The position numbers were made by a program, and so were the translations under genes. DNA of 64,000 nucleotides from a virus, in IMG/VR virus record IMGVR_UViG_3300045995_000345, positions 1 to 64,000 of that record. The stretch is one strand, 5' to 3'. Below the pieces are notes generated by a model that worked only from the letters and a program-made list of their open reading frames with translations, did no database searches and was not told the origin of the DNA. Every line of letters begins with the position of its first letter. Positions within the stretch are counted from its first letter, which is position 1. This document shows, piece after piece, positions 1 through 64,000 of the stretch.

Positions 1-454
1 CCGGACGGCGCACGTCGAAGAGGCTGGTGTGCTGAAGGTTGGTCCGGGCACCGTGTTCGCCGCCACCATGAATGAGGGCCTGGATTATTCCGGCACGCAC
101 AGCACGGATCGGGCGATGAAGAACCGCTTCTGCCGAAGGATCGAGCTGGATTACCTGCCGGAAGATCGGGAGGTGTCCGTCCTGTGCGACAAGGTTCCCG
201 GAATCAAGAAGCATCACGCAACCATGCTGGTGCAGGTGGCGGGCGTTATCCGAAGCAAGGCCGCCTCATTCGGTGGACTGAGTGAAACCCTCAGCACCAG
301 ACAATTGCTGGCCGCTGCGTCGGACTTCGTAATCAAAGGCGCGGACAGCTTCCGCAGCACAGTGTTCAATCACTTCTCCTCTGATGGCGGTGACACATCG
401 GAACGCAAGCAGGTGGTGAACATGTTCCAACTGAAGGGCCTGCTCTCCAAGTAA
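1..454 (+). CDS. MoxR/CobS/CbbQ-type AAA+ ATPase, C-terminal part (likely truncated by window start)
   Basis: FAATMNEG-DYSGT-DRAMKNRF (sensor I / arginine finger) and LSTRQL (sensor II); directly followed by a vWA gene. Confidence 0.85.
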   Translation, partial: RTAHVEEAGVLKVGPGTVFAATMNEGLDYSGTHSTDRAMKNRFCRRIELDYLPEDREVSVLCDKVPGIKKHHATMLVQVAGVIRSKAASFGGLSETLSTRQLLAAASDFVIKGADSFRSTVFNHFSSDGGDTSERKQVVNMFQLKGLLSK

Positions 455-492
455 ACCCTCACGTTGGAAACTCAGTTTCCAAATCGAAACCT

Positions 493-2841
493 ATGAGCAA
501 GATCAAAGAGAAGAACAAGCCCCGCCGCTGGTGGCAGGATGAACTTGAGGATGACGATCAAGAGGAGAGCCTGCTCCAACAGAGCGACCGTTACCTGAGC
601 CGCTCAACCCTGAGCGAAGAGAAGCGTTATGGCTATGGTTCAGACGCCATGAAGAGCAAGCTCAACGATGCGGCTCTGAGCGTGGCCCGGCTGATGAACT
701 CGGTCCGCAACTCAACGAACGGAACGGAACGTGAGTTGAAGATTCAGTGGGCTGCTAGCCACACCGTAACCTTCAATGAACCTGGAGATGGCAACATCGT
801 CCTGTCCCCTGACTTGGTGAAGGATTCAGACCCGGCCACGCTGGATGGCATCGGCGGCGCCGCTCTGCTGGGTGCGACATTGAAGACAACGATGTCACAA
901 GTTGCACACAAATCTGCCTTAGTGAATCGTCATAACCCTGCCAAGAAGCTGGACGTTGACGTGTGGCAGGCGCTCGAAGAAGGCAAGGCGCGCGAAGCTC
1001 TGCTCTCAGAGTGGCCCGGAGGAACACCCTACCTGTCACGACATGAGAAGCTGGCTGGCCTGACTCAACTGGAACAGGTGCAAGACTTCGTGAGCAGGGC
1101 AGAGGACAAGGTGGCAGCCGCAGTGACGGCGCTCAACTGGACCATGGTTCACCCCATGAAACCGCTCACGATGGAGCCGAGACTGGAAGCGTTGGTTGAA
1201 GAAGTGGCCAGTGAACTTGGTGAAGCCGACAAGACTGCGAGATTCACGGCGGCCGAACAAGCGGTCGCCAAGATCCGCAAGTGGGTTGAGGACACGCCCC
1301 CGCCGCCGCCACCACCACAGCCTGAGCCCGAGCCTGAGCCCGAGCCTGAAGAGAAACCCGAAGAGGAGAAGCCTGAGCCTGAGAAGGAAGAGGATCCTAA
1401 GCCCGAAGAGAAGAAGGACGAAGAGGATCACAGCGAATCCGATGAGGACAAGTCCGAGCGGGAAAGCTCCTACCCAGAAGACAAGGATCCCGACAAGGGC
1501 GAAGGTGAGCCGGAGGAGAAGCCGGACGATAAGGGAGAGGGGGATCCCGAGAAGAGCGAGGACAAGCCTTCCGAAGGTGACAAGGAAGAGTCCGAAGACA
1601 AGGGCGACTCGGAAGAGAAGGGTGACGACAGCGGGGGCGACGGGAAAGGGGACAAGCCAGACAGCGAAGAGAAGTCCGATGAAGAGGGCGAGGGCGAGAA
1701 CAAAGACGAAGAGGGTAAGGGTGGTGATTCCAAGGATGAATCGGACGGCGGCGATAAGAAGGAGAACGGTGACGGCAAGCCTGAAGATTCCAAAGAGGGT
1801 GAAGGTGAAGGCAGCGGGGAATCCGAAGAGCCTGCCGAGCCTGCAACGCCACCACCAACCGCGCAACCCAAGATCACGGACGGGAAGCAGTTCGGTGAAT
1901 ACGTTCCATCCTCAGCGTCTTCAAGCGATGTCCCAGAACCCATGTCCATCACCATCAACCCGGATGACTTGGATAAGCCGATCGTTCCACCTCGATGCAG
2001 TGTTGTTCCGGTTGACTTGATGCCAGTTCAGGCAAGCAACCATCACACTCAAGCTTACGGAGAGATCGCGAAACGAATGCAGCCGATGATCAAGTCGGTC
2101 ATTCAGTCGTTGCACTTCCGAAAGCTGGCTCCTGATTATCCGTTGCACGGACTCAGGTCCGGCGACCTGGATGATGGTTCACTCGATAAGCTGGCCTTGC
2201 GAGAGCAGCACCCGCACATATTCGAGCGGAAAGAGATCGTCTCCATGCCAGACGTGGCCATCGCAATCCTGGTGGACGAAAGCGGAAGCATGGCTGCCAA
2301 TGTGAAAGGTGGACCATCACGTTACGAAACGGCACGCGACATCTGCATCGCCTTGGTTGAAGCGTTACGGAAACTGCAAGGCATCAAGCTCTGCGTTTAC
2401 GGACACACCTGCGACTCACAACGATTTGGAAGAGCTACCGTTTTCGAGTATGTCAGTCCCAATCTGCCGCAGCCTTTCGCGCTGTCTCAGATCACAAGCC
2501 GAAGAAATAACGCGGATGGTTACGCCATGGAATGCGTCATCCGACAACTGCATCGGCATTACCATCATGCCCAACAGAAGATCATGTTCGTTCTGTCAGA
2601 CGGGCAGCCATCCAGCTCAAGTTACGGAGGCAATCTGGCTATGATTCACATGGGCAACGTGTGCCGCTGGGGCCTGTCAAAGTTCGGGATCAGAACCTAC
2701 GGGATAGGGATCGATGGATTGCCCAGTCAAGAGGATGGCATCAAGATGTATGGCGAGGGTCATTTCGTCTGCCTGCCCAACGTAATCGATTCGGCCCGGG
2801 TCATCTCAACGTTCCTGGCCAAGGTAACAGCCAAAGTATGA
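493..2841 (+). CDS. vWA (CobT-like) domain protein with long acidic Pro/Glu/Gly linker; partner of the MoxR ATPase
   Basis: MIDAS motifs ILVDESGSM, NNADG, VLSDGQP; LRSGDLD pre-vWA motif; about 200 aa low-complexity linker. Confidence 0.85.
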   Translation: MSKIKEKNKPRRWWQDELEDDDQEESLLQQSDRYLSRSTLSEEKRYGYGSDAMKSKLNDAALSVARLMNSVRNSTNGTERELKIQWAASHTVTFNEPGDGNIVLSPDLVKDSDPATLDGIGGAALLGATLKTTMSQVAHKSALVNRHNPAKKLDVDVWQALEEGKAREALLSEWPGGTPYLSRHEKLAGLTQLEQVQDFVSRAEDKVAAAVTALNWTMVHPMKPLTMEPRLEALVEEVASELGEADKTARFTAAEQAVAKIRKWVEDTPPPPPPPQPEPEPEPEPEEKPEEEKPEPEKEEDPKPEEKKDEEDHSESDEDKSERESSYPEDKDPDKGEGEPEEKPDDKGEGDPEKSEDKPSEGDKEESEDKGDSEEKGDDSGGDGKGDKPDSEEKSDEEGEGENKDEEGKGGDSKDESDGGDKKENGDGKPEDSKEGEGEGSGESEEPAEPATPPPTAQPKITDGKQFGEYVPSSASSSDVPEPMSITINPDDLDKPIVPPRCSVVPVDLMPVQASNHHTQAYGEIAKRMQPMIKSVIQSLHFRKLAPDYPLHGLRSGDLDDGSLDKLALREQHPHIFERKEIVSMPDVAIAILVDESGSMAANVKGGPSRYETARDICIALVEALRKLQGIKLCVYGHTCDSQRFGRATVFEYVSPNLPQPFALSQITSRRNNADGYAMECVIRQLHRHYHHAQQKIMFVLSDGQPSSSSYGGNLAMIHMGNVCRWGLSKFGIRTYGIGIDGLPSQEDGIKMYGEGHFVCLPNVIDSARVISTFLAKVTAKV

Positions 2842-3032
2842 AAGCCACAACAAGACAACGCGACAAGCGATGGGTCGTCGGCTCAGTGTGGAAGACTGGT
2901 GATCGGAAGGCGACGTTCGAGGTTATCGATCTTGTCCCGCACTTCGCACTGCTCCGCATGATTCAGCCCTACCAAATCAACAAGACATTCCGACAATGCA
3001 AAGTCCCCGACTCATGGATTCAAATCAATTGA
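2838..3032 (+). CDS. hypothetical protein
   Basis: ATGA overlap with vWA stop; MKATTRQRDKRW... Confidence 0.55.
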   Translation: MKATTRQRDKRWVVGSVWKTGDRKATFEVIDLVPHFALLRMIQPYQINKTFRQCKVPDSWIQIN

Positions 3033-3286
3033 AAGCAACCACCACCACACCGCTGGGTCTATGGGATCCAGTCGGACAATGCTGGCTCGGCAATGCTGCC
3101 GGGCCTTTCAAATACACGGGATCGGCGACTGCACAAGCGGCGGCGCTGATTGCAGGAACACGAATGCGCTACCGGATCCACGCCAAGCCAATGGATGAAG
3201 AAGCATTCACGAAGAAGGATGAAGTAACCCCGCCGCTGAACCTGGCTGAAGCGTTCGCGGAGATTGCGAAAGGAAACATCCCATGA
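3014..3286 (+). CDS. hypothetical protein
   Basis: Tightly packed ORF in + strand operon; start uncertain. Confidence 0.55.
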   Translation: MDSNQLKATTTTPLGLWDPVGQCWLGNAAGPFKYTGSATAQAAALIAGTRMRYRIHAKPMDEEAFTKKDEVTPPLNLAEAFAEIAKGNIP

Positions 3287-3528
3287 ATCCCGCTTTCTAT
3301 AACCTACTGTCACGCACCAATCTGCGCATTCCAGATCCCGCCGCCCCGGGTCGTGGGAATAAAGCGGCTCGCCGCGCGATAGCGACAGAGATGGGAAGGG
3401 AACATATTCGCTGGGTTGGTGAGGACATCTACACAGACCGGCCCGCGATTCTAAAACGCGGACACCAACTGCTCATTGCTGATTCATGCAAGGATCCGGA
3501 GGTTGCTCGCATGATACGAGAAAGCTAA
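3283..3528 (+). CDS. hypothetical protein
   Basis: ATGA overlap with previous gene. Confidence 0.55.
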   Translation: MNPAFYNLLSRTNLRIPDPAAPGRGNKAARRAIATEMGREHIRWVGEDIYTDRPAILKRGHQLLIADSCKDPEVARMIRES

Positions 3529-3533
3529 ACACC

Positions 3534-3971
3534 ATGACACTGGACATCATCAAGGCTGAGTTCATCGCCGGCGTGGCAGGCACAACCCGGAGCACGTTCA
3601 AGGTTCTGTTTGGAAACACAGTTTCCAAGCTGAGGGCGGAAGGCGTCACCGATGATCATTGCATTGAGCTGATGCACGCCTGGGGCAGGGAAGCTGGCAT
3701 CACCCGGCAATGGGTCAATGCCTGCCTGCGTGATGGAGGTATCCGGCAGAGAAGGGAGCGCGTTGCTTCGCTGCCCAAGGATGAACCTGAAGCTGGATCA
3801 TCCCCGGCAGTTGAGGTTGCGCCGTCTGGTGGGGAGAAGTTCATCAAGGTGGACATCGCCCACCTGAACGCAACGATCCTTTCCAACATTGTCCTGATTG
3901 CAATAGGCGACAGGGCAGCCGGCGCAACCATGCTGCTCGACGCGTCGGACATCGTGCTCGGTAAACCATAA
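3534..3971 (+). CDS. hypothetical protein
   Basis: ATG at 3534 after previous stop; contains palindrome copy at 3611. Confidence 0.6.
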   Translation: MTLDIIKAEFIAGVAGTTRSTFKVLFGNTVSKLRAEGVTDDHCIELMHAWGREAGITRQWVNACLRDGGIRQRRERVASLPKDEPEAGSSPAVEVAPSGGEKFIKVDIAHLNATILSNIVLIAIGDRAAGATMLLDASDIVLGKP

Positions 3972-3983
3972 CCAACAAACAAC

Positions 3984-4598
3984 ATGAACCCATCGAACTA
4001 CCACCCCACAACTCCTGAAGAATTCATCGGCCAAGCAAATGCCGTGGCGCAACTGCTCCAACGCAAGGCGAACACCGCACTCAGCGGAGGCGACGGTCCT
4101 GTCAAGCTGCTGCTCTACGGGGCAAGTGGAGTGGGCAAGACGCGACTGGCTGAGATGCTGGCCAAGCGCATCGCCCCTCACAAAATCTTCATCGAATCCA
4201 CCAACGGTCGCAACGTCACGATCGACGTAGTTCGCAACTGGATGCAGGCCGCTGCCTACAGGCCGCAAGGTTGGACGGTGAAGATCGTGAACGAACTGGA
4301 CACGGCGCCGGCTGCCGCTCAGGACTTGCTCCTTACTTACCTGGATGAAATGCGTGAAGGCCATGCGTTCATCGGCACCAGTAACATGCAGCTCAACCTG
4401 TTGCAAGAGCGGTTTCAAACCAGACTGCAACAGCTTCCCGTTCAAGCGCCGGACACCGAGACGATCGTTCAGTTCCTCCGCTCCAAGTGGAAGGAGATAC
4501 AGGCAGACGTGGCGGCACAGATTGCAGTCGGATCAGGGGGGAATGTGCGGGCTGCCTTGATGGATGCACAGTCCTACTTGGATTCAATGCCCGCTTAA
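3984..4598 (+). CDS. clamp-loader/RarA-like AAA+ ATPase
   Basis: N-terminal YHPTTPEEFIGQ, Walker A LLYGASGVGKT, Walker B variant IVNELD, RFQTR, GNVRAAL. Confidence 0.8.
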   Translation: MNPSNYHPTTPEEFIGQANAVAQLLQRKANTALSGGDGPVKLLLYGASGVGKTRLAEMLAKRIAPHKIFIESTNGRNVTIDVVRNWMQAAAYRPQGWTVKIVNELDTAPAAAQDLLLTYLDEMREGHAFIGTSNMQLNLLQERFQTRLQQLPVQAPDTETIVQFLRSKWKEIQADVAAQIAVGSGGNVRAALMDAQSYLDSMPA

Positions 4599-4610
4599 CC
4601 AACACACCCT

Positions 4611-5341
4611 ATGGCAAATCAAACACTGACACCTGAAGTTACGGCCGTAATCACCCACTCAACAATCACCGGCAACCAACTCGTGCTGCCTGCCAGCCTC
4701 GAACGCAAGCTGTACGAATCCGTGAACAAGGTGCTCCTGAACGCTGGCGGCAAGTGGAACAGATCAGCGAAGGCGCACGTCTTCAACGGAGATCCCCTTG
4801 CGAAGCTGGGACTGATACTCGAAACCGGCGTGGCCATCGATGAGAAGAAGAAGTGGCAGGCTTTCTACACGCCGCCCGAACTGGCTGATGAGACATCGCG
4901 GCTCTGGCCGACGTGGCTGGGCACATCGTTCTTGAGCCGTCTGCTGGCGAAGGTGCGCTGGCCGATGCCTGCATGAAGGCGGGAGCAATGGACGTTTACT
5001 GCATCGAGATGAACCCAGAGTCAGCAGTCCAGTTGAGAGCCAAAGGCTACTCAACAGTACTCACCTCCAACTTCCTGACCACGCCGCCGGGGTCGGGGTA
5101 CCAGCGCATCGTAATGAACCCACCGTTCACCAAGAACCAAGACATCAAGCATGTGGCGCACGCGCTGACGTGGCTGGCTCCCGGCGGGCTGCTTGTGGCG
5201 GTGATGCTTGGCAACACTGAACGCCCGAAGCTCAAGGAAGTGCTGGATGGATACGACTGGGACTTCATCGAAGTGCCGGCTGGAGCGTTCAAGGAATCTG
5301 GAACGAACATCAAAACCGCAATCCTGACAGTCCAACGCTGA
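4611..5341 (+). pseudogene. N6-adenine DNA methyltransferase split by a frameshift at about 4887-4897
   Basis: Frame 1 gives QAFYTPPELADE; the other frame continues IAALADVAGHIVLEPSAGEG (motif I) and IVMNPPF (motif IV), AFKESGT; removing 2 nt in GATGAGACATC joins them. Confidence 0.8.
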
Positions 5342-5343
5342 AC

Positions 5344-5628
5344 ATGAACATCATCTACAACAAAGACACGAGGGCAGCCTACGCATTCGACACGCCCATC
5401 GAGCCACCGCCAACCGAGGTAGAGCGACAACGCCTCAGTCCCGGGACGTGCGTCATGGAGCGGAAGTATGAATCCGAATGGACGCGCAAGTGCGGAAGGG
5501 TTTCCGTTAAGGATGACTTCAAAGACGTGGCCGTTGTCATTGGCCACGGCTGCGATGAATCCGAAATGGAACAGTTCACCTGGGAAGGAACCATCAAAGA
5601 GTTCGACGAGTCATGGGATATCGACTGA
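5344..5628 (+). CDS. hypothetical protein
   Basis: Operon-packed ORF. Confidence 0.6.
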   Translation: MNIIYNKDTRAAYAFDTPIEPPPTEVERQRLSPGTCVMERKYESEWTRKCGRVSVKDDFKDVAVVIGHGCDESEMEQFTWEGTIKEFDESWDID

Positions 5629-5651
5629 GAATAGAAAGTGAGTTTCTAATT

Positions 5652-6086
5652 ATGAGCACAGAACCAACACCAACACCCATCACCTACCGCTTCTCCACGT
5701 TCCAAGAACTGGTGGACCGAGTGCCAGCCGAAAGCATCCGCGATTGCATGGAGGAGCTGGGAGCGTCATTCGAGGTGGCTAAGGGAACTGCCGAGCTGGC
5801 AACCGACGTGGCCTACGCCTTGGCGGAGCGCGACGGCAAGCCGCGACCACCTTGGCCAGACTCGGTTATCACCCTGCCCAATGAGTTTGAATGGCTGGAT
5901 GACGGGAAGCGTGACATCAAGGTTGACCTTGAGACATCGCCCGGAACACACCTCGTAACAGTCGAACTCGTGAAGGAGAAGCAGTGCGACCACAACGCGA
6001 TGGTTGCGAACGGTGATCCCAAACACGTCTGGAAATGCTCCCGTTGCGGGTGCGTTTACGGATCCACACAGGAGAATAAGGAATGA
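5652..6086 (+). CDS. hypothetical protein with C-terminal Cys/His zinc ribbon
   Basis: ATG 5652; CDH...WKCSRCG. Confidence 0.6.
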   Translation: MSTEPTPTPITYRFSTFQELVDRVPAESIRDCMEELGASFEVAKGTAELATDVAYALAERDGKPRPPWPDSVITLPNEFEWLDDGKRDIKVDLETSPGTHLVTVELVKEKQCDHNAMVANGDPKHVWKCSRCGCVYGSTQENKE

Positions 6087-6343
6087 GCAACCTCAAGAAC
6101 ACCTGTCAGGAGTTTCAAGACAAGATCGCCGCCATCAGCAAGGCTGGCGGAGTTCCAACGGCAAAGGTTTATTCACTGTGGCGCAAGTATCAGCAGCGAT
6201 GCGACTGGTCCGATCAATCGGCTATCCTCTGGGAGTTCGTCCAGTGGTACGAGGAGGAACTTGGTGCCCACGTCCAAGACCTGAGAGAGGCCATGGCAAA
6301 GGTGGATGCCGAACGAATCAGGAAGGAGACGAACAAACCATGA
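6083..6343 (+). CDS. hypothetical protein
   Basis: ATGA overlaps at both ends. Confidence 0.6.
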   Translation: MSNLKNTCQEFQDKIAAISKAGGVPTAKVYSLWRKYQQRCDWSDQSAILWEFVQWYEEELGAHVQDLREAMAKVDAERIRKETNKP

Positions 6344-6585
6344 ACTGCCGCATCTGCAACACCCCATCCGCACCGTGCGAGCTGGCGGACAAGAAGGAAG
6401 ACGGCAAGGGCTTGTGCCTTGCGTGTCTTGTGAAACAGCGGGACGAAATGGTGGCGATGTTCGCTAAATTGAAAGGCGAGATCATAGCCATTGAAGCAAC
6501 CTCCACACTGCCCGACGGAGATGGAGTGAATGTTTCGACTTCGCTGTGGTTTGAAGAGTGGGCGAGGAGGCTAAGCATTCCATGA
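6340..6585 (+). CDS. hypothetical zinc-finger protein
   Basis: CRIC...CLAC; ATGA overlap. Confidence 0.55.
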   Translation: MNCRICNTPSAPCELADKKEDGKGLCLACLVKQRDEMVAMFAKLKGEIIAIEATSTLPDGDGVNVSTSLWFEEWARRLSIP

Positions 6586-6701
6586 GACGTTTCAACTGGC
6601 CGCTTGTTCTGCTGGGGATCGGCAGCCTGATTCTCTGGGCGCTGATTGCCAAGCTTCTCCTTTTCCTATTCAGGCACTTGACCTAATCAGGAACGTGTGC
6701 G

Positions 6702-7121
6702 ATGTCTCCACCCATGACATCACCACGCAAGCCAACCGGGCCTTACGGGCAACTGTTCTGGGCGAGACTGAATCGTTTCTCGCCGCTCCTCTGTAGGTTG
6801 CTGGCCCGGGTGCCAAGGGGCAGACCCCTGGAGTCAACGGAGATTGCCGAACGATCCGGCCTCTCCGTTTCGCAGGTCGATGCCATCAGCCAACAAACGG
6901 ACTGGCGTGGCATCGATCTTCCAACCGCGCACCAGTTCATGCTGGCGTGCGACACGGACCTGTCAAACCGGCAGCACTGCCGGCGAATGCGGATGTTCTT
7001 GAAGAGCCAGCCCAAGCACCGCGAAGGACGGTTCCAACACCTGAAGAGATCACCAAATTGGAAAGTCACTTTCCTACCGTTGTTGGTGAGGCTGGAAAAC
7101 CATGTGAAAGCGAAGAAGTAA
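6702..7121 (+). CDS. HTH DNA-binding protein
   Basis: LESTEIAERSGLSVSQVDAIS resembles an XRE-type helix-turn-helix. Confidence 0.6.
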   Translation: MSPPMTSPRKPTGPYGQLFWARLNRFSPLLCRLLARVPRGRPLESTEIAERSGLSVSQVDAISQQTDWRGIDLPTAHQFMLACDTDLSNRQHCRRMRMFLKSQPKHREGRFQHLKRSPNWKVTFLPLLVRLENHVKAKK

Positions 7122-7613
7122 ATGAGTCAACCACACACACATCTGGGTCAGCCGCAAGACATGTATTACTGCTCCGGCTGCAACCAAGACAAACTCAGGA
7201 GCGAGTTCCCGGACACTGGCGTAACATACCCATTCCCCGGACTCTGCAAAGAATGCGCAAGGGTGGCAGCCAACGAACCGTCAACCGATGCGGAGCAACG
7301 CCTTGGCACCATCCGCAAGATGATCGAGAATCAGATGGGGCCAAGAGCCATGCTCGATTTCAGGTCTGAGTTTATTCGAGTGGTGAAACTCCTGCTTGAA
7401 GTTCGCGACATCGCAGCCCGGGGTGAGCCGATGCCGGACTTCTCCAAGGATGAGCCGAAGAGCGAGGTTGTCTGTTCAATCTGCGGACACAGCACAATCA
7501 CCAACGGCGTGGTGATGGGAAGCTGTAACCAGCTCTGCCCGACGTGCGGCACGGTCACCATTCACATCATCGAGCCCATTGAAAGCACGCTGAGAAAGGA
7601 TGCCAATGAATGA
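7122..7613 (+). CDS. hypothetical protein with two zinc-binding clusters
   Basis: CSGC...CKEC and CSIC...CPTC. Confidence 0.6.
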   Translation: MSQPHTHLGQPQDMYYCSGCNQDKLRSEFPDTGVTYPFPGLCKECARVAANEPSTDAEQRLGTIRKMIENQMGPRAMLDFRSEFIRVVKLLLEVRDIAARGEPMPDFSKDEPKSEVVCSICGHSTITNGVVMGSCNQLCPTCGTVTIHIIEPIESTLRKDANE

Positions 7614-7779
7614 TCCCACCGTCAGGGCTGCGAACTTCTACTTCAAGGCGACACTAGTTGGGTTGGTGATAGGCTGCTTGATCGACATTGCTATGCACAC
7701 GGACGGACCGGAGTTCCCGTTGGCAGTGTTAGTCTTGTGCCTATTCGCCTACCACCACATCGAGGTTTACAAACCATGA
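7606..7779 (+). CDS. small membrane protein
   Basis: Read by hand: MNDPTVRAANFYFKATLVGLVIGCLIDIAM...LAVLVLCLFAY; stop overlaps integrase ATG. Confidence 0.5.
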   Translation: MNDPTVRAANFYFKATLVGLVIGCLIDIAMHTDGPEFPLAVLVLCLFAYHHIEVYKP

Positions 7780-8858
7780 AGCTACTCAGAACAGGCAGCT
7801 CTGACTTCTGGCAGGCAGAGGTTATGACTGAGGACGGCAGCAAGAAGCTGCTCAACACGTTCTGCTCCACCAAGACGGAAGCTCTGGCTGTCGTTGAACG
7901 CTCCAAGCTGGTCGAGCTTGAGACTGCATCCAAGGCGCACCGGCTCACCGCTGAGGTTGTCACCCTGATCACCGCGAACCGCACTGTCACGGTGGAGCAG
8001 GCCATGGAGGAATGGGATGCCTGGATGGTTACCTCCTGCCGGTCGGATAGAACCAGAGTCAACAACCAGACAGACATCCGGCGCTGGATCCAAGACATGA
8101 AGCTGGCCGGCAAGACGATTGGAAGCATCACCACCGATGACATCCGGCTCTGGATCAACAGCGTGGACTCGAAGAACAAGCTGGGCACCCGGAAGCAGAA
8201 GCTCGCCAGTGTTCGGAACTTCATGACGTTCTGCAACATCAAGCGGTACATCCTGAGCGACCCGTCGCAACTGGTGCGGATCGATTACAAGCTGCTGCCG
8301 TTCATCCAGAAGGAGACGAAGCACAAGAAGGTGTTCGCGGATGACGAGATCGAGTTCCTCTTGGGCGTGTGCGCCAATCAGGATCCGCCTTCCGTGAGTC
8401 GTGGATTCCTGCGGGCAGCAATCATCCTGGGCAGAGACTTGGCCTTGCGCCTGGGCGACATCTGCAATCTGGAATGGCCGTGCTTCCAAGGTGACACACT
8501 CGCCATCTGGCAGGGCAAGACTAACACGCGCTTAGAAATTCCAGTTTCTAAGAGGGTCAAGGATCTGGTGGAGTCCTTACCCAGAGAGGACGTCCGGTTC
8601 CTGTTCCCAAAGGAGCGGGCCATAATCAACGACACGAAGCGTCGGGCGAACCTGTCCGTCGCGTTCAAGGTGTTCCTGGATCGGTTCGGATTCAACGGCT
8701 ACAGCTTCCATTGTCTGAGAGCCACACTGGCTACGACGATGGCGAACAATGGCGCCACGCTGACAGACATTGCCGAGAGGCTGGGCCACCACAAGGGCAG
8801 CGAAGCAACCAAGGCTTACGTCCGAAAGGATGGGGCATCGATGGTCAACCAAAGGTAA
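7776..8858 (+). CDS. int: tyrosine recombinase/integrase
   Basis: Catalytic R (LALRLGDI), K (QGKT), HxxR (FHCLRAT), H (LGHH), Y (TKAYV); core-binding domain upstream. Confidence 0.9.
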   Translation: MKLLRTGSSDFWQAEVMTEDGSKKLLNTFCSTKTEALAVVERSKLVELETASKAHRLTAEVVTLITANRTVTVEQAMEEWDAWMVTSCRSDRTRVNNQTDIRRWIQDMKLAGKTIGSITTDDIRLWINSVDSKNKLGTRKQKLASVRNFMTFCNIKRYILSDPSQLVRIDYKLLPFIQKETKHKKVFADDEIEFLLGVCANQDPPSVSRGFLRAAIILGRDLALRLGDICNLEWPCFQGDTLAIWQGKTNTRLEIPVSKRVKDLVESLPREDVRFLFPKERAIINDTKRRANLSVAFKVFLDRFGFNGYSFHCLRATLATTMANNGATLTDIAERLGHHKGSEATKAYVRKDGASMVNQR

Positions 8859-8863
8859 TCAAC

Positions 8864-9364
8864 ATGAACGAACAACCAACTAAAGATAGTCCCCCAACCG
8901 TGCCAGTGCCTCAAGTCAAACATGAACTGGTTCTGTCCAAGTGCGCGAACAATCGGGCAATCAGCGTGTGTATCGCAACGCATCAAGCCCTGGCTTGGAT
9001 CAAGCTGTGCGATTGCTACTTCAACAGGCTGACCGTGGCTTTACTTGCAATGAGTGAAGCCTCCGGGAACAGGCTTCCGATGGACACGGTCCTGATCGTG
9101 CCGGAGTGTTACGACTTCAATGAAGTCTGGAACTTCATCGCCAGCAAACCGTTCGCGCATCAGATGGGGCAGAAACAAAGCGACCCAGATTCGGAAGGCT
9201 GGACCGTTCAAGCCTCCGACTACGACCGTGTGTCCAACGCGCTGCGTGCATTGCGCAACGCTTGCGAGGACAGGCTGCCACCGGGACACTACGAAAAGCT
9301 GGAAGAGGAATGCCGGGAAGCGGACGTGGTGCTGGGCAGAAAGACGAAAGCTGACAAACCATGA
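8864..9364 (+). CDS. hypothetical protein
   Basis: ATG 5 nt after integrase stop. Confidence 0.55.
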   Translation: MNEQPTKDSPPTVPVPQVKHELVLSKCANNRAISVCIATHQALAWIKLCDCYFNRLTVALLAMSEASGNRLPMDTVLIVPECYDFNEVWNFIASKPFAHQMGQKQSDPDSEGWTVQASDYDRVSNALRALRNACEDRLPPGHYEKLEEECREADVVLGRKTKADKP

Positions 9365-9696
9365 CACCCGGCAACTGGGACGAACCACAGGGTCGTGCGG
9401 CACAGGCGGAGGTGCCTGGGGCGACGTGTTCGGCGTCTGATACCCCAATAACCGACCGACTGGAACACGAACAAGAGTGCAACTTCGATGTCGGATGGGA
9501 AGACGCATGTCGAGAACTTGAACGCGAAAGCACGCGACTGCGAAAGGCGCTGAAAACCGTCTTGGCATCAGCGCATCCTCACCCAATGGAAAACGGCGCG
9601 ATGTATGAAGCGTGGGAATTTGCGAAGAAGGCCCTGACGCCGAACACTGTTAATCGCATCACCCCAGTTGACGCCGCTCAAACCGTGAAGCCGTAA
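9361..9696 (+). CDS. hypothetical protein
   Basis: ATGA overlap; SDTPITD...ACRELERE pattern common in phage early proteins. Confidence 0.6.
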   Translation: MTPGNWDEPQGRAAQAEVPGATCSASDTPITDRLEHEQECNFDVGWEDACRELERESTRLRKALKTVLASAHPHPMENGAMYEAWEFAKKALTPNTVNRITPVDAAQTVKP

Positions 9697-9703
9697 AAAA
9701 ACT

Positions 9704-9949
9704 ATGACAATCGAACAAAAGCTGAAAACCCTTTGCGAAGAGAACGGGCTATGGAAAGAGGAAGCTGACGCCGTGGTTGCCGCTTATCGTGAAGAAGTAG
9801 ACGGCGACATGAAGCGAAGGTGGAACGACAACGTTGAGGATTACCCCGTGCAAATGATTGCCGTGCTCTGGATGGGCACGAAGCGCTGCGCTCTGGACTA
9901 CATTGACAAGAAATGTCCGGAGCACTTTGCGCGTCCAATGTTCGCCTAA
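9704..9949 (+). CDS. hypothetical protein
   Basis: Compact ORF ending PEHFARPMFA. Confidence 0.6.
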   Translation: MTIEQKLKTLCEENGLWKEEADAVVAAYREEVDGDMKRRWNDNVEDYPVQMIAVLWMGTKRCALDYIDKKCPEHFARPMFA

Positions 9950-9956
9950 TTCTTTC

Positions 9957-10064
9957 TCAGCCAGCGGACGCGGCCGGGATGTTCTGGTAGTGCATCCATC
10001 GGTCTGGAACTCTGCGAAGGCTCCGGGATCCGCTCCTTTCATACGGACACCAGGAGCCGGCTGA
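9957..10064 (+). ncRNA. candidate multi-branched structured RNA
   Basis: TCAGCC(9957)/GGCTGA(10059), AGCGGA/TCCGCT, GGATG/CATCC, GCTCCT/AGGAGC stems in an intergenic gap. Confidence 0.4.
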
Positions 10065-10073
10065 ACTTTTCGG

Positions 10074-10243
10074 TTGACAGAATTTAGATGCGTGTTTCAT
10101 TGGAGACGTCCCGCAAATCAGGACACATCGACTAGACCCGATGAAACACACAACGACAGTTCCGAAATGCCAGCCAGCCGGGAGCAGCACGTCCTCGCTG
10201 TTCCGGTCTAGCGGTTGGCTGGCATTTCAGAGTGGTCACCATG
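10074..10243 (+). promoter_or_regulatory. promoter plus structured leader with uORF (copy A)
   Basis: TTGACA at 10074; CTAGACC(10132)/GGTCTAG(10205); 16-bp stem 10164-10179/10213-10228; homologous to 55478-55644. Confidence 0.7.
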
Positions 10244-10921
10244 AGTTCGAGATACGAGAAGAACTGCCCCATCTGCGGCAAGATCTTCGTAGTCGCACAA
10301 AATCTCTGCGCCTGTTCGCGTGATTGCCGAAGACAGATGAACCAACGGTGGGCGAAGGCCAAGCTAGAGAAGCGACGACTCGCCACTCAGTCTCGGCAAT
10401 CGGGCAGCCCATCAATCCAGACTTCCAGACCGTGCAAGAACTGCGGCCGCGACCGCAGGAAGAACAAGATCTTCTGCTGCGTATCCTGCTATGAATCGTT
10501 CCAGAAGAGGCCAAAGACTACGCAGGAACTGGCGGAGATAAAGCTCGCGAAGTCGGAGAAGTTCAGGCGCAAGCGGCAGGCCCGTGGTCAACGCGAGTTT
10601 GAGCTGAACCCCACCCGGTTCACCTACTACCACCACGTCTATCTAAACTCCGATCGGTGGGGGGAACTTCGGAAGCTCAAACTCCAAGAGCGCGATTGCT
10701 GCGCCAATTGCAGCAGCCGGACGAAGTTGCACGTCCATCACTGGGATTACCACAACCTGACCGATGTCCTCCTGATTGATCTGGAAGTCGTTTGCGAGCT
10801 GTGCCACAACGAGATTCACCGCCGGATCGACCGCTTTCCCAAGTCGGAGTGGACCAGATTGAGAGACCTGTTCAGGGAACTCGGAATGGACGGGCTTCCC
10901 ATCAATCCGAAGCACCATTAG
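10241..10921 (+). CDS. HNH endonuclease with N-terminal zinc fingers
   Basis: CPIC...CSRDC, CKNC...CCVSC; YLNSDRW...CANC...LHVHH...VCELCHNEIH. Confidence 0.85.
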   Translation: MSSRYEKNCPICGKIFVVAQNLCACSRDCRRQMNQRWAKAKLEKRRLATQSRQSGSPSIQTSRPCKNCGRDRRKNKIFCCVSCYESFQKRPKTTQELAEIKLAKSEKFRRKRQARGQREFELNPTRFTYYHHVYLNSDRWGELRKLKLQERDCCANCSSRTKLHVHHWDYHNLTDVLLIDLEVVCELCHNEIHRRIDRFPKSEWTRLRDLFRELGMDGLPINPKHH

Positions 10922-10925
10922 AAAC

Positions 10926-11714
10926 TCAGTTTCCATCCTTGGGCAAATCAATTACAGCCGGCGCCGGCAGGTGACTCCTTCCATTTCCATTCGCCACCGT
11001 CACATTTCCGTCAACACGCATGTTGACCATTGGCGACAGCGGCGAGAACTTCGGGCTCCGTTTATTCTGGATCGCTTCCTTCTGCTCCGCGCGCCGCAAC
11101 TCAATCATGGCTGCCGCGATTCCAGCCTGCCGGATCTTGTCGTAGGTATCGAGCATGAGGCCGTAGAGCGTGGCCCTGTCCTGCCTGAGCATCCTCAGCC
11201 TGACCAGCCTTTGGTCAAGGTTCTCTCCGGTCAGTGGATCCAAGGGTGCGGTATCGAGCAAGGCGATCCTCTCCGTTGTTGCCTTGGCTTCAGTCTGGAA
11301 ACTCAGGTAGAGGGACAGGAGGCCACCGCCAGTCATGGCGCCGATCTGCTTGAAGTGTTTGGCGAACAGGTCGGCTTGATTGATGGCGGTCTTGGCTACG
11401 TCTTCGGGAATTCCGATGGAGGTAAGAGCTTCTGCCGTCATGCAGACATTCTCCAAACGCTTCATTGAGGATTCAACGTCGCGAGCTAATGACGCTCCCG
11501 GATCTCTCGCATCCACCGCCGATGCTTTCTCAGCTCTGAGTTGATCGAAGACGGCCTTTAGCTTTGCGTTGTCCATGATCCGCAAGCGTAGCTTCTCCGG
11601 ATTCCTTCCGAGCAATCTAGCCGCCCCCGCTATGGATCCAGACTGAAGCAAAGCCTCCCTTATCTGTAATTGCGTGGTTACTCTAGGAGCTTGCTCTGGT
11701 GTGGCGGTGTTCAT
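10926..11714 (-). CDS. HTH/coiled-coil protein, possible terminase small subunit
   Basis: IREALLQSGSIAGAARLLG (Fis-like HTH) followed by helical region; last gene of the late operon. Confidence 0.45.
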   Translation of the reverse strand: MNTATPEQAPRVTTQLQIREALLQSGSIAGAARLLGRNPEKLRLRIMDNAKLKAVFDQLRAEKASAVDARDPGASLARDVESSMKRLENVCMTAEALTSIGIPEDVAKTAINQADLFAKHFKQIGAMTGGGLLSLYLSFQTEAKATTERIALLDTAPLDPLTGENLDQRLVRLRMLRQDRATLYGLMLDTYDKIRQAGIAAAMIELRRAEQKEAIQNKRSPKFSPLSPMVNMRVDGNVTVANGNGRSHLPAPAVIDLPKDGN

Positions 11715-14700
11715 CTCCCAAACCCCGCAGCGATTGAACGGTAATCCCTTGCCCCACCACCGCCACCGGACATGGAGCTGGATCCGTAGATGTTCACGGC
11801 CCTGCGTTCTGTGCCGAAGAACGGGGTGAGCCCTCCCGTGTTGGCTCGGCTCTTTCGCACCTGCGCTCCGTAGGCGTTGAAGTTGCGGATGGCTGCCGAC
11901 ACTTCGGTTGCGCTGTCACCCAGAGAAGCCAGCATCTTCTGGTACTCGCCAGCGCTGGGGGACTTGTTGAACGTGGAGCGGAGAGGATTCATGCGCTCGT
12001 AAGCTTCAGCCACGTCTGCGTAGGGATCAACCTCCGGGTCAGTTACAGCCTTCAGGCTGGCGACTTCAAGGGCCTTGGAGTACGCCTCGCGGAATGCGGC
12101 CGGGTCGTTGACGTAGGCAGCCAGGACCATGTTTCCCACCCAAGGTTTCACCGGGTTGGGTATGGCGTTGATCATGCCGGCGGCTGAACCCCGGAAGATT
12201 CTCAGGTCAAGTCCCTGTTCCCTGCCGGCCACACGGATCAGGTTGCCCACGTTGATGCGTTCAACAATGCGGCGCTCGGTGTTGTCGAGGTCCAGCATGT
12301 TGTTGATCGCATCAAAGTTCTGGAGGTAACCAGTTCCACCAGCAGCCTGAATGAACTGGCGCCAGGTTGAAGCGTAGGTGGAATTCGACGGGCCTTGACG
12401 CGCCAGCTTGGTGAGCACAGCGCCAAGGTTCATGATGGTGGAGGCGACGAACACCCGGCTGTCCACGCTGAACTCTCGGGCAGTGGACACGTTGAAGATG
12501 GAGTTGACGGGTTCGCTGATGATTCCGAACGTGCCAAGGCGGGAGAACGAATCAAGCAGGGCGAGGGGCAGGTTCTCATCCAGCTTGAACGGAAGCTGGT
12601 TGGGCGCCTTGCCAACGATGTCCTTCTCGTACTCCTTGCGCATCACGGCGTAGGCGATGGTCACTGGAACGATGGCCAGGGTGAATGCTGTGGCGGCGGA
12701 AGCGGCTGCCCTCAAGGATGCTCTACCCTCCGGCTCTCGCGAACTCTTCACCACGTCGGCGGTCTTGATCAGAGCCCAGCCAGTCAGGGGTGAGACAATG
12801 CGGCCGAAGGTATTGTTGAGCGTCCAAGGCGCACGCGTGGTGATGCCCGTGTTGAGCAGCACCTCGGTGTTCGCCAGCGCAATGACGGATCGAATCTGAT
12901 CGAAGGTCAAAGGCTCCGCTCCAGAAAGTCGCTTTCTAGCAGCGTCCTCCAGTTGGATTCCGTTCTTCTCCAGCGTGGTGTAGAAGTACTTGAACGCCCG
13001 ATCGTCCAGCATCAGCCCGCTCAGGTTCTTGCGCGAGAAGTTCGCCGTCTTGGCGCTGAACTTGAAGTTGGGATCCGCTGCATCTGCCGGGTGGTATTGG
13101 AAATAAAGGGCTGCCTTGTTGATCCCGTCGTTCGTGAACTCAAGCCACGTCCGAGCTGCGGCGCGCTGCATGATGATGTTGTTCATGGAGAACGGTGCCC
13201 ACCACTTGAGGGTAGCGGCTGCCGTCTCAACGTTCTTCGGCTTGCCAACCCCAGTGCTCAGGAACACACGCGCTGCCGCGTTGACCCGCTTCGTTACGGC
13301 GCGCACCACTTCACCGGGCACCCTCAGCGGGGATGCCGTGCTTCTCCACGCCACAGCCCAGAGGGACGCCTCCGCTCCAAGCTGCTGCCGATAGCGGTCC
13401 AGCATACTTCTCCACCCACGGCGTTCGGTGAGCGAGTCAAGGTCCGCCGCCCCACCGCTGTTCAATAGGCGAGTGTTCTTGGCGTTCTCCGCGTTCATCC
13501 GCATCTCCCAGCTCATCGCCTGCCACATGCTGTGCATCAACTCGAATGCGTAGTTCTTGTAGTACCCACCGAACAGGACGGACACCGCTTCCTTGCTGAA
13601 CCCGAACTTCCGGAACGCATGGTCAGGCAGTGAGATGTGATCGGACACGGCGGAGGTGACGCCCTGCAGTACGAACCCGCTCATAACGCCAACCATGTCC
13701 ATCAACGTCTGGTAACTCTGACCTCCGCCGCTGTGGGTGCGAATGAGTGAGAAGAGAACGTCCTCGTTCTTTTGGGCGTACTCGAGATTGTAAACGGCAT
13801 TCTCGCGCATCTTCCTCAGTCCAGGCCGATCTCCATTCAGCCCGTTCTCCATGTAATCTTTCGACAGCGCTGGGTTGCTGGTCTTGATCGCCTCTGCCGC
13901 CTTGAAGTCATCCGCCAGCAGCGTCAGTTCAGTCTGGAGTTTCGCCAGGTTGGCCTTCAGGTCTGTGGCTCCAGCTCCGTAGGCATCCTGCTCTGCCAGG
14001 ACGCGGATGTAGTTCGCGTAATCCTTGTGTCCGTAGGTTCGGAAGTTCAACCATCCAGGAGGGAAGTCCTCTCCCTTGCGCGCATCCAGGAAGGCGCGCC
14101 CAATCGTTCTCAAGTCGTTGCCCTGATCTCCTTCGTCCACCTTGGCGACCTTGTAGAGTTCGTCCATGTAATGTTGGAACGTGGCCATGGTCTGGCCTAC
14201 GAAATCCGAGAGTGTATCGGGACTTCCACCAAGGTCAGCGTGCAGCGTCTCGGCAAACTTCAGGGCATCGAAGGTGCCATCGGCGCGACCAGCCGTGGCT
14301 GCTTGGTAGGCTCCCCTCAACTGCGCGTGCGGGGCCATGTCCACAACTCCGCCAACCTCCGGGCCTTTGAAGTTCGTTTGACCGGGCTTGGAAATCAGTT
14401 CGGCAACGAACGTCGTGTTGACTGGAGCGGTGAACCTCGCGTCCAGCACGGCCTGCAACGCTGCCCGATCCTTGGAGTGCAGCAATGCGACGGCGCTCTT
14501 GGTGAGGCCGACGTGTTCGACGGGGGTGGGATTGCCAGCATCGTCTGTCTCGGCTCCCATCCATGGAGTATTCCAGAACAGCTTCTCACTTCCCTTCATC
14601 CGCATCGCGAGAGCCACGGCTGGCCCTGCGGTGTAACGGCTCATGGTGCTCATCACGCCACCGATGACATCGCGGAAGATGACGCGCCCTCCAACCATGA

Positions 14701-17700
14701 CATCGCGGATCTTGAGCTTTATCCCGCGTCGGACGTTCTGAAGATCCATCGCCGCCGCGAAGTTGGCACGGATGTACTTGTCCACCGCTTCCCATGCGCC
14801 CTTTCGCTCCATGCCTGGGAGCGCCTGCACGAACCTCTTTCCGGTCGCCATGAACTGGTCGAGCTGCTGCTCCGGAGTCAGCCTTGGATCGTAGAGGTGC
14901 TGCTCGGATTGGAACAGGCCGAGGATGTTGTGGTAGAAGTTGGCGTGAAACTCAACAGGGTTGTCGATGCCGGTGGCGATCATTGCGGCACGGGCAAGTT
15001 CGTCCACCTTGTAGTAGAGCCGCTCGTTGATCGAGTTGCGAAGCGACTGCTCCCGGTTGTTGTGCGTCACGATCTGCTGCTCGATGGCGCGCGCTGTCTG
15101 CGTTCCGTGTTGCCGGAACCGCGTCCCGATGTCGCCCATGGAACGGAGGATCCAGCCGCCCAAGCCACGCTGAATATTCTCATTCGCGCTGTTCGCTTGA
15201 CGCCCGGCAGCCTCTCTCACCACACGTTCCAGAAAAGCGAATCTCCCTGATCCTTGAGATCCCGGGTGCTCCGCCATCCAGCTCACAATCTTCGTGAGAT
15301 TCTGCTGAATATTCGCGTCGCTGTAGTTGTCGCCATGCTGAACCGTCTGGCGAAACTCAGGCTTCGTGAAAAGATCATCCTCAGTTGTCAGGTTGCTCTC
15401 GGGAACCAAGTAAACCGCGTTGTTCACCCACTTGAACTGCCGGCTTTGTTCTCCGAAGGTGCCTTCCTCCAGGTCGCGCATTCGTTCCAGCTTGCGAATC
15501 TCCTCAGCCTGAATCTTGGAAATGATGTGCCACTCCACATCCCACTGCGAGAGTTGTGCCGCCTGCTTGAGCAGCTTCTCGTTCTCCGCCTTGATTGTGT
15601 CGAGGCGCTTTAGGATTCGGTCGGCGTGAACGAACAGGGTGCCCACGCGGGAGAGCTGGCCCACTGCAAGCGCCCGGGCATCCGGCTTGTTGCTGACCGC
15701 CAGTTTGATCATCTGGTTGATGGCGGTCTTCTGGACACCCTTGTCATCGTAGGCTGTCCGCACCGCCAGGAGATCCATCGCGATCGGCCGGCGTCGTGCG
15801 AACTGGAGAGCCAGGGCAAGGCGAGCTGGGTCGGCTGCGATGTTCCGAGCGTTCGGGTTGGCGCTGGCTGCCGCCGCTGCCTGCACGTCGCCTGGGGTCA
15901 GGGACACCTTGCCAGCGGATGTCAGTGAGACATTTCCCACGGTGGAGTAGTCGATGCCTAGCTCTGCTAGGGCTTGAAGCTGGTCGCCAAAGGCAATCTT
16001 GTTTCCCTCAATCGCTCCAGCCGCGATCCTCAGCGCTTCCTTGAAGCCAGTCTTAATGCCCAAGGCTTCAAGGATGGATTGCGCCCCGGTGCCAGTGGCC
16101 TCGCGCAAGGCGTCCTTCATGGACTTCAGGAACTGGCCGGTCACCACGTCGAGGTTCTGGTAGTTCTGGGTCAGCTCGTAAAGCTCCAGGTTCGATTCGC
16201 TGATGCGCTCGGTGAGCTTGCCTTCGCCGAACTCATGATCGGAGAGTGCCTTGCGCGCCTGCCACCGGGTCCGGTCCTTGTAGTGAATCTCCAGGGCTGC
16301 CATCTGCGCCTTGGGCGCTTCGTTGGTCTGCTCCAGGTCTGCGAACGTGAGGCTGGTAGAAACTGGCTTTCCAGTGGTGCCGTCTTTGGTGAGCGCGCTG
16401 TTGATTGCGGCCTTGATGTCCTCGGCTGGATCTTCCCCGCCTTGAATAAGTGAGGCGAACGAGTTCTGAATCCACTCGGCCTCCGTGGCAACCGGCTTCC
16501 CTGTGGTGGTGACGTTGTTCCCGCTCTTAACGAGGGCGTCGAAGTACTTGGAACGTGCGGCGGCAACCTCATTCGTGACCGCCATCATTCGCTTGGCCTC
16601 GTTCTCGTACTCTCGCGTTGGGCTGATCTCTGTGCGTTCCCCGGCGAGGCCCTTGATCTGGCGGTAGCGCATCTCATCCGCATTCATCGGCCCCGTGTTG
16701 GGTCGCAAGACGCGCCACGCCTTGTCCCTCGCCGCCGCCGCTTCGTCGTAGTTCTGGAGCAACGTGGTGACCAGCTTGTAGGCTTCGTCCGCAACGTTCT
16801 TGTCGCTGGTCAGGCCAACTGCCTTGAGCAGGTTCGCCACCAGGCGCTTGAACGCATCCCACAAGGACAACGATGTCGGGTCACCGAAGTTCGGAGGCAG
16901 CGCAATCTTGGTGAGCTTGTCTCGAAACTCCGGGTCTGACAGCACGGCAACGGCGAACTCATCCGATCCAACCAGACCTTCCGCTGACTGCTGCCACGTC
17001 AGGCCCGCTGCCTTTGCGGCTTCAACCAGTGTGTGCAATTTTTGCACGAACTCCTGTTCGCCAACTGTCAGCGATGCCGGGTTGTTCCTCGCACGCAAGA
17101 GCAGTCGCGAGATGAAAGGATGCAGCGCCTCGTGAACAACTGAGACATGGAAGTCCTCCACGTTCCGAGCGTTGGCTGGGAACACGGTGGCTTCATTGTT
17201 GGCCACGCTGTAAGATCCACCAAGCGGAGTCCCGACTTGAGTCTCTGGAGAGATTGTCAGCTTTGCCTCAGTGACATCCGCTCTTCCGGCAAGGAACTTG
17301 GCTAAGGCAGCCAGTTCCCCACCCGCCTCCGCCACCTTCTCCAAGGCAGCCGCCAGCGTCGGGTAATCCTTCTTCAACGCGGCGATGTTCATCTCGCTCA
17401 GCAACCCGTGCTGAGTGGCTGGCAGCTTGCTCTTGGCCAGTCGTTTGAGATTGAAGATGACGTTCTCCACGGAGTCGGGAAGAAGCTCCGGCGCCGTGAT
17501 CGTCTGCGCATCCAGGTCAACGGCGTCCATCGCGTCTGGATCCAACTGGCGTTCGCGGGATGGCGTGACGGCTTCTTGAGCCACGTCCAGGGCGGTCTCG
17601 ATTCCGTGCGGAGTCCTCGCCTTCGTGATCATGTCGAGGATCTGATCCCTCTGACCATCACTCAACCCGCCGTCTTCGTGCAGACTCAAGATGACGCCAA

Positions 17701-20700
17701 CCGCCTCCGCCTTCAGCGGCACAAGGGCGCGCATCTTCTCCGACATCGCGTCTAGAGTTGCTACGGAGGTGGGGCTTGGTTCAAGTCTTGCACTTGTTCC
17801 GGTCTCACTTGGGGCTTGCGCGGGTTGCGCTGCTGCCGGCGGCGTGCCTTGGCCAACGCCTGCGACAATCCCACCATCAGCAGCATTATCCCGTTGCGAA
17901 TTTCCGGTCGCGCCTTCTGCAATGGCGGAGGAACTTCCAGCATTTGTGTTCTCATTGGAAAGAGCCTTTCTAACTCCATTCCAGTTCGTGATGATGGTTG
18001 GCAGTGTTTCATCCAACATTCGCTGGATCATTGCCCGGTCTTCGATGGAGTCGTAGGAGGCCGCAACGCTTGCCTGAAGTTCTTTCGCGAACTGCTGAAT
18101 CAACTCGGGCGACGTAACGACGTGGTCCTTTTGAAACGCCACGATCTGCGCCACCATCGGCATGTTGTTCTTCACCCAATCAGCAAACCTGAGTTGCTCC
18201 TTCCGGTTCAACGCCTGCTCTGGTGTGAAGTTCCTCGCGTTGACGATGTCTCCGGACGCCGTCCTCACGTTGTCGGTTGAGTATCCGTAGGCGTCATCCC
18301 TTGCCTGCTTCAGTCCACCGAACTCGCCCTCGTAATCAGCCACGCTGCGGATGGCTCGCGCAAGCTGGTTGCGTGGCGACCGCAAGAGCATGGACGAATA
18401 CGGCACGAACCCAGCCTCCAGCAAATCAATCACCCCAACTGTGTCCTTGGCCCCATCACCAATGGCGAATCGGAATTGCAGGTTGGCAATGACTTTGTTC
18501 GCGCGGAGCTTCTTGCTCACCGCGTTCACGTCGCCCTTGGTCTTCTTCAGCGCCTTTCCGAGTTCCGTCAGCGTGACTGTCTTGGGTGAAGACTTCAACG
18601 CCTTGGCCGCTTCCTTTTTCGTAATACCGAAACCCGCCGCCGCCTCTTCCAGCGTGTAGGTGATCGCCCTGTTGCGGTTGTAGGCCAGCGAAAGAATGAC
18701 GCGGCCGGCCGGGGTGATCCAACCAGCAACCCGTCGGCTCAACGAAGAGGACTGCTTGCCCACCGCAACCTGCTTGCCCTTCTCACTTCTCTTGGCTGTG
18801 CCCACCTGGGACTGGGCAGTGAGCAACGTGCCGATCAGCTTCGCGGCGTATTCCTTCTCGCCCTGAGTCTTGGCTTCGTTGTAGAGCTTGTGAGCTTCAG
18901 ACAGATCGTGACCGCCACCAGTGTCGTCCTTCGTGTCGTAGTAACCCGGGAGCTTGGCGATCTTGCGAGCGGCCTCTTCGCTGTCCAAAGTAGCCTGCGC
19001 ATCAGAGGATTCGTCAGGCGTCATTCCTGGCTCGTCACCAGACGTCGGATCTTCCACGCGGCCGAATGCGTTTTCGACTGCGGTGGATCCAGAATCATCA
19101 ACGAGCGAATCACCATGCCCGCGTTGAGACGGATCTTCCGAAGGCTTGGCTGCATCCAGAGAACCATACTCGAACTCCACCGCTGCCGGCCCGATGGCTT
19201 GAACGATGGATTGCTCCTCCGCTTTGAAGTTGGCAATGGCACGCTCCAGCTTTGAGATGCTCAGGATCAGATCAGCGTGTCGGTCAACGAGCGCCTCGGC
19301 GTCCTTGTCAGCCTTCTTCAGCTCGGCAATGAGCGATTCGACCTGCTTGAGTTCAGCCTGCTGGGCAGCCAAGTCGGTCTTGAGATACTCCAGGTTCTTC
19401 TTGCCATCGTAGTTCTCTCCGAGCGCATCGACCTTGGCAACGACGTTGGCGGCGAAACCGAGAGCTTCAGGCTTCAGTGCTTCTTCGACTTTGCGTACTT
19501 CTTTGCCCACGACGGGAGCTTGTCCTTTGACTTCACCTTGGACGGGAGCTTGCTGAACGACGGTGTTTCCTTGGCCCACCGCTTGGCCCACGGTTGGTGC
19601 GTTGAGAATGCGAACTTCTGTTGCGAGGTGCTGAGGAATGGGGGCATTGGATTCCTTGGTTGGTGCTGACTGGCTGCGCGCTTGGATCTTGGCAGCCATC
19701 TCGGCGGGCCTGGGTTGGCGAGACTGACTGAGCCGCTGAATGCGTGCGGCCATATCCGCTGGGCGCGGAGCCTGCGTCTTGAAGTACGTCTTGAGCGCGG
19801 CAACTGCGGCCTTGGGAGTTTCGGGAGGAGAAGCCTGTTGAGCCTCCGATGGAGGCGGTGCTTCCTTGGTAGCGAGCGCTGCGGGTGCAGCCGGCACAAC
19901 AGGTGAAGGCGATTGGGCAACCTCAGCGTTGCGCGTCACGGTCGGGTCACGCATGGCTTCAGCGTAAACCATCAGGTGCGCTTCAACGGGCGTGCCAGCC
20001 GGGATCATCTGCGTGTCCACGGGAACGAACGTAGCGCCAGCCTTGACGAACAGTTCGAGCTTGTTGCCCCCGTCCTTCTGCGGCGTCACCACGGAACGGA
20101 ACAGCACCTTGCCCGTGTCATCCTTGGCTTCGAGGATGCGTGGTGTCAGCGGAACTCCCAGCTTGCGCGATTCGGCCCACGTCAACTGTTGGTTCACGTT
20201 GCGCTGCTTCACCACATCAGGAATCGAGGCTTCTGTCTTGGGATCATATCGAAGCCCCAGCTTGGCAGCCATCTGTTGCAGGTCGGCGCGCGTGAGCGTG
20301 TCCTTATTTAGCAGTTCGGCTACATCGCGAACCTCCGGGCTTCTCTGGTCTTCGGGAACGGACTGAACCAGATCCTTCGCGAACTGGTAGAGCGGCACCT
20401 TGGAGACGGCGGGGCGTTCAGCTTCAGCCGTAGCCGAAACCCCACCCGCACCAGTTTCGCTGGGAACGCTGGCTGGTGCGGGCGTTGATGTCTCGGTAAC
20501 CGGAGGTGCTACTTGCAACTCTTGGGTCCCTTGACCTTGGGCATTTGCTTCTTCGCCATTGGGAGTCTCACCGCCTTTCTCGTTGGAAAGTGACTTTCCA
20601 AGTTCGTCGCTTCTGGCTTGAAGGATCCTGGTCCACTCCTGATTGAAGATTGCTTTCGAGTCTGAGTTGAGTTTCAGGATCTCAAGCTCGACGGCGGGGT

Positions 20701-22111
20701 CGCCGGCAGCCTTGCGCTGCACCAGTAATGCGATGCCGGCCCTGTCAACATCGTAGATGTCCTTGGCTACGTCGCTCCCAATCGTCCCGGTCTTCAGCGC
20801 GTCCGGCGGCGGAGGCGGTTCGTTCGTCGCCTCCTTCTTGGGCGGGGGCTGCTGCTCTCCACGCTTCTTGCCTGTGAACAGTTCGGTAACGGCGGACGTG
20901 GCGCCACCGCCCATGGTCCCGGCGATACCAGAGTTGATGATGTCATCCTTCTCCGCCTGATTCAGTGGAGCCCAAAGCTTGCCCTCGTCATGGTCATGCA
21001 GGAAAGCTCCGTAACGCTGGCCGGCAACGTCAACAAGCGATTGGAACGCCTCAGTGCTCCCTTCCCATGGCACCGTCTTGGCGACCTCTGGGGCGAGGCG
21101 TGTGACGTAGGCGTAAAACGGCTTCTTCAGAGGTTCAACCGCCGCGTCTGTCAGCTCGCGGCCGGCCCTGCCCATTGCCTTGCCCAACCGTCCGACGATG
21201 TAGGTGGGCAGGACTGTATCGGGGACCGCCTTTATGCCACCACCCACCAAGGCGATGTTGGCCGCGTCATCCTGGCTGAGTTCGCCCTTGTTCACCTGAT
21301 CCTGCAACTCCATGAACAACTCGCCGGAGTTCTGCTGCATGGACGCAGCGGCACCACCCGTGAGGTTGCCGATCATCTGGCCGACCGTTGCCGCCTGGCG
21401 AACCGTTGCTGCCCGCAGGAGTTCCTTGGCCGGAGCGCTGAGTGCGTCCTTCAGGATCGTGCCAGCTGCGTACTTCTCGATCTCACCCTTCAGTTCAGCC
21501 GACACCTTCGCCTTCACCAGCGCCTTGAGGGCTCCACGTTCAAACAACCCAGCCGCCGCGCCCGGAATCCCGCCCACGCCAGCACCAGTCGCCGCACCAA
21601 TGGCGGCGCCCGCACCCGCCGCAACCACGGACTCACCAATCGACGGCACCAAGTTGCCAAACTGGTTGGCCGCATAGAGCATCGCCGTGCGCGGCCCGCT
21701 CACGTCACGCCAGTTGGCCACTGCCGGCTGGTAGTAATCCGCCGCCTCTTGCTGTTGCTCCGCTGCCTTGCCGATCAGGGTCTTGGCGATGTTAGTCGCG
21801 CCTAACTTCTGCGCCACCATGCCGCCTGCCCCGTAGGCAAGCGCCTGAGTCTGGTCAATGCCCGCACCCAGAGAACCCTTGAACTCCTGCCACGTTGACG
21901 TGTTGGCAATGCGGTCCTCCTTCTGGATTCGGTCCCAGTCAGCGGCGAAGTCCGGGTACTCCTTGAACACGTCCCTGCCTTGGGCGGAATACTCGGGGGC
22001 CTGAGCGGCGTAGAGCCGTGTGATGTCGTCATCCTTGAGGGCCGACATGTCCTCCGGATTCCAACCCAAAGGGTTGTTCTTCCGAACGAAGTCAACGAGT
22101 TGGTTGGGCAT
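11711..22111 (-). CDS. giant (3466 aa) internal virion/ejection polyvalent protein with zincin motif
   Basis: Follows two ejection-type genes; Ala/Gly-rich N-terminus; VVHEALHP (about 17120-17134) then EFAVAVLSDPEF...SLWDAFKRLV. Confidence 0.75.
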   Translation of the reverse strand: MPNQLVDFVRKNNPLGWNPEDMSALKDDDITRLYAAQAPEYSAQGRDVFKEYPDFAADWDRIQKEDRIANTSTWQEFKGSLGAGIDQTQALAYGAGGMVAQKLGATNIAKTLIGKAAEQQQEAADYYQPAVANWRDVSGPRTAMLYAANQFGNLVPSIGESVVAAGAGAAIGAATGAGVGGIPGAAAGLFERGALKALVKAKVSAELKGEIEKYAAGTILKDALSAPAKELLRAATVRQAATVGQMIGNLTGGAAASMQQNSGELFMELQDQVNKGELSQDDAANIALVGGGIKAVPDTVLPTYIVGRLGKAMGRAGRELTDAAVEPLKKPFYAYVTRLAPEVAKTVPWEGSTEAFQSLVDVAGQRYGAFLHDHDEGKLWAPLNQAEKDDIINSGIAGTMGGGATSAVTELFTGKKRGEQQPPPKKEATNEPPPPPDALKTGTIGSDVAKDIYDVDRAGIALLVQRKAAGDPAVELEILKLNSDSKAIFNQEWTRILQARSDELGKSLSNEKGGETPNGEEANAQGQGTQELQVAPPVTETSTPAPASVPSETGAGGVSATAEAERPAVSKVPLYQFAKDLVQSVPEDQRSPEVRDVAELLNKDTLTRADLQQMAAKLGLRYDPKTEASIPDVVKQRNVNQQLTWAESRKLGVPLTPRILEAKDDTGKVLFRSVVTPQKDGGNKLELFVKAGATFVPVDTQMIPAGTPVEAHLMVYAEAMRDPTVTRNAEVAQSPSPVVPAAPAALATKEAPPPSEAQQASPPETPKAAVAALKTYFKTQAPRPADMAARIQRLSQSRQPRPAEMAAKIQARSQSAPTKESNAPIPQHLATEVRILNAPTVGQAVGQGNTVVQQAPVQGEVKGQAPVVGKEVRKVEEALKPEALGFAANVVAKVDALGENYDGKKNLEYLKTDLAAQQAELKQVESLIAELKKADKDAEALVDRHADLILSISKLERAIANFKAEEQSIVQAIGPAAVEFEYGSLDAAKPSEDPSQRGHGDSLVDDSGSTAVENAFGRVEDPTSGDEPGMTPDESSDAQATLDSEEAARKIAKLPGYYDTKDDTGGGHDLSEAHKLYNEAKTQGEKEYAAKLIGTLLTAQSQVGTAKRSEKGKQVAVGKQSSSLSRRVAGWITPAGRVILSLAYNRNRAITYTLEEAAAGFGITKKEAAKALKSSPKTVTLTELGKALKKTKGDVNAVSKKLRANKVIANLQFRFAIGDGAKDTVGVIDLLEAGFVPYSSMLLRSPRNQLARAIRSVADYEGEFGGLKQARDDAYGYSTDNVRTASGDIVNARNFTPEQALNRKEQLRFADWVKNNMPMVAQIVAFQKDHVVTSPELIQQFAKELQASVAASYDSIEDRAMIQRMLDETLPTIITNWNGVRKALSNENTNAGSSSAIAEGATGNSQRDNAADGGIVAGVGQGTPPAAAQPAQAPSETGTSARLEPSPTSVATLDAMSEKMRALVPLKAEAVGVILSLHEDGGLSDGQRDQILDMITKARTPHGIETALDVAQEAVTPSRERQLDPDAMDAVDLDAQTITAPELLPDSVENVIFNLKRLAKSKLPATQHGLLSEMNIAALKKDYPTLAAALEKVAEAGGELAALAKFLAGRADVTEAKLTISPETQVGTPLGGSYSVANNEATVFPANARNVEDFHVSVVHEALHPFISRLLLRARNNPASLTVGEQEFVQKLHTLVEAAKAAGLTWQQSAEGLVGSDEFAVAVLSDPEFRDKLTKIALPPNFGDPTSLSLWDAFKRLVANLLKAVGLTSDKNVADEAYKLVTTLLQNYDEAAAARDKAWRVLRPNTGPMNADEMRYRQIKGLAGERTEISPTREYENEAKRMMAVTNEVAAARSKYFDALVKSGNNVTTTGKPVATEAEWIQNSFASLIQGGEDPAEDIKAAINSALTKDGTTGKPVSTSLTFADLEQTNEAPKAQMAALEIHYKDRTRWQARKALSDHEFGEGKLTERISESNLELYELTQNYQNLDVVTGQFLKSMKDALREATGTGAQSILEALGIKTGFKEALRIAAGAIEGNKIAFGDQLQALAELGIDYSTVGNVSLTSAGKVSLTPGDVQAAAAASANPNARNIAADPARLALALQFARRRPIAMDLLAVRTAYDDKGVQKTAINQMIKLAVSNKPDARALAVGQLSRVGTLFVHADRILKRLDTIKAENEKLLKQAAQLSQWDVEWHIISKIQAEEIRKLERMRDLEEGTFGEQSRQFKWVNNAVYLVPESNLTTEDDLFTKPEFRQTVQHGDNYSDANIQQNLTKIVSWMAEHPGSQGSGRFAFLERVVREAAGRQANSANENIQRGLGGWILRSMGDIGTRFRQHGTQTARAIEQQIVTHNNREQSLRNSINERLYYKVDELARAAMIATGIDNPVEFHANFYHNILGLFQSEQHLYDPRLTPEQQLDQFMATGKRFVQALPGMERKGAWEAVDKYIRANFAAAMDLQNVRRGIKLKIRDVMVGGRVIFRDVIGGVMSTMSRYTAGPAVALAMRMKGSEKLFWNTPWMGAETDDAGNPTPVEHVGLTKSAVALLHSKDRAALQAVLDARFTAPVNTTFVAELISKPGQTNFKGPEVGGVVDMAPHAQLRGAYQAATAGRADGTFDALKFAETLHADLGGSPDTLSDFVGQTMATFQHYMDELYKVAKVDEGDQGNDLRTIGRAFLDARKGEDFPPGWLNFRTYGHKDYANYIRVLAEQDAYGAGATDLKANLAKLQTELTLLADDFKAAEAIKTSNPALSKDYMENGLNGDRPGLRKMRENAVYNLEYAQKNEDVLFSLIRTHSGGGQSYQTLMDMVGVMSGFVLQGVTSAVSDHISLPDHAFRKFGFSKEAVSVLFGGYYKNYAFELMHSMWQAMSWEMRMNAENAKNTRLLNSGGAADLDSLTERRGWRSMLDRYRQQLGAEASLWAVAWRSTASPLRVPGEVVRAVTKRVNAAARVFLSTGVGKPKNVETAAATLKWWAPFSMNNIIMQRAAARTWLEFTNDGINKAALYFQYHPADAADPNFKFSAKTANFSRKNLSGLMLDDRAFKYFYTTLEKNGIQLEDAARKRLSGAEPLTFDQIRSVIALANTEVLLNTGITTRAPWTLNNTFGRIVSPLTGWALIKTADVVKSSREPEGRASLRAAASAATAFTLAIVPVTIAYAVMRKEYEKDIVGKAPNQLPFKLDENLPLALLDSFSRLGTFGIISEPVNSIFNVSTAREFSVDSRVFVASTIMNLGAVLTKLARQGPSNSTYASTWRQFIQAAGGTGYLQNFDAINNMLDLDNTERRIVERINVGNLIRVAGREQGLDLRIFRGSAAGMINAIPNPVKPWVGNMVLAAYVNDPAAFREAYSKALEVASLKAVTDPEVDPYADVAEAYERMNPLRSTFNKSPSAGEYQKMLASLGDSATEVSAAIRNFNAYGAQVRKSRANTGGLTPFFGTERRAVNIYGSSSMSGGGGGARDYRSIAAGFGR

Positions 22112-22114
22112 GGC

Positions 22115-23827
22115 TTACTCGTAGGGACTCGGCTGCTGCGCCCGAAGAATGCTGAGAAGATCCGACACGTTCTGAATCGGAGCTTGATACTGTGCAGGAA
22201 GGGAAGTCTGGCCTGGATAGAGTTGCCTTAAAAGATCCGCTGCCTTCAAGATGTCGCCTTGCTGAGTGGCCTCTTGCGCACGCTGCTGGATGATCTCTTG
22301 GAAGGTGGCGGGGATCATACGCGAGGGCTCCGAGAAAGATGCGCCTGCTCCATGGAACATGGGAACGACTTGACGGACCATGCCTTGAGGATTCACAATC
22401 CCCACCGGAGCCGCTGCTGCTTGAAGATTGGAGATGGCCCGCGCCGTTGCGCCCGGCATGATGTCGGCCGGAGGAAGGCTGGCGTAATTTGGCATCACCT
22501 GCTGGACGGCTGGCATGGCTGCCTGGGGAATTCCGGCTGTGCCCATCAGACTCAACTCTTGCGGAGAGAGTGGCGGAGCGTTTATGCCACCGGGAGGTGG
22601 GGGTTGAGTTCCGTCTGGAGGAAGGGTCAGAATTCCATTGCCACCAGCGCCACCTGATTGCCGGCCACCGAATCCGGTAGCAGGATTCCGAACCCTTCCG
22701 GCCCCCCAAATGGGCGTCGTGCCATTCCGTTCGTTGAGAGCCTGATTCACCAGCTTGTCTTCAGAAGTCATGCGCTTAAGAGCCAGCCCAACTTGCATTC
22801 CATACTTTTCATCCAGTGAGTTCAGAAAGTTGATTCGATCCGTAGTATCGTTCTGCTGACCGCGTGCGACGTTGGTCAAATCTCTGAGGTAGGCGTTGGC
22901 ATCCGTTCTCTGATTTATCGCCTGATCCATGGCCCCAGCCTTAGCGAGCATGTCGCTCTGCTCGAAGATGATCTGTTGGAGTCTGGCCTTGGTGGCTGGA
23001 TCCAGCTTGTCAACGGCAGCGATCACAGAACCGGGCATACCAGAAGTCAACCCCGTCCGAACGATGGACTGCTGGTTGGGCTTGAGTGTAAGCAGCTCGG
23101 CTTGGAACTTTTCGTTGTTCAAGAGCAACTGACCGAGCGCTTTCTGGGTAACGGGAGTCATCCCCGGATGAGCTTGGGCGTCTGGAATAACTGCCCTCGC
23201 ACGAGGCAAATTCCGGTCAAGCAGAAAGTTACCGTAGTCAGATTGCGCATTCTCCCAGATCGTCTTCCCATTCTCCGCCTTCACGGGATTATTCACAACC
23301 TCGTTGATCAAGTCCATGTCGTGCTGGGTACGGAGCGCGGCCTCTTGCTTTGACTCCGAGATGGCGATTTGCTTGGCCAGTTCAGCATGAGAAACCGGTA
23401 CCCCATCAGGCCACATCGTTGTCACGCCCATCATCTCCGCTTTGTTCTGGAGCTTTCCGACCTCAAGCGCGAGGTTGTCCTTGATCGCTCCGGCCAGCTT
23501 GAGGCCGGACATTGCAGCCGCCTTCTGGGGAGTTGTCAGGTTTGGGTCTGTCCCTCCAGCGGCAGCGTAATCACGATCGATCTGTTTTGAGTACGTCTCC
23601 TCCGCGTCCGCCTTGGTCTCAGTCCTGAGTTGCTGGTGCTGCCCCTCCTGATAGCGCCGGGCGTCCTCCGTCACCTTCTGGTTGTAATTGCGCTGGGACT
23701 CAACGATGGCGTTCTGGTAGGCGCGCGTGATGGCCTGGTCGTTGAGCGCAATCCGGCCACGCTGAAGCGTTTCAAGCGGCTGCGTCGCCGCCTGCATTCC
23801 AGTCCGAAGAACTTCGTAAGGGTCCAT
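22115..23827 (-). CDS. putative ejection (internal virion) protein
   Basis: Gln/Ala-rich helical protein in the ejection-protein position. Confidence 0.6.
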   Translation of the reverse strand: MDPYEVLRTGMQAATQPLETLQRGRIALNDQAITRAYQNAIVESQRNYNQKVTEDARRYQEGQHQQLRTETKADAEETYSKQIDRDYAAAGGTDPNLTTPQKAAAMSGLKLAGAIKDNLALEVGKLQNKAEMMGVTTMWPDGVPVSHAELAKQIAISESKQEAALRTQHDMDLINEVVNNPVKAENGKTIWENAQSDYGNFLLDRNLPRARAVIPDAQAHPGMTPVTQKALGQLLLNNEKFQAELLTLKPNQQSIVRTGLTSGMPGSVIAAVDKLDPATKARLQQIIFEQSDMLAKAGAMDQAINQRTDANAYLRDLTNVARGQQNDTTDRINFLNSLDEKYGMQVGLALKRMTSEDKLVNQALNERNGTTPIWGAGRVRNPATGFGGRQSGGAGGNGILTLPPDGTQPPPPGGINAPPLSPQELSLMGTAGIPQAAMPAVQQVMPNYASLPPADIMPGATARAISNLQAAAAPVGIVNPQGMVRQVVPMFHGAGASFSEPSRMIPATFQEIIQQRAQEATQQGDILKAADLLRQLYPGQTSLPAQYQAPIQNVSDLLSILRAQQPSPYE

Positions 23828-23841
23828 AGAAACTCACTTTC

Positions 23842-24849
23842 TTAGCCTGCGCCAGTGCCGGGATCCAGCATGTAGTTGGTGCTCGGTTGCTGGTATTGGT
23901 AACCCGTGTTCTGGTTGGCGAGGATCATCCTGAGCTGTTCCATCTGCTGCTGCTGAAGCTGCTGGTTGGCGTAGTAATTGCCGATGGCGCCAGCGCCCTG
24001 AGCTGCCCCAGACAACACCATCTGTCCGGCCGACGGGACCGCGCTGTATTGCGGGGTGTTCGGCTGCGGCGGGTTACCCGGGTTCAGCTTGAAGAAGTTC
24101 AAGGGCTGCATCGCCAACTGCTGCCGCTGCACTAGCGCCTGGGCTGGAGCCTGCGAGAGCTGGATCAACTGGTTGGCCCGGTTGATGGGCGTGTCCAGCG
24201 ATCGGAGTTGCAGGTCAACCATGCCTTCCTGCACGGTCCTGGTGTCCCCAGCGTTCTGCAAGGTGGCGTTCGCGCGTGCGCCAGCGGCTGCCTGCCTGCC
24301 TGCGATGGTGGCGCCCAAGAGCTGGTTCTGCGTGTAACCACTCTGACCCACGAAGCCGCGCCGGTTGTTCTCGGTGTTGATGCGATTCAATTCCTGCTGC
24401 AAGCCGAGTTCGAGGGCTGACCCCTGAACGTCTCCGGCTGCCGTCCTTGCCGCAAGCACGGGTTGGAGAGAAGCCATGCGTTGGGCCTCAAGGTCGCCAG
24501 AGTAGATACCGCTGATCAAACGATTCCCGGCGTCGATGGTGGGTTGCTGCTGGTCGATGATGTTCTGATATTCCTGCATCGTCATCGTCACTGGTTGCCC
24601 GGTGATGGAATCGAAGACTTGAATGGCGCTGTCCGCCAGCCGGCGCTCGGTCCCGGTCGGCATGTACATGGGCAGGATGGCGCTGCCATTGCTCCCGCGA
24701 GATTCCTGGAACTGCTGGTAGGCCAGCGCGTTCGTGTCCCGAACGGACTGGGCCTGCTGCTGGGACGCCTTCTTCTGGGCGTTCGCGGCCATGACTCCTG
24801 AACCGATGGCGGCACCAGCCGCGATTACCGCACCTGTGATGGCTGCCAT
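23842..24849 (-). CDS. putative ejection/pilot protein
   Basis: MAAITGAVIAAGAAIGSGVMAANAQKKA hydrophobic N-terminus, Gln-rich body; follows the GNAT gene. Confidence 0.7.
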   Translation of the reverse strand: MAAITGAVIAAGAAIGSGVMAANAQKKASQQQAQSVRDTNALAYQQFQESRGSNGSAILPMYMPTGTERRLADSAIQVFDSITGQPVTMTMQEYQNIIDQQQPTIDAGNRLISGIYSGDLEAQRMASLQPVLAARTAAGDVQGSALELGLQQELNRINTENNRRGFVGQSGYTQNQLLGATIAGRQAAAGARANATLQNAGDTRTVQEGMVDLQLRSLDTPINRANQLIQLSQAPAQALVQRQQLAMQPLNFFKLNPGNPPQPNTPQYSAVPSAGQMVLSGAAQGAGAIGNYYANQQLQQQQMEQLRMILANQNTGYQYQQPSTNYMLDPGTGAG

Positions 24850-24852
24850 AAA

Positions 24853-25311
24853 TCAAATCACTTTCTCGTAAAGTCTCTCTTTAAGGGAGTAGCCTGATCG
24901 TTCGTACCACTTCGCCATACGTTCCGCAACATCGTTCTCAAGGTGGACCATCCAGATCCGCTTGGCGCCATGCACTTTCGCCTCATCTTCGTAGGCTTTC
25001 AACAGGAGGTGGGCCTTGCCCCTCGCCTCCGGGTGAGCGTAGAAGAATGTCTCGCACGCAATGACGTCTCCCGTGTGATCGCACTTGGCAACCACGGCCC
25101 CGAACGCTGCGATGATCTTGGAAAGCGAGTTTCCAGGATCTTCGTCCAGCACTAGGATGAACCGGATGCCTCCAGCAATCCCGGCGGTCATGGCTTCAAT
25201 GAAATGCCCGGGATTCCAGACGCCCTTCTGCTTCGATTCCTTGAAGAACAATTCCCCCAGCTCCAGGAGTCTGGGAACTTCGTGAAGGTGCAGGAGTCTT
25301 GGTGTCATCAT
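24853..25311 (-). CDS. GNAT-family acetyltransferase
   Basis: ETFFYAHPEARGK, LLKAYEDEAK, WYERSGY; usual position before ejection proteins in short-tailed phages. Confidence 0.8.
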   Translation of the reverse strand: MMTPRLLHLHEVPRLLELGELFFKESKQKGVWNPGHFIEAMTAGIAGGIRFILVLDEDPGNSLSKIIAAFGAVVAKCDHTGDVIACETFFYAHPEARGKAHLLLKAYEDEAKVHGAKRIWMVHLENDVAERMAKWYERSGYSLKERLYEKVI

Positions 25312-26273
25312 ACGCAGGTTGCCCGGACGTAGAGCAGGGCGGAGATGGTTGCGTCCCCGCTGGTCACCGTGGTAACCGCCCTCACTTCAAGTGGGTTGTC
25401 CGCGTTGTGGCCGGCCTCCACGATGCCTTGGTGGATCCACCTGCCCATGCGCTGCGTGTTGTTGGCTACCGGGATAACGTGACCCGTTGTGCTGAAGCCG
25501 TCACCTGGATCGCTGCCTGGGCCAGTCGTTGGAGTTCCCGGAGTGCCGCTGTGGTAGGTCAAGTCTACCTTGATTGACCCGCCGGCTGCCGTGCCGAGGT
25601 CCGCATCAACACCGATCTCGATCTCCTTCCACGTCGTCTTGCCCGCCGGGAGAGCCAGGCTGAGAGTCGTTGTCCCGGCTGTAACGATGGTGTCCGATGC
25701 GTAAACCGACGTCGGATACTGGTTCGCGATGGCCGTGGAGTGGTCCGGGTTGAGCAGTTGGAAGTTCGTCCCGTCGTACACCAACGCAAGGATGGAGTTC
25801 GCCTTGATCATCCCAGCCGTGAGCGCGATACCGAACGCGAGCACCGGAGTTGCCGCCAATCCATTCACCGCGAGCGTGGTGGCACCCGTGTTCTCAGCGG
25901 GCACCTTCACCTGGGCGATAATCCCAGTCAGGGCTGCAAGGTCGGGGATGTAATTCTCGTCTGCGAACGTGACGGAGAAAGCGTCCCCCGTGTTCGTGGC
26001 CTCAGCGTAGAGCTTCCGGTTTCCAACGCGCCGCCACTTGCTGGCTGCCGAGTCCCAGAACATCAAGCCGCGCATGTCGGTTGGCACCCAGAGGATTCCT
26101 TGGCGATCGCCGACGGCGGGCTCGTCTCCGAAGACGAAGTGGGCGCCCGTGAGTACAGTGGCAATCGCGAGGATCGCCGCCTTCAAGTTCTGAAAGTTGG
26201 TGTCCGTTTCCTGCTTGGTCAGGGCGCTTCCCTTGATCAGCCGCAGAACCAGATCGATGTCAGATGGGATCAT
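25308..26273 (-). CDS. tail fibre/spike protein (paralogue 2)
   Basis: LRLIKGSALTKQETDTNF anchor motif; NTGATTLAVNGL...LVYDGTNFQL. Confidence 0.7.
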   Translation of the reverse strand: MIPSDIDLVLRLIKGSALTKQETDTNFQNLKAAILAIATVLTGAHFVFGDEPAVGDRQGILWVPTDMRGLMFWDSAASKWRRVGNRKLYAEATNTGDAFSVTFADENYIPDLAALTGIIAQVKVPAENTGATTLAVNGLAATPVLAFGIALTAGMIKANSILALVYDGTNFQLLNPDHSTAIANQYPTSVYASDTIVTAGTTTLSLALPAGKTTWKEIEIGVDADLGTAAGGSIKVDLTYHSGTPGTPTTGPGSDPGDGFSTTGHVIPVANNTQRMGRWIHQGIVEAGHNADNPLEVRAVTTVTSGDATISALLYVRATCV

Positions 26274-26277
26274 GGGA

Positions 26278-27408
26278 TTAGTATTCGATGGTTACTTGGC
26301 CGTTGGCACCCGCTCCACCTGTGGCTCCAGACGTTGGGTTGAACGCCCCCTGCCCACCTTCTCCGGGATGAACGCCAGCAGCGCCGGCCGCTTCGGTGTA
26401 TCGGAAGGAACCAGATCCCCGGCGTCCGGACTTCGCATTGATGGCAAGAATGCCAGCTCCGGAAGACGACGCTGTCCCGCCGGCACCTTGATCTCCGTAA
26501 CCCGCAGACCCAACCTTACCACCCGCCCCGGCGCCGGCCGTCAGAACCCAGCTTGAAGAGAAATAGTTGGCGACGGTGTTGGACCCAACGGCACCGTCCG
26601 AGGCTCCGACACCACCCGCACCACCCGCACCAGTGGTGAACACGATCTCCTGTCCGGGAGCAACTGTGCAATCAGCGGTAAGGCTGGCGCCATCGCCGCC
26701 GTCCCCAGCGACTACGTTCTGGCCGAGCTGGCTGCCTCCGCCTCCTCCGCCACCACCCACCAGCGTCACTCGAATCTTGGTAATCCCAGCCGGCACAGTC
26801 CACGGGCTTGACGGATCCACCACCATGGTTGGAACGGGCGAGGGAACTACAGGCACAACGTAATCCTCGAACGCACCCTTGGCGTTCAGCAGGTTGAAGT
26901 TTGTCCCGTCGTAAACGAAAGCGCACGTCTCGCCCGACTGCATGGCACCGGACTTGAGCGCGGCAGCAAAGGCTGTAATCGGGGTGACCGCGAACGTGTT
27001 CAGCTTCAGCGTCGATGCGCCTGAGTTCGTGGCTGGGATCTTGGCGAAGACCGTGAAGCCAACGATCGAGGCCAGGTCCGGGATCTTGTTCTCCGCCGCC
27101 AGGGTCAGCGAGTAGGCATTCCCAATGTTCGTCGCGACGGCGTAGAGCTTCCGATTGCTCATCCGAATCCAGCCCGTTCCGTCCCAAGCGTAGATCGCTC
27201 GAAAGTCCGAAGGCACCCAGAACGTGTTCGTCCTGTCAGCAATGGCAGGCTCAGGCCCGAACACAACGCGGCCACCAGCACTCGTGAGCGATGCGGCAAT
27301 GGCAAGGATGGCGTCCTTGAGAGCTTGGAAGTCAGCGTCCGTCTCGTCGTGCGTCAGGGGCGATCCCTTGGTCTGCCGCAGCGTCAGTTGAATGTCAGAG
27401 GGAATCAT
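26278..27408 (-). CDS. tail fibre protein with Gly-rich C-terminal domain (paralogue 1)
   Basis: LRQTKGSPLTHDETDADF; WTVPAGITKIRVTLVGGGGGGG Gly-rich domain. Confidence 0.75.
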   Translation of the reverse strand: MIPSDIQLTLRQTKGSPLTHDETDADFQALKDAILAIAASLTSAGGRVVFGPEPAIADRTNTFWVPSDFRAIYAWDGTGWIRMSNRKLYAVATNIGNAYSLTLAAENKIPDLASIVGFTVFAKIPATNSGASTLKLNTFAVTPITAFAAALKSGAMQSGETCAFVYDGTNFNLLNAKGAFEDYVVPVVPSPVPTMVVDPSSPWTVPAGITKIRVTLVGGGGGGGGSQLGQNVVAGDGGDGASLTADCTVAPGQEIVFTTGAGGAGGVGASDGAVGSNTVANYFSSSWVLTAGAGAGGKVGSAGYGDQGAGGTASSSGAGILAINAKSGRRGSGSFRYTEAAGAAGVHPGEGGQGAFNPTSGATGGAGANGQVTIEY

Positions 27409-27559
27409 ATTTTCGCGTGAGAACTTCTTGAACCTGCACCCACCACGTATCCAGGGCCGCTTGTTCCTCTGGGGTCAGCGTCGGAAAGCGAGGAACATCC
27501 GGCAGCTCATTGAGCAGATCCGGGGTCGTCTTGCGCGTGCTCTTGGCTTCGATGGGCAT
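27395..27559 (-). CDS. small tail-region protein (54 aa, below ORF-track cutoff)
   Basis: Read by hand: MPIEAKSTRKTTPDLLNELPDVPRFP...WWVQVQEVLTRKYDSL; fills the gap between nozzle and fibre. Confidence 0.55.
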   Translation of the reverse strand: MPIEAKSTRKTTPDLLNELPDVPRFPTLTPEEQAALDTWWVQVQEVLTRKYDSL

Positions 27560-27561
27560 GG

Positions 27562-29979
27562 TCAGATCCGGTGGTAGCTGGCGCTGTTCACGTAGAAATA
27601 ATCAAACGTTCGGCTGTGAATCCGGATCGGGTTGTTCGTCCCGGTAACCGTGATCGTGTCCCGGAAGAAGTGAGCAATGGAATGCACTGGGATCAGGCCG
27701 TGATCCTCAGCGTTCGTGATCGTCACGGTGCCAACCAGATCCTCCGCCGCAAGCTGGTTGAGCGATGCGTAGAGGCTGGCGGTATAGAGCGGCTGAGTTG
27801 ACCCTTCCACCTGGGGCTGGCTGGAAAGCTGAATCACGTAGGATGTCAGCTCGTGCTCGCCGTGCAGTTCTCCGAAGTGCATCTTGCCACCGGTCAGCGT
27901 GCTGGTAATTCCTACAAGCGTTGCGTTGTACGGGCGCGCGCTCCGTCGGTAGTAGATCCTCTTGCCGTCTTGCCACGACTGAGGACTAGCCACATGCCAC
28001 GCCGCGACCGGTTCCGTCGCGAGGCCGTAAAAAAGGAGAACCCCCTGCGTTGTACCCAAGAGAAACCAGTTCCCCGTTTCACGGAGAATCGGGAAGACTG
28101 CCTCCTTAACCGTGGCGGCAGCGGACGGTGCGAAATCGACCGTTGAAAACGTGTTGTACAGGTAGTCGTAGGCCAGCACTGGCGTTGCAGTATTGGCGGG
28201 GCAGACGACCCATATTTCCTGCGAAGGATGATTATCGGCGGCGTAAATCCGCTCCGTGTCCGCCAGTCGGGCATAATCGTAAAAGACGTTGCCCACGAGA
28301 TCCGAGTTGGCAAGGTATTGTGGCTGACGCGTGGTGAGGTTGAACTGGTAGAATCGATCTCGCCCAGCGTAAACGTGCTGTATGTCACCGATGGAGACGA
28401 GGGTGTGACGGTAAAAGAGTCCTCGCCCTTGCTGAATGTTAACGCGTTCAAATTCAAATGGGTTGGCTGCGATTCCGGTGTAGGTTCCAATGAAAAGGTT
28501 GGTGTCCTTGTAAACGATGATGCGCCCACCGAGCGGCAGCATTCGTAAGATGCCACTGCCGTCATCCTGAAGATCATCCCGGAATGCCGACGAGCCAACG
28601 GACGCGCTCTGCATTAGCGCCACCGTTCCACCCGTGATCGCCAGCTTGTCGAGGCGCACAATGCCAGGCCCAAGCGCGCCGATGGTCGCGTCTGTGAGAA
28701 CGCCACCAGCCGTGCCGGCACCGTCCACCAGAACGCTGTCGTATTTCGCCAAGGACCGAGCTGTCCGGGTCAGCGTAAAAAGTGAGTTTCCAGCGGTGGC
28801 AATCACTGGCGTCCGGGCCGCGAATCTGTCCGGCTTGTTCAACTCGGATCCAATGATGCGGTACTGGAACTCATTGAACGTGGTGATACCTGCGGTGATG
28901 AGCGCTTCCTTGCCAACGTAGGCCAGCGGGTTGTTGAGCGTGCCCTCCTGGGCGGTGAGCGCGTAATCCGTGTCGGTCTTGGCAAGCGTCGAGCTGATTA
29001 CCTCAACGATTTTGCGAACGCTTCCATCCGGAAAGCTGATCAATTCTCCAACCATCCAGCTTGCGAAGAACGCCCCACTCGCGCGGAGTGCGTAAGCCTC
29101 CCATTGACTGTCGAAGAATCCATCCGTAACCCGGAAGGATTGTGACACGGCAACCGTGTGCCCACTGGGAACGGCCATCTGGGTAGGGCTGAGATACGTG
29201 GTGAGGCGTTCCTTGGTTCCGTTGGACCAGACAATGAGACGGTTGGCATCGCCAGCATTGAACATCGAAGTGTCGGCGGTCAGAACGCTGAAATCTGAAA
29301 CACCAGCCCCAAGCCTGAATCCCGCCTGCTGAATCGTCACCGATCCCGACTTAACCACGTTCAGAACTGTGTCCATGCCGCCAGTTGTAAGCTCGGTGAT
29401 GTCGGCCAGAAGCAGGACGCCGTTCAATTCGGAGATGGTTCCAACGCAGACAATGCCCTGCTCACGAAGCTCGTAGGCTGGGCGCACCGCTTCCCACTCA
29501 GCCCGGTATTCAACCGGAAGATCGATTCCATTGCTGAACGTCGTGGTCCCGTCGATGTCGGCGAATTCCCAGCGCCGTCCGTTGGCGGAGAAGCCGCTTC
29601 CGATCACCCGCCAGCGCACGGGGGTTTCCCAGTAGCCGTCGCAGTAATCGGGATCGTCCTCCGTGTACCCGGACATGTCAGCGTAGAAACGGTAGAGCGT
29701 GGTCTTCGTTCCCACCACAATCGCAGCCTCTCCATTGGGCCTTCGGACCAGGTGAATGAGTGTGATTGGATCCGATGAAGGCGACGGGAAGGCTTGCTCC
29801 AAAGCATCGTCAGCGGTGGGGAGTGGGGTGAAGTAATCGTGGCCCTCTCTCCGGATTTCGTCGGACAAGTCCCTACGCCAGTTCGTCTTGGCGGTGTAGT
29901 GGGTGACTCCGGCGTCGGCAGCAGATGCTCGCGTGATGAGTTGTCCACCGTCCGCCGGCCTTACTGTCTGAACGGCCAT
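27562..29979 (-). CDS. tail nozzle/stabilisation protein (P22 gp10/T7 gp12-like position)
   Basis: 805 aa, beta-rich; LAYDYLYNTFS motif; synteny. Confidence 0.6.
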   Translation of the reverse strand: MAVQTVRPADGGQLITRASAADAGVTHYTAKTNWRRDLSDEIRREGHDYFTPLPTADDALEQAFPSPSSDPITLIHLVRRPNGEAAIVVGTKTTLYRFYADMSGYTEDDPDYCDGYWETPVRWRVIGSGFSANGRRWEFADIDGTTTFSNGIDLPVEYRAEWEAVRPAYELREQGIVCVGTISELNGVLLLADITELTTGGMDTVLNVVKSGSVTIQQAGFRLGAGVSDFSVLTADTSMFNAGDANRLIVWSNGTKERLTTYLSPTQMAVPSGHTVAVSQSFRVTDGFFDSQWEAYALRASGAFFASWMVGELISFPDGSVRKIVEVISSTLAKTDTDYALTAQEGTLNNPLAYVGKEALITAGITTFNEFQYRIIGSELNKPDRFAARTPVIATAGNSLFTLTRTARSLAKYDSVLVDGAGTAGGVLTDATIGALGPGIVRLDKLAITGGTVALMQSASVGSSAFRDDLQDDGSGILRMLPLGGRIIVYKDTNLFIGTYTGIAANPFEFERVNIQQGRGLFYRHTLVSIGDIQHVYAGRDRFYQFNLTTRQPQYLANSDLVGNVFYDYARLADTERIYAADNHPSQEIWVVCPANTATPVLAYDYLYNTFSTVDFAPSAAATVKEAVFPILRETGNWFLLGTTQGVLLFYGLATEPVAAWHVASPQSWQDGKRIYYRRSARPYNATLVGITSTLTGGKMHFGELHGEHELTSYVIQLSSQPQVEGSTQPLYTASLYASLNQLAAEDLVGTVTITNAEDHGLIPVHSIAHFFRDTITVTGTNNPIRIHSRTFDYFYVNSASYHRI

Positions 29980-30010
29980 GGCCTATCCCTAACCCGCTTC
30001 CTGCCAAGGT

Positions 30011-30658
30011 TCAAGCCCCAACTGGAGGCAAGCCGTAAGCGACTTCTTCGGGATCCATGTGCAAAGATCCAGGCACCATCACCCCGGCATGATTGGCGAG
30101 AGACTGGATCGGCTTGAAGCACCCGCAGGAAATGGTCACCAGATCCCAGTCGTAAGCGTGACTCCATTCTTCCGGCATGAGTTCCAGGCTGCGCTTCACG
30201 AGCTTGCGGTGGCCGTACAGGGTTGCCCCTCCGAACGCGTGCCCCAGCACGGTCTCGAATTCCCATTGCCTGTCGCTCTTGACGTGCTTGGCGCTCCGGT
30301 AAGGCGACACCCAGAAGAACGGCCTGAGCGCGTGGCTTGCAACGCACTCGTAGCAGAAAGCGTCGTAGTGTTTGGAAAAGGTCATGTCCCCATCCACGAA
30401 CAGGCCGTAGCAGTCCGACTCGCCGGGATCCGTTTCGTCCAGGAAGAGTTCCATGGCAGCTCGCCGGGCCTCTCCCTGTCCCTTGTGCGGCCAGGTAATC
30501 ACTTGGTCAGCGTGAATCGCCAGCTCGGTTGTGTCGCACCCACCGCCATCGTCAATGACAGTGATCGGGAAGTTCTCGCTCGCGTTCTCGCGCAAGCTCT
30601 TGACCGTCTGGACCGCGAGGTCGATCCGCTTGTAAACGTTGACGTAGCAGTGAATCAT
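30011..30658 (-). CDS. GT-A (GT2-like) glycosyltransferase
   Basis: YVNVYKRIDL, ITVIDDG, LFVDGD (DxD). Confidence 0.75.
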   Translation of the reverse strand: MIHCYVNVYKRIDLAVQTVKSLRENASENFPITVIDDGGGCDTTELAIHADQVITWPHKGQGEARRAAMELFLDETDPGESDCYGLFVDGDMTFSKHYDAFCYECVASHALRPFFWVSPYRSAKHVKSDRQWEFETVLGHAFGGATLYGHRKLVKRSLELMPEEWSHAYDWDLVTISCGCFKPIQSLANHAGVMVPGSLHMDPEEVAYGLPPVGA

Positions 30659-30663
30659 AAAGG

Positions 30664-31248
30664 TTAATACACTAAAGGCGTGTCGGAGCGTTCTAAATGC
30701 GGCATGATCTTCCCCATCCTTGAGGGGTGTCTCAATTTCCTGAGTGCTTTCGTTTCGACCATCCTGATAGTTTCGGGAAACTTTCGGTAACGTGCTGCGA
30801 TTTCCGCTAACGTCTTTCCCTCCCAAAATCTGGCTCTTATGACGGGTGCATGATAATCGCCTAATGATTCAACATTGGCTTCGATTGCCTTATCCAGCTC
30901 AGTTGTATCGTCGGGGCTGGGGGCTGGTAGCAACATTGCTTCCGAGCAGCCAAGCAGATTCTCCATTTCCACATCGGCTGTCTGTTCTATCTTAAACCCT
31001 CGCTTGAAACCTGCGAAAGATTCCGGCCATTCCGATAGGACATCTAAGTATTCTCCGGCTTCTCCGAAGGCTTTCTGAATTGCATCGGCTTGTTCTGGAA
31101 GCGGTCGCCTAATCAGGTTAATAATCCTCCCGATTATGAATATCGAAAGCCCAGACTTCTCGGCGAGATCCTTTTGGGTCCAGTTCAACTTCTTCAGGAG
31201 CGCGTAAATGTTTCCGTGCTTGTATCGCGTGACGGCGGTGATCTTCAT
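30664..31248 (-). CDS. XRE-HTH fused to sigma-70 region 4
   Basis: WTQKDLAEKSGLS (XRE HTH); KTLAEIA...ETIRMVETKALRKLRHPSR matches the RpoD C-terminus; lower GC than flanks. Confidence 0.8.
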   Translation of the reverse strand: MKITAVTRYKHGNIYALLKKLNWTQKDLAEKSGLSIFIIGRIINLIRRPLPEQADAIQKAFGEAGEYLDVLSEWPESFAGFKRGFKIEQTADVEMENLLGCSEAMLLPAPSPDDTTELDKAIEANVESLGDYHAPVIRARFWEGKTLAEIAARYRKFPETIRMVETKALRKLRHPSRMGKIMPHLERSDTPLVY

Positions 31249-31322
31249 TTCAGCACAGTGTAAGCGATGTTCGTCCCTTCGACATGCCGGACATCAAGTT
31301 TGTGTAACCCTTTCTTTGTGGT

Positions 31323-31943
31323 TCACGGCCTTGCAATCAACGTGTTTGCGCTGCGTCCCTCAATCGTTGTGCGGCCGATGATCTTGGTGAAACCGTAACC
31401 GCTCAGAAGCGCCAGGACGGAATCGTAATACGCCTGGGAGAATGCAGTGAACGGAAGGGCGTCCTCGAAGCACAGGAGGCGCGTGTTGGAAAGTAGGTTT
31501 CCAGCCACGCTCAACACACCGAAGTCCGCCCCCTCGATGTCGATGGAGACGAAGTCCCATTTGCTCCCAAGTGTCTTCACGATGTCATCTGGCGTGATGG
31601 CGGCGATCCAGTACTCACGCTGGACGTATTCGTACAGATAACCAGCCCCATCGGTGGCGCTGGTAAGTTGGCTGTTCGTGTCCGCAAGATGCACCAGGCC
31701 AGAGTGTGGCATCACCGCAGCGTTCACGCAGACGATCTCGGGGACCAGTCGATTCTCGATCAGCTTGGTGAAGTTGAATGGGCTCGCCTCAATCAGTGCG
31801 CCTTTCCAGCCTCGATCGTCCAGCGCCCGCGTGTTGCTGCCCTCCACCCCGTCGTAAGCGCCAAGGTCAAGGAATGTTCCGACGTGGTCCCCGAAATAAT
31901 CGAGGATGATTTGCTGCTCTCCCCATTGGGAATAATCGATCAT
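31323..31943 (-). CDS. FkbM-family methyltransferase
   Basis: YSQWGEQ, FLDLGAYDG...SNT, WKGALIEA, FVSIDIEGAD. Confidence 0.85.
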   Translation of the reverse strand: MIDYSQWGEQQIILDYFGDHVGTFLDLGAYDGVEGSNTRALDDRGWKGALIEASPFNFTKLIENRLVPEIVCVNAAVMPHSGLVHLADTNSQLTSATDGAGYLYEYVQREYWIAAITPDDIVKTLGSKWDFVSIDIEGADFGVLSVAGNLLSNTRLLCFEDALPFTAFSQAYYDSVLALLSGYGFTKIIGRTTIEGRSANTLIARP

Positions 31944-31955
31944 GGTGCGCTCTCC

Positions 31956-32573
31956 CTATTCAAGTGGTCGATGCGCTCCGAACGATCCGTTTGGTTTCGT
32001 CCCGTGAGTCGAGAACATTTGCGCCAAGCCAGCGGTGGCAAATTGACAACCCATATCCTCCAGCCTCTTTCTCTGCTCAACGCAGATAACGTAGTCTTCA
32101 TGACGCCTCCATCTGGGGGTTGTCCACGTCTCGTAACTGAGCTTGTGCATGCAGTCCAAGAGACGCTGGCTACGCAGGGAGAATCCCCCGCAGCCCACCA
32201 CGCCGCTTCCGAACGGGGCACCGATGTAATCGCAGAACAGGAAGTCATCCGTCCACGCGGCCGGGTTCACGATGAATCCGTCGTGCTGAATGACGAGGAT
32301 GTGAGACCCCAAGAACAGATGCCGCTTCAGCGGAAGCTCGTGGATCATGTAGTGAGAATACTCCTCAATGGATCGGACGCAGTTGGGGTAAACGTTGACT
32401 CCTCCGGCGCAGTCGGAGACGAGATCCGTGAACCACCAGACAGAGCTGAAATCACAGTAGTCCCGGCAGCGCTTCAATGAGGATAGGCACGCATTCGTGT
32501 AAGCCTCCCGCTCCAGGGTCGCGGACCTGTTTCCGCTGACCATTACCAGGTCAATGTCGAGTTTCAGCTTCAC
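31956..32573 (-). CDS. DUF5672-like glycosyltransferase-fold protein
   Basis: HILVIQHDG, DYIGAP, GCGGFSLRS, HED; GTG start overlapping upstream stop. Confidence 0.75.
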   Translation of the reverse strand: MKLKLDIDLVMVSGNRSATLEREAYTNACLSSLKRCRDYCDFSSVWWFTDLVSDCAGGVNVYPNCVRSIEEYSHYMIHELPLKRHLFLGSHILVIQHDGFIVNPAAWTDDFLFCDYIGAPFGSGVVGCGGFSLRSQRLLDCMHKLSYETWTTPRWRRHEDYVICVEQRKRLEDMGCQFATAGLAQMFSTHGTKPNGSFGAHRPLE

Positions 32574-32761
32574 GCGCTGACCTTTCTGCTTCTCCAAGCG
32601 TGGGCCAAAAGGATCATTCTTCGCCAGTCCTTGGAACCATCTTCGAGCTGTTCCGGAAGCAAGTCCATGTCGTAGAGCAACGACAATAGTTCCGGGGTGG
32701 AGCTGATGTAACGCATGAGAGCAGCCTGAAACTCTCGCTGTTTCTTGGTCCATTGTCTCAC
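32570..32761 (-). CDS. small hypothetical protein
   Basis: GTGA overlaps at both ends; ...LLYDMDLLPEQL... Confidence 0.55.
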   Translation of the reverse strand: MRQWTKKQREFQAALMRYISSTPELLSLLYDMDLLPEQLEDGSKDWRRMILLAHAWRSRKVSA

Positions 32762-33705
32762 GCGCTTATCATTTCCAGGAACCGCTTCGGATCCTCGTAG
32801 GGGTACGTCTCCATCTGAAACGCTGCCTCCAGGTTCTTCTCGCTGAACTTCGGCCAGTGCCGGCTGTCGTGGTCTTGGTGCAGGATGTGGCTCTGAGGGT
32901 AAAGCCACTCCGCCTCCACCACGTCAACGTTCTTGATGACCGGAAGCATGAGCATCCACGGCGCCGGGAAGTTGATGATGCAGATCGTTCGGACACCCAA
33001 GGCATGGGCGATGTGGTAAGGCCCTGAGATGATCCCGATGTGCAGGACGCAGGACGCCATGCGCTGAACCACGTCCGCCAGCGGCCAGCCCTTCGTGTTC
33101 CGAACCTGATCGGCCAGCACGTCTCCGCCCACCTCAATGAAGTCGAATTCGCTGTGCTTGGAAATCCACTTTCTAAGGATCTTCAGGTTCTCCGGGTAAA
33201 CCTCGCGCGCCCTGGGGTGAACCGCGCGTTGCTGATCCAGAACGTGGGGTCCAGGAACAAGGTGCAGGCTGATCAACTTGCGCTTCCGGGCTCCCTTAGG
33301 CGGGATAATGCAGCCCTTGGGCGCCGGGTCCACCGGTAGGTTGAAGAGTCGCCGCACTCGCTGGAAGTTGTGCCCCGGCCCAAGGTCAAAGTTCTGCTGC
33401 ATGGTGGACAGGCTCACCATGAACGGGCGCTGGGCGTTCTTGTGGTATGGATTGAGCTTGGTTATCTCCGTGAAGTGCGGGCTTGGGATCCATGCCGTAG
33501 CCGCGATGTGCGCCAGGCAGATGTCCGTCATCATCACGCTGTCTCCTATGCCCCCGGCGGCATTTGTAAGCGTCCACTGGTAGGGCTCCAGCTTGCGACC
33601 GAACGGCACCTTGGTTGTGCCGGGTCGGCCACGGTAGAACTTGATGATGTCGTCCTGGGTTACGCGACCCTTGGACAGCTTCCTCTTTGCTGCTCTCAGT
33701 ATCAT
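32758..33705 (-). CDS. GT9 (heptosyltransferase-like) glycosyltransferase
   Basis: GGIGDSVMMT; LHIGIISGPYHIAHALGVRTI (cf. GT9 DSGPxHxAxA). Confidence 0.75.
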   Translation of the reverse strand: MILRAAKRKLSKGRVTQDDIIKFYRGRPGTTKVPFGRKLEPYQWTLTNAAGGIGDSVMMTDICLAHIAATAWIPSPHFTEITKLNPYHKNAQRPFMVSLSTMQQNFDLGPGHNFQRVRRLFNLPVDPAPKGCIIPPKGARKRKLISLHLVPGPHVLDQQRAVHPRAREVYPENLKILRKWISKHSEFDFIEVGGDVLADQVRNTKGWPLADVVQRMASCVLHIGIISGPYHIAHALGVRTICIINFPAPWMLMLPVIKNVDVVEAEWLYPQSHILHQDHDSRHWPKFSEKNLEAAFQMETYPYEDPKRFLEMISA

Positions 33706-33731
33706 GCTCTCTCTCCTTAGAAACTGGGTTT

Positions 33732-35375
33732 CTATGTCTTCTTCATGGTGACTCGGTCGATGACTTCGTTGTCCACGGTCCGCATTTCCCACTGAAGCTC
33801 CGTGGCCGTAGCCGTGAAGCGCAGGAAACCGTGCTTGGAATTGTAGAAGAACTGGCTGCCGGGCAGGCTGACCGTAGCCGCAGCGCCCCGCAACGTGGAT
33901 CCACCCGTGCCGCAAATGACGTGCGTCAACCCGGTGGCGTCTCTCAGGCGCTCGTAATTGTGCGCGTGGCCGGACACTACAAGATCAACCCCGAGATGGA
34001 GCAGTTCGTCCGTGAACTGCTTCACCACGGCTGATCCCGGATAATGGTTCACGTCTGAACACGCAGCCGGCCGGTGAACACAGACAATCACCCAAGGCTC
34101 AGAGGCAGCGTTGATGGTTGACTCCACCCACGTCAACTCCGTGTCCAGCGTGACCAGCGGGTCTGAATCATCCAGGCCGGAGTTCACCACGATGAACCGC
34201 ACGTTCCCCCTGGCGAACGTGTAATGTAGGAGGTGGGCGACCAGGTTGTCGTGACCAATCAACCCGCTGGTGGTGGTGAGCACGTTCAGGAATGGCTGTC
34301 CGTAGCCAGTCTCCAGATCGTGGTTTCCCATCGTCAGGTAGAACTTGTCCGGCAGGAAGTTCCAGTAGTGCTTCAGGAGTAGATCGTAAATCAGGTAGTC
34401 GGCCCCTCCGGTCTGGGTGCCCACAGCCTGGGATGGCGTCTCTTCGCTTCCTGCCCGGCGGTTCTCAGCGTAGGCCGCGTCGCCAAGGTGAACGATGAAC
34501 TGGGGATCCACCGCCTTGACGGCCGTAGCCACGGCGATCGTGTCTGCGATCGTGGTCTGCTGGCCGCTGTCACCGAACATCACCCACTCGTCTTGAGGAA
34601 TCACAATCTCTGGGCAGTAACCGGAAGCGTAACTGACGGAGGTGTCGCCACAGGCGCAAAGGCCGTTGTCGAACATACCCTCCGCGCAAGGTTGGGGAAC
34701 GCAGCCGGCCTGGGACTCGGCGACCTTGAGGCGTTGACGTTCCTCCGCTTCAGCGAAGAGCTTCGCGCGCGCCAACCTGTAACCGTCCCGGTATTCCCGA
34801 GAGAGGGAGACATTCCGGTCAACCTCACGCGTGAGCTTCCACTTCACGAACTCGTGAACTGCATCGGCGAAAGGCTCATCGAACGGGACTTCATCCGCGT
34901 CGAGGTAATCGGCGTTTGTCCGCCCGATGATGGCATCCCAGACGATTTGAACCGCGTAACCCTCCGTCACCCTGGGGTAAACCCAGAACGTCTTCCCGCC
35001 GTCGCGCTTGTCCAACACGAATCGGAACTGGGAACGCTCCGTGCCGATGCTGAGAACGCCAGCCCGCAAATCATTCCGCAGGGAAAACTCGTAGGGCACC
35101 ATCGGACGCCGCACCCACATCGAACCGGTCTTGACGTGGTAAAGCTCACGCAGAGCCGCCCCTCTTGGAATGGATCCCTTGGACGCGAACCCGTCCGAAC
35201 TCAGATCATCTTCCTCCAGCGTGGTGGTGATGCCCTTGCGGTAGTAGGGGATGAAGGATTGAAGATCACCAACGGCAATGCGGACCTGGGCGTCAATGAA
35301 TGTCTGGGCGCCAAGGCGCTTCCGTTCAACTGCGAGGGATCCGTCAACCAGCGTCTTGAACGCGCTCCAGATCAT
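33732..35375 (-). CDS. head-tail adaptor-like domain fused to a calcineurin-like metallophosphoesterase
   Basis: N-terminal about 220 aa with FWVYPR and C-terminal helices, in the adaptor position; C-terminal FGDSG, HLGDAAY, GNHD, VHRP, SGHAHNYER. Confidence 0.7.
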   Translation of the reverse strand: MIWSAFKTLVDGSLAVERKRLGAQTFIDAQVRIAVGDLQSFIPYYRKGITTTLEEDDLSSDGFASKGSIPRGAALRELYHVKTGSMWVRRPMVPYEFSLRNDLRAGVLSIGTERSQFRFVLDKRDGGKTFWVYPRVTEGYAVQIVWDAIIGRTNADYLDADEVPFDEPFADAVHEFVKWKLTREVDRNVSLSREYRDGYRLARAKLFAEAEERQRLKVAESQAGCVPQPCAEGMFDNGLCACGDTSVSYASGYCPEIVIPQDEWVMFGDSGQQTTIADTIAVATAVKAVDPQFIVHLGDAAYAENRRAGSEETPSQAVGTQTGGADYLIYDLLLKHYWNFLPDKFYLTMGNHDLETGYGQPFLNVLTTTSGLIGHDNLVAHLLHYTFARGNVRFIVVNSGLDDSDPLVTLDTELTWVESTINAASEPWVIVCVHRPAACSDVNHYPGSAVVKQFTDELLHLGVDLVVSGHAHNYERLRDATGLTHVICGTGGSTLRGAAATVSLPGSQFFYNSKHGFLRFTATATELQWEMRTVDNEVIDRVTMKKT

Positions 35376-35779
35376 GGGGTGACAATCTCAGCCCGGCGCC
35401 GCTGCGGAACCGGAGCCGGCTTGGCGAGTGAGTCGAGGGAAAGTTCAGCAACCTTGGGTGGCCTTGCCGGTTCCGCTTCAGGCTTTGCTGCCCTTTCCGC
35501 CGCAAGTGGAACACCCTGGCTGGACGGCACTAGCCTGAAGTTGTCCGAGGGCGATTGCCCCTGCGCTTTTTTTTTCAGTTGGTCCTCGTATTCCGCCTTG
35601 GAAATCTCAGCGGCCCCGCGCTTCCTCAGCCTGGCCAGTTCCACCTCGTCACCCTCGATCTTGCCGACGCCGTACCACGTCCCAGTGATGTGGCCCACCG
35701 GATCGAAGTAGGGCGATTCATCGGTGGCAAACAGGCGGAAGAAGACTGGCGGTTTGGGATCGGGTTCTGGGGGATTCAT
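35372..35779 (-). CDS. hypothetical protein
   Basis: Stop overlaps adaptor start (ATGA). Confidence 0.55.
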   Translation of the reverse strand: MNPPEPDPKPPVFFRLFATDESPYFDPVGHITGTWYGVGKIEGDEVELARLRKRGAAEISKAEYEDQLKKKAQGQSPSDNFRLVPSSQGVPLAAERAAKPEAEPARPPKVAELSLDSLAKPAPVPQRRRAEIVTP

Positions 35780-35845
35780 GGTCAGTGTCACAGTGTCGTT
35801 GTTTCAATCGCACCAATGCCTCATTCCGTCAAGAACTCACGTCCG

Positions 35846-36628
35846 TCAGATCGTTACTCCGCCATAGGTCGCTAAGTAATTCTTATGAACCGCCTGAATT
35901 GCATCTCCGTTCGAGGCGTTGGAGATGATGCACGCACCCAAGTCGAACTTGGCGTGATAGGCGCCCACCGTCTGGATGCCACCGATCCACGCCCACATCG
36001 GGTCGATGGTCGTAGCGTCGGTCGGGTTGCCGGTCACCGGCGCGAGGTTGTTCACCTGGAGCGTGCTGGCTGCCCCGGCGAACTTCGCAGTAAGGACGAA
36101 CCACGCTCCCGTCGGGAACGTGGCGAGCGACGGAGCGAGCAGTGGGGACGACAGCGACAGCTTGCCGGACGTGTTGGGCTGCATACTGATTCCGGCCGTG
36201 TTAGCCCTGACCACGTTTCCGCCGTCAAAGACGTACTTCGGATACTGCCACGTCGGAATCATTAGCAGCATGTAGACGGTGCAGTTGCGGCTGAGGTTGG
36301 CCAGGCCACCGCTCTGCGGGGTCCATTGAGTCGGGATCGTGACACCCAGATCGGTCGGGTCGAACCGGATGACCGGCTTTCCCGAAGGCAGCGCGACAGG
36401 CGCTTCGGCCGAGAGCTTGTAGAGCGTGTAGCGGTCGGCGTTCGAGGACAGGTGACGAGCCCCAGAACTCCGGTCCAGCCAGTTGTTATTGGAGGACATC
36501 TTCTTGCTCGTCGGGTCGTAGGTGACCCCGTAGTCGCTCGCCACCCAGAGCCAGAGGTTCGGGTCTGAAGCGGGGCCGCCCGCCCTGGCGGCGTTGAAAC
36601 CGGTGAGTTGAGAGGTGGAGAGTGGCAT
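35846..36628 (-). CDS. LamG/concanavalin-like virion accessory protein
   Basis: LWLWVASDYGVT...WLDRS...PVIRFD...KNYLATYGG; TAATG overlap. Confidence 0.6.
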   Translation of the reverse strand: MPLSTSQLTGFNAARAGGPASDPNLWLWVASDYGVTYDPTSKKMSSNNNWLDRSSGARHLSSNADRYTLYKLSAEAPVALPSGKPVIRFDPTDLGVTIPTQWTPQSGGLANLSRNCTVYMLLMIPTWQYPKYVFDGGNVVRANTAGISMQPNTSGKLSLSSPLLAPSLATFPTGAWFVLTAKFAGAASTLQVNNLAPVTGNPTDATTIDPMWAWIGGIQTVGAYHAKFDLGACIISNASNGDAIQAVHKNYLATYGGVTI

Positions 36629-37347
36629 TACGCGTCCGTGTGAGCGTTCTCGGTGAAGAACAATTTGACTCCGATCAGCTTCGCGTCCTCGGCGAGATTG
36701 TCGGCGCTGACGTCGCGGAAGACCTGGAGGAACGAGATGGACGGGTCGTCCGTGCTTCCGCCGAGGGTGAAGGCGGCCGTTTCCGGGGACCACCTCACCA
36801 CGTTGCCGACCCCTCCGAACGTGACTACGCCAGCCACTACGGGAGCCCCGAAGGCAGCGTCAATGTTTTCGTCGTCCACCATGACCTGACCTTGTATCGC
36901 CCACGCCACCGTCTTGTCTTGCGCCCCGGCGGCGGCGGTGCAACAGAAGCGCGCGGTGAGCGTGCCGCGGTTCCAGCTCTTGGGGAGTGCCACCGTGAAC
37001 TGCGCGAACTCGTCCGCCGCCGCGTCGAAGTCGAGCGTCGCGAGCATGACCTTGTTGGTGGCCGTCTCCACGGTCCCGGCAGCCGCGCCGGAAGTGGTCC
37101 GGGCCACCATGGCCGTGGCGGGAATCCAGACGGTCGACTTCTTCGGCAAGAGGTCCGCCGCGTTCGCCTTCAAGGCGAGGTCTGCCGCAGTGGCTCCCTG
37201 CAGCTCTTTGGGCAGTGCATCCCGAGGATCCACTGGAAGCTGCAAACCCTCCAGCTTGTGTTGGTTCATGCTCACGTTGCCAGGCTCCGTTCGCATCGGA
37301 ATCTGCGTGGCAAACGTCTGGTAAGGGGGGACCCGTGATTGTGCCAT
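36628..37347 (-). CDS. virion decoration/fibre protein
   Basis: LDFDAAADEFAQFTVALPKSWNRGTL jelly-roll-like domain; N-terminus shared with 37451-37861. Confidence 0.6.
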   Translation of the reverse strand: MAQSRVPPYQTFATQIPMRTEPGNVSMNQHKLEGLQLPVDPRDALPKELQGATAADLALKANAADLLPKKSTVWIPATAMVARTTSGAAAGTVETATNKVMLATLDFDAAADEFAQFTVALPKSWNRGTLTARFCCTAAAGAQDKTVAWAIQGQVMVDDENIDAAFGAPVVAGVVTFGGVGNVVRWSPETAAFTLGGSTDDPSISFLQVFRDVSADNLAEDAKLIGVKLFFTENAHTDA

Positions 37348-37376
37348 GTCGTTATGTCCTGTCTTAATAATTACTC

Positions 37377-37413
37377 AAAACCCCGGCGCGACGCTTGTGA
37401 CGCCGGCCGGGGC
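37377..37413 (-). terminator. probable intrinsic terminator
   Basis: On - strand GCCCCGGC...GCCGGGGT followed by TTT. Confidence 0.5.
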
Positions 37414-37450
37414 TGCGTAAGGGGGCAGGAGAGAGGGCAGCCCCCAAAAA

Positions 37451-37861
37451 TTAGGACGCCGACCAAGTGGTTCCGTCGATGCAGCGGTACGTCCGGGGAA
37501 CTTTGGTGACGTGCGAGAAAGCTGCATCGGTGCTGCCGTCATTGATGTCTCCGCCGACGGGCGGGTACACCTTGAGGGTGCTTGCCGTTCCGTTGTAGAG
37601 GATGATCTCCAGGCCGGCGGAACCGGGCGGGAGAACCACTCCCTTGGTGTTATCGGCAGCCGTGACATCAATGATGCGCGCCGTGGTGGGGACGGCGGCG
37701 GCGTCAGCCTGCGTGCTGCCGGTTGCAGCCACGGTTCCAACCGTGCTGACCGGGGGAACGCTCTGGGTCACGGGGCCTTTGAAGACTCTCTGGCCACCCA
37801 CGGTAACCTGGGGCACCTGGGTCGCGTAAGTCTGACTGGATGGGACTTGGGAATTTGCCAT
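37451..37861 (-). CDS. capsid decoration-like protein
   Basis: TVAATGSTQADAAA...GVVLP...LKVYPPVGGDIN; downstream of the capsid gene. Confidence 0.6.
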   Translation of the reverse strand: MANSQVPSSQTYATQVPQVTVGGQRVFKGPVTQSVPPVSTVGTVAATGSTQADAAAVPTTARIIDVTAADNTKGVVLPPGSAGLEIILYNGTASTLKVYPPVGGDINDGSTDAAFSHVTKVPRTYRCIDGTTWSAS

Positions 37862-37906
37862 AAACTGTGAGTGTCGAGTGTTGCTGTTGCTGTCTGTCGG
37901 GGTTGA

Positions 37907-38311
37907 TTACGGGATTGGTGCCCATTCAGCGGGCAGGACCAGGTAGGAAACTCGGTTGGTGTCCGCCGCTTCAGTGCTGAAGATCGTGAACGAGACGCCA
38001 TTCGTGATGTTGCCAGTCCATAAGATCCCATTCGTAATGCTCCTACTCCCGGTTGCCTTGGAAAGCAGGATCATCGAATGCGTGTTCGTCACGTAGGACG
38101 ATGCCACCACCACACCGCCGGTCGAAAGGATGGCCGTGCCGTACTCGGCATACTTCAGCCACGCCAGGCGGTTTGTGGTAACGGTGGAAGCTGCGAGCTT
38201 GCTCCGGATGGTTCCCAGCGAATCAGTGTTCCTGAACGGCTGGTCAGCAATCGCCAGTGCGAACATCGCCACCAGCGAGCAGAGGATAACGGCTGCGAGA
38301 AGTTTCTTCAT
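37907..38311 (-). CDS. Thr/Asn-rich protein with N-terminal signal peptide
   Basis: MKKLLAAVILCSLVAMFALAIA; GTAILSTGGVVV...SFTIFST fibre-tip-like region. Confidence 0.65.
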   Translation of the reverse strand: MKKLLAAVILCSLVAMFALAIADQPFRNTDSLGTIRSKLAASTVTTNRLAWLKYAEYGTAILSTGGVVVASSYVTNTHSMILLSKATGSRSITNGILWTGNITNGVSFTIFSTEAADTNRVSYLVLPAEWAPIP

Positions 38312-38343
38312 GGTATCAGATGGGTTGGATCGTTGAGTTGGAA

Positions 38344-38377
38344 TCCGGCCGGAGGCTGCCTAAACACTCCGGCCGGA
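38344..38377 (-). other. 11-bp stem-loop after capsid gene (mRNA stabiliser/attenuator)
   Basis: TCCGGCCGGAG...CTCCGGCCGGA, no U tract. Confidence 0.55.
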
Positions 38378-38391
38378 CCACCATGCACCTG

Positions 38392-40182
38392 TTAGCTAAT
38401 CTCACACCCCGGAACCGTGACGGTCGGGCACGAATCCGGGAAGTTCTCGATGATCGCGTGACGGTTCACGTTCCCAACCTGAACCTCAATCGTGCGGGAG
38501 TTCAGCTTGTAGTGATTGATGTTCGGATCGATCACGCAGTTGTAAATGTTGTCCGCCACGTTGGTCTGGCGCGTCACCGACCGGCTGCCCAGCACGCCGA
38601 TGTTGATGTCCGACCAATCGATGAACCACAGCGAACGCGCCCGGTTCTTGGTGGAGTTCAGCGTCGCGGAGGCGCCGATGCGATCGTCGAAGTACTGGTC
38701 CGTGAAGACCGCCCACTGCACGCCCTGATCCGGAAGGTCGTAGATGTCGTACTCGAACACGAACCGCTTGCTGACGGTGTCCACGATCTTCTGGTTCGGC
38801 TGCATCATGATGTTGATGTCCGCCGAACTGCGGGCCTTGTAGTACTTGATCATCAGATCCCGAATCTTGCCCTTGGTGAACCTGTCCGTGAACGAATCGA
38901 TGACGGTGATGGACGAACCATCGTTCTCGCGCTCGCGCTTGAGCGAGTACACCAGCTCCATGATCGTGTCCGCGTTGAGGGCGACGCCTGCGCGGTCCGT
39001 GATCTTGGAACACTCGCCGAGCTGGGTCCGGATGCCGAGCGTGTTGGACTTGTACTCGAGCGTGCAGCCCGGGTTGGTGATGTCGTCCACCGTCGGGAGC
39101 GAAGTCCACGTCGAGACGGCCTGCAAGTTGGAGATGCGCTGGCCGTAGAAGATCGTGTTGTAGTACCAGAGCTGCATCAGGGCTTCCTGCTGCCGGCGCT
39201 GTTCCGCGATCGGGAGCGTGCGGAATTTCTTGAAGAACTCGCTGGTCGCCGGGGCTTCGAGCGCTTTGAGGTACTCGTCGTTGTACTGGTGCGTCCAGCG
39301 ATACGTCTGGCGCCAGTATTCAATGAGGCCGAGGTTGTTGACGGCCGGCTGTTGGTAGCACCAGGCTTCCTTGTCGGACACGGAGTTGAGACCCAGCATG
39401 AGCGTGCCGATTTCGACGCGGACCTTGTGAGCGAGCGCCTGGGGGGAGGGAGATCCGGAGGTGTCGGCCACGTATGCAGTCCACGCGGAGGCCGTAGCTT
39501 CGTAGGATTGGAAGTCCACGGGGGCGACGGCGACGTAGCAGACGGTCGTGCTGCCAGACTTGCCAACGGCGGAAACCACACGGTAGGCGACGGGGCCAAG
39601 GGCGGCGTCGTAATTGCCGGCGGTCACGTAGGACTTCCAGGCGGCGCCCGCGTAGCGGTTCGTCGATTCGACGTAGAGGTACATCCCGGGCAGGAAGTAC
39701 TTCTCGATGCTGGTGATGGCCGAGCCGAATCCGCCAGTGCTCGCGTTGACAGTGAGATACCAAGTGGTCGCTGGGAGCGTGGACGGCCAAGACTGGCCGC
39801 TGATCGGATCGGCCGGCTGCGTGGCCGTGCCTGCCGACACGAGGAAATAGCTGATGTTGACCTGGGACCGGCGCGGCACCAGCCGGTAGGGGGCGATGAC
39901 GCTCTGGTTGGGGCCGGGCGACGCGGACTTCATCGGCACATGCCGGCTGATCAAGAGATCCATCAAGGACCGTTGGCGCGCACCCATCAACCGGGCCTCC
40001 TTGGTCTGGGCGATGATGCGGTCCATGCCCACTTCCTTGAATTCTTGGGCGGAAAAATCGCTTTTGGTGAAGGGGCGGATGTCGGCGCGGGTCAGCGTGC
40101 AGCCGGTGCTGCCGTCAACTCCGAAAAAGAGGGGCGTGCAGTTGTCGGCGTTGAAACCAGGGAAAGCAACGTTTGAGGACAT
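38392..40182 (-). CDS. major capsid protein (large, 596 aa)
   Basis: Follows portal and scaffold; strongly GC3-biased codons; EYWRQTYR and C-terminal IEVQVGNVNRHAIIENF fit an HK97-type fold. Confidence 0.75.
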   Translation of the reverse strand: MSSNVAFPGFNADNCTPLFFGVDGSTGCTLTRADIRPFTKSDFSAQEFKEVGMDRIIAQTKEARLMGARQRSLMDLLISRHVPMKSASPGPNQSVIAPYRLVPRRSQVNISYFLVSAGTATQPADPISGQSWPSTLPATTWYLTVNASTGGFGSAITSIEKYFLPGMYLYVESTNRYAGAAWKSYVTAGNYDAALGPVAYRVVSAVGKSGSTTVCYVAVAPVDFQSYEATASAWTAYVADTSGSPSPQALAHKVRVEIGTLMLGLNSVSDKEAWCYQQPAVNNLGLIEYWRQTYRWTHQYNDEYLKALEAPATSEFFKKFRTLPIAEQRRQQEALMQLWYYNTIFYGQRISNLQAVSTWTSLPTVDDITNPGCTLEYKSNTLGIRTQLGECSKITDRAGVALNADTIMELVYSLKRERENDGSSITVIDSFTDRFTKGKIRDLMIKYYKARSSADINIMMQPNQKIVDTVSKRFVFEYDIYDLPDQGVQWAVFTDQYFDDRIGASATLNSTKNRARSLWFIDWSDINIGVLGSRSVTRQTNVADNIYNCVIDPNINHYKLNSRTIEVQVGNVNRHAIIENFPDSCPTVTVPGCEIS

Positions 40183-40251
40183 AGGGTGAAGTTCGTTTTG
40201 TTCGATGTTCTTCTATCGCGATGCTATTCATCTGCAACGGAATGCGTATCT

Positions 40252-40300
40252 GCAAACAAAAGCCCCGTCTGACGCGATTTTCTTTCACGCCAGACGGGGT
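40252..40300 (-). terminator. intrinsic terminator between scaffold and capsid genes
   Basis: On - strand ACCCCGTCTGGCGTGA-loop-TCGCGTCAGACGGGGC then TTTTGTTTG; G.U pairs form only on this strand. Confidence 0.7.
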
Positions 40301-40326
40301 GCTGTCCCCGTGCCCGATTGGTCAGA

Positions 40327-41676
40327 TCACTTTTTCAGTTCTAGAGTGTCCAAAATCTCCCGTTGAAGCTCCGTAAGTTGTTGGGTTGCAGTTCCGTCAA
40401 CGGCTCCAGGCGCGGCGCTCGGGAGAACGCGTGTTCCGGATGACTGAGGCAGTCCTTCTGCCTGTTTGGGTGCTGGAGTCACCTTAACCCTCGCGAAACC
40501 TCGCTTCACGGCGCGCTCTTCTTCAGTTTTGATGACGGTTTTCGCGTCGTTGATGGCTTGAACGCGCAACATTCGGAGCACGTCGTTGCTGGTGAGCGTC
40601 CAGTTGTTGGAAACCGACTTTCCAGACTGTTGCAGCTCCATCCATTTCCCGGGCGTGATGAACATCTTGCCGTCGCGCACCTTGGCGTCCCCTCCCTTGC
40701 GATCGAATATCTCCGCCTGGGTGGAAACGAACTGCATGAGGTAGTTGTGACGCTGGAACAGGTCTGGTTCCTTGGCTGGATCTGCAATTCGGTCCACGCC
40801 ATGGATGAGTCGCAGGTAATCCGTCGCCAACTGGGATGCCGATTGGCGGAAGCTCTCGAATACCTCAGCCTCCAGTGGATCTTCGCTCTTGGTCTCGGCT
40901 GCCAGCTCTGTTTCAAACGTCCCAACCTGCTTGTCGATCTGGGGTCTCACTCGCGCCTCGAGGGCGTCGCGCTCTGCTTTTTCGAGCCGGCCAGATTGAG
41001 CCTTGTCGCGTTCGGCCATCTTCACTTCCGCGCGCGCGTCCGCGATTCGCTCGATGCGAACTCGTTCCCGGCTGCCGGACCAGTCCGGCTTGTTCTTGCC
41101 GAGAAACTCCATGAACTGGGGATCGTTCTCGTCAAACGTGCGGTCTGAGTCCCCCTCATGTTCCTTCACCCACACGTCCATCTTCTTGTAGAACCCGGTG
41201 AGCTTGTCCTTCAGCCCTTTGAACTTGGGATCGAACTTCTCGGCGTACTCCGCGTCGGCAATCTCCTCAGTCTGCTCCGGGGACATCGCCTCGCCAGCCG
41301 ATGGCGCGACTGCCTCCTCTTTCTTCGGCGGCAGCGCCTCTGCTGTCTTGGGAGGAAGGGGAGGTGCCTGGCCGCTCCGGTTCAGCTCCTCCATCTTCTT
41401 CGCAAAGACATCCTCCGCGATGGCCCTTGGATCCTGGCGTTGCTTGGTGGTGACCTTGGGCGCTGGAGGGGGTGTCTCTTCAGCGGGCTTGATGACTGGC
41501 GGGGCCTCTGCGGGAGTCCCGTCGTCCTTCTGCCTCTCGGCTGCGATCACAATGCTGAGGTCGTCAGCAAGTGCGCCCAGTAGCGGATCATCTACGATCC
41601 GTGGTATTTTCTCTTCTGCTGCGGGCGGTGCGCCCGGTGCCTCCGCTTTCGCGGGCGGCGTGCTCTCTCCTGCCAT
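40327..41676 (-). CDS. capsid scaffolding protein (putative)
   Basis: Pro/Glu-rich N-terminus, charged coiled coil, between portal and capsid. Confidence 0.65.
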   Translation of the reverse strand: MAGESTPPAKAEAPGAPPAAEEKIPRIVDDPLLGALADDLSIVIAAERQKDDGTPAEAPPVIKPAEETPPPAPKVTTKQRQDPRAIAEDVFAKKMEELNRSGQAPPLPPKTAEALPPKKEEAVAPSAGEAMSPEQTEEIADAEYAEKFDPKFKGLKDKLTGFYKKMDVWVKEHEGDSDRTFDENDPQFMEFLGKNKPDWSGSRERVRIERIADARAEVKMAERDKAQSGRLEKAERDALEARVRPQIDKQVGTFETELAAETKSEDPLEAEVFESFRQSASQLATDYLRLIHGVDRIADPAKEPDLFQRHNYLMQFVSTQAEIFDRKGGDAKVRDGKMFITPGKWMELQQSGKSVSNNWTLTSNDVLRMLRVQAINDAKTVIKTEEERAVKRGFARVKVTPAPKQAEGLPQSSGTRVLPSAAPGAVDGTATQQLTELQREILDTLELKK

Positions 41677-41679
41677 AAA

Positions 41680-43920
41680 TTACTGCGTCGGTAACTGCGC
41701 CTGCTCCACGCCCACAGGCGGCCCTTGCGGGGCCATGGGTGCCTGCGGCTGCGGCGGCAACACCATCATGGCGTCCTGGCCTGGCGGCGGCTCAATGAGC
41801 ACGTCGGCCCCGGCGCCCGACTGACGGACGATGGAGTTAAGCACGTCGGCGAGCTGGCCCTTGGTGACCATGGCCATGGCTGCCGGCTGCATGAGGACAC
41901 CCAACATCTGGACCAGCGTTTGGGCAGCCTGAATGTTGCTCGATCGTTCCGACCCGTCCCGAGAGTTGAAGATGTACTCCGCCGAGAGCTTGGCCTTGCT
42001 GCCGGTAACCACGAAATGCGTCCGGTCAGTGCCTGGGGCCATCTCTTCTTCATCCGTGACCCGAAATCCTGCCAGTTCTGCGGTCTTCCGGCGATAACGG
42101 GCGATGACCGGAAGGGAAATCTCGTCTTCACCGCACGAAAGCAGGGCGTTGTAGAGATAACGCTTCAAGGCGGCGCGGCCCGCATCGATGGAGTCCGAGA
42201 TCATCTGGTAGAGGTTCTCGGTTGTGCCGGCGATCACCTGAATCTCCGTCGCCGAAGTCTCGCGCGGACTCAGTTGGGCCTGTTCCTGGGGGGACATAGC
42301 CATTACGCGTTCGGTGATAGCAAGCACCTGGGAGATGCAGTTCAGCAACACGTTGATCTGCGTGTTGGGCGTCTGGCGGATGACCTTGAACACGTTGTCC
42401 AAGTCAACGCCAAGCTCCTTCATCTTGATGATACTCACCTCCAGCATGGAGATGGTCGTCCAGAAGTTCTCGCTCCTGAATGCGGCCCTGAATTCTTTCA
42501 GCACCTTCTGGGCGTTCTCATCTGCGGTTGGGAACGCATCGATGTTGAGCACGGCAATCCCGAACAGGTCGCGCCGAGCGCATTCGAGAAGCTGCGTGAA
42601 CAGGTTCGTGAGCTGGTCCTGCCACGGCAGAAGCTCGTGCGCCATGCTCAGGTTGTTCTGCCTCTGAGCTGACGTGTTGTGCGTGAAAACGAATCCTGGG
42701 CAGTCGGGCATGAACTCAGCCGCCACAACGGTCCGGCTGTTGGCGATAACCAGGTGGAGCCACACCGGGAACGGGTACCGTCCCATCCGCCATTGGTTGG
42801 GTTTGATCTTCCAGTAGAGGTGCGTCAGATAAACCGCCGCGTCCCGCTGGGATGAGGAGTACCTACCAATGTTGGCCTTGCGATCGTTTTCGCTGGCCAG
42901 AGTTGGGTCGCTCTGGGGAGCCGTCACCGTCGTGTAATACTGGGAGAAGTAGCTGCTGTAGCTGCCCATCCAGTTCATGGACACTTCGCCGAAGCTGAGT
43001 TCGGAACGGTTGAACATGTCCGCGTTGTCGGCTACCTGACCGTAACGGACAACGTCCCAGAACCCGAACCACTCGCAGCCCGTGTCGCTGTTGATGCTGT
43101 GAATGGGGTGGGCGCTGTCGTAAATAACCCGGCTGGGATGCGGAGCCACCAAGGGCACTCCCTGGCGTTTGATCCGGCTCTGAATGATCGGTTCTCCGTC
43201 CTCTCCCAACTGGAATTCCGGCGCCGTTCCATCGTCGGCCGAAACCCATTCGGACTCGCGATCCCAGACGCACGCCGGGAACACCACGCAGTAGGGGTAC
43301 AGGAGCATGTCCCGAATCCACTGGATCTGAGCCTCCCGGTAGCCGTACTGGTCCGCCATAATGTCCTGGCGCTGGGATGTGAGGTCCGCCCGAAGCTTGT
43401 CCGCCTCGCCGGTGCCGCGCGTCTCGTAACGGAAGAACGGGTAGAGGTTCGTGAACCTGGCAGACTGGGCAGCCACGCGCCGGGTAATCACTGAGCGGAC
43501 GATGTTGACGTTTACCTCCGAGAACTTGGGCAGCTCGATGTACTGCTGCTTCTTGTCGGGACTGTTCTTGACGTACTCATCCTTGCATCCCAGCGAATTC
43601 AGGGCAGTGATGCACGCTTCGATACCGATGCGCCGCTGGGCGTAGAGGACAAGGGGAATGGTGCGACGCGTGATGGTGGACGAATCCCACGCGAGATCCA
43701 CGGCGGCGAACAGGTGCGAATTCTTCAGCGTTTGCAGAATGGCGTCATCGATTCGACTGCCAATGAGATCCTCAATGCGGCGGCGCATCTCGCAGTCTAA
43801 CCGTGCTTCCTCGCGCTCCTTGTCGCTCGCATCAAGCGCGGCCGGCTTCGCTGTGAACAGCTCTTGGAGTCGCTTCTGGCTGGTTCCCAGCTTTTCGAGC
43901 AGCGCATAATTTAGCGGCAT
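41680..43920 (-). CDS. portal protein (putative)
   Basis: 746 aa, first large late gene next to terL; TSATEI motif; Gln/Pro tail typical of P22-like portals. Confidence 0.75.
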   Translation of the reverse strand: MPLNYALLEKLGTSQKRLQELFTAKPAALDASDKEREEARLDCEMRRRIEDLIGSRIDDAILQTLKNSHLFAAVDLAWDSSTITRRTIPLVLYAQRRIGIEACITALNSLGCKDEYVKNSPDKKQQYIELPKFSEVNVNIVRSVITRRVAAQSARFTNLYPFFRYETRGTGEADKLRADLTSQRQDIMADQYGYREAQIQWIRDMLLYPYCVVFPACVWDRESEWVSADDGTAPEFQLGEDGEPIIQSRIKRQGVPLVAPHPSRVIYDSAHPIHSINSDTGCEWFGFWDVVRYGQVADNADMFNRSELSFGEVSMNWMGSYSSYFSQYYTTVTAPQSDPTLASENDRKANIGRYSSSQRDAAVYLTHLYWKIKPNQWRMGRYPFPVWLHLVIANSRTVVAAEFMPDCPGFVFTHNTSAQRQNNLSMAHELLPWQDQLTNLFTQLLECARRDLFGIAVLNIDAFPTADENAQKVLKEFRAAFRSENFWTTISMLEVSIIKMKELGVDLDNVFKVIRQTPNTQINVLLNCISQVLAITERVMAMSPQEQAQLSPRETSATEIQVIAGTTENLYQMISDSIDAGRAALKRYLYNALLSCGEDEISLPVIARYRRKTAELAGFRVTDEEEMAPGTDRTHFVVTGSKAKLSAEYIFNSRDGSERSSNIQAAQTLVQMLGVLMQPAAMAMVTKGQLADVLNSIVRQSGAGADVLIEPPPGQDAMMVLPPQPQAPMAPQGPPVGVEQAQLPTQ

Positions 43921-44173
43921 AGTCGGCCTTGTCTTTTCGGAATTGAGTCTCCCTCATCAAGAACAGGAGGGCAGCGTGTGGGGGGATGTGATTATCCTTG
44001 ATCCACCGATCGATGGTGATGGACGGAACGCAGCACATGGCCCCGAGAACGTAACGGTTTTCCTGAACGAACTCGCAGCACTTCTCAAAGCGTTCCTTGG
44101 TCCACCCGGAGGTGACGCCGAGATCCCGGTAAACTCTGAAGAACTGGTAAACACGAGGGTTGCGGACTTTCAG
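43832..44173 (-). CDS. possible Cro-like HTH protein with non-canonical start
   Basis: Open frame ...RYVLGAMCCVPSITIDRWIKDNHIPPHAALLF; CTG at 44173 is the plausible upstream start. Confidence 0.4.
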   Translation of the reverse strand: MKVRNPRVYQFFRVYRDLGVTSGWTKERFEKCCEFVQENRYVLGAMCCVPSITIDRWIKDNHIPPHAALLFLMRETQFRKDKADYAAKLCAARKAGNQPEATPRAVHSEAGRA

Positions 44174-44181
44174 TGTGCGGT

Positions 44182-44472
44182 CTAGCTCTTCTTCATCATT
44201 GCGGCCATGACTGCGGGCATTGCGCCTCCTTCGGAAGCCCCACTTTCTTCCGCCGTCATCGATTCCCCCATGGCTCCAGCCTCCTCTTCGGTCTCCGGCG
44301 GTTCCTCCATGATGCTGGCGCTTTCGACGGAGAAGACGGCTTGATCCCCGGCGACTTCGTCCAGGGAGGCTTCCACCTCGAATGTGGCCTTGTCGTTGGG
44401 GGCCAGTTTGGAGAGCTTTTCCTTCAGGTCCGGGTTGCCTGAGATCCCGAGAACGAGTTTGTTGGTGTTCAT
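44182..44472 (-). CDS. small acidic hypothetical protein
   Basis: MNTNKLVLGIS...; first gene of the late operon. Confidence 0.6.
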   Translation of the reverse strand: MNTNKLVLGISGNPDLKEKLSKLAPNDKATFEVEASLDEVAGDQAVFSVESASIMEEPPETEEEAGAMGESMTAEESGASEGGAMPAVMAAMMKKS

Positions 44473-44568
44473 CGCTGTTTGATGTGCTACCATTTTCTTA
44501 GTTTCAATCCGCGCCCGTCTCTCAACCGGGCGATGGGGCCACGATGCCATCCAACCAACGCCTAGTCA

Positions 44569-46143
44569 ATGCCCACCGACAAACTCACGGAAATCGAGAT
44601 CGACACGTTCGCCTCGTTGGATGAAGTGGAGCAGGGCGATTGGAGGCGATCTCCGATCGATTACGAACCCGATCACAAGCCCCGACCCACCAAGACCGAG
44701 CCCTGGGAGCCGGACCTTAATCCAACCCAGAAACTCGCTTTCGATGATCCCACCAAGTTCATCTTGATGGCTGGTGAGAAGTTCAGCGGAAAGTCGATCG
44801 GGGCGGAGCACAAACTGGTCCGGCATTGTTACGAGAACTGGGACGCGCTTGGGTTGGTGTTCACGCCCTCAATCCGCACAGGAAAGTTTGGCGTGATGGC
44901 TGACCTTGAAACTCTGATCCTGCCATCCTGGGAGGAGGGCATAGGATTGGAGTGGAAACCCAGCCGGCTGGATCCAAGCACCAAGGATAGGGTGATGAAA
45001 GTGGGCAACCGGTTCGGAGGTTGGTCCACGATCCTGCAAATCTCGATCCCCTACGAAGAGGCCATCGCCTCGCGCATCAAGGGCGTTGCGCCTTCCTTCA
45101 TTTTGGGAGACGAGCTTACGGACTGCGATGGGCGCAAGTATTTCTCAACGATGGTGAGCCAGCTTGGCAGGCGGCGCAACATCACGGGACCTCAGCAATT
45201 CGTTGGGACGTGCAACCCCAAAGGCCCAAGCAACTGGGTTTACAAGGTCTGGTTTGAGGAACCGGTTGATCACGTCACAGGTGTTTCAAATCCTAATTTC
45301 AAGGTTTACCACGTTCCGTTCACTGAGAACTCCCACCGCCCGGAAGCCACCGAGTACATCGCGACCTTGCTGGAGGCGGTGAGGTACGACCCAATCGAGA
45401 AGGCGCGCCTGGTTGACGGCAAGTGGATCGAGATGCCCACTGGAGATTCTCTGTTCCGGGAACACTTCAAATCCACGGAGCATGTCGTTGGCAACTCAGC
45501 CTTGGGAACCGGCATTGTTCCCAACCCAGCCTTCCCGTGTTACGTCGGCTACGACTTGGGGCAGGTTTACAGCGCGGCGGTGTTCCTTCAGCTTGTCCCC
45601 ACAAATCAGGGTGACGTGTGGACCGTGTTCGACGAGATCGTTCACCTGCGGGAGAAGATCCTCTACAAGAACATGGCCAAAGAAGTGGTTGACCAGATGC
45701 TTCTCTGGAACAAGGCGCTTGGGCGAAACCTCGCCTGGGAACACATCGCGGACGATTCAGCCATCAACCAGTGGCGCCCGGGGTCTGGCTCTTACGATGC
45801 CTGGGAATTCGAGCGGGAGTTCAACAAGGCCGCTCTGGTGCATGGGTTGCAAGAGATGCGTATGATTGGCTGCCCGAAGGGACCGGGGAGCGTTGGGGCT
45901 AGGACACGCATTGGCAAGGCTCTACTGATGGCGGATCGCATCCTGATTTCGGACATCTGCGACCGGGTGAAGGACATGTTCCTGATGATCGAATCCGAGA
46001 AGGATGACCCAACCAAACCGAAGAAGACTGTCGCCGGCCACATCCATGTCTGGGACGCCCTGTCCTATCCACTGCTCAAGTATGAACTGAAAGGCGGAGC
46101 CTCAGTTGGCCCCGCCGTGCTTTCGTTCTCCCAAGGGAGATAG
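44569..46143 (+). CDS. terL: terminase large subunit
   Basis: LNPTQ adenine-binding, AGEKFSGKS Walker A, ILGDE Walker B, TCNP, VGYDLG and HVWDALSY nuclease motifs. Confidence 0.9.
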   Translation: MPTDKLTEIEIDTFASLDEVEQGDWRRSPIDYEPDHKPRPTKTEPWEPDLNPTQKLAFDDPTKFILMAGEKFSGKSIGAEHKLVRHCYENWDALGLVFTPSIRTGKFGVMADLETLILPSWEEGIGLEWKPSRLDPSTKDRVMKVGNRFGGWSTILQISIPYEEAIASRIKGVAPSFILGDELTDCDGRKYFSTMVSQLGRRRNITGPQQFVGTCNPKGPSNWVYKVWFEEPVDHVTGVSNPNFKVYHVPFTENSHRPEATEYIATLLEAVRYDPIEKARLVDGKWIEMPTGDSLFREHFKSTEHVVGNSALGTGIVPNPAFPCYVGYDLGQVYSAAVFLQLVPTNQGDVWTVFDEIVHLREKILYKNMAKEVVDQMLLWNKALGRNLAWEHIADDSAINQWRPGSGSYDAWEFEREFNKAALVHGLQEMRMIGCPKGPGSVGARTRIGKALLMADRILISDICDRVKDMFLMIESEKDDPTKPKKTVAGHIHVWDALSYPLLKYELKGGASVGPAVLSFSQGR

Positions 46144-46265
46144 AAACTCAGTTTCTAAGACGGATCACTTGGCGTATTCCACTTGGGGAAGTTCAATTTG
46201 GACTTTCGGCTGAGGCGCCGCGCACCCGGACAGGAGTGCTACGGCGACAATTGCGAGGAGGCGTC

Positions 46266-46709
46266 TCATATTGTGAGGATAAACAGACTGCGGCGTTCCT
46301 GTTCGCTCATCGTGAATTCCATCTGTGTCTGCGGCTCCCACTCGACGATTACGGCTACGCCGTTACGCTCGACAATCACCGGATTGATCTCGTGCCGCTC
46401 CCCATCGTCCCGGTCGTAGATGCACCACCCGAACGGAAGCCCGGTCGCCCCGGCGGTTGGTGTCCGGCCGTGCATCGCCGCCGCCTGAGACCACGAGTGC
46501 CGCGCGAACTTGTCGCAGTCCCGCTTGTTCTCCTGGAAGAAGTCGATCCCCATCGCCGCCATGTTCCGACCGAATGCCGGAGCGAACACGTTGACGAGCC
46601 ACGCCTCAGTCGGGACCTGATAGGCGGAGTCCAACAGGACGAAGCCGCGCTCCGGCTCCTGGTAGCGCCGGACCAGCATCTCTCCGAGCTGTTGGGTGGT
46701 GAGGATCAT
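46266..46709 (-). CDS. papain/transglutaminase-like cysteine hydrolase (agglutinin C-terminal-like)
   Basis: DCDKFA...HEIN...EPQT. Confidence 0.6.
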   Translation of the reverse strand: MILTTQQLGEMLVRRYQEPERGFVLLDSAYQVPTEAWLVNVFAPAFGRNMAAMGIDFFQENKRDCDKFARHSWSQAAAMHGRTPTAGATGLPFGWCIYDRDDGERHEINPVIVERNGVAVIVEWEPQTQMEFTMSEQERRSLFILTI

Positions 46710-46897
46710 TGCGGCTTCGGAGGCAGCGGGCCGTGAACCTTCCACGCGGGAGATGCGAACATGGCGTTCTTCGCAGCATCAAACGCTGCCACCTGTTCCG
46801 GCGTCCATTCGTTGGTTCGCACGGCTTCGTTGCGAATATCCGTAGCTACCTTGATCAACGAGGGCAGCATTCCCATAATCATCATGGCGAGTTCCAT
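46706..46897 (-). CDS. small hypothetical protein
   Basis: Operon-packed, ATGA overlap. Confidence 0.55.
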   Translation of the reverse strand: MELAMMIMGMLPSLIKVATDIRNEAVRTNEWTPEQVAAFDAAKNAMFASPAWKVHGPLPPKPQ

Positions 46898-46900
46898 AGG

Positions 46901-47335
46901 TCACTTCACTTTCTTTTGTTGGGCTTGGGCTTCGGCGAGATGTTTCGTGGTTTCGTCGATGCCGGTTTGGAGGACTGCTAACGCGGTCAACAGGCTGGCT
47001 TTGTTGTCAATCGTTCGGTTGGCCCGATAAGCGTCAACAAGTGCCTGAGCCGTGTTGATCCATCCGGGTGCGTCTTGGCGAACATTGTCAGCGGCCGTGC
47101 GAACAGCCTGTCCGAGTTCTCCATTCTTGTTGTGGGCGTCCTCGTAATTAACGAAGGTGTCCGTCACGGACTTGCCAATGGCGAGCGTCTGTTCGGCGCG
47201 AATCAGCACAGGGTCGCCGTGCAGGTTGGCGCAGCCAGACGAACACCCCGCGACAATGCCGACGGGCGCGATGTAGGTGAGTGGGATGATGACGGCCAGA
47301 ATAACGGCCCCAAAGAGTGATCTGATTTTGTTCAT
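46901..47335 (-). CDS. putative lipoprotein (lysis-cassette region)
   Basis: Hydrophobic N-terminus then VAGC/SSGC lipobox-like sequence. Confidence 0.55.
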   Translation of the reverse strand: MNKIRSLFGAVILAVIIPLTYIAPVGIVAGCSSGCANLHGDPVLIRAEQTLAIGKSVTDTFVNYEDAHNKNGELGQAVRTAADNVRQDAPGWINTAQALVDAYRANRTIDNKASLLTALAVLQTGIDETTKHLAEAQAQQKKVK

Positions 47336-47712
47336 GGTTTTCGTGGTGAGAAGTCCTGACCGTCCAAGTTCGGGCGGTTCGGGTCTTTGGTTTTCGGTTT
47401 CGTGATGAACTCGGTGTTGCTGGTTTTCAGTCCAAGGATCTGCCGGAACTGCTGATTGAGTGCAACCGACATCCCGCCGATGGCCGAGCCAAGGACGATG
47501 TTGTAAACGAGCGGGCTCTTGACAGTCGGAACTTGCTTGGCGATGTCAGCGATGAACGGATAGACCAACGCCCCGACAGCCATCGCGATCATCGGCAGCG
47601 CCCAGTCTGGGGGCCACGGTGTTCGCTTGAGCGCGTACAGCAATAGGTTTATCGCCAAGGCCAATATCAGCGGAGGGCTCGCCTCAAGGAGTGTGTTGAT
47701 CGTTTCGTTCAT
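47332..47712 (-). CDS. holin-like membrane protein
   Basis: Three hydrophobic segments, ALKRTPWPPDWALP loop, basic C-terminus. Confidence 0.6.
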   Translation of the reverse strand: MNETINTLLEASPPLILALAINLLLYALKRTPWPPDWALPMIAMAVGALVYPFIADIAKQVPTVKSPLVYNIVLGSAIGGMSVALNQQFRQILGLKTSNTEFITKPKTKDPNRPNLDGQDFSPRKP

Positions 47713-48086
47713 GCCGGTTTCTGAGCGGCCGTAACTGCTGCAAGTGCGGCCATTACAGCCGTTGAGTGCGCGGGCACGTCATTGAGCGTTTTCCCCGCCG
47801 GCAACCCAAGCACAAGCGCCAAGTCGTTCAACGTGTTGGCGGCCCAATCGGTGTCATAATTCGCTGGCAGAACGAGCCCGTCACACAGCCCTACGGCCCG
47901 GCCCTTAATCGGGTTCGTGAGCGGGAGCGCGCTCATTACGTTGGTCGCATGTCGAACCAGGGATCCGATCGTGTTGTCCTCGTCCAGTTTCAGGATGCTC
48001 GCCGATTTGACGAGGATGCTAGTCGCCCAGTTCTCCAGACTCTCGCCTTGGAGGTTCATTCCGGTGGGGATAGCGATTCGTGTCAT
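47709..48086 (-). CDS. hypothetical protein
   Basis: ATGA overlaps at both ends. Confidence 0.55.
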   Translation of the reverse strand: MTRIAIPTGMNLQGESLENWATSILVKSASILKLDEDNTIGSLVRHATNVMSALPLTNPIKGRAVGLCDGLVLPANYDTDWAANTLNDLALVLGLPAGKTLNDVPAHSTAVMAALAAVTAAQKPA

Positions 48087-48451
48087 GATGTTCTGCTTTC
48101 TTCCTTGGCCACCAAGGCGGTTACTTTTTCTTTTAGGTCGTTTTCTGCAAGTTTCTGGACAAGGGTAGCGTTTGCCTTGCTGATTTCGAGAACCTGCGCG
48201 GTGAGATCCGAGATTTTGTTATCCAGAGCAGTCTTGGAACTATTCACTGCAACGTGGATCTTCGTTAGTTCGTCGGTCTGTCGCTTCGACTCTGCGTTGA
48301 TCTTCGCCATGAAAATGCCGATGATGCTAGGGACGGCCAGACCAAGAATACCAACCAGCGCCATCAAGATTGGATTCCAGTCGGTTGCCACAGCGGCAGC
48401 GCCGAGAGTTGCGAGTTGGCCGGAAGCCAAGAGTGCTGGGTGATGGATCAT
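48083..48451 (-). CDS. membrane protein with coiled coil (holin/antiholin-like)
   Basis: TM segment then IHVAVNS coiled coil. Confidence 0.55.
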   Translation of the reverse strand: MIHHPALLASGQLATLGAAAVATDWNPILMALVGILGLAVPSIIGIFMAKINAESKRQTDELTKIHVAVNSSKTALDNKISDLTAQVLEISKANATLVQKLAENDLKEKVTALVAKEESRTS

Positions 48452-48455
48452 AATA

Positions 48456-48683
48456 TCACCAGTGAATGAAACGAGGGTGATCCGTCACTGTGCCGTTCAG
48501 GATGTCGATGATCACCACCACAGTCAGGATAACGAGGATGACAGTCGCAACCTTCTTCCACGGCTCCGGTGGGTTGATCACCCCGAGCGCCCACCATAGG
48601 ACCCAGAAGATGATGCCCCACTTGCACACTTCCCAAAGAAGGGCAGCAAGGCCCCCGCCGCTGATGAGAGCGAGGAGGGTCAC
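48456..48683 (-). CDS. small two-TM membrane protein
   Basis: IIFWVLWWALGVINPPEPWKKVATVILVIL. Confidence 0.65.
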   Translation of the reverse strand: MTLLALISGGGLAALLWEVCKWGIIFWVLWWALGVINPPEPWKKVATVILVILTVVVIIDILNGTVTDHPRFIHW

Positions 48684-49042
48684 TTGCCACCCCCGAGCGC
48701 AGCCTCCACCGCGTTAGTCACTCCCAGTTTGTTCGCCTCGGCGATCAACTTGTTGACGAACGCCAGTTCCTTCGCTTGTCGGGCGTTGATCTCCACGATC
48801 TCCGCCTGCTTTTGCGCCACCTGAGCGTCCCATTGTTTCTGGATCTCGTCCCGCTGCTTCAGAAGAAAGTCGTAGCTGAACTGTTTTGCCGGCAGCACCT
48901 TCGCCGCGACGATCTCCTGCGGTACCGTCTCAACTACTGAGATTGTGCCGCTGTTGACCTTCGTGTAGGTGTTGGTCTGTGCGACCAAAGCGAGACAGGC
49001 AACGGCCGATACGCAAAGGGTGAGTGTGAGTTTCTTGTTCAT
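48680..49042 (-). CDS. signal-peptide coiled-coil protein
   Basis: MNKKLTLTLCVSAVACLALVAQ; C-terminal coiled coil. Confidence 0.6.
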   Translation of the reverse strand: MNKKLTLTLCVSAVACLALVAQTNTYTKVNSGTISVVETVPQEIVAAKVLPAKQFSYDFLLKQRDEIQKQWDAQVAQKQAEIVEINARQAKELAFVNKLIAEANKLGVTNAVEAALGGGK

Positions 49043-49105
49043 AGGAGTTGGATTTTCTTCGAGATTTGCTTGTGTTGTATGTTACGCTGTGAAATAATTA
49101 TCGAC

Positions 49106-49726
49106 ATGTCCTGGAAATACAAAGACCGGCCCAGACTTTACCGCATATTTGGCAATATGTGTTCTCGTTGTCGCAATCCCAAATTGCCAAGTTTTCCCAA
49201 TTATGGAGGACGTGGTATTTCTGTATGCCCCGAGTGGAAGCGTTACAAACCATTTGAACAATGGGCTTTGAACAACGGATATGAAGCTGGACTGACCATT
49301 GAACGCATTGACAACAATGGAAATTACTCTCCCGAGAATTGCACATGGATTACACATTCGCAACAGACTAGAAACAAAAGAACCAATAGTCACATTACCA
49401 TTTTTAATGAGACTAAAACTGTGGTTGAATGGTCGGAAGACTCCCGTTGTAAAGTTTCCAATTCCTTGTTTCGGAACAGACTGCGTAAACAATGGAATCC
49501 CGAAGACGCCCTTACTGAGCCTAAGCAAGCTATTGCAAAACAAGAATCTCGATTGATTACCCATGCAGGCAGAACTCTGACACTCTTTAATTGGTGTAAA
49601 GTCCTTGGTTTGAAACCGGCCGCTATCTACGCGAGATGCTATCGGGGACTTACCCCAAGGGAGATTCTGGCTCCCGTTAAGAGAGTTGCCGCTTACGGAT
49701 CTAAGAAAGTTACTCACAAGACTTAA
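49106..49726 (+). mobile_element. free-standing HNH homing endonuclease gene
   Basis: NMCSRC...NYGGRGISVCPEW...LTIERIDNNGNYSPENCTW...QTRN; AT-rich; antisense to neighbours. Confidence 0.85.
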
Positions 49727-51006
49727 ATCTTCTTGATGACCGCCTCAGCCGAGTAGGTGCAGCCCGTGAATGTGCCCGTCGTCGCGATGGTAATTGTTGT
49801 GTTGGCTTTAACTCGCAGGTGCAGTGCCACGCCCTCGTAGGGAACTGCTCCATTGGCGAAGTTGACGATCGCCACTGAAGCTCCGGCCAGCGTGATGAAC
49901 GGCAAGGTGAGCGTTCGAGCGGTATTGCCCTCATCCGTGTAGACACAGGTGACGGTGAAGTTCTCCGTGCCAGAAGTTGTTACCAGAACATTAGCCGACA
50001 CCTCGTAGCTCCAGTCCGATGGTCCAGCGGTATGAGTCGCAACCGAAGCGTTGGCTGCTGTCTGAGCCGTCACCCGTCCGGTAGTGGTGGTCACGATCTT
50101 GCTGCGGACTGCACCAGTGGTCCGCGTGAAGTAAAGGGTATCAGTCAGAAACTCCATCGCTCCAGCTTCAGCCGTGGTAGTCAACGTGCCGGAAGTGAAT
50201 TTGAGCGGTGCTGTATTAGCCGTAGCTGTGCCGGCTTTCAGCATCACGACTGCGGTTGGTTCGGGCGTCCCCAACCCGACGTTGCCGCTTTCTCTTATGA
50301 CCATTGCTGTATTGGGTGTTCCACCCTTACTGACAACGAATTTTATGGCATTTTGGTCGGTGCCGTTTATTCCGGCAGGAACATATCCCACCACTCTCGC
50401 TGTTCTAGCCGCAACACTAGTTTGGAAATCAAGAGACCCGAACTCCCTATCGCTTGGGTCTGAACCTGGCGTCAGTCCTATATTCGAGACGATAAGTTTC
50501 TTGAATGTCGAGTTGCCACTGTAGGACAGATGCAGCAAATCGCTCGGCGTCAGCGTCCCGATCCCAACATTCCCATTCGTCGTCGCAAGCGTCGTCGTGT
50601 AAATCAGGTTCGACATCGCATTAGCCCTGTCGCTCGCCGTCGCGAACTCGCCGAGGAAGTTGGCTTTGTGGAGGTCACCAATCCCACCCCGTTCAAGCCA
50701 GCGCCCGGCATACCCCGTGGGCTTGAACACCGAGTTAGTGTTGGTGGCCGTGGAGGAACTGGCGTCGTAGTAGAACAGGCCGCCCAGACCATCTGTAGCC
50801 GTGGCCCGCCCAAGGGTGAAGACATCCGGGGTCGTCTGGCTGGGCGCGACCAGCACCAGTTGCGCTGTCGTGTTGACCACACGGGGGACGCGTATGGTTG
50901 GGGTGGCGATTGCCGCGCCGAACAGGTCGCAGAGCGCGAGCACGCCGCCCAGTAGTGAACCAATGATGTAACCCCGCAAGAAGCAGAGTGAGAAGTTGCG
51001 TTTCAT
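49723..51006 (-). CDS. tailspike/fibre-like protein with N-terminal hydrophobic leader
   Basis: TLGRATATDGLGGLFYYD...GRW (tailspike N-domain type), NGNVGIGT/SGNVGLGT repeats. Confidence 0.65.
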   Translation of the reverse strand: MKRNFSLCFLRGYIIGSLLGGVLALCDLFGAAIATPTIRVPRVVNTTAQLVLVAPSQTTPDVFTLGRATATDGLGGLFYYDASSSTATNTNSVFKPTGYAGRWLERGGIGDLHKANFLGEFATASDRANAMSNLIYTTTLATTNGNVGIGTLTPSDLLHLSYSGNSTFKKLIVSNIGLTPGSDPSDREFGSLDFQTSVAARTARVVGYVPAGINGTDQNAIKFVVSKGGTPNTAMVIRESGNVGLGTPEPTAVVMLKAGTATANTAPLKFTSGTLTTTAEAGAMEFLTDTLYFTRTTGAVRSKIVTTTTGRVTAQTAANASVATHTAGPSDWSYEVSANVLVTTSGTENFTVTCVYTDEGNTARTLTLPFITLAGASVAIVNFANGAVPYEGVALHLRVKANTTITIATTGTFTGCTYSAEAVIKKI

Positions 51007-51007
51007 G

Positions 51008-51604
51008 TTAGAAAGAGGTAATGCGAACCCATTGGCCGGTTCCTGGATCGTTGATGACATTCACGGCGTCTGGAGTAAGAGTCTGCGACATAGAGCCCCG
51101 GAACAACCCGCTCCGGCCGAGTCCGGCGGAGTCGTAAACCATCATGGGGAGCCCTTCGATTGTCACTGTCTGTGAACCAATATCGGTGAAGTTTACCCAC
51201 ACTCCAGTACCAGTCGCGTTGGTTGTTCCCCCCGCCATCGTGGTGCCCGAAACACTGATGGATGCTGTGTCGCTCGAACTGATGGGAATTGTGTTGCCCG
51301 ATAAGCCAGGCACGGTGGCGATTACGTAAACTCTCGTTCCGGTGTACGATGCGTAGAGAAAATTGATCGGATTCCCGAGGGTGGCATCTCCAATCGCTGA
51401 ACCGAGAATGTTTCGGCACGCGTTGATGGCATTGCTTAGGGACTTTGCCACATCGAAGGTGCTGTTGCCGGAAAAGTCTGTGCCGAACGTATAAGTCCGG
51501 AGCCCAGCCGTAATGGTCATCCCGATGGCTGGAACAGCACTGACCGTGAAGTAGCCGGTGGCCGGAAGGCCAAACGGCATGTAATATGTAAAACCAGGAT
51601 TCAT
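51008..51604 (-). CDS. virion accessory/fibre-like protein
   Basis: Thr/Gly-rich beta protein; ATVPGLSGNTI...TMAGG. Confidence 0.55.
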   Translation of the reverse strand: MNPGFTYYMPFGLPATGYFTVSAVPAIGMTITAGLRTYTFGTDFSGNSTFDVAKSLSNAINACRNILGSAIGDATLGNPINFLYASYTGTRVYVIATVPGLSGNTIPISSSDTASISVSGTTMAGGTTNATGTGVWVNFTDIGSQTVTIEGLPMMVYDSAGLGRSGLFRGSMSQTLTPDAVNVINDPGTGQWVRITSF

Positions 51605-51708
51605 CGCATCCTCTTGTTTTCAGATTGTTTGGAACGCTTTACTGCATTGGATGTTCCTTTAATCCCTGAAGAAGAGTTTAGTCAAGCGAAGTTTCTTGAA
51701 ATAGTCCA

Positions 51709-51736
51709 TTGACCTGATTGGGCACAAGAGTATTTT
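51709..51736 (+). promoter_or_regulatory. sigma70-like promoter for recT operon (divergent region 51605-51787)
   Basis: TTGACC-16 nt-TATTTT in an AT-rich divergent gap. Confidence 0.5.
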
Positions 51737-51787
51737 GGAAGCATGAAAATCAGCCAGAGACAGTAAAACACCAACCTCACCATCACC

Positions 51788-53137
51788 ATGTCTGAGCAGC
51801 AACAAACCAAAGCACTCTCAACGATCGATACAGCGAAGTCGTTCCTCGCGGACCCGGCGCTCCTGGCGCAAATCAGGGTCGCGTGTTCGCGCACCATGAC
51901 CCCGGAGCGGGTTGCGCGAATTGCCCTCACGGCGGTCCTGTCCTCACCGAAGCTGGGCCAGTGTTTCATGACGAAGCCCGGGAAGGCGTCCATTGCCAAG
52001 GCGCTGATCACGGCCAGTCAGCGCGGGCTGGAATGCGACGGCAGGCAGGGGCACCTCGTTCCGTTCAACTGCAAGCAACCGGACGGCACCTCGGCAATGA
52101 CCGCCCAATTCCTGCCGGGTTACCAGGGCTTGATCGACCTCGCCTACAACCATCCCAACGTCGGCGCAATCTGGGCGGAAGCCGTGTTTGAGAAGGACGA
52201 GTTCGCCTACCGTAAGGGATTGGACCGAGAGCTGAGTCACGTCCCCTACGCTGGCGAGGATGATCCCGGTCCGCTGGTGGCGACTTATGCTGTCTGCGAA
52301 ATGAGGAGTGGATCGAAGGTGTTCGTGGTTCTGTTCCCTCGCGACATCAAAAAGATCATCGCCTTCTCCGCCAGCGCCGCCGGCGAAGATTCGATCTGGA
52401 AGAAGCACCCGGAGTCCATGTGGAAGAAGTCGGCCATTCGTGCCCTGTGCAAGTACATCCCGCAGTCCAACGAGCTGCGCGACCTGCTGAACGACGAAGA
52501 CGAAATTGACCGCTCGATTGGTGGAACTTCCCTTGGCGGATCCTTTGCGGACATGAAGCCGGCGAACGTGACGCCGTTGCCGCAGGTGGGGGATGCGATG
52601 ACGGCCACGCCTCCGGTGGCAGCCACTCCGTTGCCGCCGCAACCCCAACCTCCGGTCGCAGTCACCGCTCCGCCGCCGGTTGCCGAACCTGCCAAGCGAG
52701 GCCCTGGCCGTCCTAGAAAGCCAGTTTCCAGCGACATGCCTACGGATGTCACTCCTCCGGCTGAACCCGAAACCGATGCTGCTCCGTCCGATCCTGCGCT
52801 TCCTCCGGACTCAACTCCTGCTGCTACCGAGCCTGAACTTCCAGCCGAAGACTTCATCAACGTCACCCGCGCCACCGACCCGGCCAGCAACCACCACAAG
52901 CTGATGCTGGCGGTTGAGGGCGTGGACGTCCCGGTCAAGATCACGGATCTCGCCGGGGCTGTAACCACGTCCAGCCGCAAGGCCACGTTCAAAGACTTCC
53001 GCGATCTGGCAATCGGTTCGGGCTGGTTTGGTGAGACCGTTAAGAACTGGCCCTCTGTGCCGCAGGAGATTGCGGACATGCTTGTCGTCAGGCAGAAGGC
53101 CCTGGCGAAGAAACTCGCTGACGCGGCCACAGCCTAA
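51788..53137 (+). CDS. recT: RecT-family single-strand annealing protein
   Basis: MTPERVARIAL, GHLVPF, AQFLPGYQGLIDLA, WKKHPESMWKKSAIRALCKYIP. Confidence 0.9.
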   Translation: MSEQQQTKALSTIDTAKSFLADPALLAQIRVACSRTMTPERVARIALTAVLSSPKLGQCFMTKPGKASIAKALITASQRGLECDGRQGHLVPFNCKQPDGTSAMTAQFLPGYQGLIDLAYNHPNVGAIWAEAVFEKDEFAYRKGLDRELSHVPYAGEDDPGPLVATYAVCEMRSGSKVFVVLFPRDIKKIIAFSASAAGEDSIWKKHPESMWKKSAIRALCKYIPQSNELRDLLNDEDEIDRSIGGTSLGGSFADMKPANVTPLPQVGDAMTATPPVAATPLPPQPQPPVAVTAPPPVAEPAKRGPGRPRKPVSSDMPTDVTPPAEPETDAAPSDPALPPDSTPAATEPELPAEDFINVTRATDPASNHHKLMLAVEGVDVPVKITDLAGAVTTSSRKATFKDFRDLAIGSGWFGETVKNWPSVPQEIADMLVVRQKALAKKLADAATA

Positions 53138-53152
53138 CCCGCTCTACAACCC

Positions 53153-54274
53153 ATGGAAGACGAGCGCAAAGGTTGTCCGTCGGCTTCCGGTATGCAGCGG
53201 TACGCGCTGTGTGCCGGGAGCTGGCCCTTGGAGCAGAGCCTCTCCATTCCCGAGTTCACATCTGAATGGGCTGAGTCCGGCACTCGCATTCACGATTACG
53301 TTCGGCTTGGGTTACGCGGCACAGACGAATCTGCGAAACTCAAGGATGATGCGGAGCGCGAGACTGGCTCTGCCATTCTTGAGCAGACCAAGGTGCTGAT
53401 CGAGGACGCCATCACGCACTGGGCCGATGGTGGAAGGCCAACGGAATACACGGAGGTCCGCCTCTGGGACACGCCGCTGTCCAGCATTACTGGCGGTAAG
53501 ACCTATTCCGGGAAGTTCGACCTTATGCTGATCGATTCCAGTGGCCAGCGAGCCATCCTGATCGATTACAAGTCCGGCTGGGGTGAAGTCCCACCTGCCG
53601 ACCAGAACCTTCAGATGCGCTGTTACGCGGCCCTGGCGCGCATCAACTACAACGTCCGCAGCATCATCGTAGCCATCGTTCAGCCCAACAAAGGAAAGCC
53701 ATCCGTGGCGCATTACAGCGAGACGGACTTGGTTGAGTCGGTGAAGTGGATTCGCGCAACCATCTCTGCCTGTCACGAACCTGGTGCGCCACGAAAAGCC
53801 GCAGCCGCAGCCTGCAAATACTGCAATGCCAAATCGAAATGTCCCGAAGCCACTGAAGTCCTTATGAACCTCGCCACCGGAGTTATCCCCAGCGATTTTG
53901 CGTCTGCCCTTGAGCAGACTGAGATCGCCAAGCTCGTCATCAAAGACATCGAGCAACGCGCCAAAGCGGAACTCGAAAAGGATCCAGCCTGCATTCCTGG
54001 CTGGCACCTGAAGCCGGGCAACACTCGGCGCACGGCGCCTGAAGTTACCAATGTCCAACAACGGGTGGTTGACCTGCTGCCGTTGGAGAAGTTCCTGCCG
54101 TGCTGCACGGTGGCGATTGGCAAGCTGGAGAAGGCTTACAGCAAGAGCGCCGGGCTCAAAGGAGAAACTGGCAAGAAGGCGCTGGAATCCAGGCTGGGTG
54201 AACTGATCGTCAAGAAACAGAACGCCCCCACGCTGGCGCGAGTCGGCGCTGAGGACGAAGAAGGAGAGGAGTGA
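53153..54274 (+). CDS. PD-(D/E)xK nuclease (DUF2800/Cas4-like), RecT partner
   Basis: SAS...CAGS, AESGTRIH, SGKFD, LIDYKSG, NLQMRCYA, CKYCNAKSKCP. Confidence 0.85.
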   Translation: MEDERKGCPSASGMQRYALCAGSWPLEQSLSIPEFTSEWAESGTRIHDYVRLGLRGTDESAKLKDDAERETGSAILEQTKVLIEDAITHWADGGRPTEYTEVRLWDTPLSSITGGKTYSGKFDLMLIDSSGQRAILIDYKSGWGEVPPADQNLQMRCYAALARINYNVRSIIVAIVQPNKGKPSVAHYSETDLVESVKWIRATISACHEPGAPRKAAAAACKYCNAKSKCPEATEVLMNLATGVIPSDFASALEQTEIAKLVIKDIEQRAKAELEKDPACIPGWHLKPGNTRRTAPEVTNVQQRVVDLLPLEKFLPCCTVAIGKLEKAYSKSAGLKGETGKKALESRLGELIVKKQNAPTLARVGAEDEEGEE

Positions 54275-54279
54275 ACATC

Positions 54280-54450
54280 ATGAAGCTGACCAAAGAACAA
54301 TCATCCGAAATGCTCGACGCAGCCAAGCCGCTCATCAAGTGGCTCAACGAAAACTGTCACCCGCACTGCGAAGCGCACGTGAGCCAGACCACCGTTGAAC
54401 TCAATGAGGTGATTGCCAGCAACATCACCAACGAATACCTGCGAGATTAA
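54280..54450 (+). CDS. small hypothetical protein
   Basis: Read by hand: MKLTKEQSSEMLDAAKPLIKWLNENCHPH... Confidence 0.6.
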   Translation: MKLTKEQSSEMLDAAKPLIKWLNENCHPHCEAHVSQTTVELNEVIASNITNEYLRD

Positions 54451-54463
54451 CACCGTAATTCCC

Positions 54464-54625
54464 ATGCGCAAATTCATCGACAGCGCCGCCTTCCCGTGGG
54501 TGGTAACCATCGGGGCAGCCTTGCTGGTGCTCGCGCTCCGGGAGCTGGGCGTCACGTCCACGCTGGTTCTTCTGGCCGTCTGGTTCGGAATTGGACTTGG
54601 CGCCATGTCACTCCGCTTCAAATAG
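54464..54625 (+). CDS. small membrane protein
   Basis: Two hydrophobic segments. Confidence 0.5.
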   Translation: MRKFIDSAAFPWVVTIGAALLVLALRELGVTSTLVLLAVWFGIGLGAMSLRFK

Positions 54626-54627
54626 CC

Positions 54628-55467
54628 ATGCGCTTCCTGCTCCCATTGATCCTGTGCTACAGCGCCAGCGCCGCTGACTTGATGGATGGCATCGTAAAGG
54701 TGGAGTCCGGGGGCAGGAACGGCGCCAGGGGAGACAAGGTCCACGGCGTTCCGCATTCACGCGGCAAGACCCAGATCCAGAAGGACGCGTGGAACGATGC
54801 CTGCAAGCGTCTGCATGTCAGGTGGCGCTGGGAAACGGACGCGCACGATCCAGCCAAGACCATGATCGTTTCACGCAACCACCTCGACTGGCTGCGAGTT
54901 CAGTTCAAGTCCGCGACCGGAAGATCTCCCAGCGTTGCGGACGACTACGCACTCTGGAATCTGGGTTTCCAAGGGTACGCACGCCGGGGATTGCGCATTA
55001 CGAATACCCCGAAGAGAACGCAGAGGGCTGCGTCTGAGATTTCTCCCACCGCGCTCCGGGTAACACCGACGGCAAGATTAGGGATGGCCGCAACTGCGCG
55101 GGAAGGCGCGGCCCCCAAACTCGTAACGGGTAAATGCGGTCGAACCATGACCAACAGCGAGGACAGAGGTGACAGCCGGGAAAGACCGGCAACCGTCCTA
55201 CCCCTCCCGTCCGCCAACAACATCAAGGAGTCCGACCCAATCGGGGCGTTGGGGAACACAGACAACGCCATTCACAAACTCGGATCAAGGACGGGAGGCT
55301 CCCTTTCCCCCGCGCCCGCAGAGCTGGGATTTACTTCCAAACGTAAAACGCCCAGTGAAGCGAGCAAACCTGCCCAGCTTGTGCTGAAGCAGGGCGGGGC
55401 CACTTTCCATCCCGCGTTGGCGACCAGCGAAACGGCCGACAAGGCGACAGTGCGGACCAGTCGCTAA
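54628..55467 (+). CDS. lysozyme-like/transglycosylase with signal peptide; C-terminal 140 aa probably not a folded domain
   Basis: MRFLLPLILCYSASA; IVKVESGG...GD...SRGKTQI...WN.G. Confidence 0.7.
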   Translation: MRFLLPLILCYSASAADLMDGIVKVESGGRNGARGDKVHGVPHSRGKTQIQKDAWNDACKRLHVRWRWETDAHDPAKTMIVSRNHLDWLRVQFKSATGRSPSVADDYALWNLGFQGYARRGLRITNTPKRTQRAASEISPTALRVTPTARLGMAATAREGAAPKLVTGKCGRTMTNSEDRGDSRERPATVLPLPSANNIKESDPIGALGNTDNAIHKLGSRTGGSLSPAPAELGFTSKRKTPSEASKPAQLVLKQGGATFHPALATSETADKATVRTSR

Positions 55468-55476
55468 CGCGGGATG
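55050..55476 (+). ncRNA. array of structured RNA modules
   Basis: Consecutive nested stems including CCTCCCGTCC/GGACGGGAGG, GCCGG-GAAAGA-CCGGC and a 17-bp stem 55408-55424/55460-55476 with a G.U pair. Confidence 0.55.
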
Positions 55477-55477
55477 C

Positions 55478-55644
55478 TTGACTTCCTGAAATACTCAGTT
55501 ACTCCTTGAGTGAGTCCGAAAGGATTCACATCGACTCAACCCGGTGAAGACAGACACGACAATTCCGAACCTCCCACACGTTGGGGCAAGACGCCAGTCC
55601 TGCCCGGTTGAGCAGCGCGTGGGAGGTTCTGAGGTGTCACGATG
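55478..55644 (+). promoter_or_regulatory. promoter plus structured leader with uORF (copy B)
   Basis: TTGACT at 55478; CTCAACC(55535)/GGTTGAG(55606); stem 55567-55580/55616-55629; uORF 55544-55645 overlaps next ATG. Confidence 0.7.
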
Positions 55645-55830
55645 AAGTTGATATTCAGCAAGCAGGAGATCGCGCAGGCGGTCGAAGTTTACTGGGGCGG
55701 CGAATTACTCAACGCGGCAGAGAATTACACGGAGGGTGAGTGTGGTGTTTTTTACGACATGGAAACCGGGGAAATAACCGCTGAGATTGAGATCACCCAA
55801 AAGTCGTTGAGTGAAAGGAAGGCCGAATGA
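55642..55830 (+). CDS. small acidic hypothetical protein
   Basis: ATGA-coupled to the replication initiator. Confidence 0.6.
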   Translation: MKLIFSKQEIAQAVEVYWGGELLNAAENYTEGECGVFYDMETGEITAEIEITQKSLSERKAE

Positions 55831-56729
55831 GCGCCCCCGCTTCCTTCCCGTTCTACCCCGACGACTTCCTGGCCGGAACCATGGAGATGTCCACTGATGA
55901 GGTTGGAGCCTACATCCGGCTCCTCTCTCACCAATGGAACCGCGGTTCAATTCCGGTTCAAACCGAAAAGCAACAACGGTTGGCTGGGGGCTCAGTCTCG
56001 GCCGACGTAATTTCCAAGTTTGAGGTGTGTGAAGACGGCCTTCTCCGGAACGCGAGGATGGAGTTTGAGCGAGAGAAGCAATGTAAGTATCGTGATGCTC
56101 AAGCACTTAAGGGTCGCCTTAGTGGCCAGGCAAGGCGAACCCCGGTTGAACCCCGGTTGAACCCCGGTTCAGTTTTGGTTGGAACCCAATCGAACCCCCC
56201 CGTCCCCGTCCCCGTCCCCGTCCCAATTGTACAAATACCCAGCAAGCCGGGCGGTGGAGTTTCGGAATTACCGAAAGACGCAGAAGACATCGAGGCTCAG
56301 ATCGACCAGCTCTACTCCGCCTACCCGAAGCACGTCGGCGTAGCGAATGCGAAGAGGGCGATTCGGAAGGCATTGAAAAAGGCGACGTTTGAAGTCCTCT
56401 TCGAAGCCGTCACTGCCTTTGCAGTTTCCCAGGCCAGTAGGTCGGCGGAGACGAAGAAGTTCATTCCCGACCCGGCGACGTGGTTCAACGCGGAACGTTG
56501 GACAGACGACCGCACCACATGGACGGTTGGGCAGAACGGCTCCACGGTCCCGCCCCACAAGCAGCTTGACGCGGTCAAGCTCTCGATCGAGACGCACCCC
56601 GCGAACCGGGAGTATGTCGGCTACGACGAACGGAAGGTCACGCCAGAGTTGAAGACCCAGCTCTCCGACCTTCGGAAGGCGGCAGAGCAGTTGACGCTTC
56701 GGATCGCGAAAGGATCCATCCATGGGTAA
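55827..56729 (+). CDS. phage replication initiator (DUF1376/YdaU-like)
   Basis: FPFYPDDFLAGT...EVGAYIRLL..QW; YPKHVG...KFIPDPATWFNAERW; upstream of dnaB. Confidence 0.85.
   Translation: MSAPASFPFYPDDFLAGTMEMSTDEVGAYIRLLSHQWNRGSIPVQTEKQQRLAGGSVSADVISKFEVCEDGLLRNARMEFEREKQCKYRDAQALKGRLSGQARRTPVEPRLNPGSVLVGTQSNPPVPVPVPVPIVQIPSKPGGGVSELPKDAEDIEAQIDQLYSAYPKHVGVANAKRAIRKALKKATFEVLFEAVTAFAVSQASRSAETKKFIPDPATWFNAERWTDDRTTWTVGQNGSTVPPHKQLDAVKLSIETHPANREYVGYDERKVTPELKTQLSDLRKAAEQLTLRIAKGSIHG
56137..56169. repeat. 3 x 11-bp iterons GAACCCCGGTT (candidate origin)
   Basis: Perfect tandem copies inside the initiator gene; related palindrome GAACCGCGGTTC at 55937-55948. Confidence 0.7.
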
Positions 56730-58149
56730 GCAGTTCCTCAGTGATATGCCCATCGACAGGCTCCCGCCGCACGCACCAGAGGCGGAGCAAGCCGTGATCG
56801 GATGCTGCCTACTCACAAACGACGCCATAGATGAAGTCTTGGAAACTGGACTTTCCAGTGAATGGTTCTATGACCTTCGCTTGCGGGATATGTGGACGGT
56901 GTTGTCTACGATGCGCGCTGCCGGAATTCCCATCGACTTGATTTCGCTTCCGCAGAAGTTGCGCGACGCTGGGAAGCTGGAGGCCGTTGGTGGGATTGCC
57001 TATATCACCGCCCTGATTGACGGAGTTCCGAGCGCAAGCATAGTCGGATACTACGTCGGGATGCTTCGCGATAAGTGGCTTTTGAGGAAGGCTATTGCCG
57101 TCTGCACTGAGCATGTGTCGAAAGCCTACGAGGGTTGCGACGCTGAGGATGTTGTGGCTTCACTTGAACGAGACTCACTCGCCATCCGTGATGACAAGTC
57201 TGACAAGCGCGCCGAGACAATGCAGACCATCGCAAGGCGTGTGGTGGAGAACATCGAGAAACGGATGACTTCCGGTGAGGGAGTTATCAGCACAGGCTTC
57301 ACGGATCTGGACAAGTACACTTCCGGAGGGCTGAAGGATTCCGAGATGTGGATCATGGCGGCGCGCCCGTCACTTGGTAAGACTTCGCTCGCGATGAACA
57401 TCGCCGCTAACGTCGCTGACGCTTTCCGGTCCGAATGGTTATCCTCGCACGCGAAGGAAGAACCCTACGCAGGCCAAAGCGTTCTCGTGTTCAGTTTGGA
57501 GATGACCGCCGAAGCCCTCACTGAGCGCATGGTGTCCAGCTACGCTAGGGTGGGAACCCGAAGGACGGAGGCGTTCAACGAACGGGAAATGGTAAGGCTC
57601 ACCACGGCGGTTGGTGTCGTGTCCAAACTCCCACTCATCATTGAAGATTCTCCAATGACGCTTGGCCGGATTATGGCCAAGGCGCGCCGGCACGTTTCGC
57701 GTGACAACACGAAGGTGATCGTTGTGGATTATCTCCAGTGCATTCTGAGCACCCCCGACGCGCGCTCCCAGGATCGAAGGGTTGAGGTTGACGGGTTCAG
57801 CCGGGGCCTGAAGCAAATGGCGAAAGAGCTGAAGGTCCCCGTGCTGGTTGCCGCCCAGCTCAACCGGGATCTTGAGCGCGAAAAGAACCGACGCCCGCGC
57901 ATGTCTGATTTGCGCGAGGCTGGCGGCATCGAAGCCGACGCGGACTTCATAGGGTTCCTTTACAAGCCGTCATCAAAGGGCGAAGAAGAGGAATCGGATT
58001 CGTGTGCCGTGAACCTGCTCATTGGGAAGCAGCGCAACGGAATGGCCAACGTCGATGTCGCCCTAACCTTCCTCAAACAGTTCACGCGTTTTGAAAGCGC
58101 CGCAAAAGTATGCTCGGAAGACTATCGCCCCACCCACTCGGACCCATGA
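56722..58149 (+). CDS. dnaB: replicative DNA helicase
   Basis: PPHAPEAEQAVIG, AARPSLGKT, FSLEM, VDYLQ, AQLNR, SDLREAGGIEADAD, KQRNG. Confidence 0.95.
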   Translation: MGKQFLSDMPIDRLPPHAPEAEQAVIGCCLLTNDAIDEVLETGLSSEWFYDLRLRDMWTVLSTMRAAGIPIDLISLPQKLRDAGKLEAVGGIAYITALIDGVPSASIVGYYVGMLRDKWLLRKAIAVCTEHVSKAYEGCDAEDVVASLERDSLAIRDDKSDKRAETMQTIARRVVENIEKRMTSGEGVISTGFTDLDKYTSGGLKDSEMWIMAARPSLGKTSLAMNIAANVADAFRSEWLSSHAKEEPYAGQSVLVFSLEMTAEALTERMVSSYARVGTRRTEAFNEREMVRLTTAVGVVSKLPLIIEDSPMTLGRIMAKARRHVSRDNTKVIVVDYLQCILSTPDARSQDRRVEVDGFSRGLKQMAKELKVPVLVAAQLNRDLEREKNRRPRMSDLREAGGIEADADFIGFLYKPSSKGEEEESDSCAVNLLIGKQRNGMANVDVALTFLKQFTRFESAAKVCSEDYRPTHSDP

Positions 58150-58358
58150 TCCCCGGCACCCACCGTTCCAGTCTGCGCCACATCGCGAAGCCGCTCAAGG
58201 GCGAGTGCTTCGTGTGCGGCCGCAAAGGTGCGCACAAGTGGTGGGACGATGAATGCAACGCCATGATCTGCGAGCGCTGCGTCCAGCCAACGCTCACCGC
58301 CGAACGTTTCCTGCACATCCAAGGACCGAGATGCGGCGTGGAGAAACCTCAGCCATGA
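58146..58358 (+). CDS. small zinc-finger protein
   Basis: CFVC...CERC; ATGA overlaps. Confidence 0.55.
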   Translation: MIPGTHRSSLRHIAKPLKGECFVCGRKGAHKWWDDECNAMICERCVQPTLTAERFLHIQGPRCGVEKPQP

Positions 58359-58678
58359 AGACTCGCAAGTCACACTTTGAATTCGACGCGCACAGTTCCA
58401 TGTGGCGTGGAACGTTCGATCCAACCACAGAGACATTCAGCCTATGGAAAAAGAACTCTCGAAAGACCAAGCGCCTGCGCCTGAGCGGGGACCAGATAGT
58501 GGACGCGGCAGTGGGGCAGCTCCACTTCGTATGCTCTACACCGATCGTGAAGGAGTCCAGTGGACCCTCAGCGACATCACCGAGAACAAGTCCTTCCCCG
58601 GATTCATCAACGCCGTCCGAGTTAAAGACGGACGAAGAATCTGCATCAACGCCAGCACCAGCAACCCTGATACCCTGA
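58355..58678 (+). CDS. hypothetical protein
   Basis: ATGA overlap; Ser/Pro-rich tail overlaps next gene. Confidence 0.5.
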   Translation: MKTRKSHFEFDAHSSMWRGTFDPTTETFSLWKKNSRKTKRLRLSGDQIVDAAVGQLHFVCSTPIVKESSGPSATSPRTSPSPDSSTPSELKTDEESASTPAPATLIP

Positions 58679-58689
58679 GAATTCTATGA
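58531..58689 (+). CDS. small hypothetical protein
   Basis: MLYTDREGVQW...; stop overlaps ssb ATG. Confidence 0.45.
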   Translation: MLYTDREGVQWTLSDITENKSFPGFINAVRVKDGRRICINASTSNPDTLRIL

Positions 58690-59138
58690 TCGGCAAAGCT
58701 ACACTCATCGGCCGCGTCACACGCTGCACCCTCGTTTCACCAGACGGAAAGAAACCGTTCGCGTCCGTCGCCATTGAAGACTTGGTGGGCCGAGAATGGA
58801 ACGGCAAGACCTACCACGACAAGGCAGAGATCAAATGCTACCGGCAGCCGGAGGGGCTGGTTCAATCCATGGTCCTTGGCTGCGTCGTGATGGCGTCAGG
58901 CACGCCGAAGGCCGAGACGAACGAATGGCAGGGGAAGACCTACGGCAAGCTCACCATGATGGCCGATGACTTCTGCGTGGTGCAGGCTGCGGGTGGGAGT
59001 GCGGCGCCGGCTCCGGCTACAACGGCAGCACGCCCAGCAACCACAGCAGCGCCAGCGCCACAGAGCGCGACGGCGCCAGCCCCAGCGCAATCACCGGCTG
59101 CAATGGCGGAGGATAAAGATGATTCGATTCCGTTTTGA
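58686..59138 (+). CDS. ssb: single-stranded DNA-binding protein
   Basis: ATLIGRV OB-fold start, Ala/Pro linker, acidic DDSIPF tail. Confidence 0.85.
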   Translation: MIGKATLIGRVTRCTLVSPDGKKPFASVAIEDLVGREWNGKTYHDKAEIKCYRQPEGLVQSMVLGCVVMASGTPKAETNEWQGKTYGKLTMMADDFCVVQAAGGSAAPAPATTAARPATTAAPAPQSATAPAPAQSPAAMAEDKDDSIPF

Positions 59139-59142
59139 CCCT

Positions 59143-59763
59143 ATGAAACCTCTCTCCCCCGAATTCCACAAGTACGCTTGGGACTTCAAACTCCTGCGCC
59201 GCCGCGACCGAATCGCCATGTTCATCAAGACCCGCGGAAAGTCAGTTTCTTACGAGGTGGTGAAGGTGAAGGATCAAAAGGCTCACACCTGGCCGGCTGG
59301 GAATACCACCGAAGCCTGCGAGAATCTTCCAGGCTCCAACGAGTGGGGCGTAAAAGGCTGGACCTACCAGACCGAAGAAGACGCTCTCCACAAGTTCAAC
59401 GCTCTTGCGGCCAGCCAACAATCCCAAGGCGAACCTGCTTCGTCTCCCACGCCCAGCACCCGCCCCCGAAGCGTATCTTCGATGGCATGTGACAGCCACA
59501 TCCCAGATGGCTTCCTTCCCAGGGCCGGCATTGATGTCGGTGACGGTTGTAGAGCGTACAGCCGCGACACCAGCCCAGATGCTCCAGGGTATTCTCGCGC
59601 GACCTCCAGCTCCAGAACCGAGCCAGCGTCAGTCCAATCTTCAACCAACGGCGCGGAGTCAGATGCTCTCTGCGCACAGCTTGCCGCCACTCGATCACTC
59701 GCTTCTTTGCGCACAACCAAAATAAAGGGTTCATCGATTCTGGATCTGCCGGTTGACGGCTGA
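59143..59763 (+). CDS. hypothetical protein (ordered N-terminal 90 aa, Ser-rich tail)
   Basis: SYEVV...ENLPGSNEWGVKGWTY. Confidence 0.55.
   Translation: MKPLSPEFHKYAWDFKLLRRRDRIAMFIKTRGKSVSYEVVKVKDQKAHTWPAGNTTEACENLPGSNEWGVKGWTYQTEEDALHKFNALAASQQSQGEPASSPTPSTRPRSVSSMACDSHIPDGFLPRAGIDVGDGCRAYSRDTSPDAPGYSRATSSSRTEPASVQSSTNGAESDALCAQLAATRSLASLRTTKIKGSSILDLPVDG
59396..59734 (-). CDS. Cys-rich zinc-binding protein nested antisense to previous ORF
   Basis: CRGC...C...GCGCHMPSK...CW. Confidence 0.5.
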   Translation of the reverse strand: MNPLFWLCAKKRVIEWRQAVRREHLTPRRWLKIGLTLARFWSWRSRENTLEHLGWCRGCTLYNRHRHQCRPWEGSHLGCGCHMPSKIRFGGGCWAWETKQVRLGIVGWPQER

Positions 59764-59806
59764 ACAGACGCAGCGTAACTCAACGCTGAACCAAAGCAAA
59801 CACACC

Positions 59807-60280
59807 ATGAAGACACCGGGACAGATCAACTTCGAGGCGTTCCATAAAAGGCCGGAGCCGCCGAATTATTATACCGATTCGCAGTACTCTCAGAGGGACT
59901 GGGAGCGCGCTGCCCAGGCCGTCATCAAGGACTACGAACAGCGCCAGTCCCAGATCACCAGCGGGGGCATCGTGAAGCCTACGACGCCACTCTCGCTCGG
60001 ACCAGAAGTCGGAAGATGCTCGGAGTGCCATCGATGCACATGGGCTCGTAGCGATCTTGGAACTCCATGCGGAATGACACAACCAGATGGATCGCGATGC
60101 TTGGGAGTATTTGGAGAAGCCGTATTTGTTTCCGAATCGACTCAACCCTGCATCACCGGAAACTGCATCCAGGCCGGCGGCTACCCCAATGCCACCATCA
60201 CCATGGACGCTGACATCACCCAGATCCAGAACTTCCCATCCAACCTGCTCTTCAAGCGGGTCAAACTCACACTCGAATGA
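59807..60280 (+). CDS. hypothetical protein
   Basis: MKTPGQINFEAF...WERAAQAV; Cys cluster. Confidence 0.55.
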   Translation: MKTPGQINFEAFHKRPEPPNYYTDSQYSQRDWERAAQAVIKDYEQRQSQITSGGIVKPTTPLSLGPEVGRCSECHRCTWARSDLGTPCGMTQPDGSRCLGVFGEAVFVSESTQPCITGNCIQAGGYPNATITMDADITQIQNFPSNLLFKRVKLTLE

Positions 60281-60537
60281 ATCCTGAACGAAAACAAGTC
60301 CCCGTGCATTGCGCCCATGGCAGTCCATGCACGCCCTGCATCATTTACATCGAGAGGCCGGTTCCTGAGTTCGGCATGGATGGCTGGGAGAAGAAGAGCC
60401 TGCAACTCTTCATCGACGAAGCCGACACCATCGTTAGCGCGCTGGTGGCCAGCCTTCCTGGCGGAACCCTCTCCCAGGTACACGCCCGGCTGGCTCAGCA
60501 CTTCGCGGACAAGTGCCTGCTCAGGGTAACCTCGTAA
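60277..60537 (+). CDS. hypothetical protein
   Basis: ATGA overlap; LVASLPGGT. Confidence 0.55.
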   Translation: MNPERKQVPVHCAHGSPCTPCIIYIERPVPEFGMDGWEKKSLQLFIDEADTIVSALVASLPGGTLSQVHARLAQHFADKCLLRVTS

Positions 60538-60542
60538 ACACC

Positions 60543-60821
60543 ATGTTCAAAGTCACCATCGAAGCAGTAGGAGAAACAAGAGACATAGCAATCGCTCAGG
60601 CTATCTCCTGCGCGTCCGGGCTGATTGGCCACCCCAATATGGGCATCTATTCGGTGGGGTCCACAGTGAGAGGATCCACAGCCTCGGTCAGTCCAGTGGA
60701 AGCTCGAGAACAGAAGCCTCTGGATGTCGGGATGGCGCGCGTGGATCGATTCGCGAAACTGGCGGTTCAGCCAACGAAGCCCGAACGCTACTCCCCGCTA
60801 CGGAGAAATCCTCCAGCTTAA
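60543..60821 (+). CDS. hypothetical protein
   Basis: Last + strand gene, overlaps convergent gene tail. Confidence 0.45.
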   Translation: MFKVTIEAVGETRDIAIAQAISCASGLIGHPNMGIYSVGSTVRGSTASVSPVEAREQKPLDVGMARVDRFAKLAVQPTKPERYSPLRRNPPA

Positions 60822-61161
60822 AAACCCGCTTTCTAATCTCCCACTTCATGGCCTTCCCTCCGCGCTTCACCTTGAGCTTCCTCCAGCCCCACAGTTCAAG
60901 GTGAGCGCCAGGAGTCTTCAGCCAGTCCACGCAGTCCTTTGCCTTCTCGCCAAGCATAGCAAGTTCGTGTTCCCGGAACGCCTGTCCCGTTGACTGAATG
61001 CCGATCACGCCACGGGAATGATCGAGGGCAAGTATATCGATGCACCCGAACAGGTCTTGACGAATTCCGTGCGGACCCACGAAGCGGTTGAACTTCTCCA
61101 CGATCCCCGCGCGGTGCCCCTGCTTCCTGATCTCCGCTAGCGTTCTCTGGGTTGGGCTCAT
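60688..61161 (-). CDS. PD-(D/E)xK nuclease, Holliday-junction-resolvase-like
   Basis: MSPTQRTL...VEK...RQDLFGCIDILAL...GIQST...LELWGWRK. Confidence 0.7.
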   Translation of the reverse strand: MSPTQRTLAEIRKQGHRAGIVEKFNRFVGPHGIRQDLFGCIDILALDHSRGVIGIQSTGQAFREHELAMLGEKAKDCVDWLKTPGAHLELWGWRKLKVKRGGKAMKWEIRKRVFKLEDFSVAGSSVRASLAEPPVSRIDPRAPSRHPEASVLELPLD

Positions 61162-61208
61162 GATTCATTATCCTCGCACTGCCCCCTCAGGTGGACCCTG
61201 GTCCGCTC

Positions 61209-61403
61209 CTATTCCCTCACTATCCATTCCCGCACCTGGCCGTAGCGGGCGTACCAGTTTCCGGTTCCGTGGCTCACTCGGATAGTCCCGCTTGCCAGCT
61301 CGGACTCATAGCGTGTGGCGAAGATGATCACGGCGTCGAAATGCTCACCCAACGCTTCAGCAGCTTCGCGCACACGCTTTTCGTCTGGAGAAAAGTCGGT
61401 CAC
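61209..61403 (-). CDS. small hypothetical protein
   Basis: LGEHFDAVIIF...GNWYARYGQVREW. Confidence 0.6.
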   Translation of the reverse strand: MTDFSPDEKRVREAAEALGEHFDAVIIFATRYESELASGTIRVSHGTGNWYARYGQVREWIVRE

Positions 61404-62473
61404 TGGGAGTTGGGTTTCAGAGGCTGTCTGAGCTGCCCAGTGAGTCGTTTTATTTCGGTCGCCAGATCTCCGTTCTGCTGAACCAGCTCACCCTCCCTCT
61501 GGTTGAGTCGTTCTATCTCCAGCCTGAGTTCGTCTATCTGATTCAGGAGTTCTGTTCTGGACTGCTCCAGTTCCTGTTCCCTATGGAACGGGATATACAC
61601 CACGCTCTGCGCATCGGTGCCCGCCTGAACCAACCGCGTGAAGTCGCCGCACGCGATAGCTTGCTTGAAAGCTTCGATCGTCTGTTCCCTCGTAACACCC
61701 TCGATGGCGACAAGCTTTTCGTCGATCATCTTCTTGATGGCTTCGTCTGCCTTCGCCCTGTAAGCAGCGAACCCGTAGTTCCCGTCCGCGCATTCAGCAG
61801 CAGTCCTCGGCATGGGACCAGGAGTAATCTGAGTTGCGCTCTTCCCAGCCGGCATACCATCCGCGAACGATTTCGGCGTGGGGAACGTGAACGCGCCTTT
61901 CTCCTTGAGCATTTTTTCAAGCGCGGCCTCATAGGCATCGGATGTATATCTCGACCCCCGCTCCATCGGGGGGCCTGGAACTAATATCGGCAACCTGCTT
62001 CTCATCCCGATCAACTCCTCCAAGATCCGCTCCAGCAATCCCAGCGACTTGTCACTCATGGCGAAGTGGCGCTCGTTGACCCTGTCAGCTTCCTTCGGCG
62101 GCGCCGTCTTGAACGCCTCCCGGTAGAGAACCTCTTCCCGAACGCGCTCCGCTGCCACCCACCATGCATTCAGAACTTCAGGAATCAAGCTCTCGAATTT
62201 CAGCCCAGGCAGACGAGTGTCCGCCTCCTCTCCGTGCGCCGCCCGGTAACCTGAGTTCCACCCCAGGTAAGCCACCTCCGCCAGGGACACCTTAGAAACT
62301 GAGTTTCCAGGCAGCGGCGGATCCCCAATCAAGGCGTCCAGACCACGCTGGGTTTCCTCACGCGAAAGCCCCACTTTCGGAACCTCTCCCGGGGCCATGG
62401 AAGTCATCCCGGGGATTCCCCCGGAAACGTTACCACCCGAAATCCCACCCAAACCGACAGTCTGATCGTTCAT
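61400..62473 (-). CDS. hypothetical protein with C-terminal coiled coil
   Basis: 357-aa ORF, ATGA overlap. Confidence 0.6.
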   Translation of the reverse strand: MNDQTVGLGGISGGNVSGGIPGMTSMAPGEVPKVGLSREETQRGLDALIGDPPLPGNSVSKVSLAEVAYLGWNSGYRAAHGEEADTRLPGLKFESLIPEVLNAWWVAAERVREEVLYREAFKTAPPKEADRVNERHFAMSDKSLGLLERILEELIGMRSRLPILVPGPPMERGSRYTSDAYEAALEKMLKEKGAFTFPTPKSFADGMPAGKSATQITPGPMPRTAAECADGNYGFAAYRAKADEAIKKMIDEKLVAIEGVTREQTIEAFKQAIACGDFTRLVQAGTDAQSVVYIPFHREQELEQSRTELLNQIDELRLEIERLNQREGELVQQNGDLATEIKRLTGQLRQPLKPNSQ

Positions 62474-62523
62474 CTGAATGCCTTTCTTTACATGTTGCGT
62501 AGCTCAAGGACGCGTTTTTAGCC

Positions 62524-62793
62524 TCAGGGTGCCACCTTGGTAGCCAAACCCCCTCCCGACGCGTCCACGGAAGGTTCTTTTTTCTGACCCACCCAAACCC
62601 CGCTGGGACCCCAGCGATCCCGATAATCCGAAACCGCCTTGTCCGCCCACCGAGTTGCCGTTTCCGGTTGCTCCACCCCGATGACCCCGGAAAGCGTCAC
62701 CCACACCCTAACCCAGAGGTCCTTCTCCTGAGCCATGGCTTGGGCCTTCAACGCCTGCTCATCAATCCTCCGCTCAAGTTGTTCCATTGTCAT
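62524..62793 (-). CDS. hypothetical protein
   Basis: MTMEQLERRID...WADKAVSDY; ATGA overlap. Confidence 0.5.
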   Translation of the reverse strand: MTMEQLERRIDEQALKAQAMAQEKDLWVRVWVTLSGVIGVEQPETATRWADKAVSDYRDRWGPSGVWVGQKKEPSVDASGGGLATKVAP

Positions 62794-63032
62794 GCTGCAC
62801 CTCCAGCTTCTTCCACCACGTCCACCCTCGCTCCAAGAACCTCCTTGAACTCCCCGATCTTGGCCGTGTCCATCTGAAACCTCAAAGACGCATACCCAGC
62901 AGGACACGTTGTGTCCCAGCCAGCGTATATCACTTTCGCACCAGTCGTGATGATCGCCTCCGCCAGCCGGTAGCCGGACACCTTCGTCAGCCTCCACGGA
63001 TCTGCCTCTCCAATCGAATAGCTCTGTATCAT
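62790..63032 (-). CDS. hypothetical protein
   Basis: ATGA overlaps. Confidence 0.5.
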   Translation of the reverse strand: MIQSYSIGEADPWRLTKVSGYRLAEAIITTGAKVIYAGWDTTCPAGYASLRFQMDTAKIGEFKEVLGARVDVVEEAGGAA

Positions 63033-63376
63033 GATTTTGCCTTTCTCGCTTCCTTCATCTCCACCTGCACCTGCTTCATCGCCGCGTAGTGACTCCCCTC
63101 CAGCTTCCCAGTCTTCAACATGTTCGCCTCCGCACGGCGCTCAACCTCCACGACGAATAGGTCCAACGCTTCCTCAAAACCAGGCACCGGCAACGATCGC
63201 ACGTCCGGATGCTCTTCTCGCAACACGGAACTCCGCACAACCTCAGCCGAGTAGCTCCACGCGTTCCTATACCTCTGTTCCAACAATCCCCACGGTATAG
63301 GTTGCTCCATACCAAGGCGCGCGTAGAACGCTTCGTGATTCAACTCGCCCAACCGAAATTCAGCGGTCTTGCTCAT
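63029..63376 (-). CDS. hypothetical protein
   Basis: ATGA overlaps. Confidence 0.5.
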   Translation of the reverse strand: MSKTAEFRLGELNHEAFYARLGMEQPIPWGLLEQRYRNAWSYSAEVVRSSVLREEHPDVRSLPVPGFEEALDLFVVEVERRAEANMLKTGKLEGSHYAAMKQVQVEMKEARKAKS

Positions 63377-63954
63377 AGTTCCTCTGGTTTCATGTATGGC
63401 AGCCCAACAAACGCGAATACCTCAGCCTCCGATCCCATTGCGCGCGCCTCGCCGCTACCACTATTTGTAAATCCAGATCCATACGGATTCCACTTCCACC
63501 CGCGCTCCTGCGCCGCCATGCAGATTCGAGTGTTGCTGTCCGCCGGCCCCGTCCGACACACCAGATAGTTCCACCAGTTCTCCGCCGTCGCCGCAAACAA
63601 GTCCACAGGCATGCCCGTAGCACAGTGGCGCATCAGCTTGTTCTTCGGCCCATACATCTCCGACCCATTCACGTTCTTACGCCTCTCCAACACCCCGGCC
63701 CTCTCCAATCCCGCAATCACTTCATCCGCAAGATTCACCGTGATGCTCGCAAACATGTCCGCAGGATCAGCCCTCACCTCAGTCTTCCCAATGTAGAGTA
63801 TCTCCACATCACCCACCGTCTCCTTCCGCCTACGCAACGAACCCGCAACGATAATCCGCTCACACGCCGGCCCCAGCACAGCGCACAGCTCGTCCGACAC
63901 CGCAAGGCCAACAGCCCTGTCGTATCGCTTCTTCTCTGTCGTTGTGCTTTCCAT
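63373..63954 (-). CDS. minimal X-family DNA polymerase / nucleotidyltransferase
   Basis: IIVAGSLRRRKETVGDVEIL, PVDLF, RTGPADSN, SEAEVFAFVGLPYMKPEE. Confidence 0.85.
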   Translation of the reverse strand: MESTTTEKKRYDRAVGLAVSDELCAVLGPACERIIVAGSLRRRKETVGDVEILYIGKTEVRADPADMFASITVNLADEVIAGLERAGVLERRKNVNGSEMYGPKNKLMRHCATGMPVDLFAATAENWWNYLVCRTGPADSNTRICMAAQERGWKWNPYGSGFTNSGSGEARAMGSEAEVFAFVGLPYMKPEEL

Positions 63955-64000
63955 AGCTCCTCTCTCAATCCACCGGCAACGAATCCAAAGTTACTTCATC

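Follow-up and report, generated by a model that had tools for sequence, protein, structure and literature searches.

Why does the genome of an uncultivated river phage (virus record of 73,024 bp) carry one short palindrome at so many places, and what might read it? We analysed a window of 64,000 nucleotides (positions 1–64000 of the record) and the remainder of the record. A motif search of the window for TRGAAAS-NNN-STTTCYA recovered all 14 exact copies located by the first-pass annotation, against a mean of 0.00 in 100 dinucleotide shuffles, none of which reached 14; with up to two mismatches, 23 matches were obtained (1.18 expected). Ten further exact copies lie beyond the window (65265–71682 of the record), giving 24 over the full record (expected 0.00), and seven one-mismatch sites and three sites with a 4- or 6-base centre bring the total to approximately 34. 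The ten near-copies listed earlier were of mixed standing: six are one-mismatch sites (7059, 12922, 23827, 28776, 33159 and 60819) and two (8533 and 56840) have a 6-nt centre and hence span 18 bp, whereas the other two (44728 and 59235) belong to the two-mismatch class, which occurs in coding sequence at chance level (2 observed versus 3.34 expected from synonymous-codon shuffles); a one-mismatch site at 54955 had been overlooked. The full consensus is t-TRGAAAS-YSR-STTTCYA-a, and the sites are as follows (window coordinates).

465..481, exact: intergenic, separated by 10 nt from the preceding stop codon and by 11 nt from the ATG of a vWA gene
3611..3627, exact: inside a + strand gene, main frame (FGNTVSK)
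5632..5648, exact: intergenic, separated by 3 nt each from the preceding stop codon and the following ATG
7059..7075, one mismatch: inside ORF 6702-7121
8533..8550, 18-bp variant with a 6-nt centre
10919..10935, exact: convergent gene junction, overlapping both stop codons
12922..12938, one mismatch: inside the gene for a 3466-aa protein
16357..16373, exact: inside the 3466-aa gene (GKPVST)
17956..17972, exact: inside the 3466-aa gene (RKALSN)
20584..20600, exact: inside the 3466-aa gene (GKSLSN)
23827..23843, one mismatch: fills the 14-nt spacer of two - strand genes, overlapping a stop and a start codon
25119..25135, exact: inside an acetyltransferase-like gene (GNSLSK)
28776..28792, one mismatch: inside an 805-aa structural gene
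31487..31503, exact: inside an FkbM-type methyltransferase gene (GNLLSN), ~240 nt upstream of the HTH_3/sigma-r4 gene
33159..33175, one mismatch: inside gene 32758-33705
33718..33734, exact: intergenic, between - strand genes; its TAG is a stop codon
40608..40624, exact: inside gene 40327-41676 (GKSVSN); gap-free alignment to SGKDTS in relatives
46141..46157, exact: convergent end of the terminase gene; its TAG is the stop codon
52714..52730, exact: inside the RecT gene (RKPVSS)
54955..54971, one mismatch: inside gene 54628-55467
56840..56857, 18-bp variant with a 6-nt centre: inside the DnaB gene
60819..60835, one mismatch: inside gene 60688-61161
62293..62309, exact: inside gene 61400-62473 (GNSVSK)
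66619, beyond the window: 16-bp palindrome variant

The copies inside genes show what selection acts on. With gene coordinates from our own simple codon-score caller rather than a standard gene finder, coding sequence contains nine exact and six one-mismatch copies, far more than 100 synonymous-codon shuffles yielded (means, 0.04 and 0.5). The proteins that host these sites are unrelated to each other, and the eight in-gene peptides listed in the first-pass annotation are correct. Homologs in relatives were found for eight of the ten in-gene sites examined; at seven of these eight the residues align gap-free with the relatives, indicating that the in-gene sites arose by substitution, including amino-acid changes, and not by insertion (16357 has a two-residue gap at the site). 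The sites are thus selected as DNA, as had been proposed. Chance, codon usage or a repeated peptide as the cause would be favoured by the reading frames: of the 15 exact or one-mismatch copies within genes, 13 share one frame, two lie in a second and none in the third. This bias probably stems from a TAG stop that one frame would contain and from the rare residues (W, F and P) that the others would require. Such an origin is refuted by the dinucleotide and synonymous-codon shuffles and is further opposed by the unrelatedness of the host proteins and by the 15 of 24 exact copies that are not wholly within a gene; we give it practically no weight.

The architecture of the sites suggests that a symmetric dimer binds them as double-stranded DNA. 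Enrichment is confined to the dyad, and half-sites beyond the palindromes occur at chance frequency (TGGAAA, 38 versus 38.4 expected; TRGAAAS, 27 versus 27.6). Twenty-five pairs of hexamer arms are separated by a gap of 5, one by 4 and two by 6, with zero cases at gaps of 0–3 and 7–11 (range scanned, 0–11). The position matrix is mirror-symmetric (T0/A18, R2/Y16, S7/S11, Y8/R10 and S9) and contains no additional flanking motif; positions 7 and 11 are complementary in 15 sites and non-complementary in 15, that is, without base-pair covariation. Given also the weakness of predicted RNA hairpins (mean −5.6 kcal/mol, down to −1.7), these features argue for recognition as a duplex by a symmetric dimer, in agreement with the earlier proposal of dimer targets, and not for a hairpin. 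Dimers of the helix-turn-helix (HTH) type have conserved blocks centred 10 bp apart, as in the phage palindrome.

The sites are unevenly enriched along the genome. Intergenic DNA makes up 9.4% of the genome, yet holds 17 of the 34 sites, and in the early operon (64.7–72 kb) a site is present in all eight spacers of at least 35 nt, compared with 5 of 36 elsewhere. These eight spacers hold the best-consensus copies, which argues for transcription control; the earlier view that the sites are something other than promoter operators is accordingly unsupported or unsettled. In the rest of the genome the sites recur at even intervals of approximately 3 kb (coefficient of variation (CV), 0.58–0.60; probability of a simulated CV at or below that observed, 0.002–0.014), which fits the need for genome-wide coverage under the whole-genome function suggested previously. 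Many copies follow a stop codon by 0–10 nt, separating genes of the same direction or marking the ends of convergent ones; two sites at convergent ends have nothing downstream to repress, and no promoter-like consensus was found accompanying the sites.

Candidate binders include the following:

30664..31248, - strand: 194 aa, N-terminal HTH_3 and C-terminal sigma-70 region 4
6702..7121, + strand: 139-aa ORF of low codon score in which an HTH-like stretch can be made out by eye
66155-66565, beyond the window: first early gene

Among the four HTH proteins nominated by the first-pass annotation, 30664-31248 does carry the two domains given above, whereas 43832-44173 (+) is not an open frame, 10926-11714 has no family match and 6702-7121, with its HTH-like stretch, has no family or PDB match. 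The first early gene had no homolog besides itself, none of ten early proteins tested had a PHROG family, and no repressor of known family was found beside the early operon. A six-frame search of the phage record gave no match to ParB_N, HTH_ParB, SopB_HTH or ParA (AAA_31) at E ≤ 1. The phage encodes a tyrosine integrase, as well as HNH-like (weak matches) and methyltransferase-like proteins.

Control of transcription has to be weighed against three other roles. At five of five plasmid or genome parA–parB loci examined, we found 4–6 copies each of a 17-bp palindrome—TGGAAAC-CWG-GTTTCCA at three (ParB 62–100% identical) and the one-letter arm variant TGGCAAC-CWG-GTTGCCA at two (ParB 48–59%)—so that the repeat changes together with ParB. 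The plasmids are from Comamonadaceae and Sphaerotilaceae (Hydrogenophaga, Variovorax, Sphaerotilus and Methylibium); their repeats are presumptive centromeres, judged from their context beside parA–parB, and a literature search found no published report of these sequences. Since plasmid and phage sites share a 7+3+7 design and nearly identical arms, and phage site 65355 is one base off the plasmid repeat, the phage site is parS-like in design, and the earlier view of it as not parS is unsupported or unsettled. The array may be a dispersed centromere or organiser made up of parS-type sites onto which a CTPase clamp of the ParB family is loaded; the clamp would be provided in trans by a host replicon or would be a phage protein not recognisable as such. 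An array of this sort would serve mainly to segregate, compact or position replicating phage DNA or an extrachromosomal prophage, and not to control transcription. The even spacing and many intragenic sites would suit this role, as would the tyrosine recombinase, which could act as a dimer resolvase; no integrated relative was found in the genome collection through the capsid-like protein (a weak test, using exact peptide words), and N15, whose plasmid prophage makes use of several SopB sites (IR1-4), offers a precedent (PMC7205306). However, plasmid repeats cluster at the par operon, whereas the phage sites are dispersed with no par genes beside them; the record contains no ParB or ParA, one or few sites suffice for a centromere, not 34, and saturation of the early-operon spacers has no partition rationale. 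The centre base is W in all 23 plasmid copies listed but S in 28 of 31 phage sites, which also have a free S at positions 7/11, making the plasmid ParB proteins themselves unlikely binders. Across 401 sampled genomes of the order Burkholderiales the motif was not enriched genome-wide: matches occurred in 55, almost always as a single copy, at about the same rate as a reversed control. We regard a centromere or organiser as doubtful.

A role as an RNA or single-stranded DNA hairpin of the REP type (mRNA 3′ stabiliser, attenuator, processing site or Y1/HUH target) would fit the copies just past stop codons, since bacterial REPs occupy the same kinds of place, including gaps within co-directional runs of genes and convergent ends, and copies 66619 and 66890 are embedded in longer GC-rich inverted repeats. 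The 17-bp core is moreover identical to that of a REP-like repeat in Patescibacteria, cACTTGGAAACTWAGTTTCCAAGTg, at 11 loci flanking IS200/RAYT-like genes (the Y1 gene matches Pfam Y1_Tnp at E 3.7e-4, which falls short of the cut-off), with copies after genes and also in frame within a gene, giving LGNxVSK. The likeness of sequence alone thus cannot name the binder family. In those repeats C7/G11 are always paired, whereas in the phage they are unpaired in half of the copies and R2/Y16, as tabulated on the + strand, includes five A–C and two G–T combinations. The loop positions are symmetrically constrained, which fits duplex reading, the stem sequence itself is conserved beyond mere pairing, no U-tract follows the stem, an Rfam search gave no match and the in-gene copies are substitutions; no RAYT homolog was detected in the phage by tblastn or HMM of 10 RAYT-like proteins. 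We consider a hairpin role very improbable. Improbable, too, are other marks for DNA transactions: points at which the DNA is nicked site-specifically (T5- or tf-like), is modified or pauses during packaging or ejection, or a 'self' label that protects phage DNA from a nuclease of phage or host. The even spacing, the in-gene sites, the HNH-like and methyltransferase-like proteins and relative G002, with an over-represented word of its own, favour such marks, but nicks in both strands of a perfect dyad would fragment the genome, no enzyme is linked to the motif and the early-operon saturation is left unexplained.

Our preferred reading, to which we assign a probability of about 0.5, is that the ~34 sites serve one symmetric dimeric protein of the HTH type as a genome-wide silencing or control array. 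Arrays of this kind are familiar: the conserved inverted repeats (CIRs) of phiC31 and the C1 operators of P1 are 17-bp repressor sites at ~18–20 places in a temperate phage (the P1 operators being asymmetric, unlike the phage dyad), and the IncP plasmid RK2 has ~12 OB sites. Those OB sites are short palindromes dispersed on a mobile replicon, like the phage sites, near and far from promoters, and loaded clamps of KorB–CTP, a ParB-family global repressor, silence distant promoters from them (PMC11790492); unlike RK2, the phage has no ParB-family gene and has ~34 sites in 73 kb, half in genes. Temperate mycobacteriophages of Cluster A (L5, Bxb1 and TipsytheTRex) contain more than 20 dispersed repressor sites (stoperators) across early and late operons, many in short intergenic spaces, that halt elongation and silence the whole genome (PMC9283540). 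Stoperators are asymmetric 13-mers, monomer-bound and oriented with transcription, whereas the phage site is a 17–19-bp dyad and thus has no orientation; also unlike stoperator phages, half of the copies lie in genes and no homologous repressor was found. The location of half the sites in genes, which is unusual for operators, the convergent-end sites, the lack of a promoter-like consensus and the absence of ParB and ParA count against silencing.

The motif was absent from five whole relatives, and one 13.4-kb relative fragment contained two exact palindromes at other positions, as expected of a specificity that turns over; stoperator specificity differs among Cluster A relatives (abstract of PMC6550527). 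The word over-represented in G002, GATACCCTG (13 copies, mostly within genes), is a hint that this lineage tends to carry genome-wide words. In the array read as a silencing device, the strongest copies occupy every early-operon spacer and weaker ones recur approximately every 3 kb elsewhere, many of them created within genes by point mutation. Once bound, the protein may stay in place as a static obstacle or, as the parS/OB-like design of the sites suggests, may be a clamp of the ParB/KorB type that is loaded there. In either mode the entire phage chromosome would be kept transcriptionally silent or regulated, and the silent state would plausibly be a carried one, lysogenic or plasmid-like.

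Chance was excluded as the source of the palindrome pattern. The expression TRGAAASNNNSTTTCYA matched 14 times in the window, at coordinates identical to those of the exact copies listed in the first-pass annotation, against a mean of 0.00 in 100 dinucleotide-preserving shuffles of the window, and 23 window matches with up to two mismatches were found (1.18 expected). Ten further exact copies lie in the last 9 kb of the record, beyond the window (65265–71682). Codon-preserving shuffles, which had been proposed as a check on the motif, bore out the excess within genes: coding sequence contains 9 exact copies (mean of 100 synonymous-codon shuffles, 0.04) and 6 copies with one mismatch (mean, 0.5), where the shuffles preserve all protein sequences and the codon usage of each gene. 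The two-mismatch class is chance (2 seen in coding sequence versus 3.34 expected in these shuffles). A scan for perfect hexamer arms (TRGAAA/TTTCYA) with gaps of 0–11 recovered a gap of 5, that of the 17-bp dyad, in 25 of 28 copies, a gap of 4 in one (66619) and a gap of 6 in two (8533 and 56840), with no other gap value found. Two of the near-copies listed previously (8533 and 56840) are thus gap-6 variants, and two others (44728 and 59235) were left out because the two-mismatch class is at shuffle expectation. The resulting 34 sites comprise 24 exact copies, 7 with one mismatch and 3 spacing variants.

The position matrix of the 31 sites that are exact or have one mismatch shows mirror symmetry (T at position 0 in 20 of 31 and A at position 18 in 21 of 31; R2/Y16; S7/S11), with Y8 in 29, R10 in 30 and S at the centre in 28. 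At positions 7 and 11, 15 sites have complementary bases and 15 do not, so pairing is not selected for there. No flank conservation was detected, including among the twelve early-region sites aligned by the direction of transcription, and half-sites outside the palindromes occur at shuffle level (TGGAAA, 38 versus 38.4; TRGAAAS, 27 versus 27.6). The conserved blocks are centred 10 bp apart, a distance typical of helix-turn-helix (HTH) dimers. Together, the strict dyad, fixed spacing, symmetric degeneracy and 10-bp block distance carry the signature of a symmetric dimer on duplex DNA rather than a hairpin, and support for a dimer recognizing duplex DNA is good when all readings that presuppose it are pooled.

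The phage belongs to an uncultivated lineage almost without annotated genes, and very few genes are recognizable in its 73,024-bp record (classed as linear; completeness estimate, 93%). Gene coordinates are from our own codon-score caller.

7737–8858, tyrosine integrase
11711–22111 (−), 3,466-amino-acid ORF with four palindromes inside
30011–32753 (−), cluster encoding a glycosyltransferase-like protein, an HTH_3 + sigma-70 region 4 protein, an FkbM methyltransferase and DUF5672
44569–46143, terminase
51.8–58.1 kb, RecT, PD-(D/E)XK nuclease and DnaB
71726–73024 of the whole record and 2–454 of the window, MoxR-type AAA+ gene (AAA_5, then CbbQ_C), interrupted at the record ends and followed by a vWA protein
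Family matches also identified tail-fibre-like and structural proteins and a holin-like protein

The MoxR halves show a one-base frame offset at the record ends and are adjacent in a related uncultivated virus record (G002); the record is therefore probably a nearly complete genome that is circularly permuted and slightly flawed where its ends meet. The cluster at 30011–32753 is moron-like, lies within the structural module and is missing from relatives; with this cluster and an integrase, the phage looks temperate or otherwise carried. The 3,466-amino-acid ORF has no PHROG or Pfam match, and approximately 1,900–2,000 of its residues are conserved at 33–35% identity in three related records (G001–G003). 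The best matches to DnaB were P1-type helicases (approximately 36% identity), and tRNA and Rfam searches returned no match. At 4611–5341 (+), two ORFs overlap in different frames, the second matching PF05175 and the PHROG 'DNA methyltransferase' (small methyltransferase domains); this stretch may be a frameshifted or split methyltransferase.

Intergenic DNA amounts to 6.9 kb (9.4% of the genome), yet half of the sites (17 of 34) lie in it. Within the early region (64.7–72 kb; small plus-strand orphan genes), all eight spacers of ≥35 nt have at least one site, and 5 of 36 spacers elsewhere have one. The early sites are all of the extended form TT-TGGAAAS...STTTCCA-AA, and three palindromes lie in the leader:

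64724–66154, 1.45-kb non-coding leader without a convincing ORF, between a divergent TIGR02220-family gene and the first early gene

Possible identities for this stretch are a long leader, an origin and a non-coding RNA; two rightward sigma-70-like promoter matches lie at its left edge. Copies of the palindrome also lie inside longer GC-rich inverted repeats at 66606–66650 (GGGGCGAG...CTCGCCCC) and at 66870–66915 (GCCCTTTGGA...TCCAAAGGGC, with TTTGGA duplicated). Several sites overlap start or stop codons—the TAG of the site itself is the stop at 10919, 33718 and 46141—and two sit exactly at convergent gene ends. Outside the early region, gaps between sites average approximately 3 kb (coefficient of variation, 0.58–0.60), an evenness matched by 0.2–1.4% of 20,000 simulations.

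The 15 in-gene sites are scattered over all relative positions within their genes. Of the three reading frames, xxT-GGA/AGA-AAS-NNN-STT-TCY-Axx accounts for 13 sites and another for the remaining two. A homology check at ten of these sites yielded homologs for eight, and seven of the eight align without gaps at the site residues (for example, SGKSVSN and SGKDTSK). Site 16357 has a two-residue alignment gap at the site, and the remaining gaps fall away from sites. Because the alignments are nearly gapless, the in-gene sites originated by substitution, not insertion—which rules out a mobile-insertion origin—and creating them sometimes cost an amino-acid change. Five riverine DNA metagenome runs, in contig form, carry the phage; none of 40 listed differences (of 116) falls in a site, which is uninformative given that approximately 0.6 would be expected.

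Searches of the phage collection (megablast and tblastn) found nothing similar to the phage. Its relatives, with structural proteins that are 30–73% identical, are uncultivated viral and metagenome contigs, and queries with the capsid-like protein and exact peptide words found no integrated relative in the genome collection. A search for the motif in related phages, as had been suggested, recovered no copy in five whole related records, nor was any perfect-arm palindrome over-represented in any of the five in a de novo search; the gapped-dyad scan covered the phage record, G001 and G002. Scans of viral and metagenome sequences yielded 23 and 29 related loci, of which only L126, a 13.4-kb fragment with a 69% identical capsid-like protein, has the motif, in two exact copies: one is intergenic and the other overlaps the start codon (ATG) of the 41680–43920 homolog. 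The phage is without a site at either position. Given the absence of copies from five relatives and the different positions in L126, the motif is specific to a sub-lineage or a host, with positions that turn over. Pattern scans of viral contigs gave single, apparently random matches; two such loci encode a homolog of the sigma region 4 part of the 30664–31248 protein and have one site each, which we judged to be coincidental. G002 has another over-represented word, GATACCCTG, 13 times in 70 kb; G precedes ATACCCTG in 13 of 13 cases, and the occurrences are mostly in-gene, in varied frames and on both strands:

2437, 2772, 4172, 8211, 13193, 14639, 23859, 27681, 38883, 50165, 54023, 64992 and 66534 of G002 (loci L150–L153), occurrences of the word

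This may be an analogous genome-wide word in a relative, a hint that such words may be a habit of the lineage. Three ACCCTG-N-CAGGGT palindromes are also present in G002.

Outside the phage lineage, the strict 19-mer TTGGAAASTNASTTTCCAA had at least 120 matches when each species was represented by one genome. Among the matches listed, those in Limnohabitans, Comamonadaceae and Burkholderiales were rejected as a host box, being one permease codon string (..RFWKVSFQT..) and thus chance. The string, EVLRFWKVSFQT, spells the palindrome by chance in these groups and in Methylophilaceae (L205, L219, L239, L285, L286 and L265; reverse strand, L210, L242, L275 and L212), and is a caution for motif scans. 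Five named genomes of 2.6–8.7 Mb contain one copy each. No host regulator box was apparent in a sample of Burkholderiales, in which 55 of 401 genomes of the order matched, nearly all with single copies and at about the level of a reversed control; a box in a host outside the sample is conceivable. The tally includes the unpublished genomes G304 and G036, with one match each, which underlie nothing else reported here. The Patescibacteria matches among those listed are a true repeat family (cACTTGGAAACTWAGTTTCCAAGTg) that flanks an IS200/RAYT-like gene (Pfam Y1_Tnp, E = 3.7e-4, below the family cut-off), with homologs at eleven loci (L227 3077–3782; L256, L283, L302, L258, L207 and others, all in metagenome-assembled genomes). 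One or two constant positions inside this gene also carry the repeat in frame (LGNxVSK), and elsewhere in these genomes it forms head-to-head pairs 19 bp apart.

One of the 401 Burkholderiales genomes, G068, has a cluster (contig C3) of six copies of (T/C)GGAAACCWGGTTTCCA in 2.1 kb, five of which match the 17-mer pattern. The stretch encodes ParA and ParB (SopB_HTH, ParB_N and HTH_ParB) adjoining a Rep3 initiator, and a 100% identical copy and relatives of the ParB carry partition-protein annotations on named plasmids of Hydrogenophaga, Variovorax, Sphaerotilus and Methylibium. Two Variovorax loci (ParB, 62–66% identical) have four copies each of TGGAAACCWGGTTTCCA around parA–parB, and the Sphaerotilus and Methylibium loci (ParB, 48–59%) have four and five copies of TGGCAAC-CWG/TTG-GTTGCCA in the same places.

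Par loci of Comamonadaceae/Sphaerotilaceae plasmids
L317 6012–8152 (the G068 cluster)
L318 27–1620
L321 1144–2749
L319 1274–3701
L320 248–2736

Each locus has 4–6 repeat copies, with TGGAAAC-CWG-GTTTCCA accompanying one ParB group and TGGCAAC-CWG-GTTGCCA a more distant one. Because the repeats flank parA–parB and change with the ParB, we regard this 7+3+7 palindrome as the presumptive centromere repeat for a subfamily of ParB proteins; we found no paper on these plasmid repeat sequences. Phage site 65355 is one base off the plasmid repeat. The phage consensus differs from the plasmid repeats in having S at the centre (W in plasmids), free S at positions 7 and 11, and T/A flanks (G/C in plasmids).

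The phage record itself gave no matches at E ≤ 1 in six frames to ParB_N (PF02195), HTH_ParB (PF17762), SopB_HTH (PF18090) or ParA (AAA_31, PF13614). A phmmer search of the record with the plasmid ParB found nothing below E = 0.3, and tblastn of phage proteins against the par loci found a single weak, chance-level match (E = 0.006). The first-pass annotation had named four HTH proteins as potential binders: an HTH domain was confirmed at 30664–31248 and an HTH-like stretch is visible by eye at 6702–7121, but 43832–44173 is not an open frame and 10926–11714 gave no match. The genes considered here are as follows:

66155–66565, first early gene, candidate binder, HTH-like stretch by eye (...KSWAKDFSVSRQWINRIL...)
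6702–7121, candidate binder, ORF with a low codon score, no family or PDB match and the HTH-like stretch
30664–31248, candidate binder, HTH_3 + sigma-70 region 4
63965–64723, divergent gene, TIGR02220/PF09524 phage family, a name present on some homologs only

A site lies 56 nt upstream of the first early gene, and a variant site follows the gene closely; no homolog of this gene was found, with Atlas giving unnamed viral clusters and a minor DUF3102 lead. PDB sequence searches were empty for two of the candidate binders. Sigma region 4 recognizes TTGACA-type hexamers, and the half-site plus flank reads tTGGAA, a thin rationale by which the 30664–31248 protein might bind. Three HTH-like candidates thus exist, and nothing ties any of them to the motif. 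The divergent gene is disfavoured as a repressor by the role of its family, which we take to be replication-related.

To our knowledge, there are few models for genome-wide site arrays that silence or organize a mobile element: L5-type stoperators and KorB on RK2, and also P1 and phiC31. Similar to the KorB sites (OB) of the IncP plasmid RK2, the phage palindromes are dispersed over the replicon, near and far from promoters; KorB control relies on a ParB-family CTPase regulator and a clamp-locking partner, and no such regulator was found in the phage. The array also resembles the stoperators of Cluster A mycobacteriophages in number (34 sites, compared with >20), in intergenic location (17 of the 34 sites; many stoperators occupy short intergenic spaces) and in the presence of an integrase, whereas stoperators are asymmetric 13-mers oriented with transcription and bound by a monomeric repressor, and the phage site is a symmetric dyad. 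The array would work like both systems but is a member of neither, given that no ParB gene was found and that its sites are symmetric rather than asymmetric. Whole-element silencing through dispersed sites is described for stoperators (PMC9283540) and KorB clamps (PMC11790492). This precedent, the saturation of the early operon by best-consensus copies and the temperate or carried appearance of the phage (integrase and moron-like cluster) place transcriptional silencing or regulation first among the duplex-dimer readings, with a probability of roughly 0.5. A role in partition or organization ranks second and is possible, at clearly longer odds. The phage site has the design of the repeats at five of five plasmid par loci examined (a palindrome with fixed half-site spacing), but neither a cognate ParB nor a ParA-type ATPase partner was found on the 93% complete record, and the sites are dispersed genome-wide rather than clustered at a par operon. 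Other DNA marks, ranked third, are doubtful.

An RNA or REP-like element ranks last and is the least probable of these. REP/RAYT elements are extragenic hairpins in which pairing is kept, whereas 15 phage copies are in-gene by substitution and positions 7 and 11 do not covary; with no RAYT (Y1 HUH) gene found in the phage, this identity was ruled out. Folded as RNA, the sites average −5.6 kcal/mol (range, −1.7 to −11.6), no U-tract follows them 3′ (the sites are preceded by T and followed by A) and a terminator scan flagged one site, which excludes intrinsic terminators. Phage N4 has few hairpin promoters, at the genome end and with a strand-specific loop base, whereas the 34 phage sites are genome-wide and their loop centre is C in 14 and G in 14, without strand bias; N4-type promoters were also rejected on the presence of an integrase and the lack of a vRNAP family match in the 3,466-amino-acid ORF. 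A sigma-70 scan gave four promoter-like matches (3.0 expected), none at palindromes, and the sites have no flanking consensus; compared by eye with the sigma-54 consensus, the site fails at the −12 GC.

Under the silencing reading, a ParB/KorB-type clamp would be an attractive agent, given the parS-like site design; because no ParB gene was detected in the phage, it would come from the host or be unrecognizable in the phage. A more elaborate and rather speculative reading is that, through parS-like sites every 3 kb and in each early spacer, a partition or silencing protein borrowed from a host replicon, or an orphan protein, coats, silences and perhaps segregates the whole phage genome, the words of relatives (GATACCCTG, 13 times in G002) being other specificities. 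The protein loaded at the sites, for which the phage has no recognizable gene, would then be either a clamp of the ParB/KorB type or a dimer of a new and unrelated kind.

The array is notable for its density, its even spacing, the sites written into conserved genes and a match, which we had not expected, to a family of plasmid centromeres. Selection has been sufficiently strong to change codons and amino acids of conserved structural genes. For work on ParB, the co-varying plasmid repeats offer a specificity pair that is ready for use. The phage shows the whole-element site-array strategy in a symmetric, parS-like form. If the binder is a host-supplied ParB-type clamp or a new family, it would connect the control of lysogeny in phages to the partition biology of plasmids and provide a compact, orthogonal protein–site pair.

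Follow-up and report, generated by a model that had tools for sequence, protein, structure and literature searches.

Why should an HNH nuclease gene and a replication operon of the same phage be preceded by closely similar leaders, and what might such leaders do? The stretch of DNA analysed (the window, 64,000 nt of a 73,024-bp phage record) holds one leader, copy A, at 10124-10243, 5' of the nuclease gene, and another, copy B, at 55527-55644, 5' of a 62-aa ORF, a DUF1376 replication initiator gene and a DnaB gene. The first-pass annotation had described the two as homologues sharing one frame of sequence blocks, and this observation was confirmed. An alignment of 129 columns gives 79% identity between the copies, TTGAC occurs at 10074 and 55478 with CACATCGACT beginning 50 and 49 nt downstream, respectively, and the blocks ACCCG-N-TGAA, ACGACA-N-TTCCGAA, CCGGT-NN-AGC and TTC-12 nt-ATG were each found in both copies. 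The motif words by themselves were not enriched within the window. A covariance model built from A and B only (R1) matched these two sites and no others across the whole phage record. Judged by sequence and predicted fold, A and B are paralogues within one uncatalogued structured mRNA leader family. The genes that they precede, with their start sites, are:

10230..10243, + strand: SD-like GAGUGG (10230-10235) and start ATG(A) (10241-10243) of the HNH gene
10241..10921, + strand: HNH endonuclease gene, 226 aa, with N-terminal Cys-rich repeats (PHROG 119, E 3.6e-5)
55631..55830, + strand: SD GAGG (55631-55634) and 62-aa ORF with ATG at 55642, its stop overlapping the replication initiator start
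55827..56729, + strand: DUF1376 (YdaU-like) replication initiator / primosomal protein (Pfam PF07120, E 2.2e-9; PHROG 9327/270)
56722..58149, + strand: DnaB-like replicative helicase (Pfam DnaB_C, E 3.8e-73)

The HNH gene likely starts at 10241 and not at Met33 (10337), the start given by the gene caller; the main starts of both A and B read ATGA. The HNH protein is 33% identical over 81 aa to the product of an HNH gene found 3' of another leader, L116, and there the stop of the HNH gene overlaps the rep ATG. Besides this protein, no relative was found among 5.8 billion proteins, the sole match being the window's own product, and the HNH protein as a query for related loci found none. The 62-aa ORF of copy B and that found 3' of the L152 leader have no similarity to each other.

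Each leader is predicted to consist of a small hairpin, P1, and a long one, P2, with the loop of P1 paired to 7 nt that bulge from P2. The folding energy was -58.2 kcal/mol for copy A (z -5.5) and -59.5 kcal/mol for copy B (z -4.5), and in both cases none of 200 shuffled sequences was as low. The elements of the two folds are:

10126..10143, + strand: P1 hairpin of copy A, 5-bp stem CAUCG/CGAUG and 8-nt loop ACUAGACC (minimum-energy fold)
10132..10138, + strand: pseudoknot 5' strand of copy A, CUAGACC, within the P1 loop, complementary to 10205-10211
10155..10237, + strand: P2 of copy A (minimum-energy fold), with compensatory changes relative to B
10205..10211, + strand: pseudoknot 3' strand of copy A, GGUCUAG, the 7-nt bulge on the 3' side of P2, unpaired in the minimum-energy fold
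55514..55525, + strand: P0 of copy B, a small hairpin directly 5' of P1 (minimum-energy fold)
55529..55546, + strand: P1 hairpin of copy B, CAUCG/CGGUG with loop ACUCAACC (by alignment with A)
55535..55541, + strand: pseudoknot 5' strand of copy B, CUCAACC, complementary to 55606-55612
55558..55638, + strand: P2 of copy B, with basal pairs, outer stem 55567-55583/55613-55629 and inner hairpin 55584-55605
55606..55612, + strand: pseudoknot 3' strand of copy B, GGUUGAG, the P2 bulge, unpaired probability 1.0

P2 of copy A comprises basal pairs (10155-10157/10235-10237 and 10160-10162/10230-10232), an outer stem (10164-10180/10212-10228) and an inner hairpin (10181-10204), and both pseudoknot strands of this copy have an ensemble unpaired probability of 1.0. 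The minimum-energy fold of copy B lacks P1, 55530-55535 being paired instead with sequence past the start codon; when 55529-55644 was folded, with this competing partner excluded, the 5' strand had an unpaired probability of 0.97. The pairing of the P1 stem is preserved in B despite an A-to-G change relative to A. The 7-nt long-range pair proposed earlier is Watson-Crick at 7/7 positions in both copies, two of them compensated between CUAGACC/GGUCUAG in A and CUCAACC/GGUUGAG in B, and the distance from the 5' strand to the outer stem is indeed 25 nt in A and B alike. The outer stems, as also claimed, differ in sequence with pairing retained; of their 17 bp about nine positions have changed, copy A has a G.U, and copy B has a single A.C mismatch. 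In the predicted fold, the Shine-Dalgarno sequence of both copies is partly occluded by the base of P2; the GAG of copy A and the GUC that follows it are paired there in the minimum-energy fold, and positions -14 to -4 have a mean unpaired probability of 0.28. P0-like hairpins 5' of P1 also occur in L057, L074 and the L023 group.

Does this fold extend beyond one phage? Relatives of the rep gene were scanned at 80 of 462 viral and 80 of 266 metagenomic loci, and about 30 distinct leaders, among the matches listed, lie ahead of DUF1376 replication operons on viral, metagenomic and MAG contigs. These 29-30 leaders were collected by mixed criteria (model matches, a descriptor and by eye) and by no single rule. 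The downstream operon encodes the DUF1376 initiator, in some cases with a small ORF or an HNH nuclease gene ahead of it. Across the family, P2 ends about 10-20 nt 5' of the gene start, the main start reads ATGA in 29 of 30 leaders, and positions -14 to -4 of the main ATG have a median unpaired probability of 0.3. The family is widespread among uncultured phages, the majority of them found in freshwater metagenomes, and the MAG contigs are labelled Verrucomicrobiota, Planctomycetota, Rubrivivax and others.

Model searches linked these leaders to the two copies. R1 was too narrow, with one useful match in 80 loci. A model of six foreign leaders (R2) matched copy A at 25.5 bits (E 6e-4 in 507 kb) and did not recover copy B at E<=10. 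A model of 15 foreign leaders, from which A and B had been excluded (R3), gave B at 29.0 bits (E 2e-5) and A at 27.4 bits (E 5e-5) as its top two matches when the 64-kb window was searched with cmsearch; these E-values are rough by the search tool's own statement. The genome search of the whole record with R3 returned nothing, unlike cmsearch on the window. In a descriptor scan of 522 kb, long-stem matches (at least 16 bp) occurred only on the gene strand, just 5' of rep operons.

Other routes to relatives returned less. Strict DNA patterns derived from A and B matched 5, 2 and 7 loci in viral contigs; those inspected (all five of the first set, and L018 and L019 of the third) were rejected as coding or chance matches, with no true relative among them, and R1, run on the nine loci of the second and third sets, matched no more than the typed motif in three of them (L015, L018, L019) and nothing in the other six. 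A single-protein rep query gave one viral locus, without a leader match. Scanning genome contigs with a full-length rep alignment gave nothing; an N-terminal rep alignment gave seven loci there. No GenBank phage matched the replication region by blastn. The family had been called undescribed, and accordingly no match was found among the 4227 covariance models of Rfam 15: none at gathering score in the window or nine related loci, none at E<=0.1 in seven further loci, and at E<=10 only chance matches of miRNA or snoRNA type at A and B. In full-text literature searches we found no paper on a leader RNA of DUF1376 genes or on a phage counterpart of the IncI pseudoknot. A self-cleaving ribozyme or riboswitch was rejected on the lack of an Rfam match and of a conserved unpaired core across the family.

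The first-pass annotation had seen the pseudoknot covary between two copies; covariation extends far beyond them. Divergent members aligned with MAFFT gave alignments inconsistent with the structure, which were excluded from the models, and the alignments used (A10, A11) were fitted to the stems and not to the pseudoknot. With a pseudoknot-free alignment model, 14 of 19 distinct rows had a loop-bulge Watson-Crick run of at least 5 nt. Non-cognate loop-bulge pairs averaged 2.4, and none of 10,000 permutations reached the observed sum; because the family rows are related by descent, this permutation count and that for the second helix below overstate independence. In the 15-row alignment A11, six of the seven pseudoknot pairs were changed on both sides, with 90.2% of cells paired; the P1 helix was paired in 100% of cells, and 15 of 26 outer-stem pairs had changes on both sides. 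Over the whole structure, 94.2% of cells in the 15 rows were paired, against 79.2 +/- 1.0% in shuffled rows (0/500 as high) and 32-50% when the structure was slid. The loop-bulge pairing is 6-9 nt long and Watson-Crick across the family, the 30 leaders have 25 different 5' strand sequences, and in all but one of the 30 the folded state leaves the 3' strand unpaired. A second helix, absent from A and B, joins the segment just 5' of the upstream ORF (uORF) AUG to the segment adjoining the bulge. It is at least 6 nt long in 15 of 27 leaders, with a cognate mean of 5.41 versus a non-cognate mean of 3.65, and 0 of 5,000 permutations reached the observed sum. These data make it almost certain that the leaders form a real structured RNA family with a loop-bulge pseudoknot.

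A -35-like word lies upstream of each copy, as read directly from the sequence:

10074..10079, + strand: TTGACA, upstream of copy A
55478..55483, + strand: TTGACT, upstream of copy B

TTGAC is present 33-57 nt 5' of P1 in 12 of the 28 leaders with enough upstream DNA. The promoter claimed by the first-pass annotation was not confirmed: a sigma-70 consensus scan of both strands at both copies found no promoter, the consensus perhaps not being that of the host. TTGAC is therefore described here only as a -35-like word.

A short ORF starting just after the 5' strand had been noted in both copies. It is present in each, and a uORF is a feature of the wider family:

10141..10323, + strand: uORF of copy A, 60 codons, ATG start, running through P2 and crossing the HNH start in another frame
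55544..55645, + strand: uORF of copy B, 33 codons, GTG start, its UGA overlapping the next gene's AUG (AUGA)

Both start codons, the AUG of copy A (10141-10143) and the GUG of copy B (55544-55546), are part of the 3' strand of the P1 stem. A uORF ends between -6 and +1 from the main ATG in 23 of 29 distinct leaders, 19 of them with the exact ATGA overlap; among shuffled leaders, 14.4% reach such an ending. The uORFs of the family have 30-42 codons, start 15-47 nt after the start of P1 and span all of P2, and their phase is preserved although the inner hairpins range from 16 to 40 nt. They end at +11 to +35 in L037, L039 and L116; L063 and L067 have no uORF under the criteria used. No recognisable Shine-Dalgarno sequence precedes the uORFs. 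In copy A the stop lies 80 nt beyond the HNH start and not at it, the uORF being out of phase with AUGA coupling because the inner hairpin has one extra base pair (2 nt) relative to B. The uORF is quite likely translated and needed.

The above findings suggested that the two leaders probably prevent expression of the nuclease and replication genes except when the uORF is translated through the fold. Our best reading, to which we give modest preference, is uORF-dependent translational coupling across a self-locking fold. The first gene would not be independently initiated, because its SD or start is located at or just past the base of P2, or the SD is absent. Ribosomes translating the uORF would melt P2, terminate on the AUGA and reinitiate. 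Initiation at the uORF would itself be throttled: in A and B its start codon sits in the P1 stem, presumably stabilised by the loop-bulge pairing, and in much of the remaining family the segment before the uORF AUG would pair beside the bulge, the 3' half of the leader acting as a built-in cis antisense. Loading of ribosomes would then likely be confined for the most part to transcripts that are nascent or have just opened, so that each transcript yields only a small, capped amount of initiator and nuclease. In copy A, where the in-phase stop is lost and the fold kept, coupling at AUGA would be impossible, and uORF translation could do no more than open P2 or supply ribosomes for reinitiation at Met33 (10337). 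The pseudoknot would, by a slight preference, act as a lock rather than an activator. The interpretation given earlier is supported as to the homology of the two leaders, the pseudoknot, the uORF and the absence of an Rfam match; by inference, the leaders would gate the dose-sensitive nuclease and initiator genes.

Several other mechanisms could be imagined for such an element. Were it a true circuit of the IncI/IncB type, the pseudoknot would be an activator that holds the gene start open after the uORF ribosome, with an antisense RNA or a decoy regulating by binding to the P1 loop, in competition with the pseudoknot. The parts of the ColIb-P9 system recur here, namely an upstream hairpin loop, an inhibitory hairpin and a leader peptide whose frame closes at rep (PMC4705826, PMC8053102); each leader also has a private 7-nt loop sequence, as expected of a specific antisense target, and the uORF AUG of L057 and of L133 is overlapped by a repeat of the 5' strand, with which the P1 loop could compete for the bulge. 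We nevertheless consider such a circuit unlikely. In 29 of 30 leaders no inhibitory stem sequesters the 3' strand, which is unpaired, so the pseudoknot and P2 are compatible and not alternatives; P1 has a short stem of 4-6 bp; none of the antisense families in Rfam gave a match; and no sigma-70-like minus-strand promoter for an antisense RNA of Inc or RNAI type was detected at A or B, by a consensus that may not be the host's. The fold might instead bind a phage protein, such as the initiator, or a small molecule, the uORF being incidental. Autogenous control is common among initiators, the pseudoknotted fold is compact and adjoins the SD, and the unpaired ACGACA-N-UUCCGAA and CCGGU are identical between A and B. 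Family-wide, however, unpaired sequences vary and only the fold, the pairing and AUGA are conserved, thus leaving no common pocket or protein-binding motif; together with the uORF phase kept across inner hairpins of such varied length and the absence of a riboswitch family match, this makes an operator or aptamer improbable.

Transcription attenuation, in which P2 is an intrinsic terminator prevented by a uORF ribosome close behind RNA polymerase, would account for the U-rich tract (at least 6 U in 8 nt) that follows P2 in 10 of 30 leaders, for example of the L023, L024, L121 and L126 types. It is nevertheless very improbable: such a tract is missing from the other 20 and from A and B (at most 4 and 3 U in 8), the AUGA overlap indicates translational coupling, and a + strand terminator scan flagged nothing at A or B, although its loop limit would miss P2. 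A DNA-level element of the replication module (origin, iterons or operator palindrome) is suggested by the neighbouring rep genes and the long inverted repeats, yet it can be set aside with near certainty. The frequent G.U pairs of the family structure would be mismatches on the other strand, model scores are strongly strand-dependent (e.g. 143.6 bits versus 33 on the reverse strand), the element is always on the coding strand directly 5' of a start codon, and a covarying loop-bulge pairing with an in-phase uORF would be meaningless for DNA.

Beyond translational coupling, a bolder proposal, which we regard as rather unlikely, is that the leader is a self-contained, antisense-free timer whose addresses could also act in trans between co-infecting phages or prophages. 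The 3' half, as a cis antisense, would first kiss the P1 loop by way of a 7-nt address of its own before closing over the uORF start, so that only nascent transcripts would give a burst of initiator or nuclease. As the address differs per phage and per copy, the code could also work in trans. If this were true, matching addresses would let related co-infecting phages or prophages shut down each other's replication genes, a phage counterpart of plasmid incompatibility. Whatever the mechanism, the leaders make up a new and well-supported family of structured RNAs that could enter Rfam, and they provide about 25 naturally occurring, orthogonal loop-bulge pairs of 7 nt and a testable case of how a phage may cap the dose of its initiator and HNH nuclease.

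The comparison with IncI/IncB plasmids made by the first-pass annotation is apt as an analogy (PMC4705826, PMC8053102). In I-complex and IncL/M plasmids (ColIb-P9 RLP/repY-repZ; pMU720 repB-repA), a weak rep start is masked by a stable hairpin, translation of a leader peptide and its termination at the rep start are required, and an upstream hairpin loop pairs long-range with downstream sequence (PMC4705826, PMC8053102, PMC10286972). A constitutive antisense RNA (Inc RNA or RNAI) is directed against the upstream hairpin of these plasmids. A leader ORF ending at the gene start is likewise found in copy B and 23 of 29 leaders, though not in copy A (stop at +80), and a hairpin masking the SD is predicted, the P2 base pairing GAG in A and B. 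The phage leaders differ in having no sequence or Rfam relationship to the plasmid ones, in their carrier (phage versus plasmid), in starts that are mostly AUG rather than GUG, and in the gene controlled, a DUF1376/PF07120 initiator, or HNH for copy A, in place of RepZ/RepA. In 29 of 30 phage leaders the 3' strand of the pseudoknot bulges out unpaired at 25-47 nt from the AUG (80 nt in L067), whereas that of the plasmids comprises 4 nt hidden within the inhibitory stem, adjacent to the SD, and can pair only once the leader-peptide ribosome has opened that stem; therefore the topology, and probably the sign of the effect, differ.

Short leader ORFs overlapping the rep start and needed for Rep synthesis are also described for plasmid R1 (tap-repA/CopA) and IncI2 (repR-repA) (PMC8053102). 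Control there is by antisense in trans, plus PcnR in IncI2, and involves no pseudoknot, whereas the phage leaders conserve a covarying intramolecular pairing. In the c4-icd-ant operon of phages P1 and P7 (C4 RNA, Rfam RF01695), a small upstream ORF must be translated for the downstream gene to be expressed, and its ribosome site is blocked by an antisense element encoded in cis within the transcript. The leaders studied here have no Rfam C4 match and other target genes, and C4 is processed into a separate RNA, whereas nothing in the leaders suggests processing. In the MS2 maturation gene, a long-distance interaction limits translation to nascent RNA, the start remaining open until a distant complementary segment is made, so that the dose is set kinetically. 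MS2 is another type of virus, with no uORF coupling and no sequence relationship to the leaders, and serves as an analogy for timing only. Control of replication initiators by a leader peptide together with a pseudoknot is well established in plasmids of a few enterobacterial Inc groups, and the phage family combines the same parts, non-homologous, in another topology.

Direct reading of the leader ahead of the HNH gene (copy A, 10124-10243) and of that ahead of the replication genes (copy B, 55527-55644) recovered the sequence features of the first-pass annotation in both. Its claim of homology also held, with 79% identity across 129 aligned columns, the identity being clustered in the unpaired segments and the stems having changed in sequence. 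Copy A folded at -58.2 kcal/mol (z -5.5) and copy B at -59.5 kcal/mol (z -4.5), neither value being reached by any of 200 shuffles. The two folds share the same elements:

Structural elements common to copies A and B
P1, the small 5' hairpin: 5 bp with an 8-nt loop
Spacer between P1 and P2: about 20 unpaired A/C-rich nt
P2, the long bulged hairpin: 17-bp outer stem, inner hairpin and 7-nt bulge on the 3' side
Base of P2: two short helices including the GAG of the Shine-Dalgarno sequence, 9 nt ahead of the ATG

The 7-nt long-range pair was observed to covary as proposed (CUAGACC/GGUCUAG in A, CUCAACC/GGUUGAG in B): P1 loop and bulge are exact complements, with two positions compensated, and the outer stems differ at about 9 pairs with pairing kept. 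The proposed promoter was not confirmed, since TTGAC words are present at both copies but a scan for the sigma-70 consensus was negative on both strands. A search with a model built from A and B found no third copy in the whole source record (73,024 bp, estimated completeness 93%, the window being its bases 1-64000).

The source element is a phage for which few relatives are known; many of its structural ORFs lack a PHROG match, and it also encodes an integrase and a large terminase.

Genes behind and around the two copies
7122-7613 (+): second, weak HNH-like ORF directly ahead of the integrase gene (PHROG 2255, E 6e-4)
10241-10921 (+): HNH nuclease gene behind copy A (PHROG 119, E 3.6e-5), closing the plus-strand gene block
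11711-22111 (-): single 3466-aa ORF in the structural block
51788-54274 (+): recombination module upstream of copy B, RecT-like annealing protein and DUF2800/PD-(D/E)XK exonuclease
55642-55830: 62-aa ORF, first gene behind copy B
55827-56729: DUF1376 initiator (rep), second gene behind copy B
56722-58149: DnaB, third gene behind copy B

Consistent with the suggestion that this RNA family was undescribed, Rfam 15 gave no gathering-score match anywhere in the window, and at E up to 10 copies A and B drew only chance matches of miRNA/snoRNA type. Nine related loci had no match at the gathering score and seven further ones none at E≤0.1. Exact-pattern scans of IMG/VR returned chance matches only, no DNA match was found among GenBank phages, and no relatives were found for the HNH protein of copy A. 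The DUF1376 initiator had 297 relatives at E≤1e-5, and an alignment of 21 of its relatives led to 462 viral relatives, of which 80 loci were taken. The A+B model matched one of these 80, locus L057, directly upstream of rep (24.7 bits), where UGAGACC/GGUCUCA adds a third variant of the loop/bulge pair. Both strands of 522 kb were then scanned with a structural descriptor that asks for an inner hairpin, a bulge on the 3' side, an outer stem of 10 bp or longer and, in the loop of an upstream hairpin, a complement to the bulge. All matches whose outer stem reached 16 bp were on the gene strand, immediately ahead of a rep operon (L023-L030, L037/38, L054/55, L057, L058, L064, L066, L074, A and B), while those with 10-12 bp stems were scattered over both strands. 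Further variants were recognized by eye in folded upstream regions of the remaining loci (L031 type, L059, L063/65, L075, L079). In total, the leader is present in about 40 of the 80 viral loci taken from the 462 relatives, a count that mixes criteria; in viral loci without it, rep lies directly behind another gene. A metagenome scan (80 of 266 relatives) added many model matches. A genome-contig scan yielded seven MAG contigs, with the labels Rubrivivax, Verrucomicrobia (three), Planctomyces, Pseudobdellovibrionaceae and Actinomycetota, with one model match and one more locus (L104) showing the pairing by eye; binning of phage contigs is unreliable, and so these labels are no firm guide to the host. 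In L079:2959-3416, a 95-aa ORF, a truncated duplicate of the initiator N-terminus, lies just upstream of the leader and the full-length initiator, an arrangement resembling the scar of a recombination event there.

Covariance models from foreign leaders recovered the two copies to different extents. R2, built from six leaders with the pseudoknot left out, matched A over its full length (10124-10246, 25.5 bits, rough E 6e-4 in 507 kb) and did not find B. R3, built from 15 foreign rows, placed B first in the window (55518-55647, 29.0 bits) and A second (27.4 bits), at rough E-values of 2e-5 and 5e-5, the next match scoring 9.4 bits. A separate R3 search of the whole record gave no match, unlike the direct search of the window, a discrepancy that the first-look filter of the record search may account for.

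In alignment A11, to which the stems but not the pseudoknot were model-fitted, 94.2% of cells in the whole structure were paired, against 79.2 +/- 1.0% after shuffling (observed value reached by 0/500) and 32-50% with the partner slid. Both sides had changed in 15 of 26 pairs of the P2 outer stem and in 6 of 7 pseudoknot pairs; pseudoknot cells were 90.2% paired, even with four rows out of register by one column. In the wider alignment A10 (19 distinct plus-strand rows), loop and bulge shared a Watson-Crick run of at least 5 in 14 rows (7 in 9 rows; non-cognate mean 2.4) and the sum was reached by 0/10000 permutations, although the shared ancestry of the rows makes such statistics overstate independence. 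In the five rows with low values (A, L074, L116, L067, L174), the model misplaced the loop or the bulge: checked separately, A pairs 7/7 and L074 8/8, and L116 and L067 show 7-nt complements by eye in a shifted register. Across 30 leaders the pairing spans 6-9 nt with 25 different 5' strands; in five rows (L024, L131, L135, L148, L067) the longest match of the script is another pairing, not P1 loop-bulge. In L057:2795-2824 and in L133, there are two copies of the 5' strand UGAGACC, one within the P1 loop and the other overlapping the uORF AUG, so the bulge could pair with either copy.

The short ORF noted in A and B recurs among 29 distinct leaders picked without regard to reading frames. In 23 of them, a uORF starts at an ATG or GTG 15-47 nt past the P1 start, runs through P2 and stops at -6 to +1 of the main ATG; an exact ATGA overlap is present in 19 of the 23, copy B included. 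Among mononucleotide-shuffled leaders, 14.4% (837/5800) had a uORF stopping in that range. The stop lies further downstream in four (A +80, L037 +35, L039 +23, L116 +11), and L063 and L067 have no such uORF. The phase is kept across inner hairpins of 16-40 nt, and the main start reads ATGA in 29/30 leaders. The uORFs lack a Shine-Dalgarno sequence and are located in G-poor, A/C-rich spacers; their peptides are unrelated, which argues that translation itself matters and not the product. The inner hairpin of copy A has one base pair more than that of B, a difference that leaves the fold intact but moves the uORF into another phase. The uORF stop of copy A (10321-10323) is 14 nt ahead of Met33 (ATG 10337), the HNH start chosen by the gene caller (194 aa); reinitiation there would yield a nuclease without the first Cys-rich repeat. 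In L104:1360-1510 (Verrucomicrobiota MAG contig), the ATG that follows P1 shares the frame of the initiator, with no intervening stop, so this "uORF" may be an N-terminal extension.

Fold, pairing and uORF phase are shown by the sequences and their covariation, and from them we infer how these could function. The main start is predicted to be poorly accessible (median predicted unpaired probability of positions -14 to -4, 0.3), and several leader groups have no Shine-Dalgarno sequence at a usable distance. Together these imply that the first gene should depend on uORF ribosomes, which would melt P2 and then reinitiate at AUGA. The pseudoknot 3' strand has a predicted unpaired probability of at least 0.5 in 29/30 leaders; not being buried, it can pair while P2 is intact. 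The P1 stem of A and B includes the uORF start codon. A second helix, absent in A and B, is found in 15 of 27 other leaders (L024:434-517, L031:2868-2930 and 13 others): the stretch of at most 12 nt before the uORF start plus the start codon has 6-8 nt of complementarity to the 18 nt immediately 5' of the bulge. Its cognate mean was 5.41 against 3.65 for non-cognate pairs, 0/5000 permutations reached the observed sum, and clear compensations occur inside subfamilies, such as L031/L039/L090. These two features, the start codon in P1 and the second helix, suggest that the long-range pairing serves to close the uORF start, not to open that of the gene. The 3' half of the leader would then act as a cis antisense, kissing the P1 loop first and covering the uORF start afterwards, and such a self-locking leader would admit ribosomes chiefly as long as the lock is still untranscribed or is being kept open by a ribosome. 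We lean slightly towards this locking sign of the pseudoknot effect, the weakest step of the model. A U-tract after P2, resembling an intrinsic terminator, in 10 of 30 leaders excluding A and B (L023, L024, L054, L031, L090, L059, L063, L126, L121, L067) may add transcription attenuation in that subset.

In L116:588-1204, a 159-aa HNH gene comes after the leader. Its TGA stop overlaps the start ATG of the DUF1376 gene, and its product shares 33% identity over 81 aa with the HNH domain of the nuclease behind copy A (pairwise E 5e-4). This arrangement indicates that at least one other phage has an HNH nuclease within the leader-controlled replication module; in the window, the nuclease lies instead behind its own paralogous leader.

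A full-text literature search found no description of such a leader. The leader is a real, uncatalogued and widespread structured element. Reinitiation via leader-peptide ribosomes is a logic established for the ColIb-P9 and IncB rep genes (PMC4705826; PMC8053102). The proposed likeness to IncI/IncB leaders stands for the inferred way of working, but not for membership of the I-complex/IncL/M group: the buried pseudoknot 3' strand that defines those leaders is absent from the phage ones, the phage initiator comes from a different family, and no antisense RNA is evident for the phage leaders, the minus strand at A and B showing no sigma-70-like promoter. Judged by its sequence, the phage leader would be a novel variation on an already known type of regulation.
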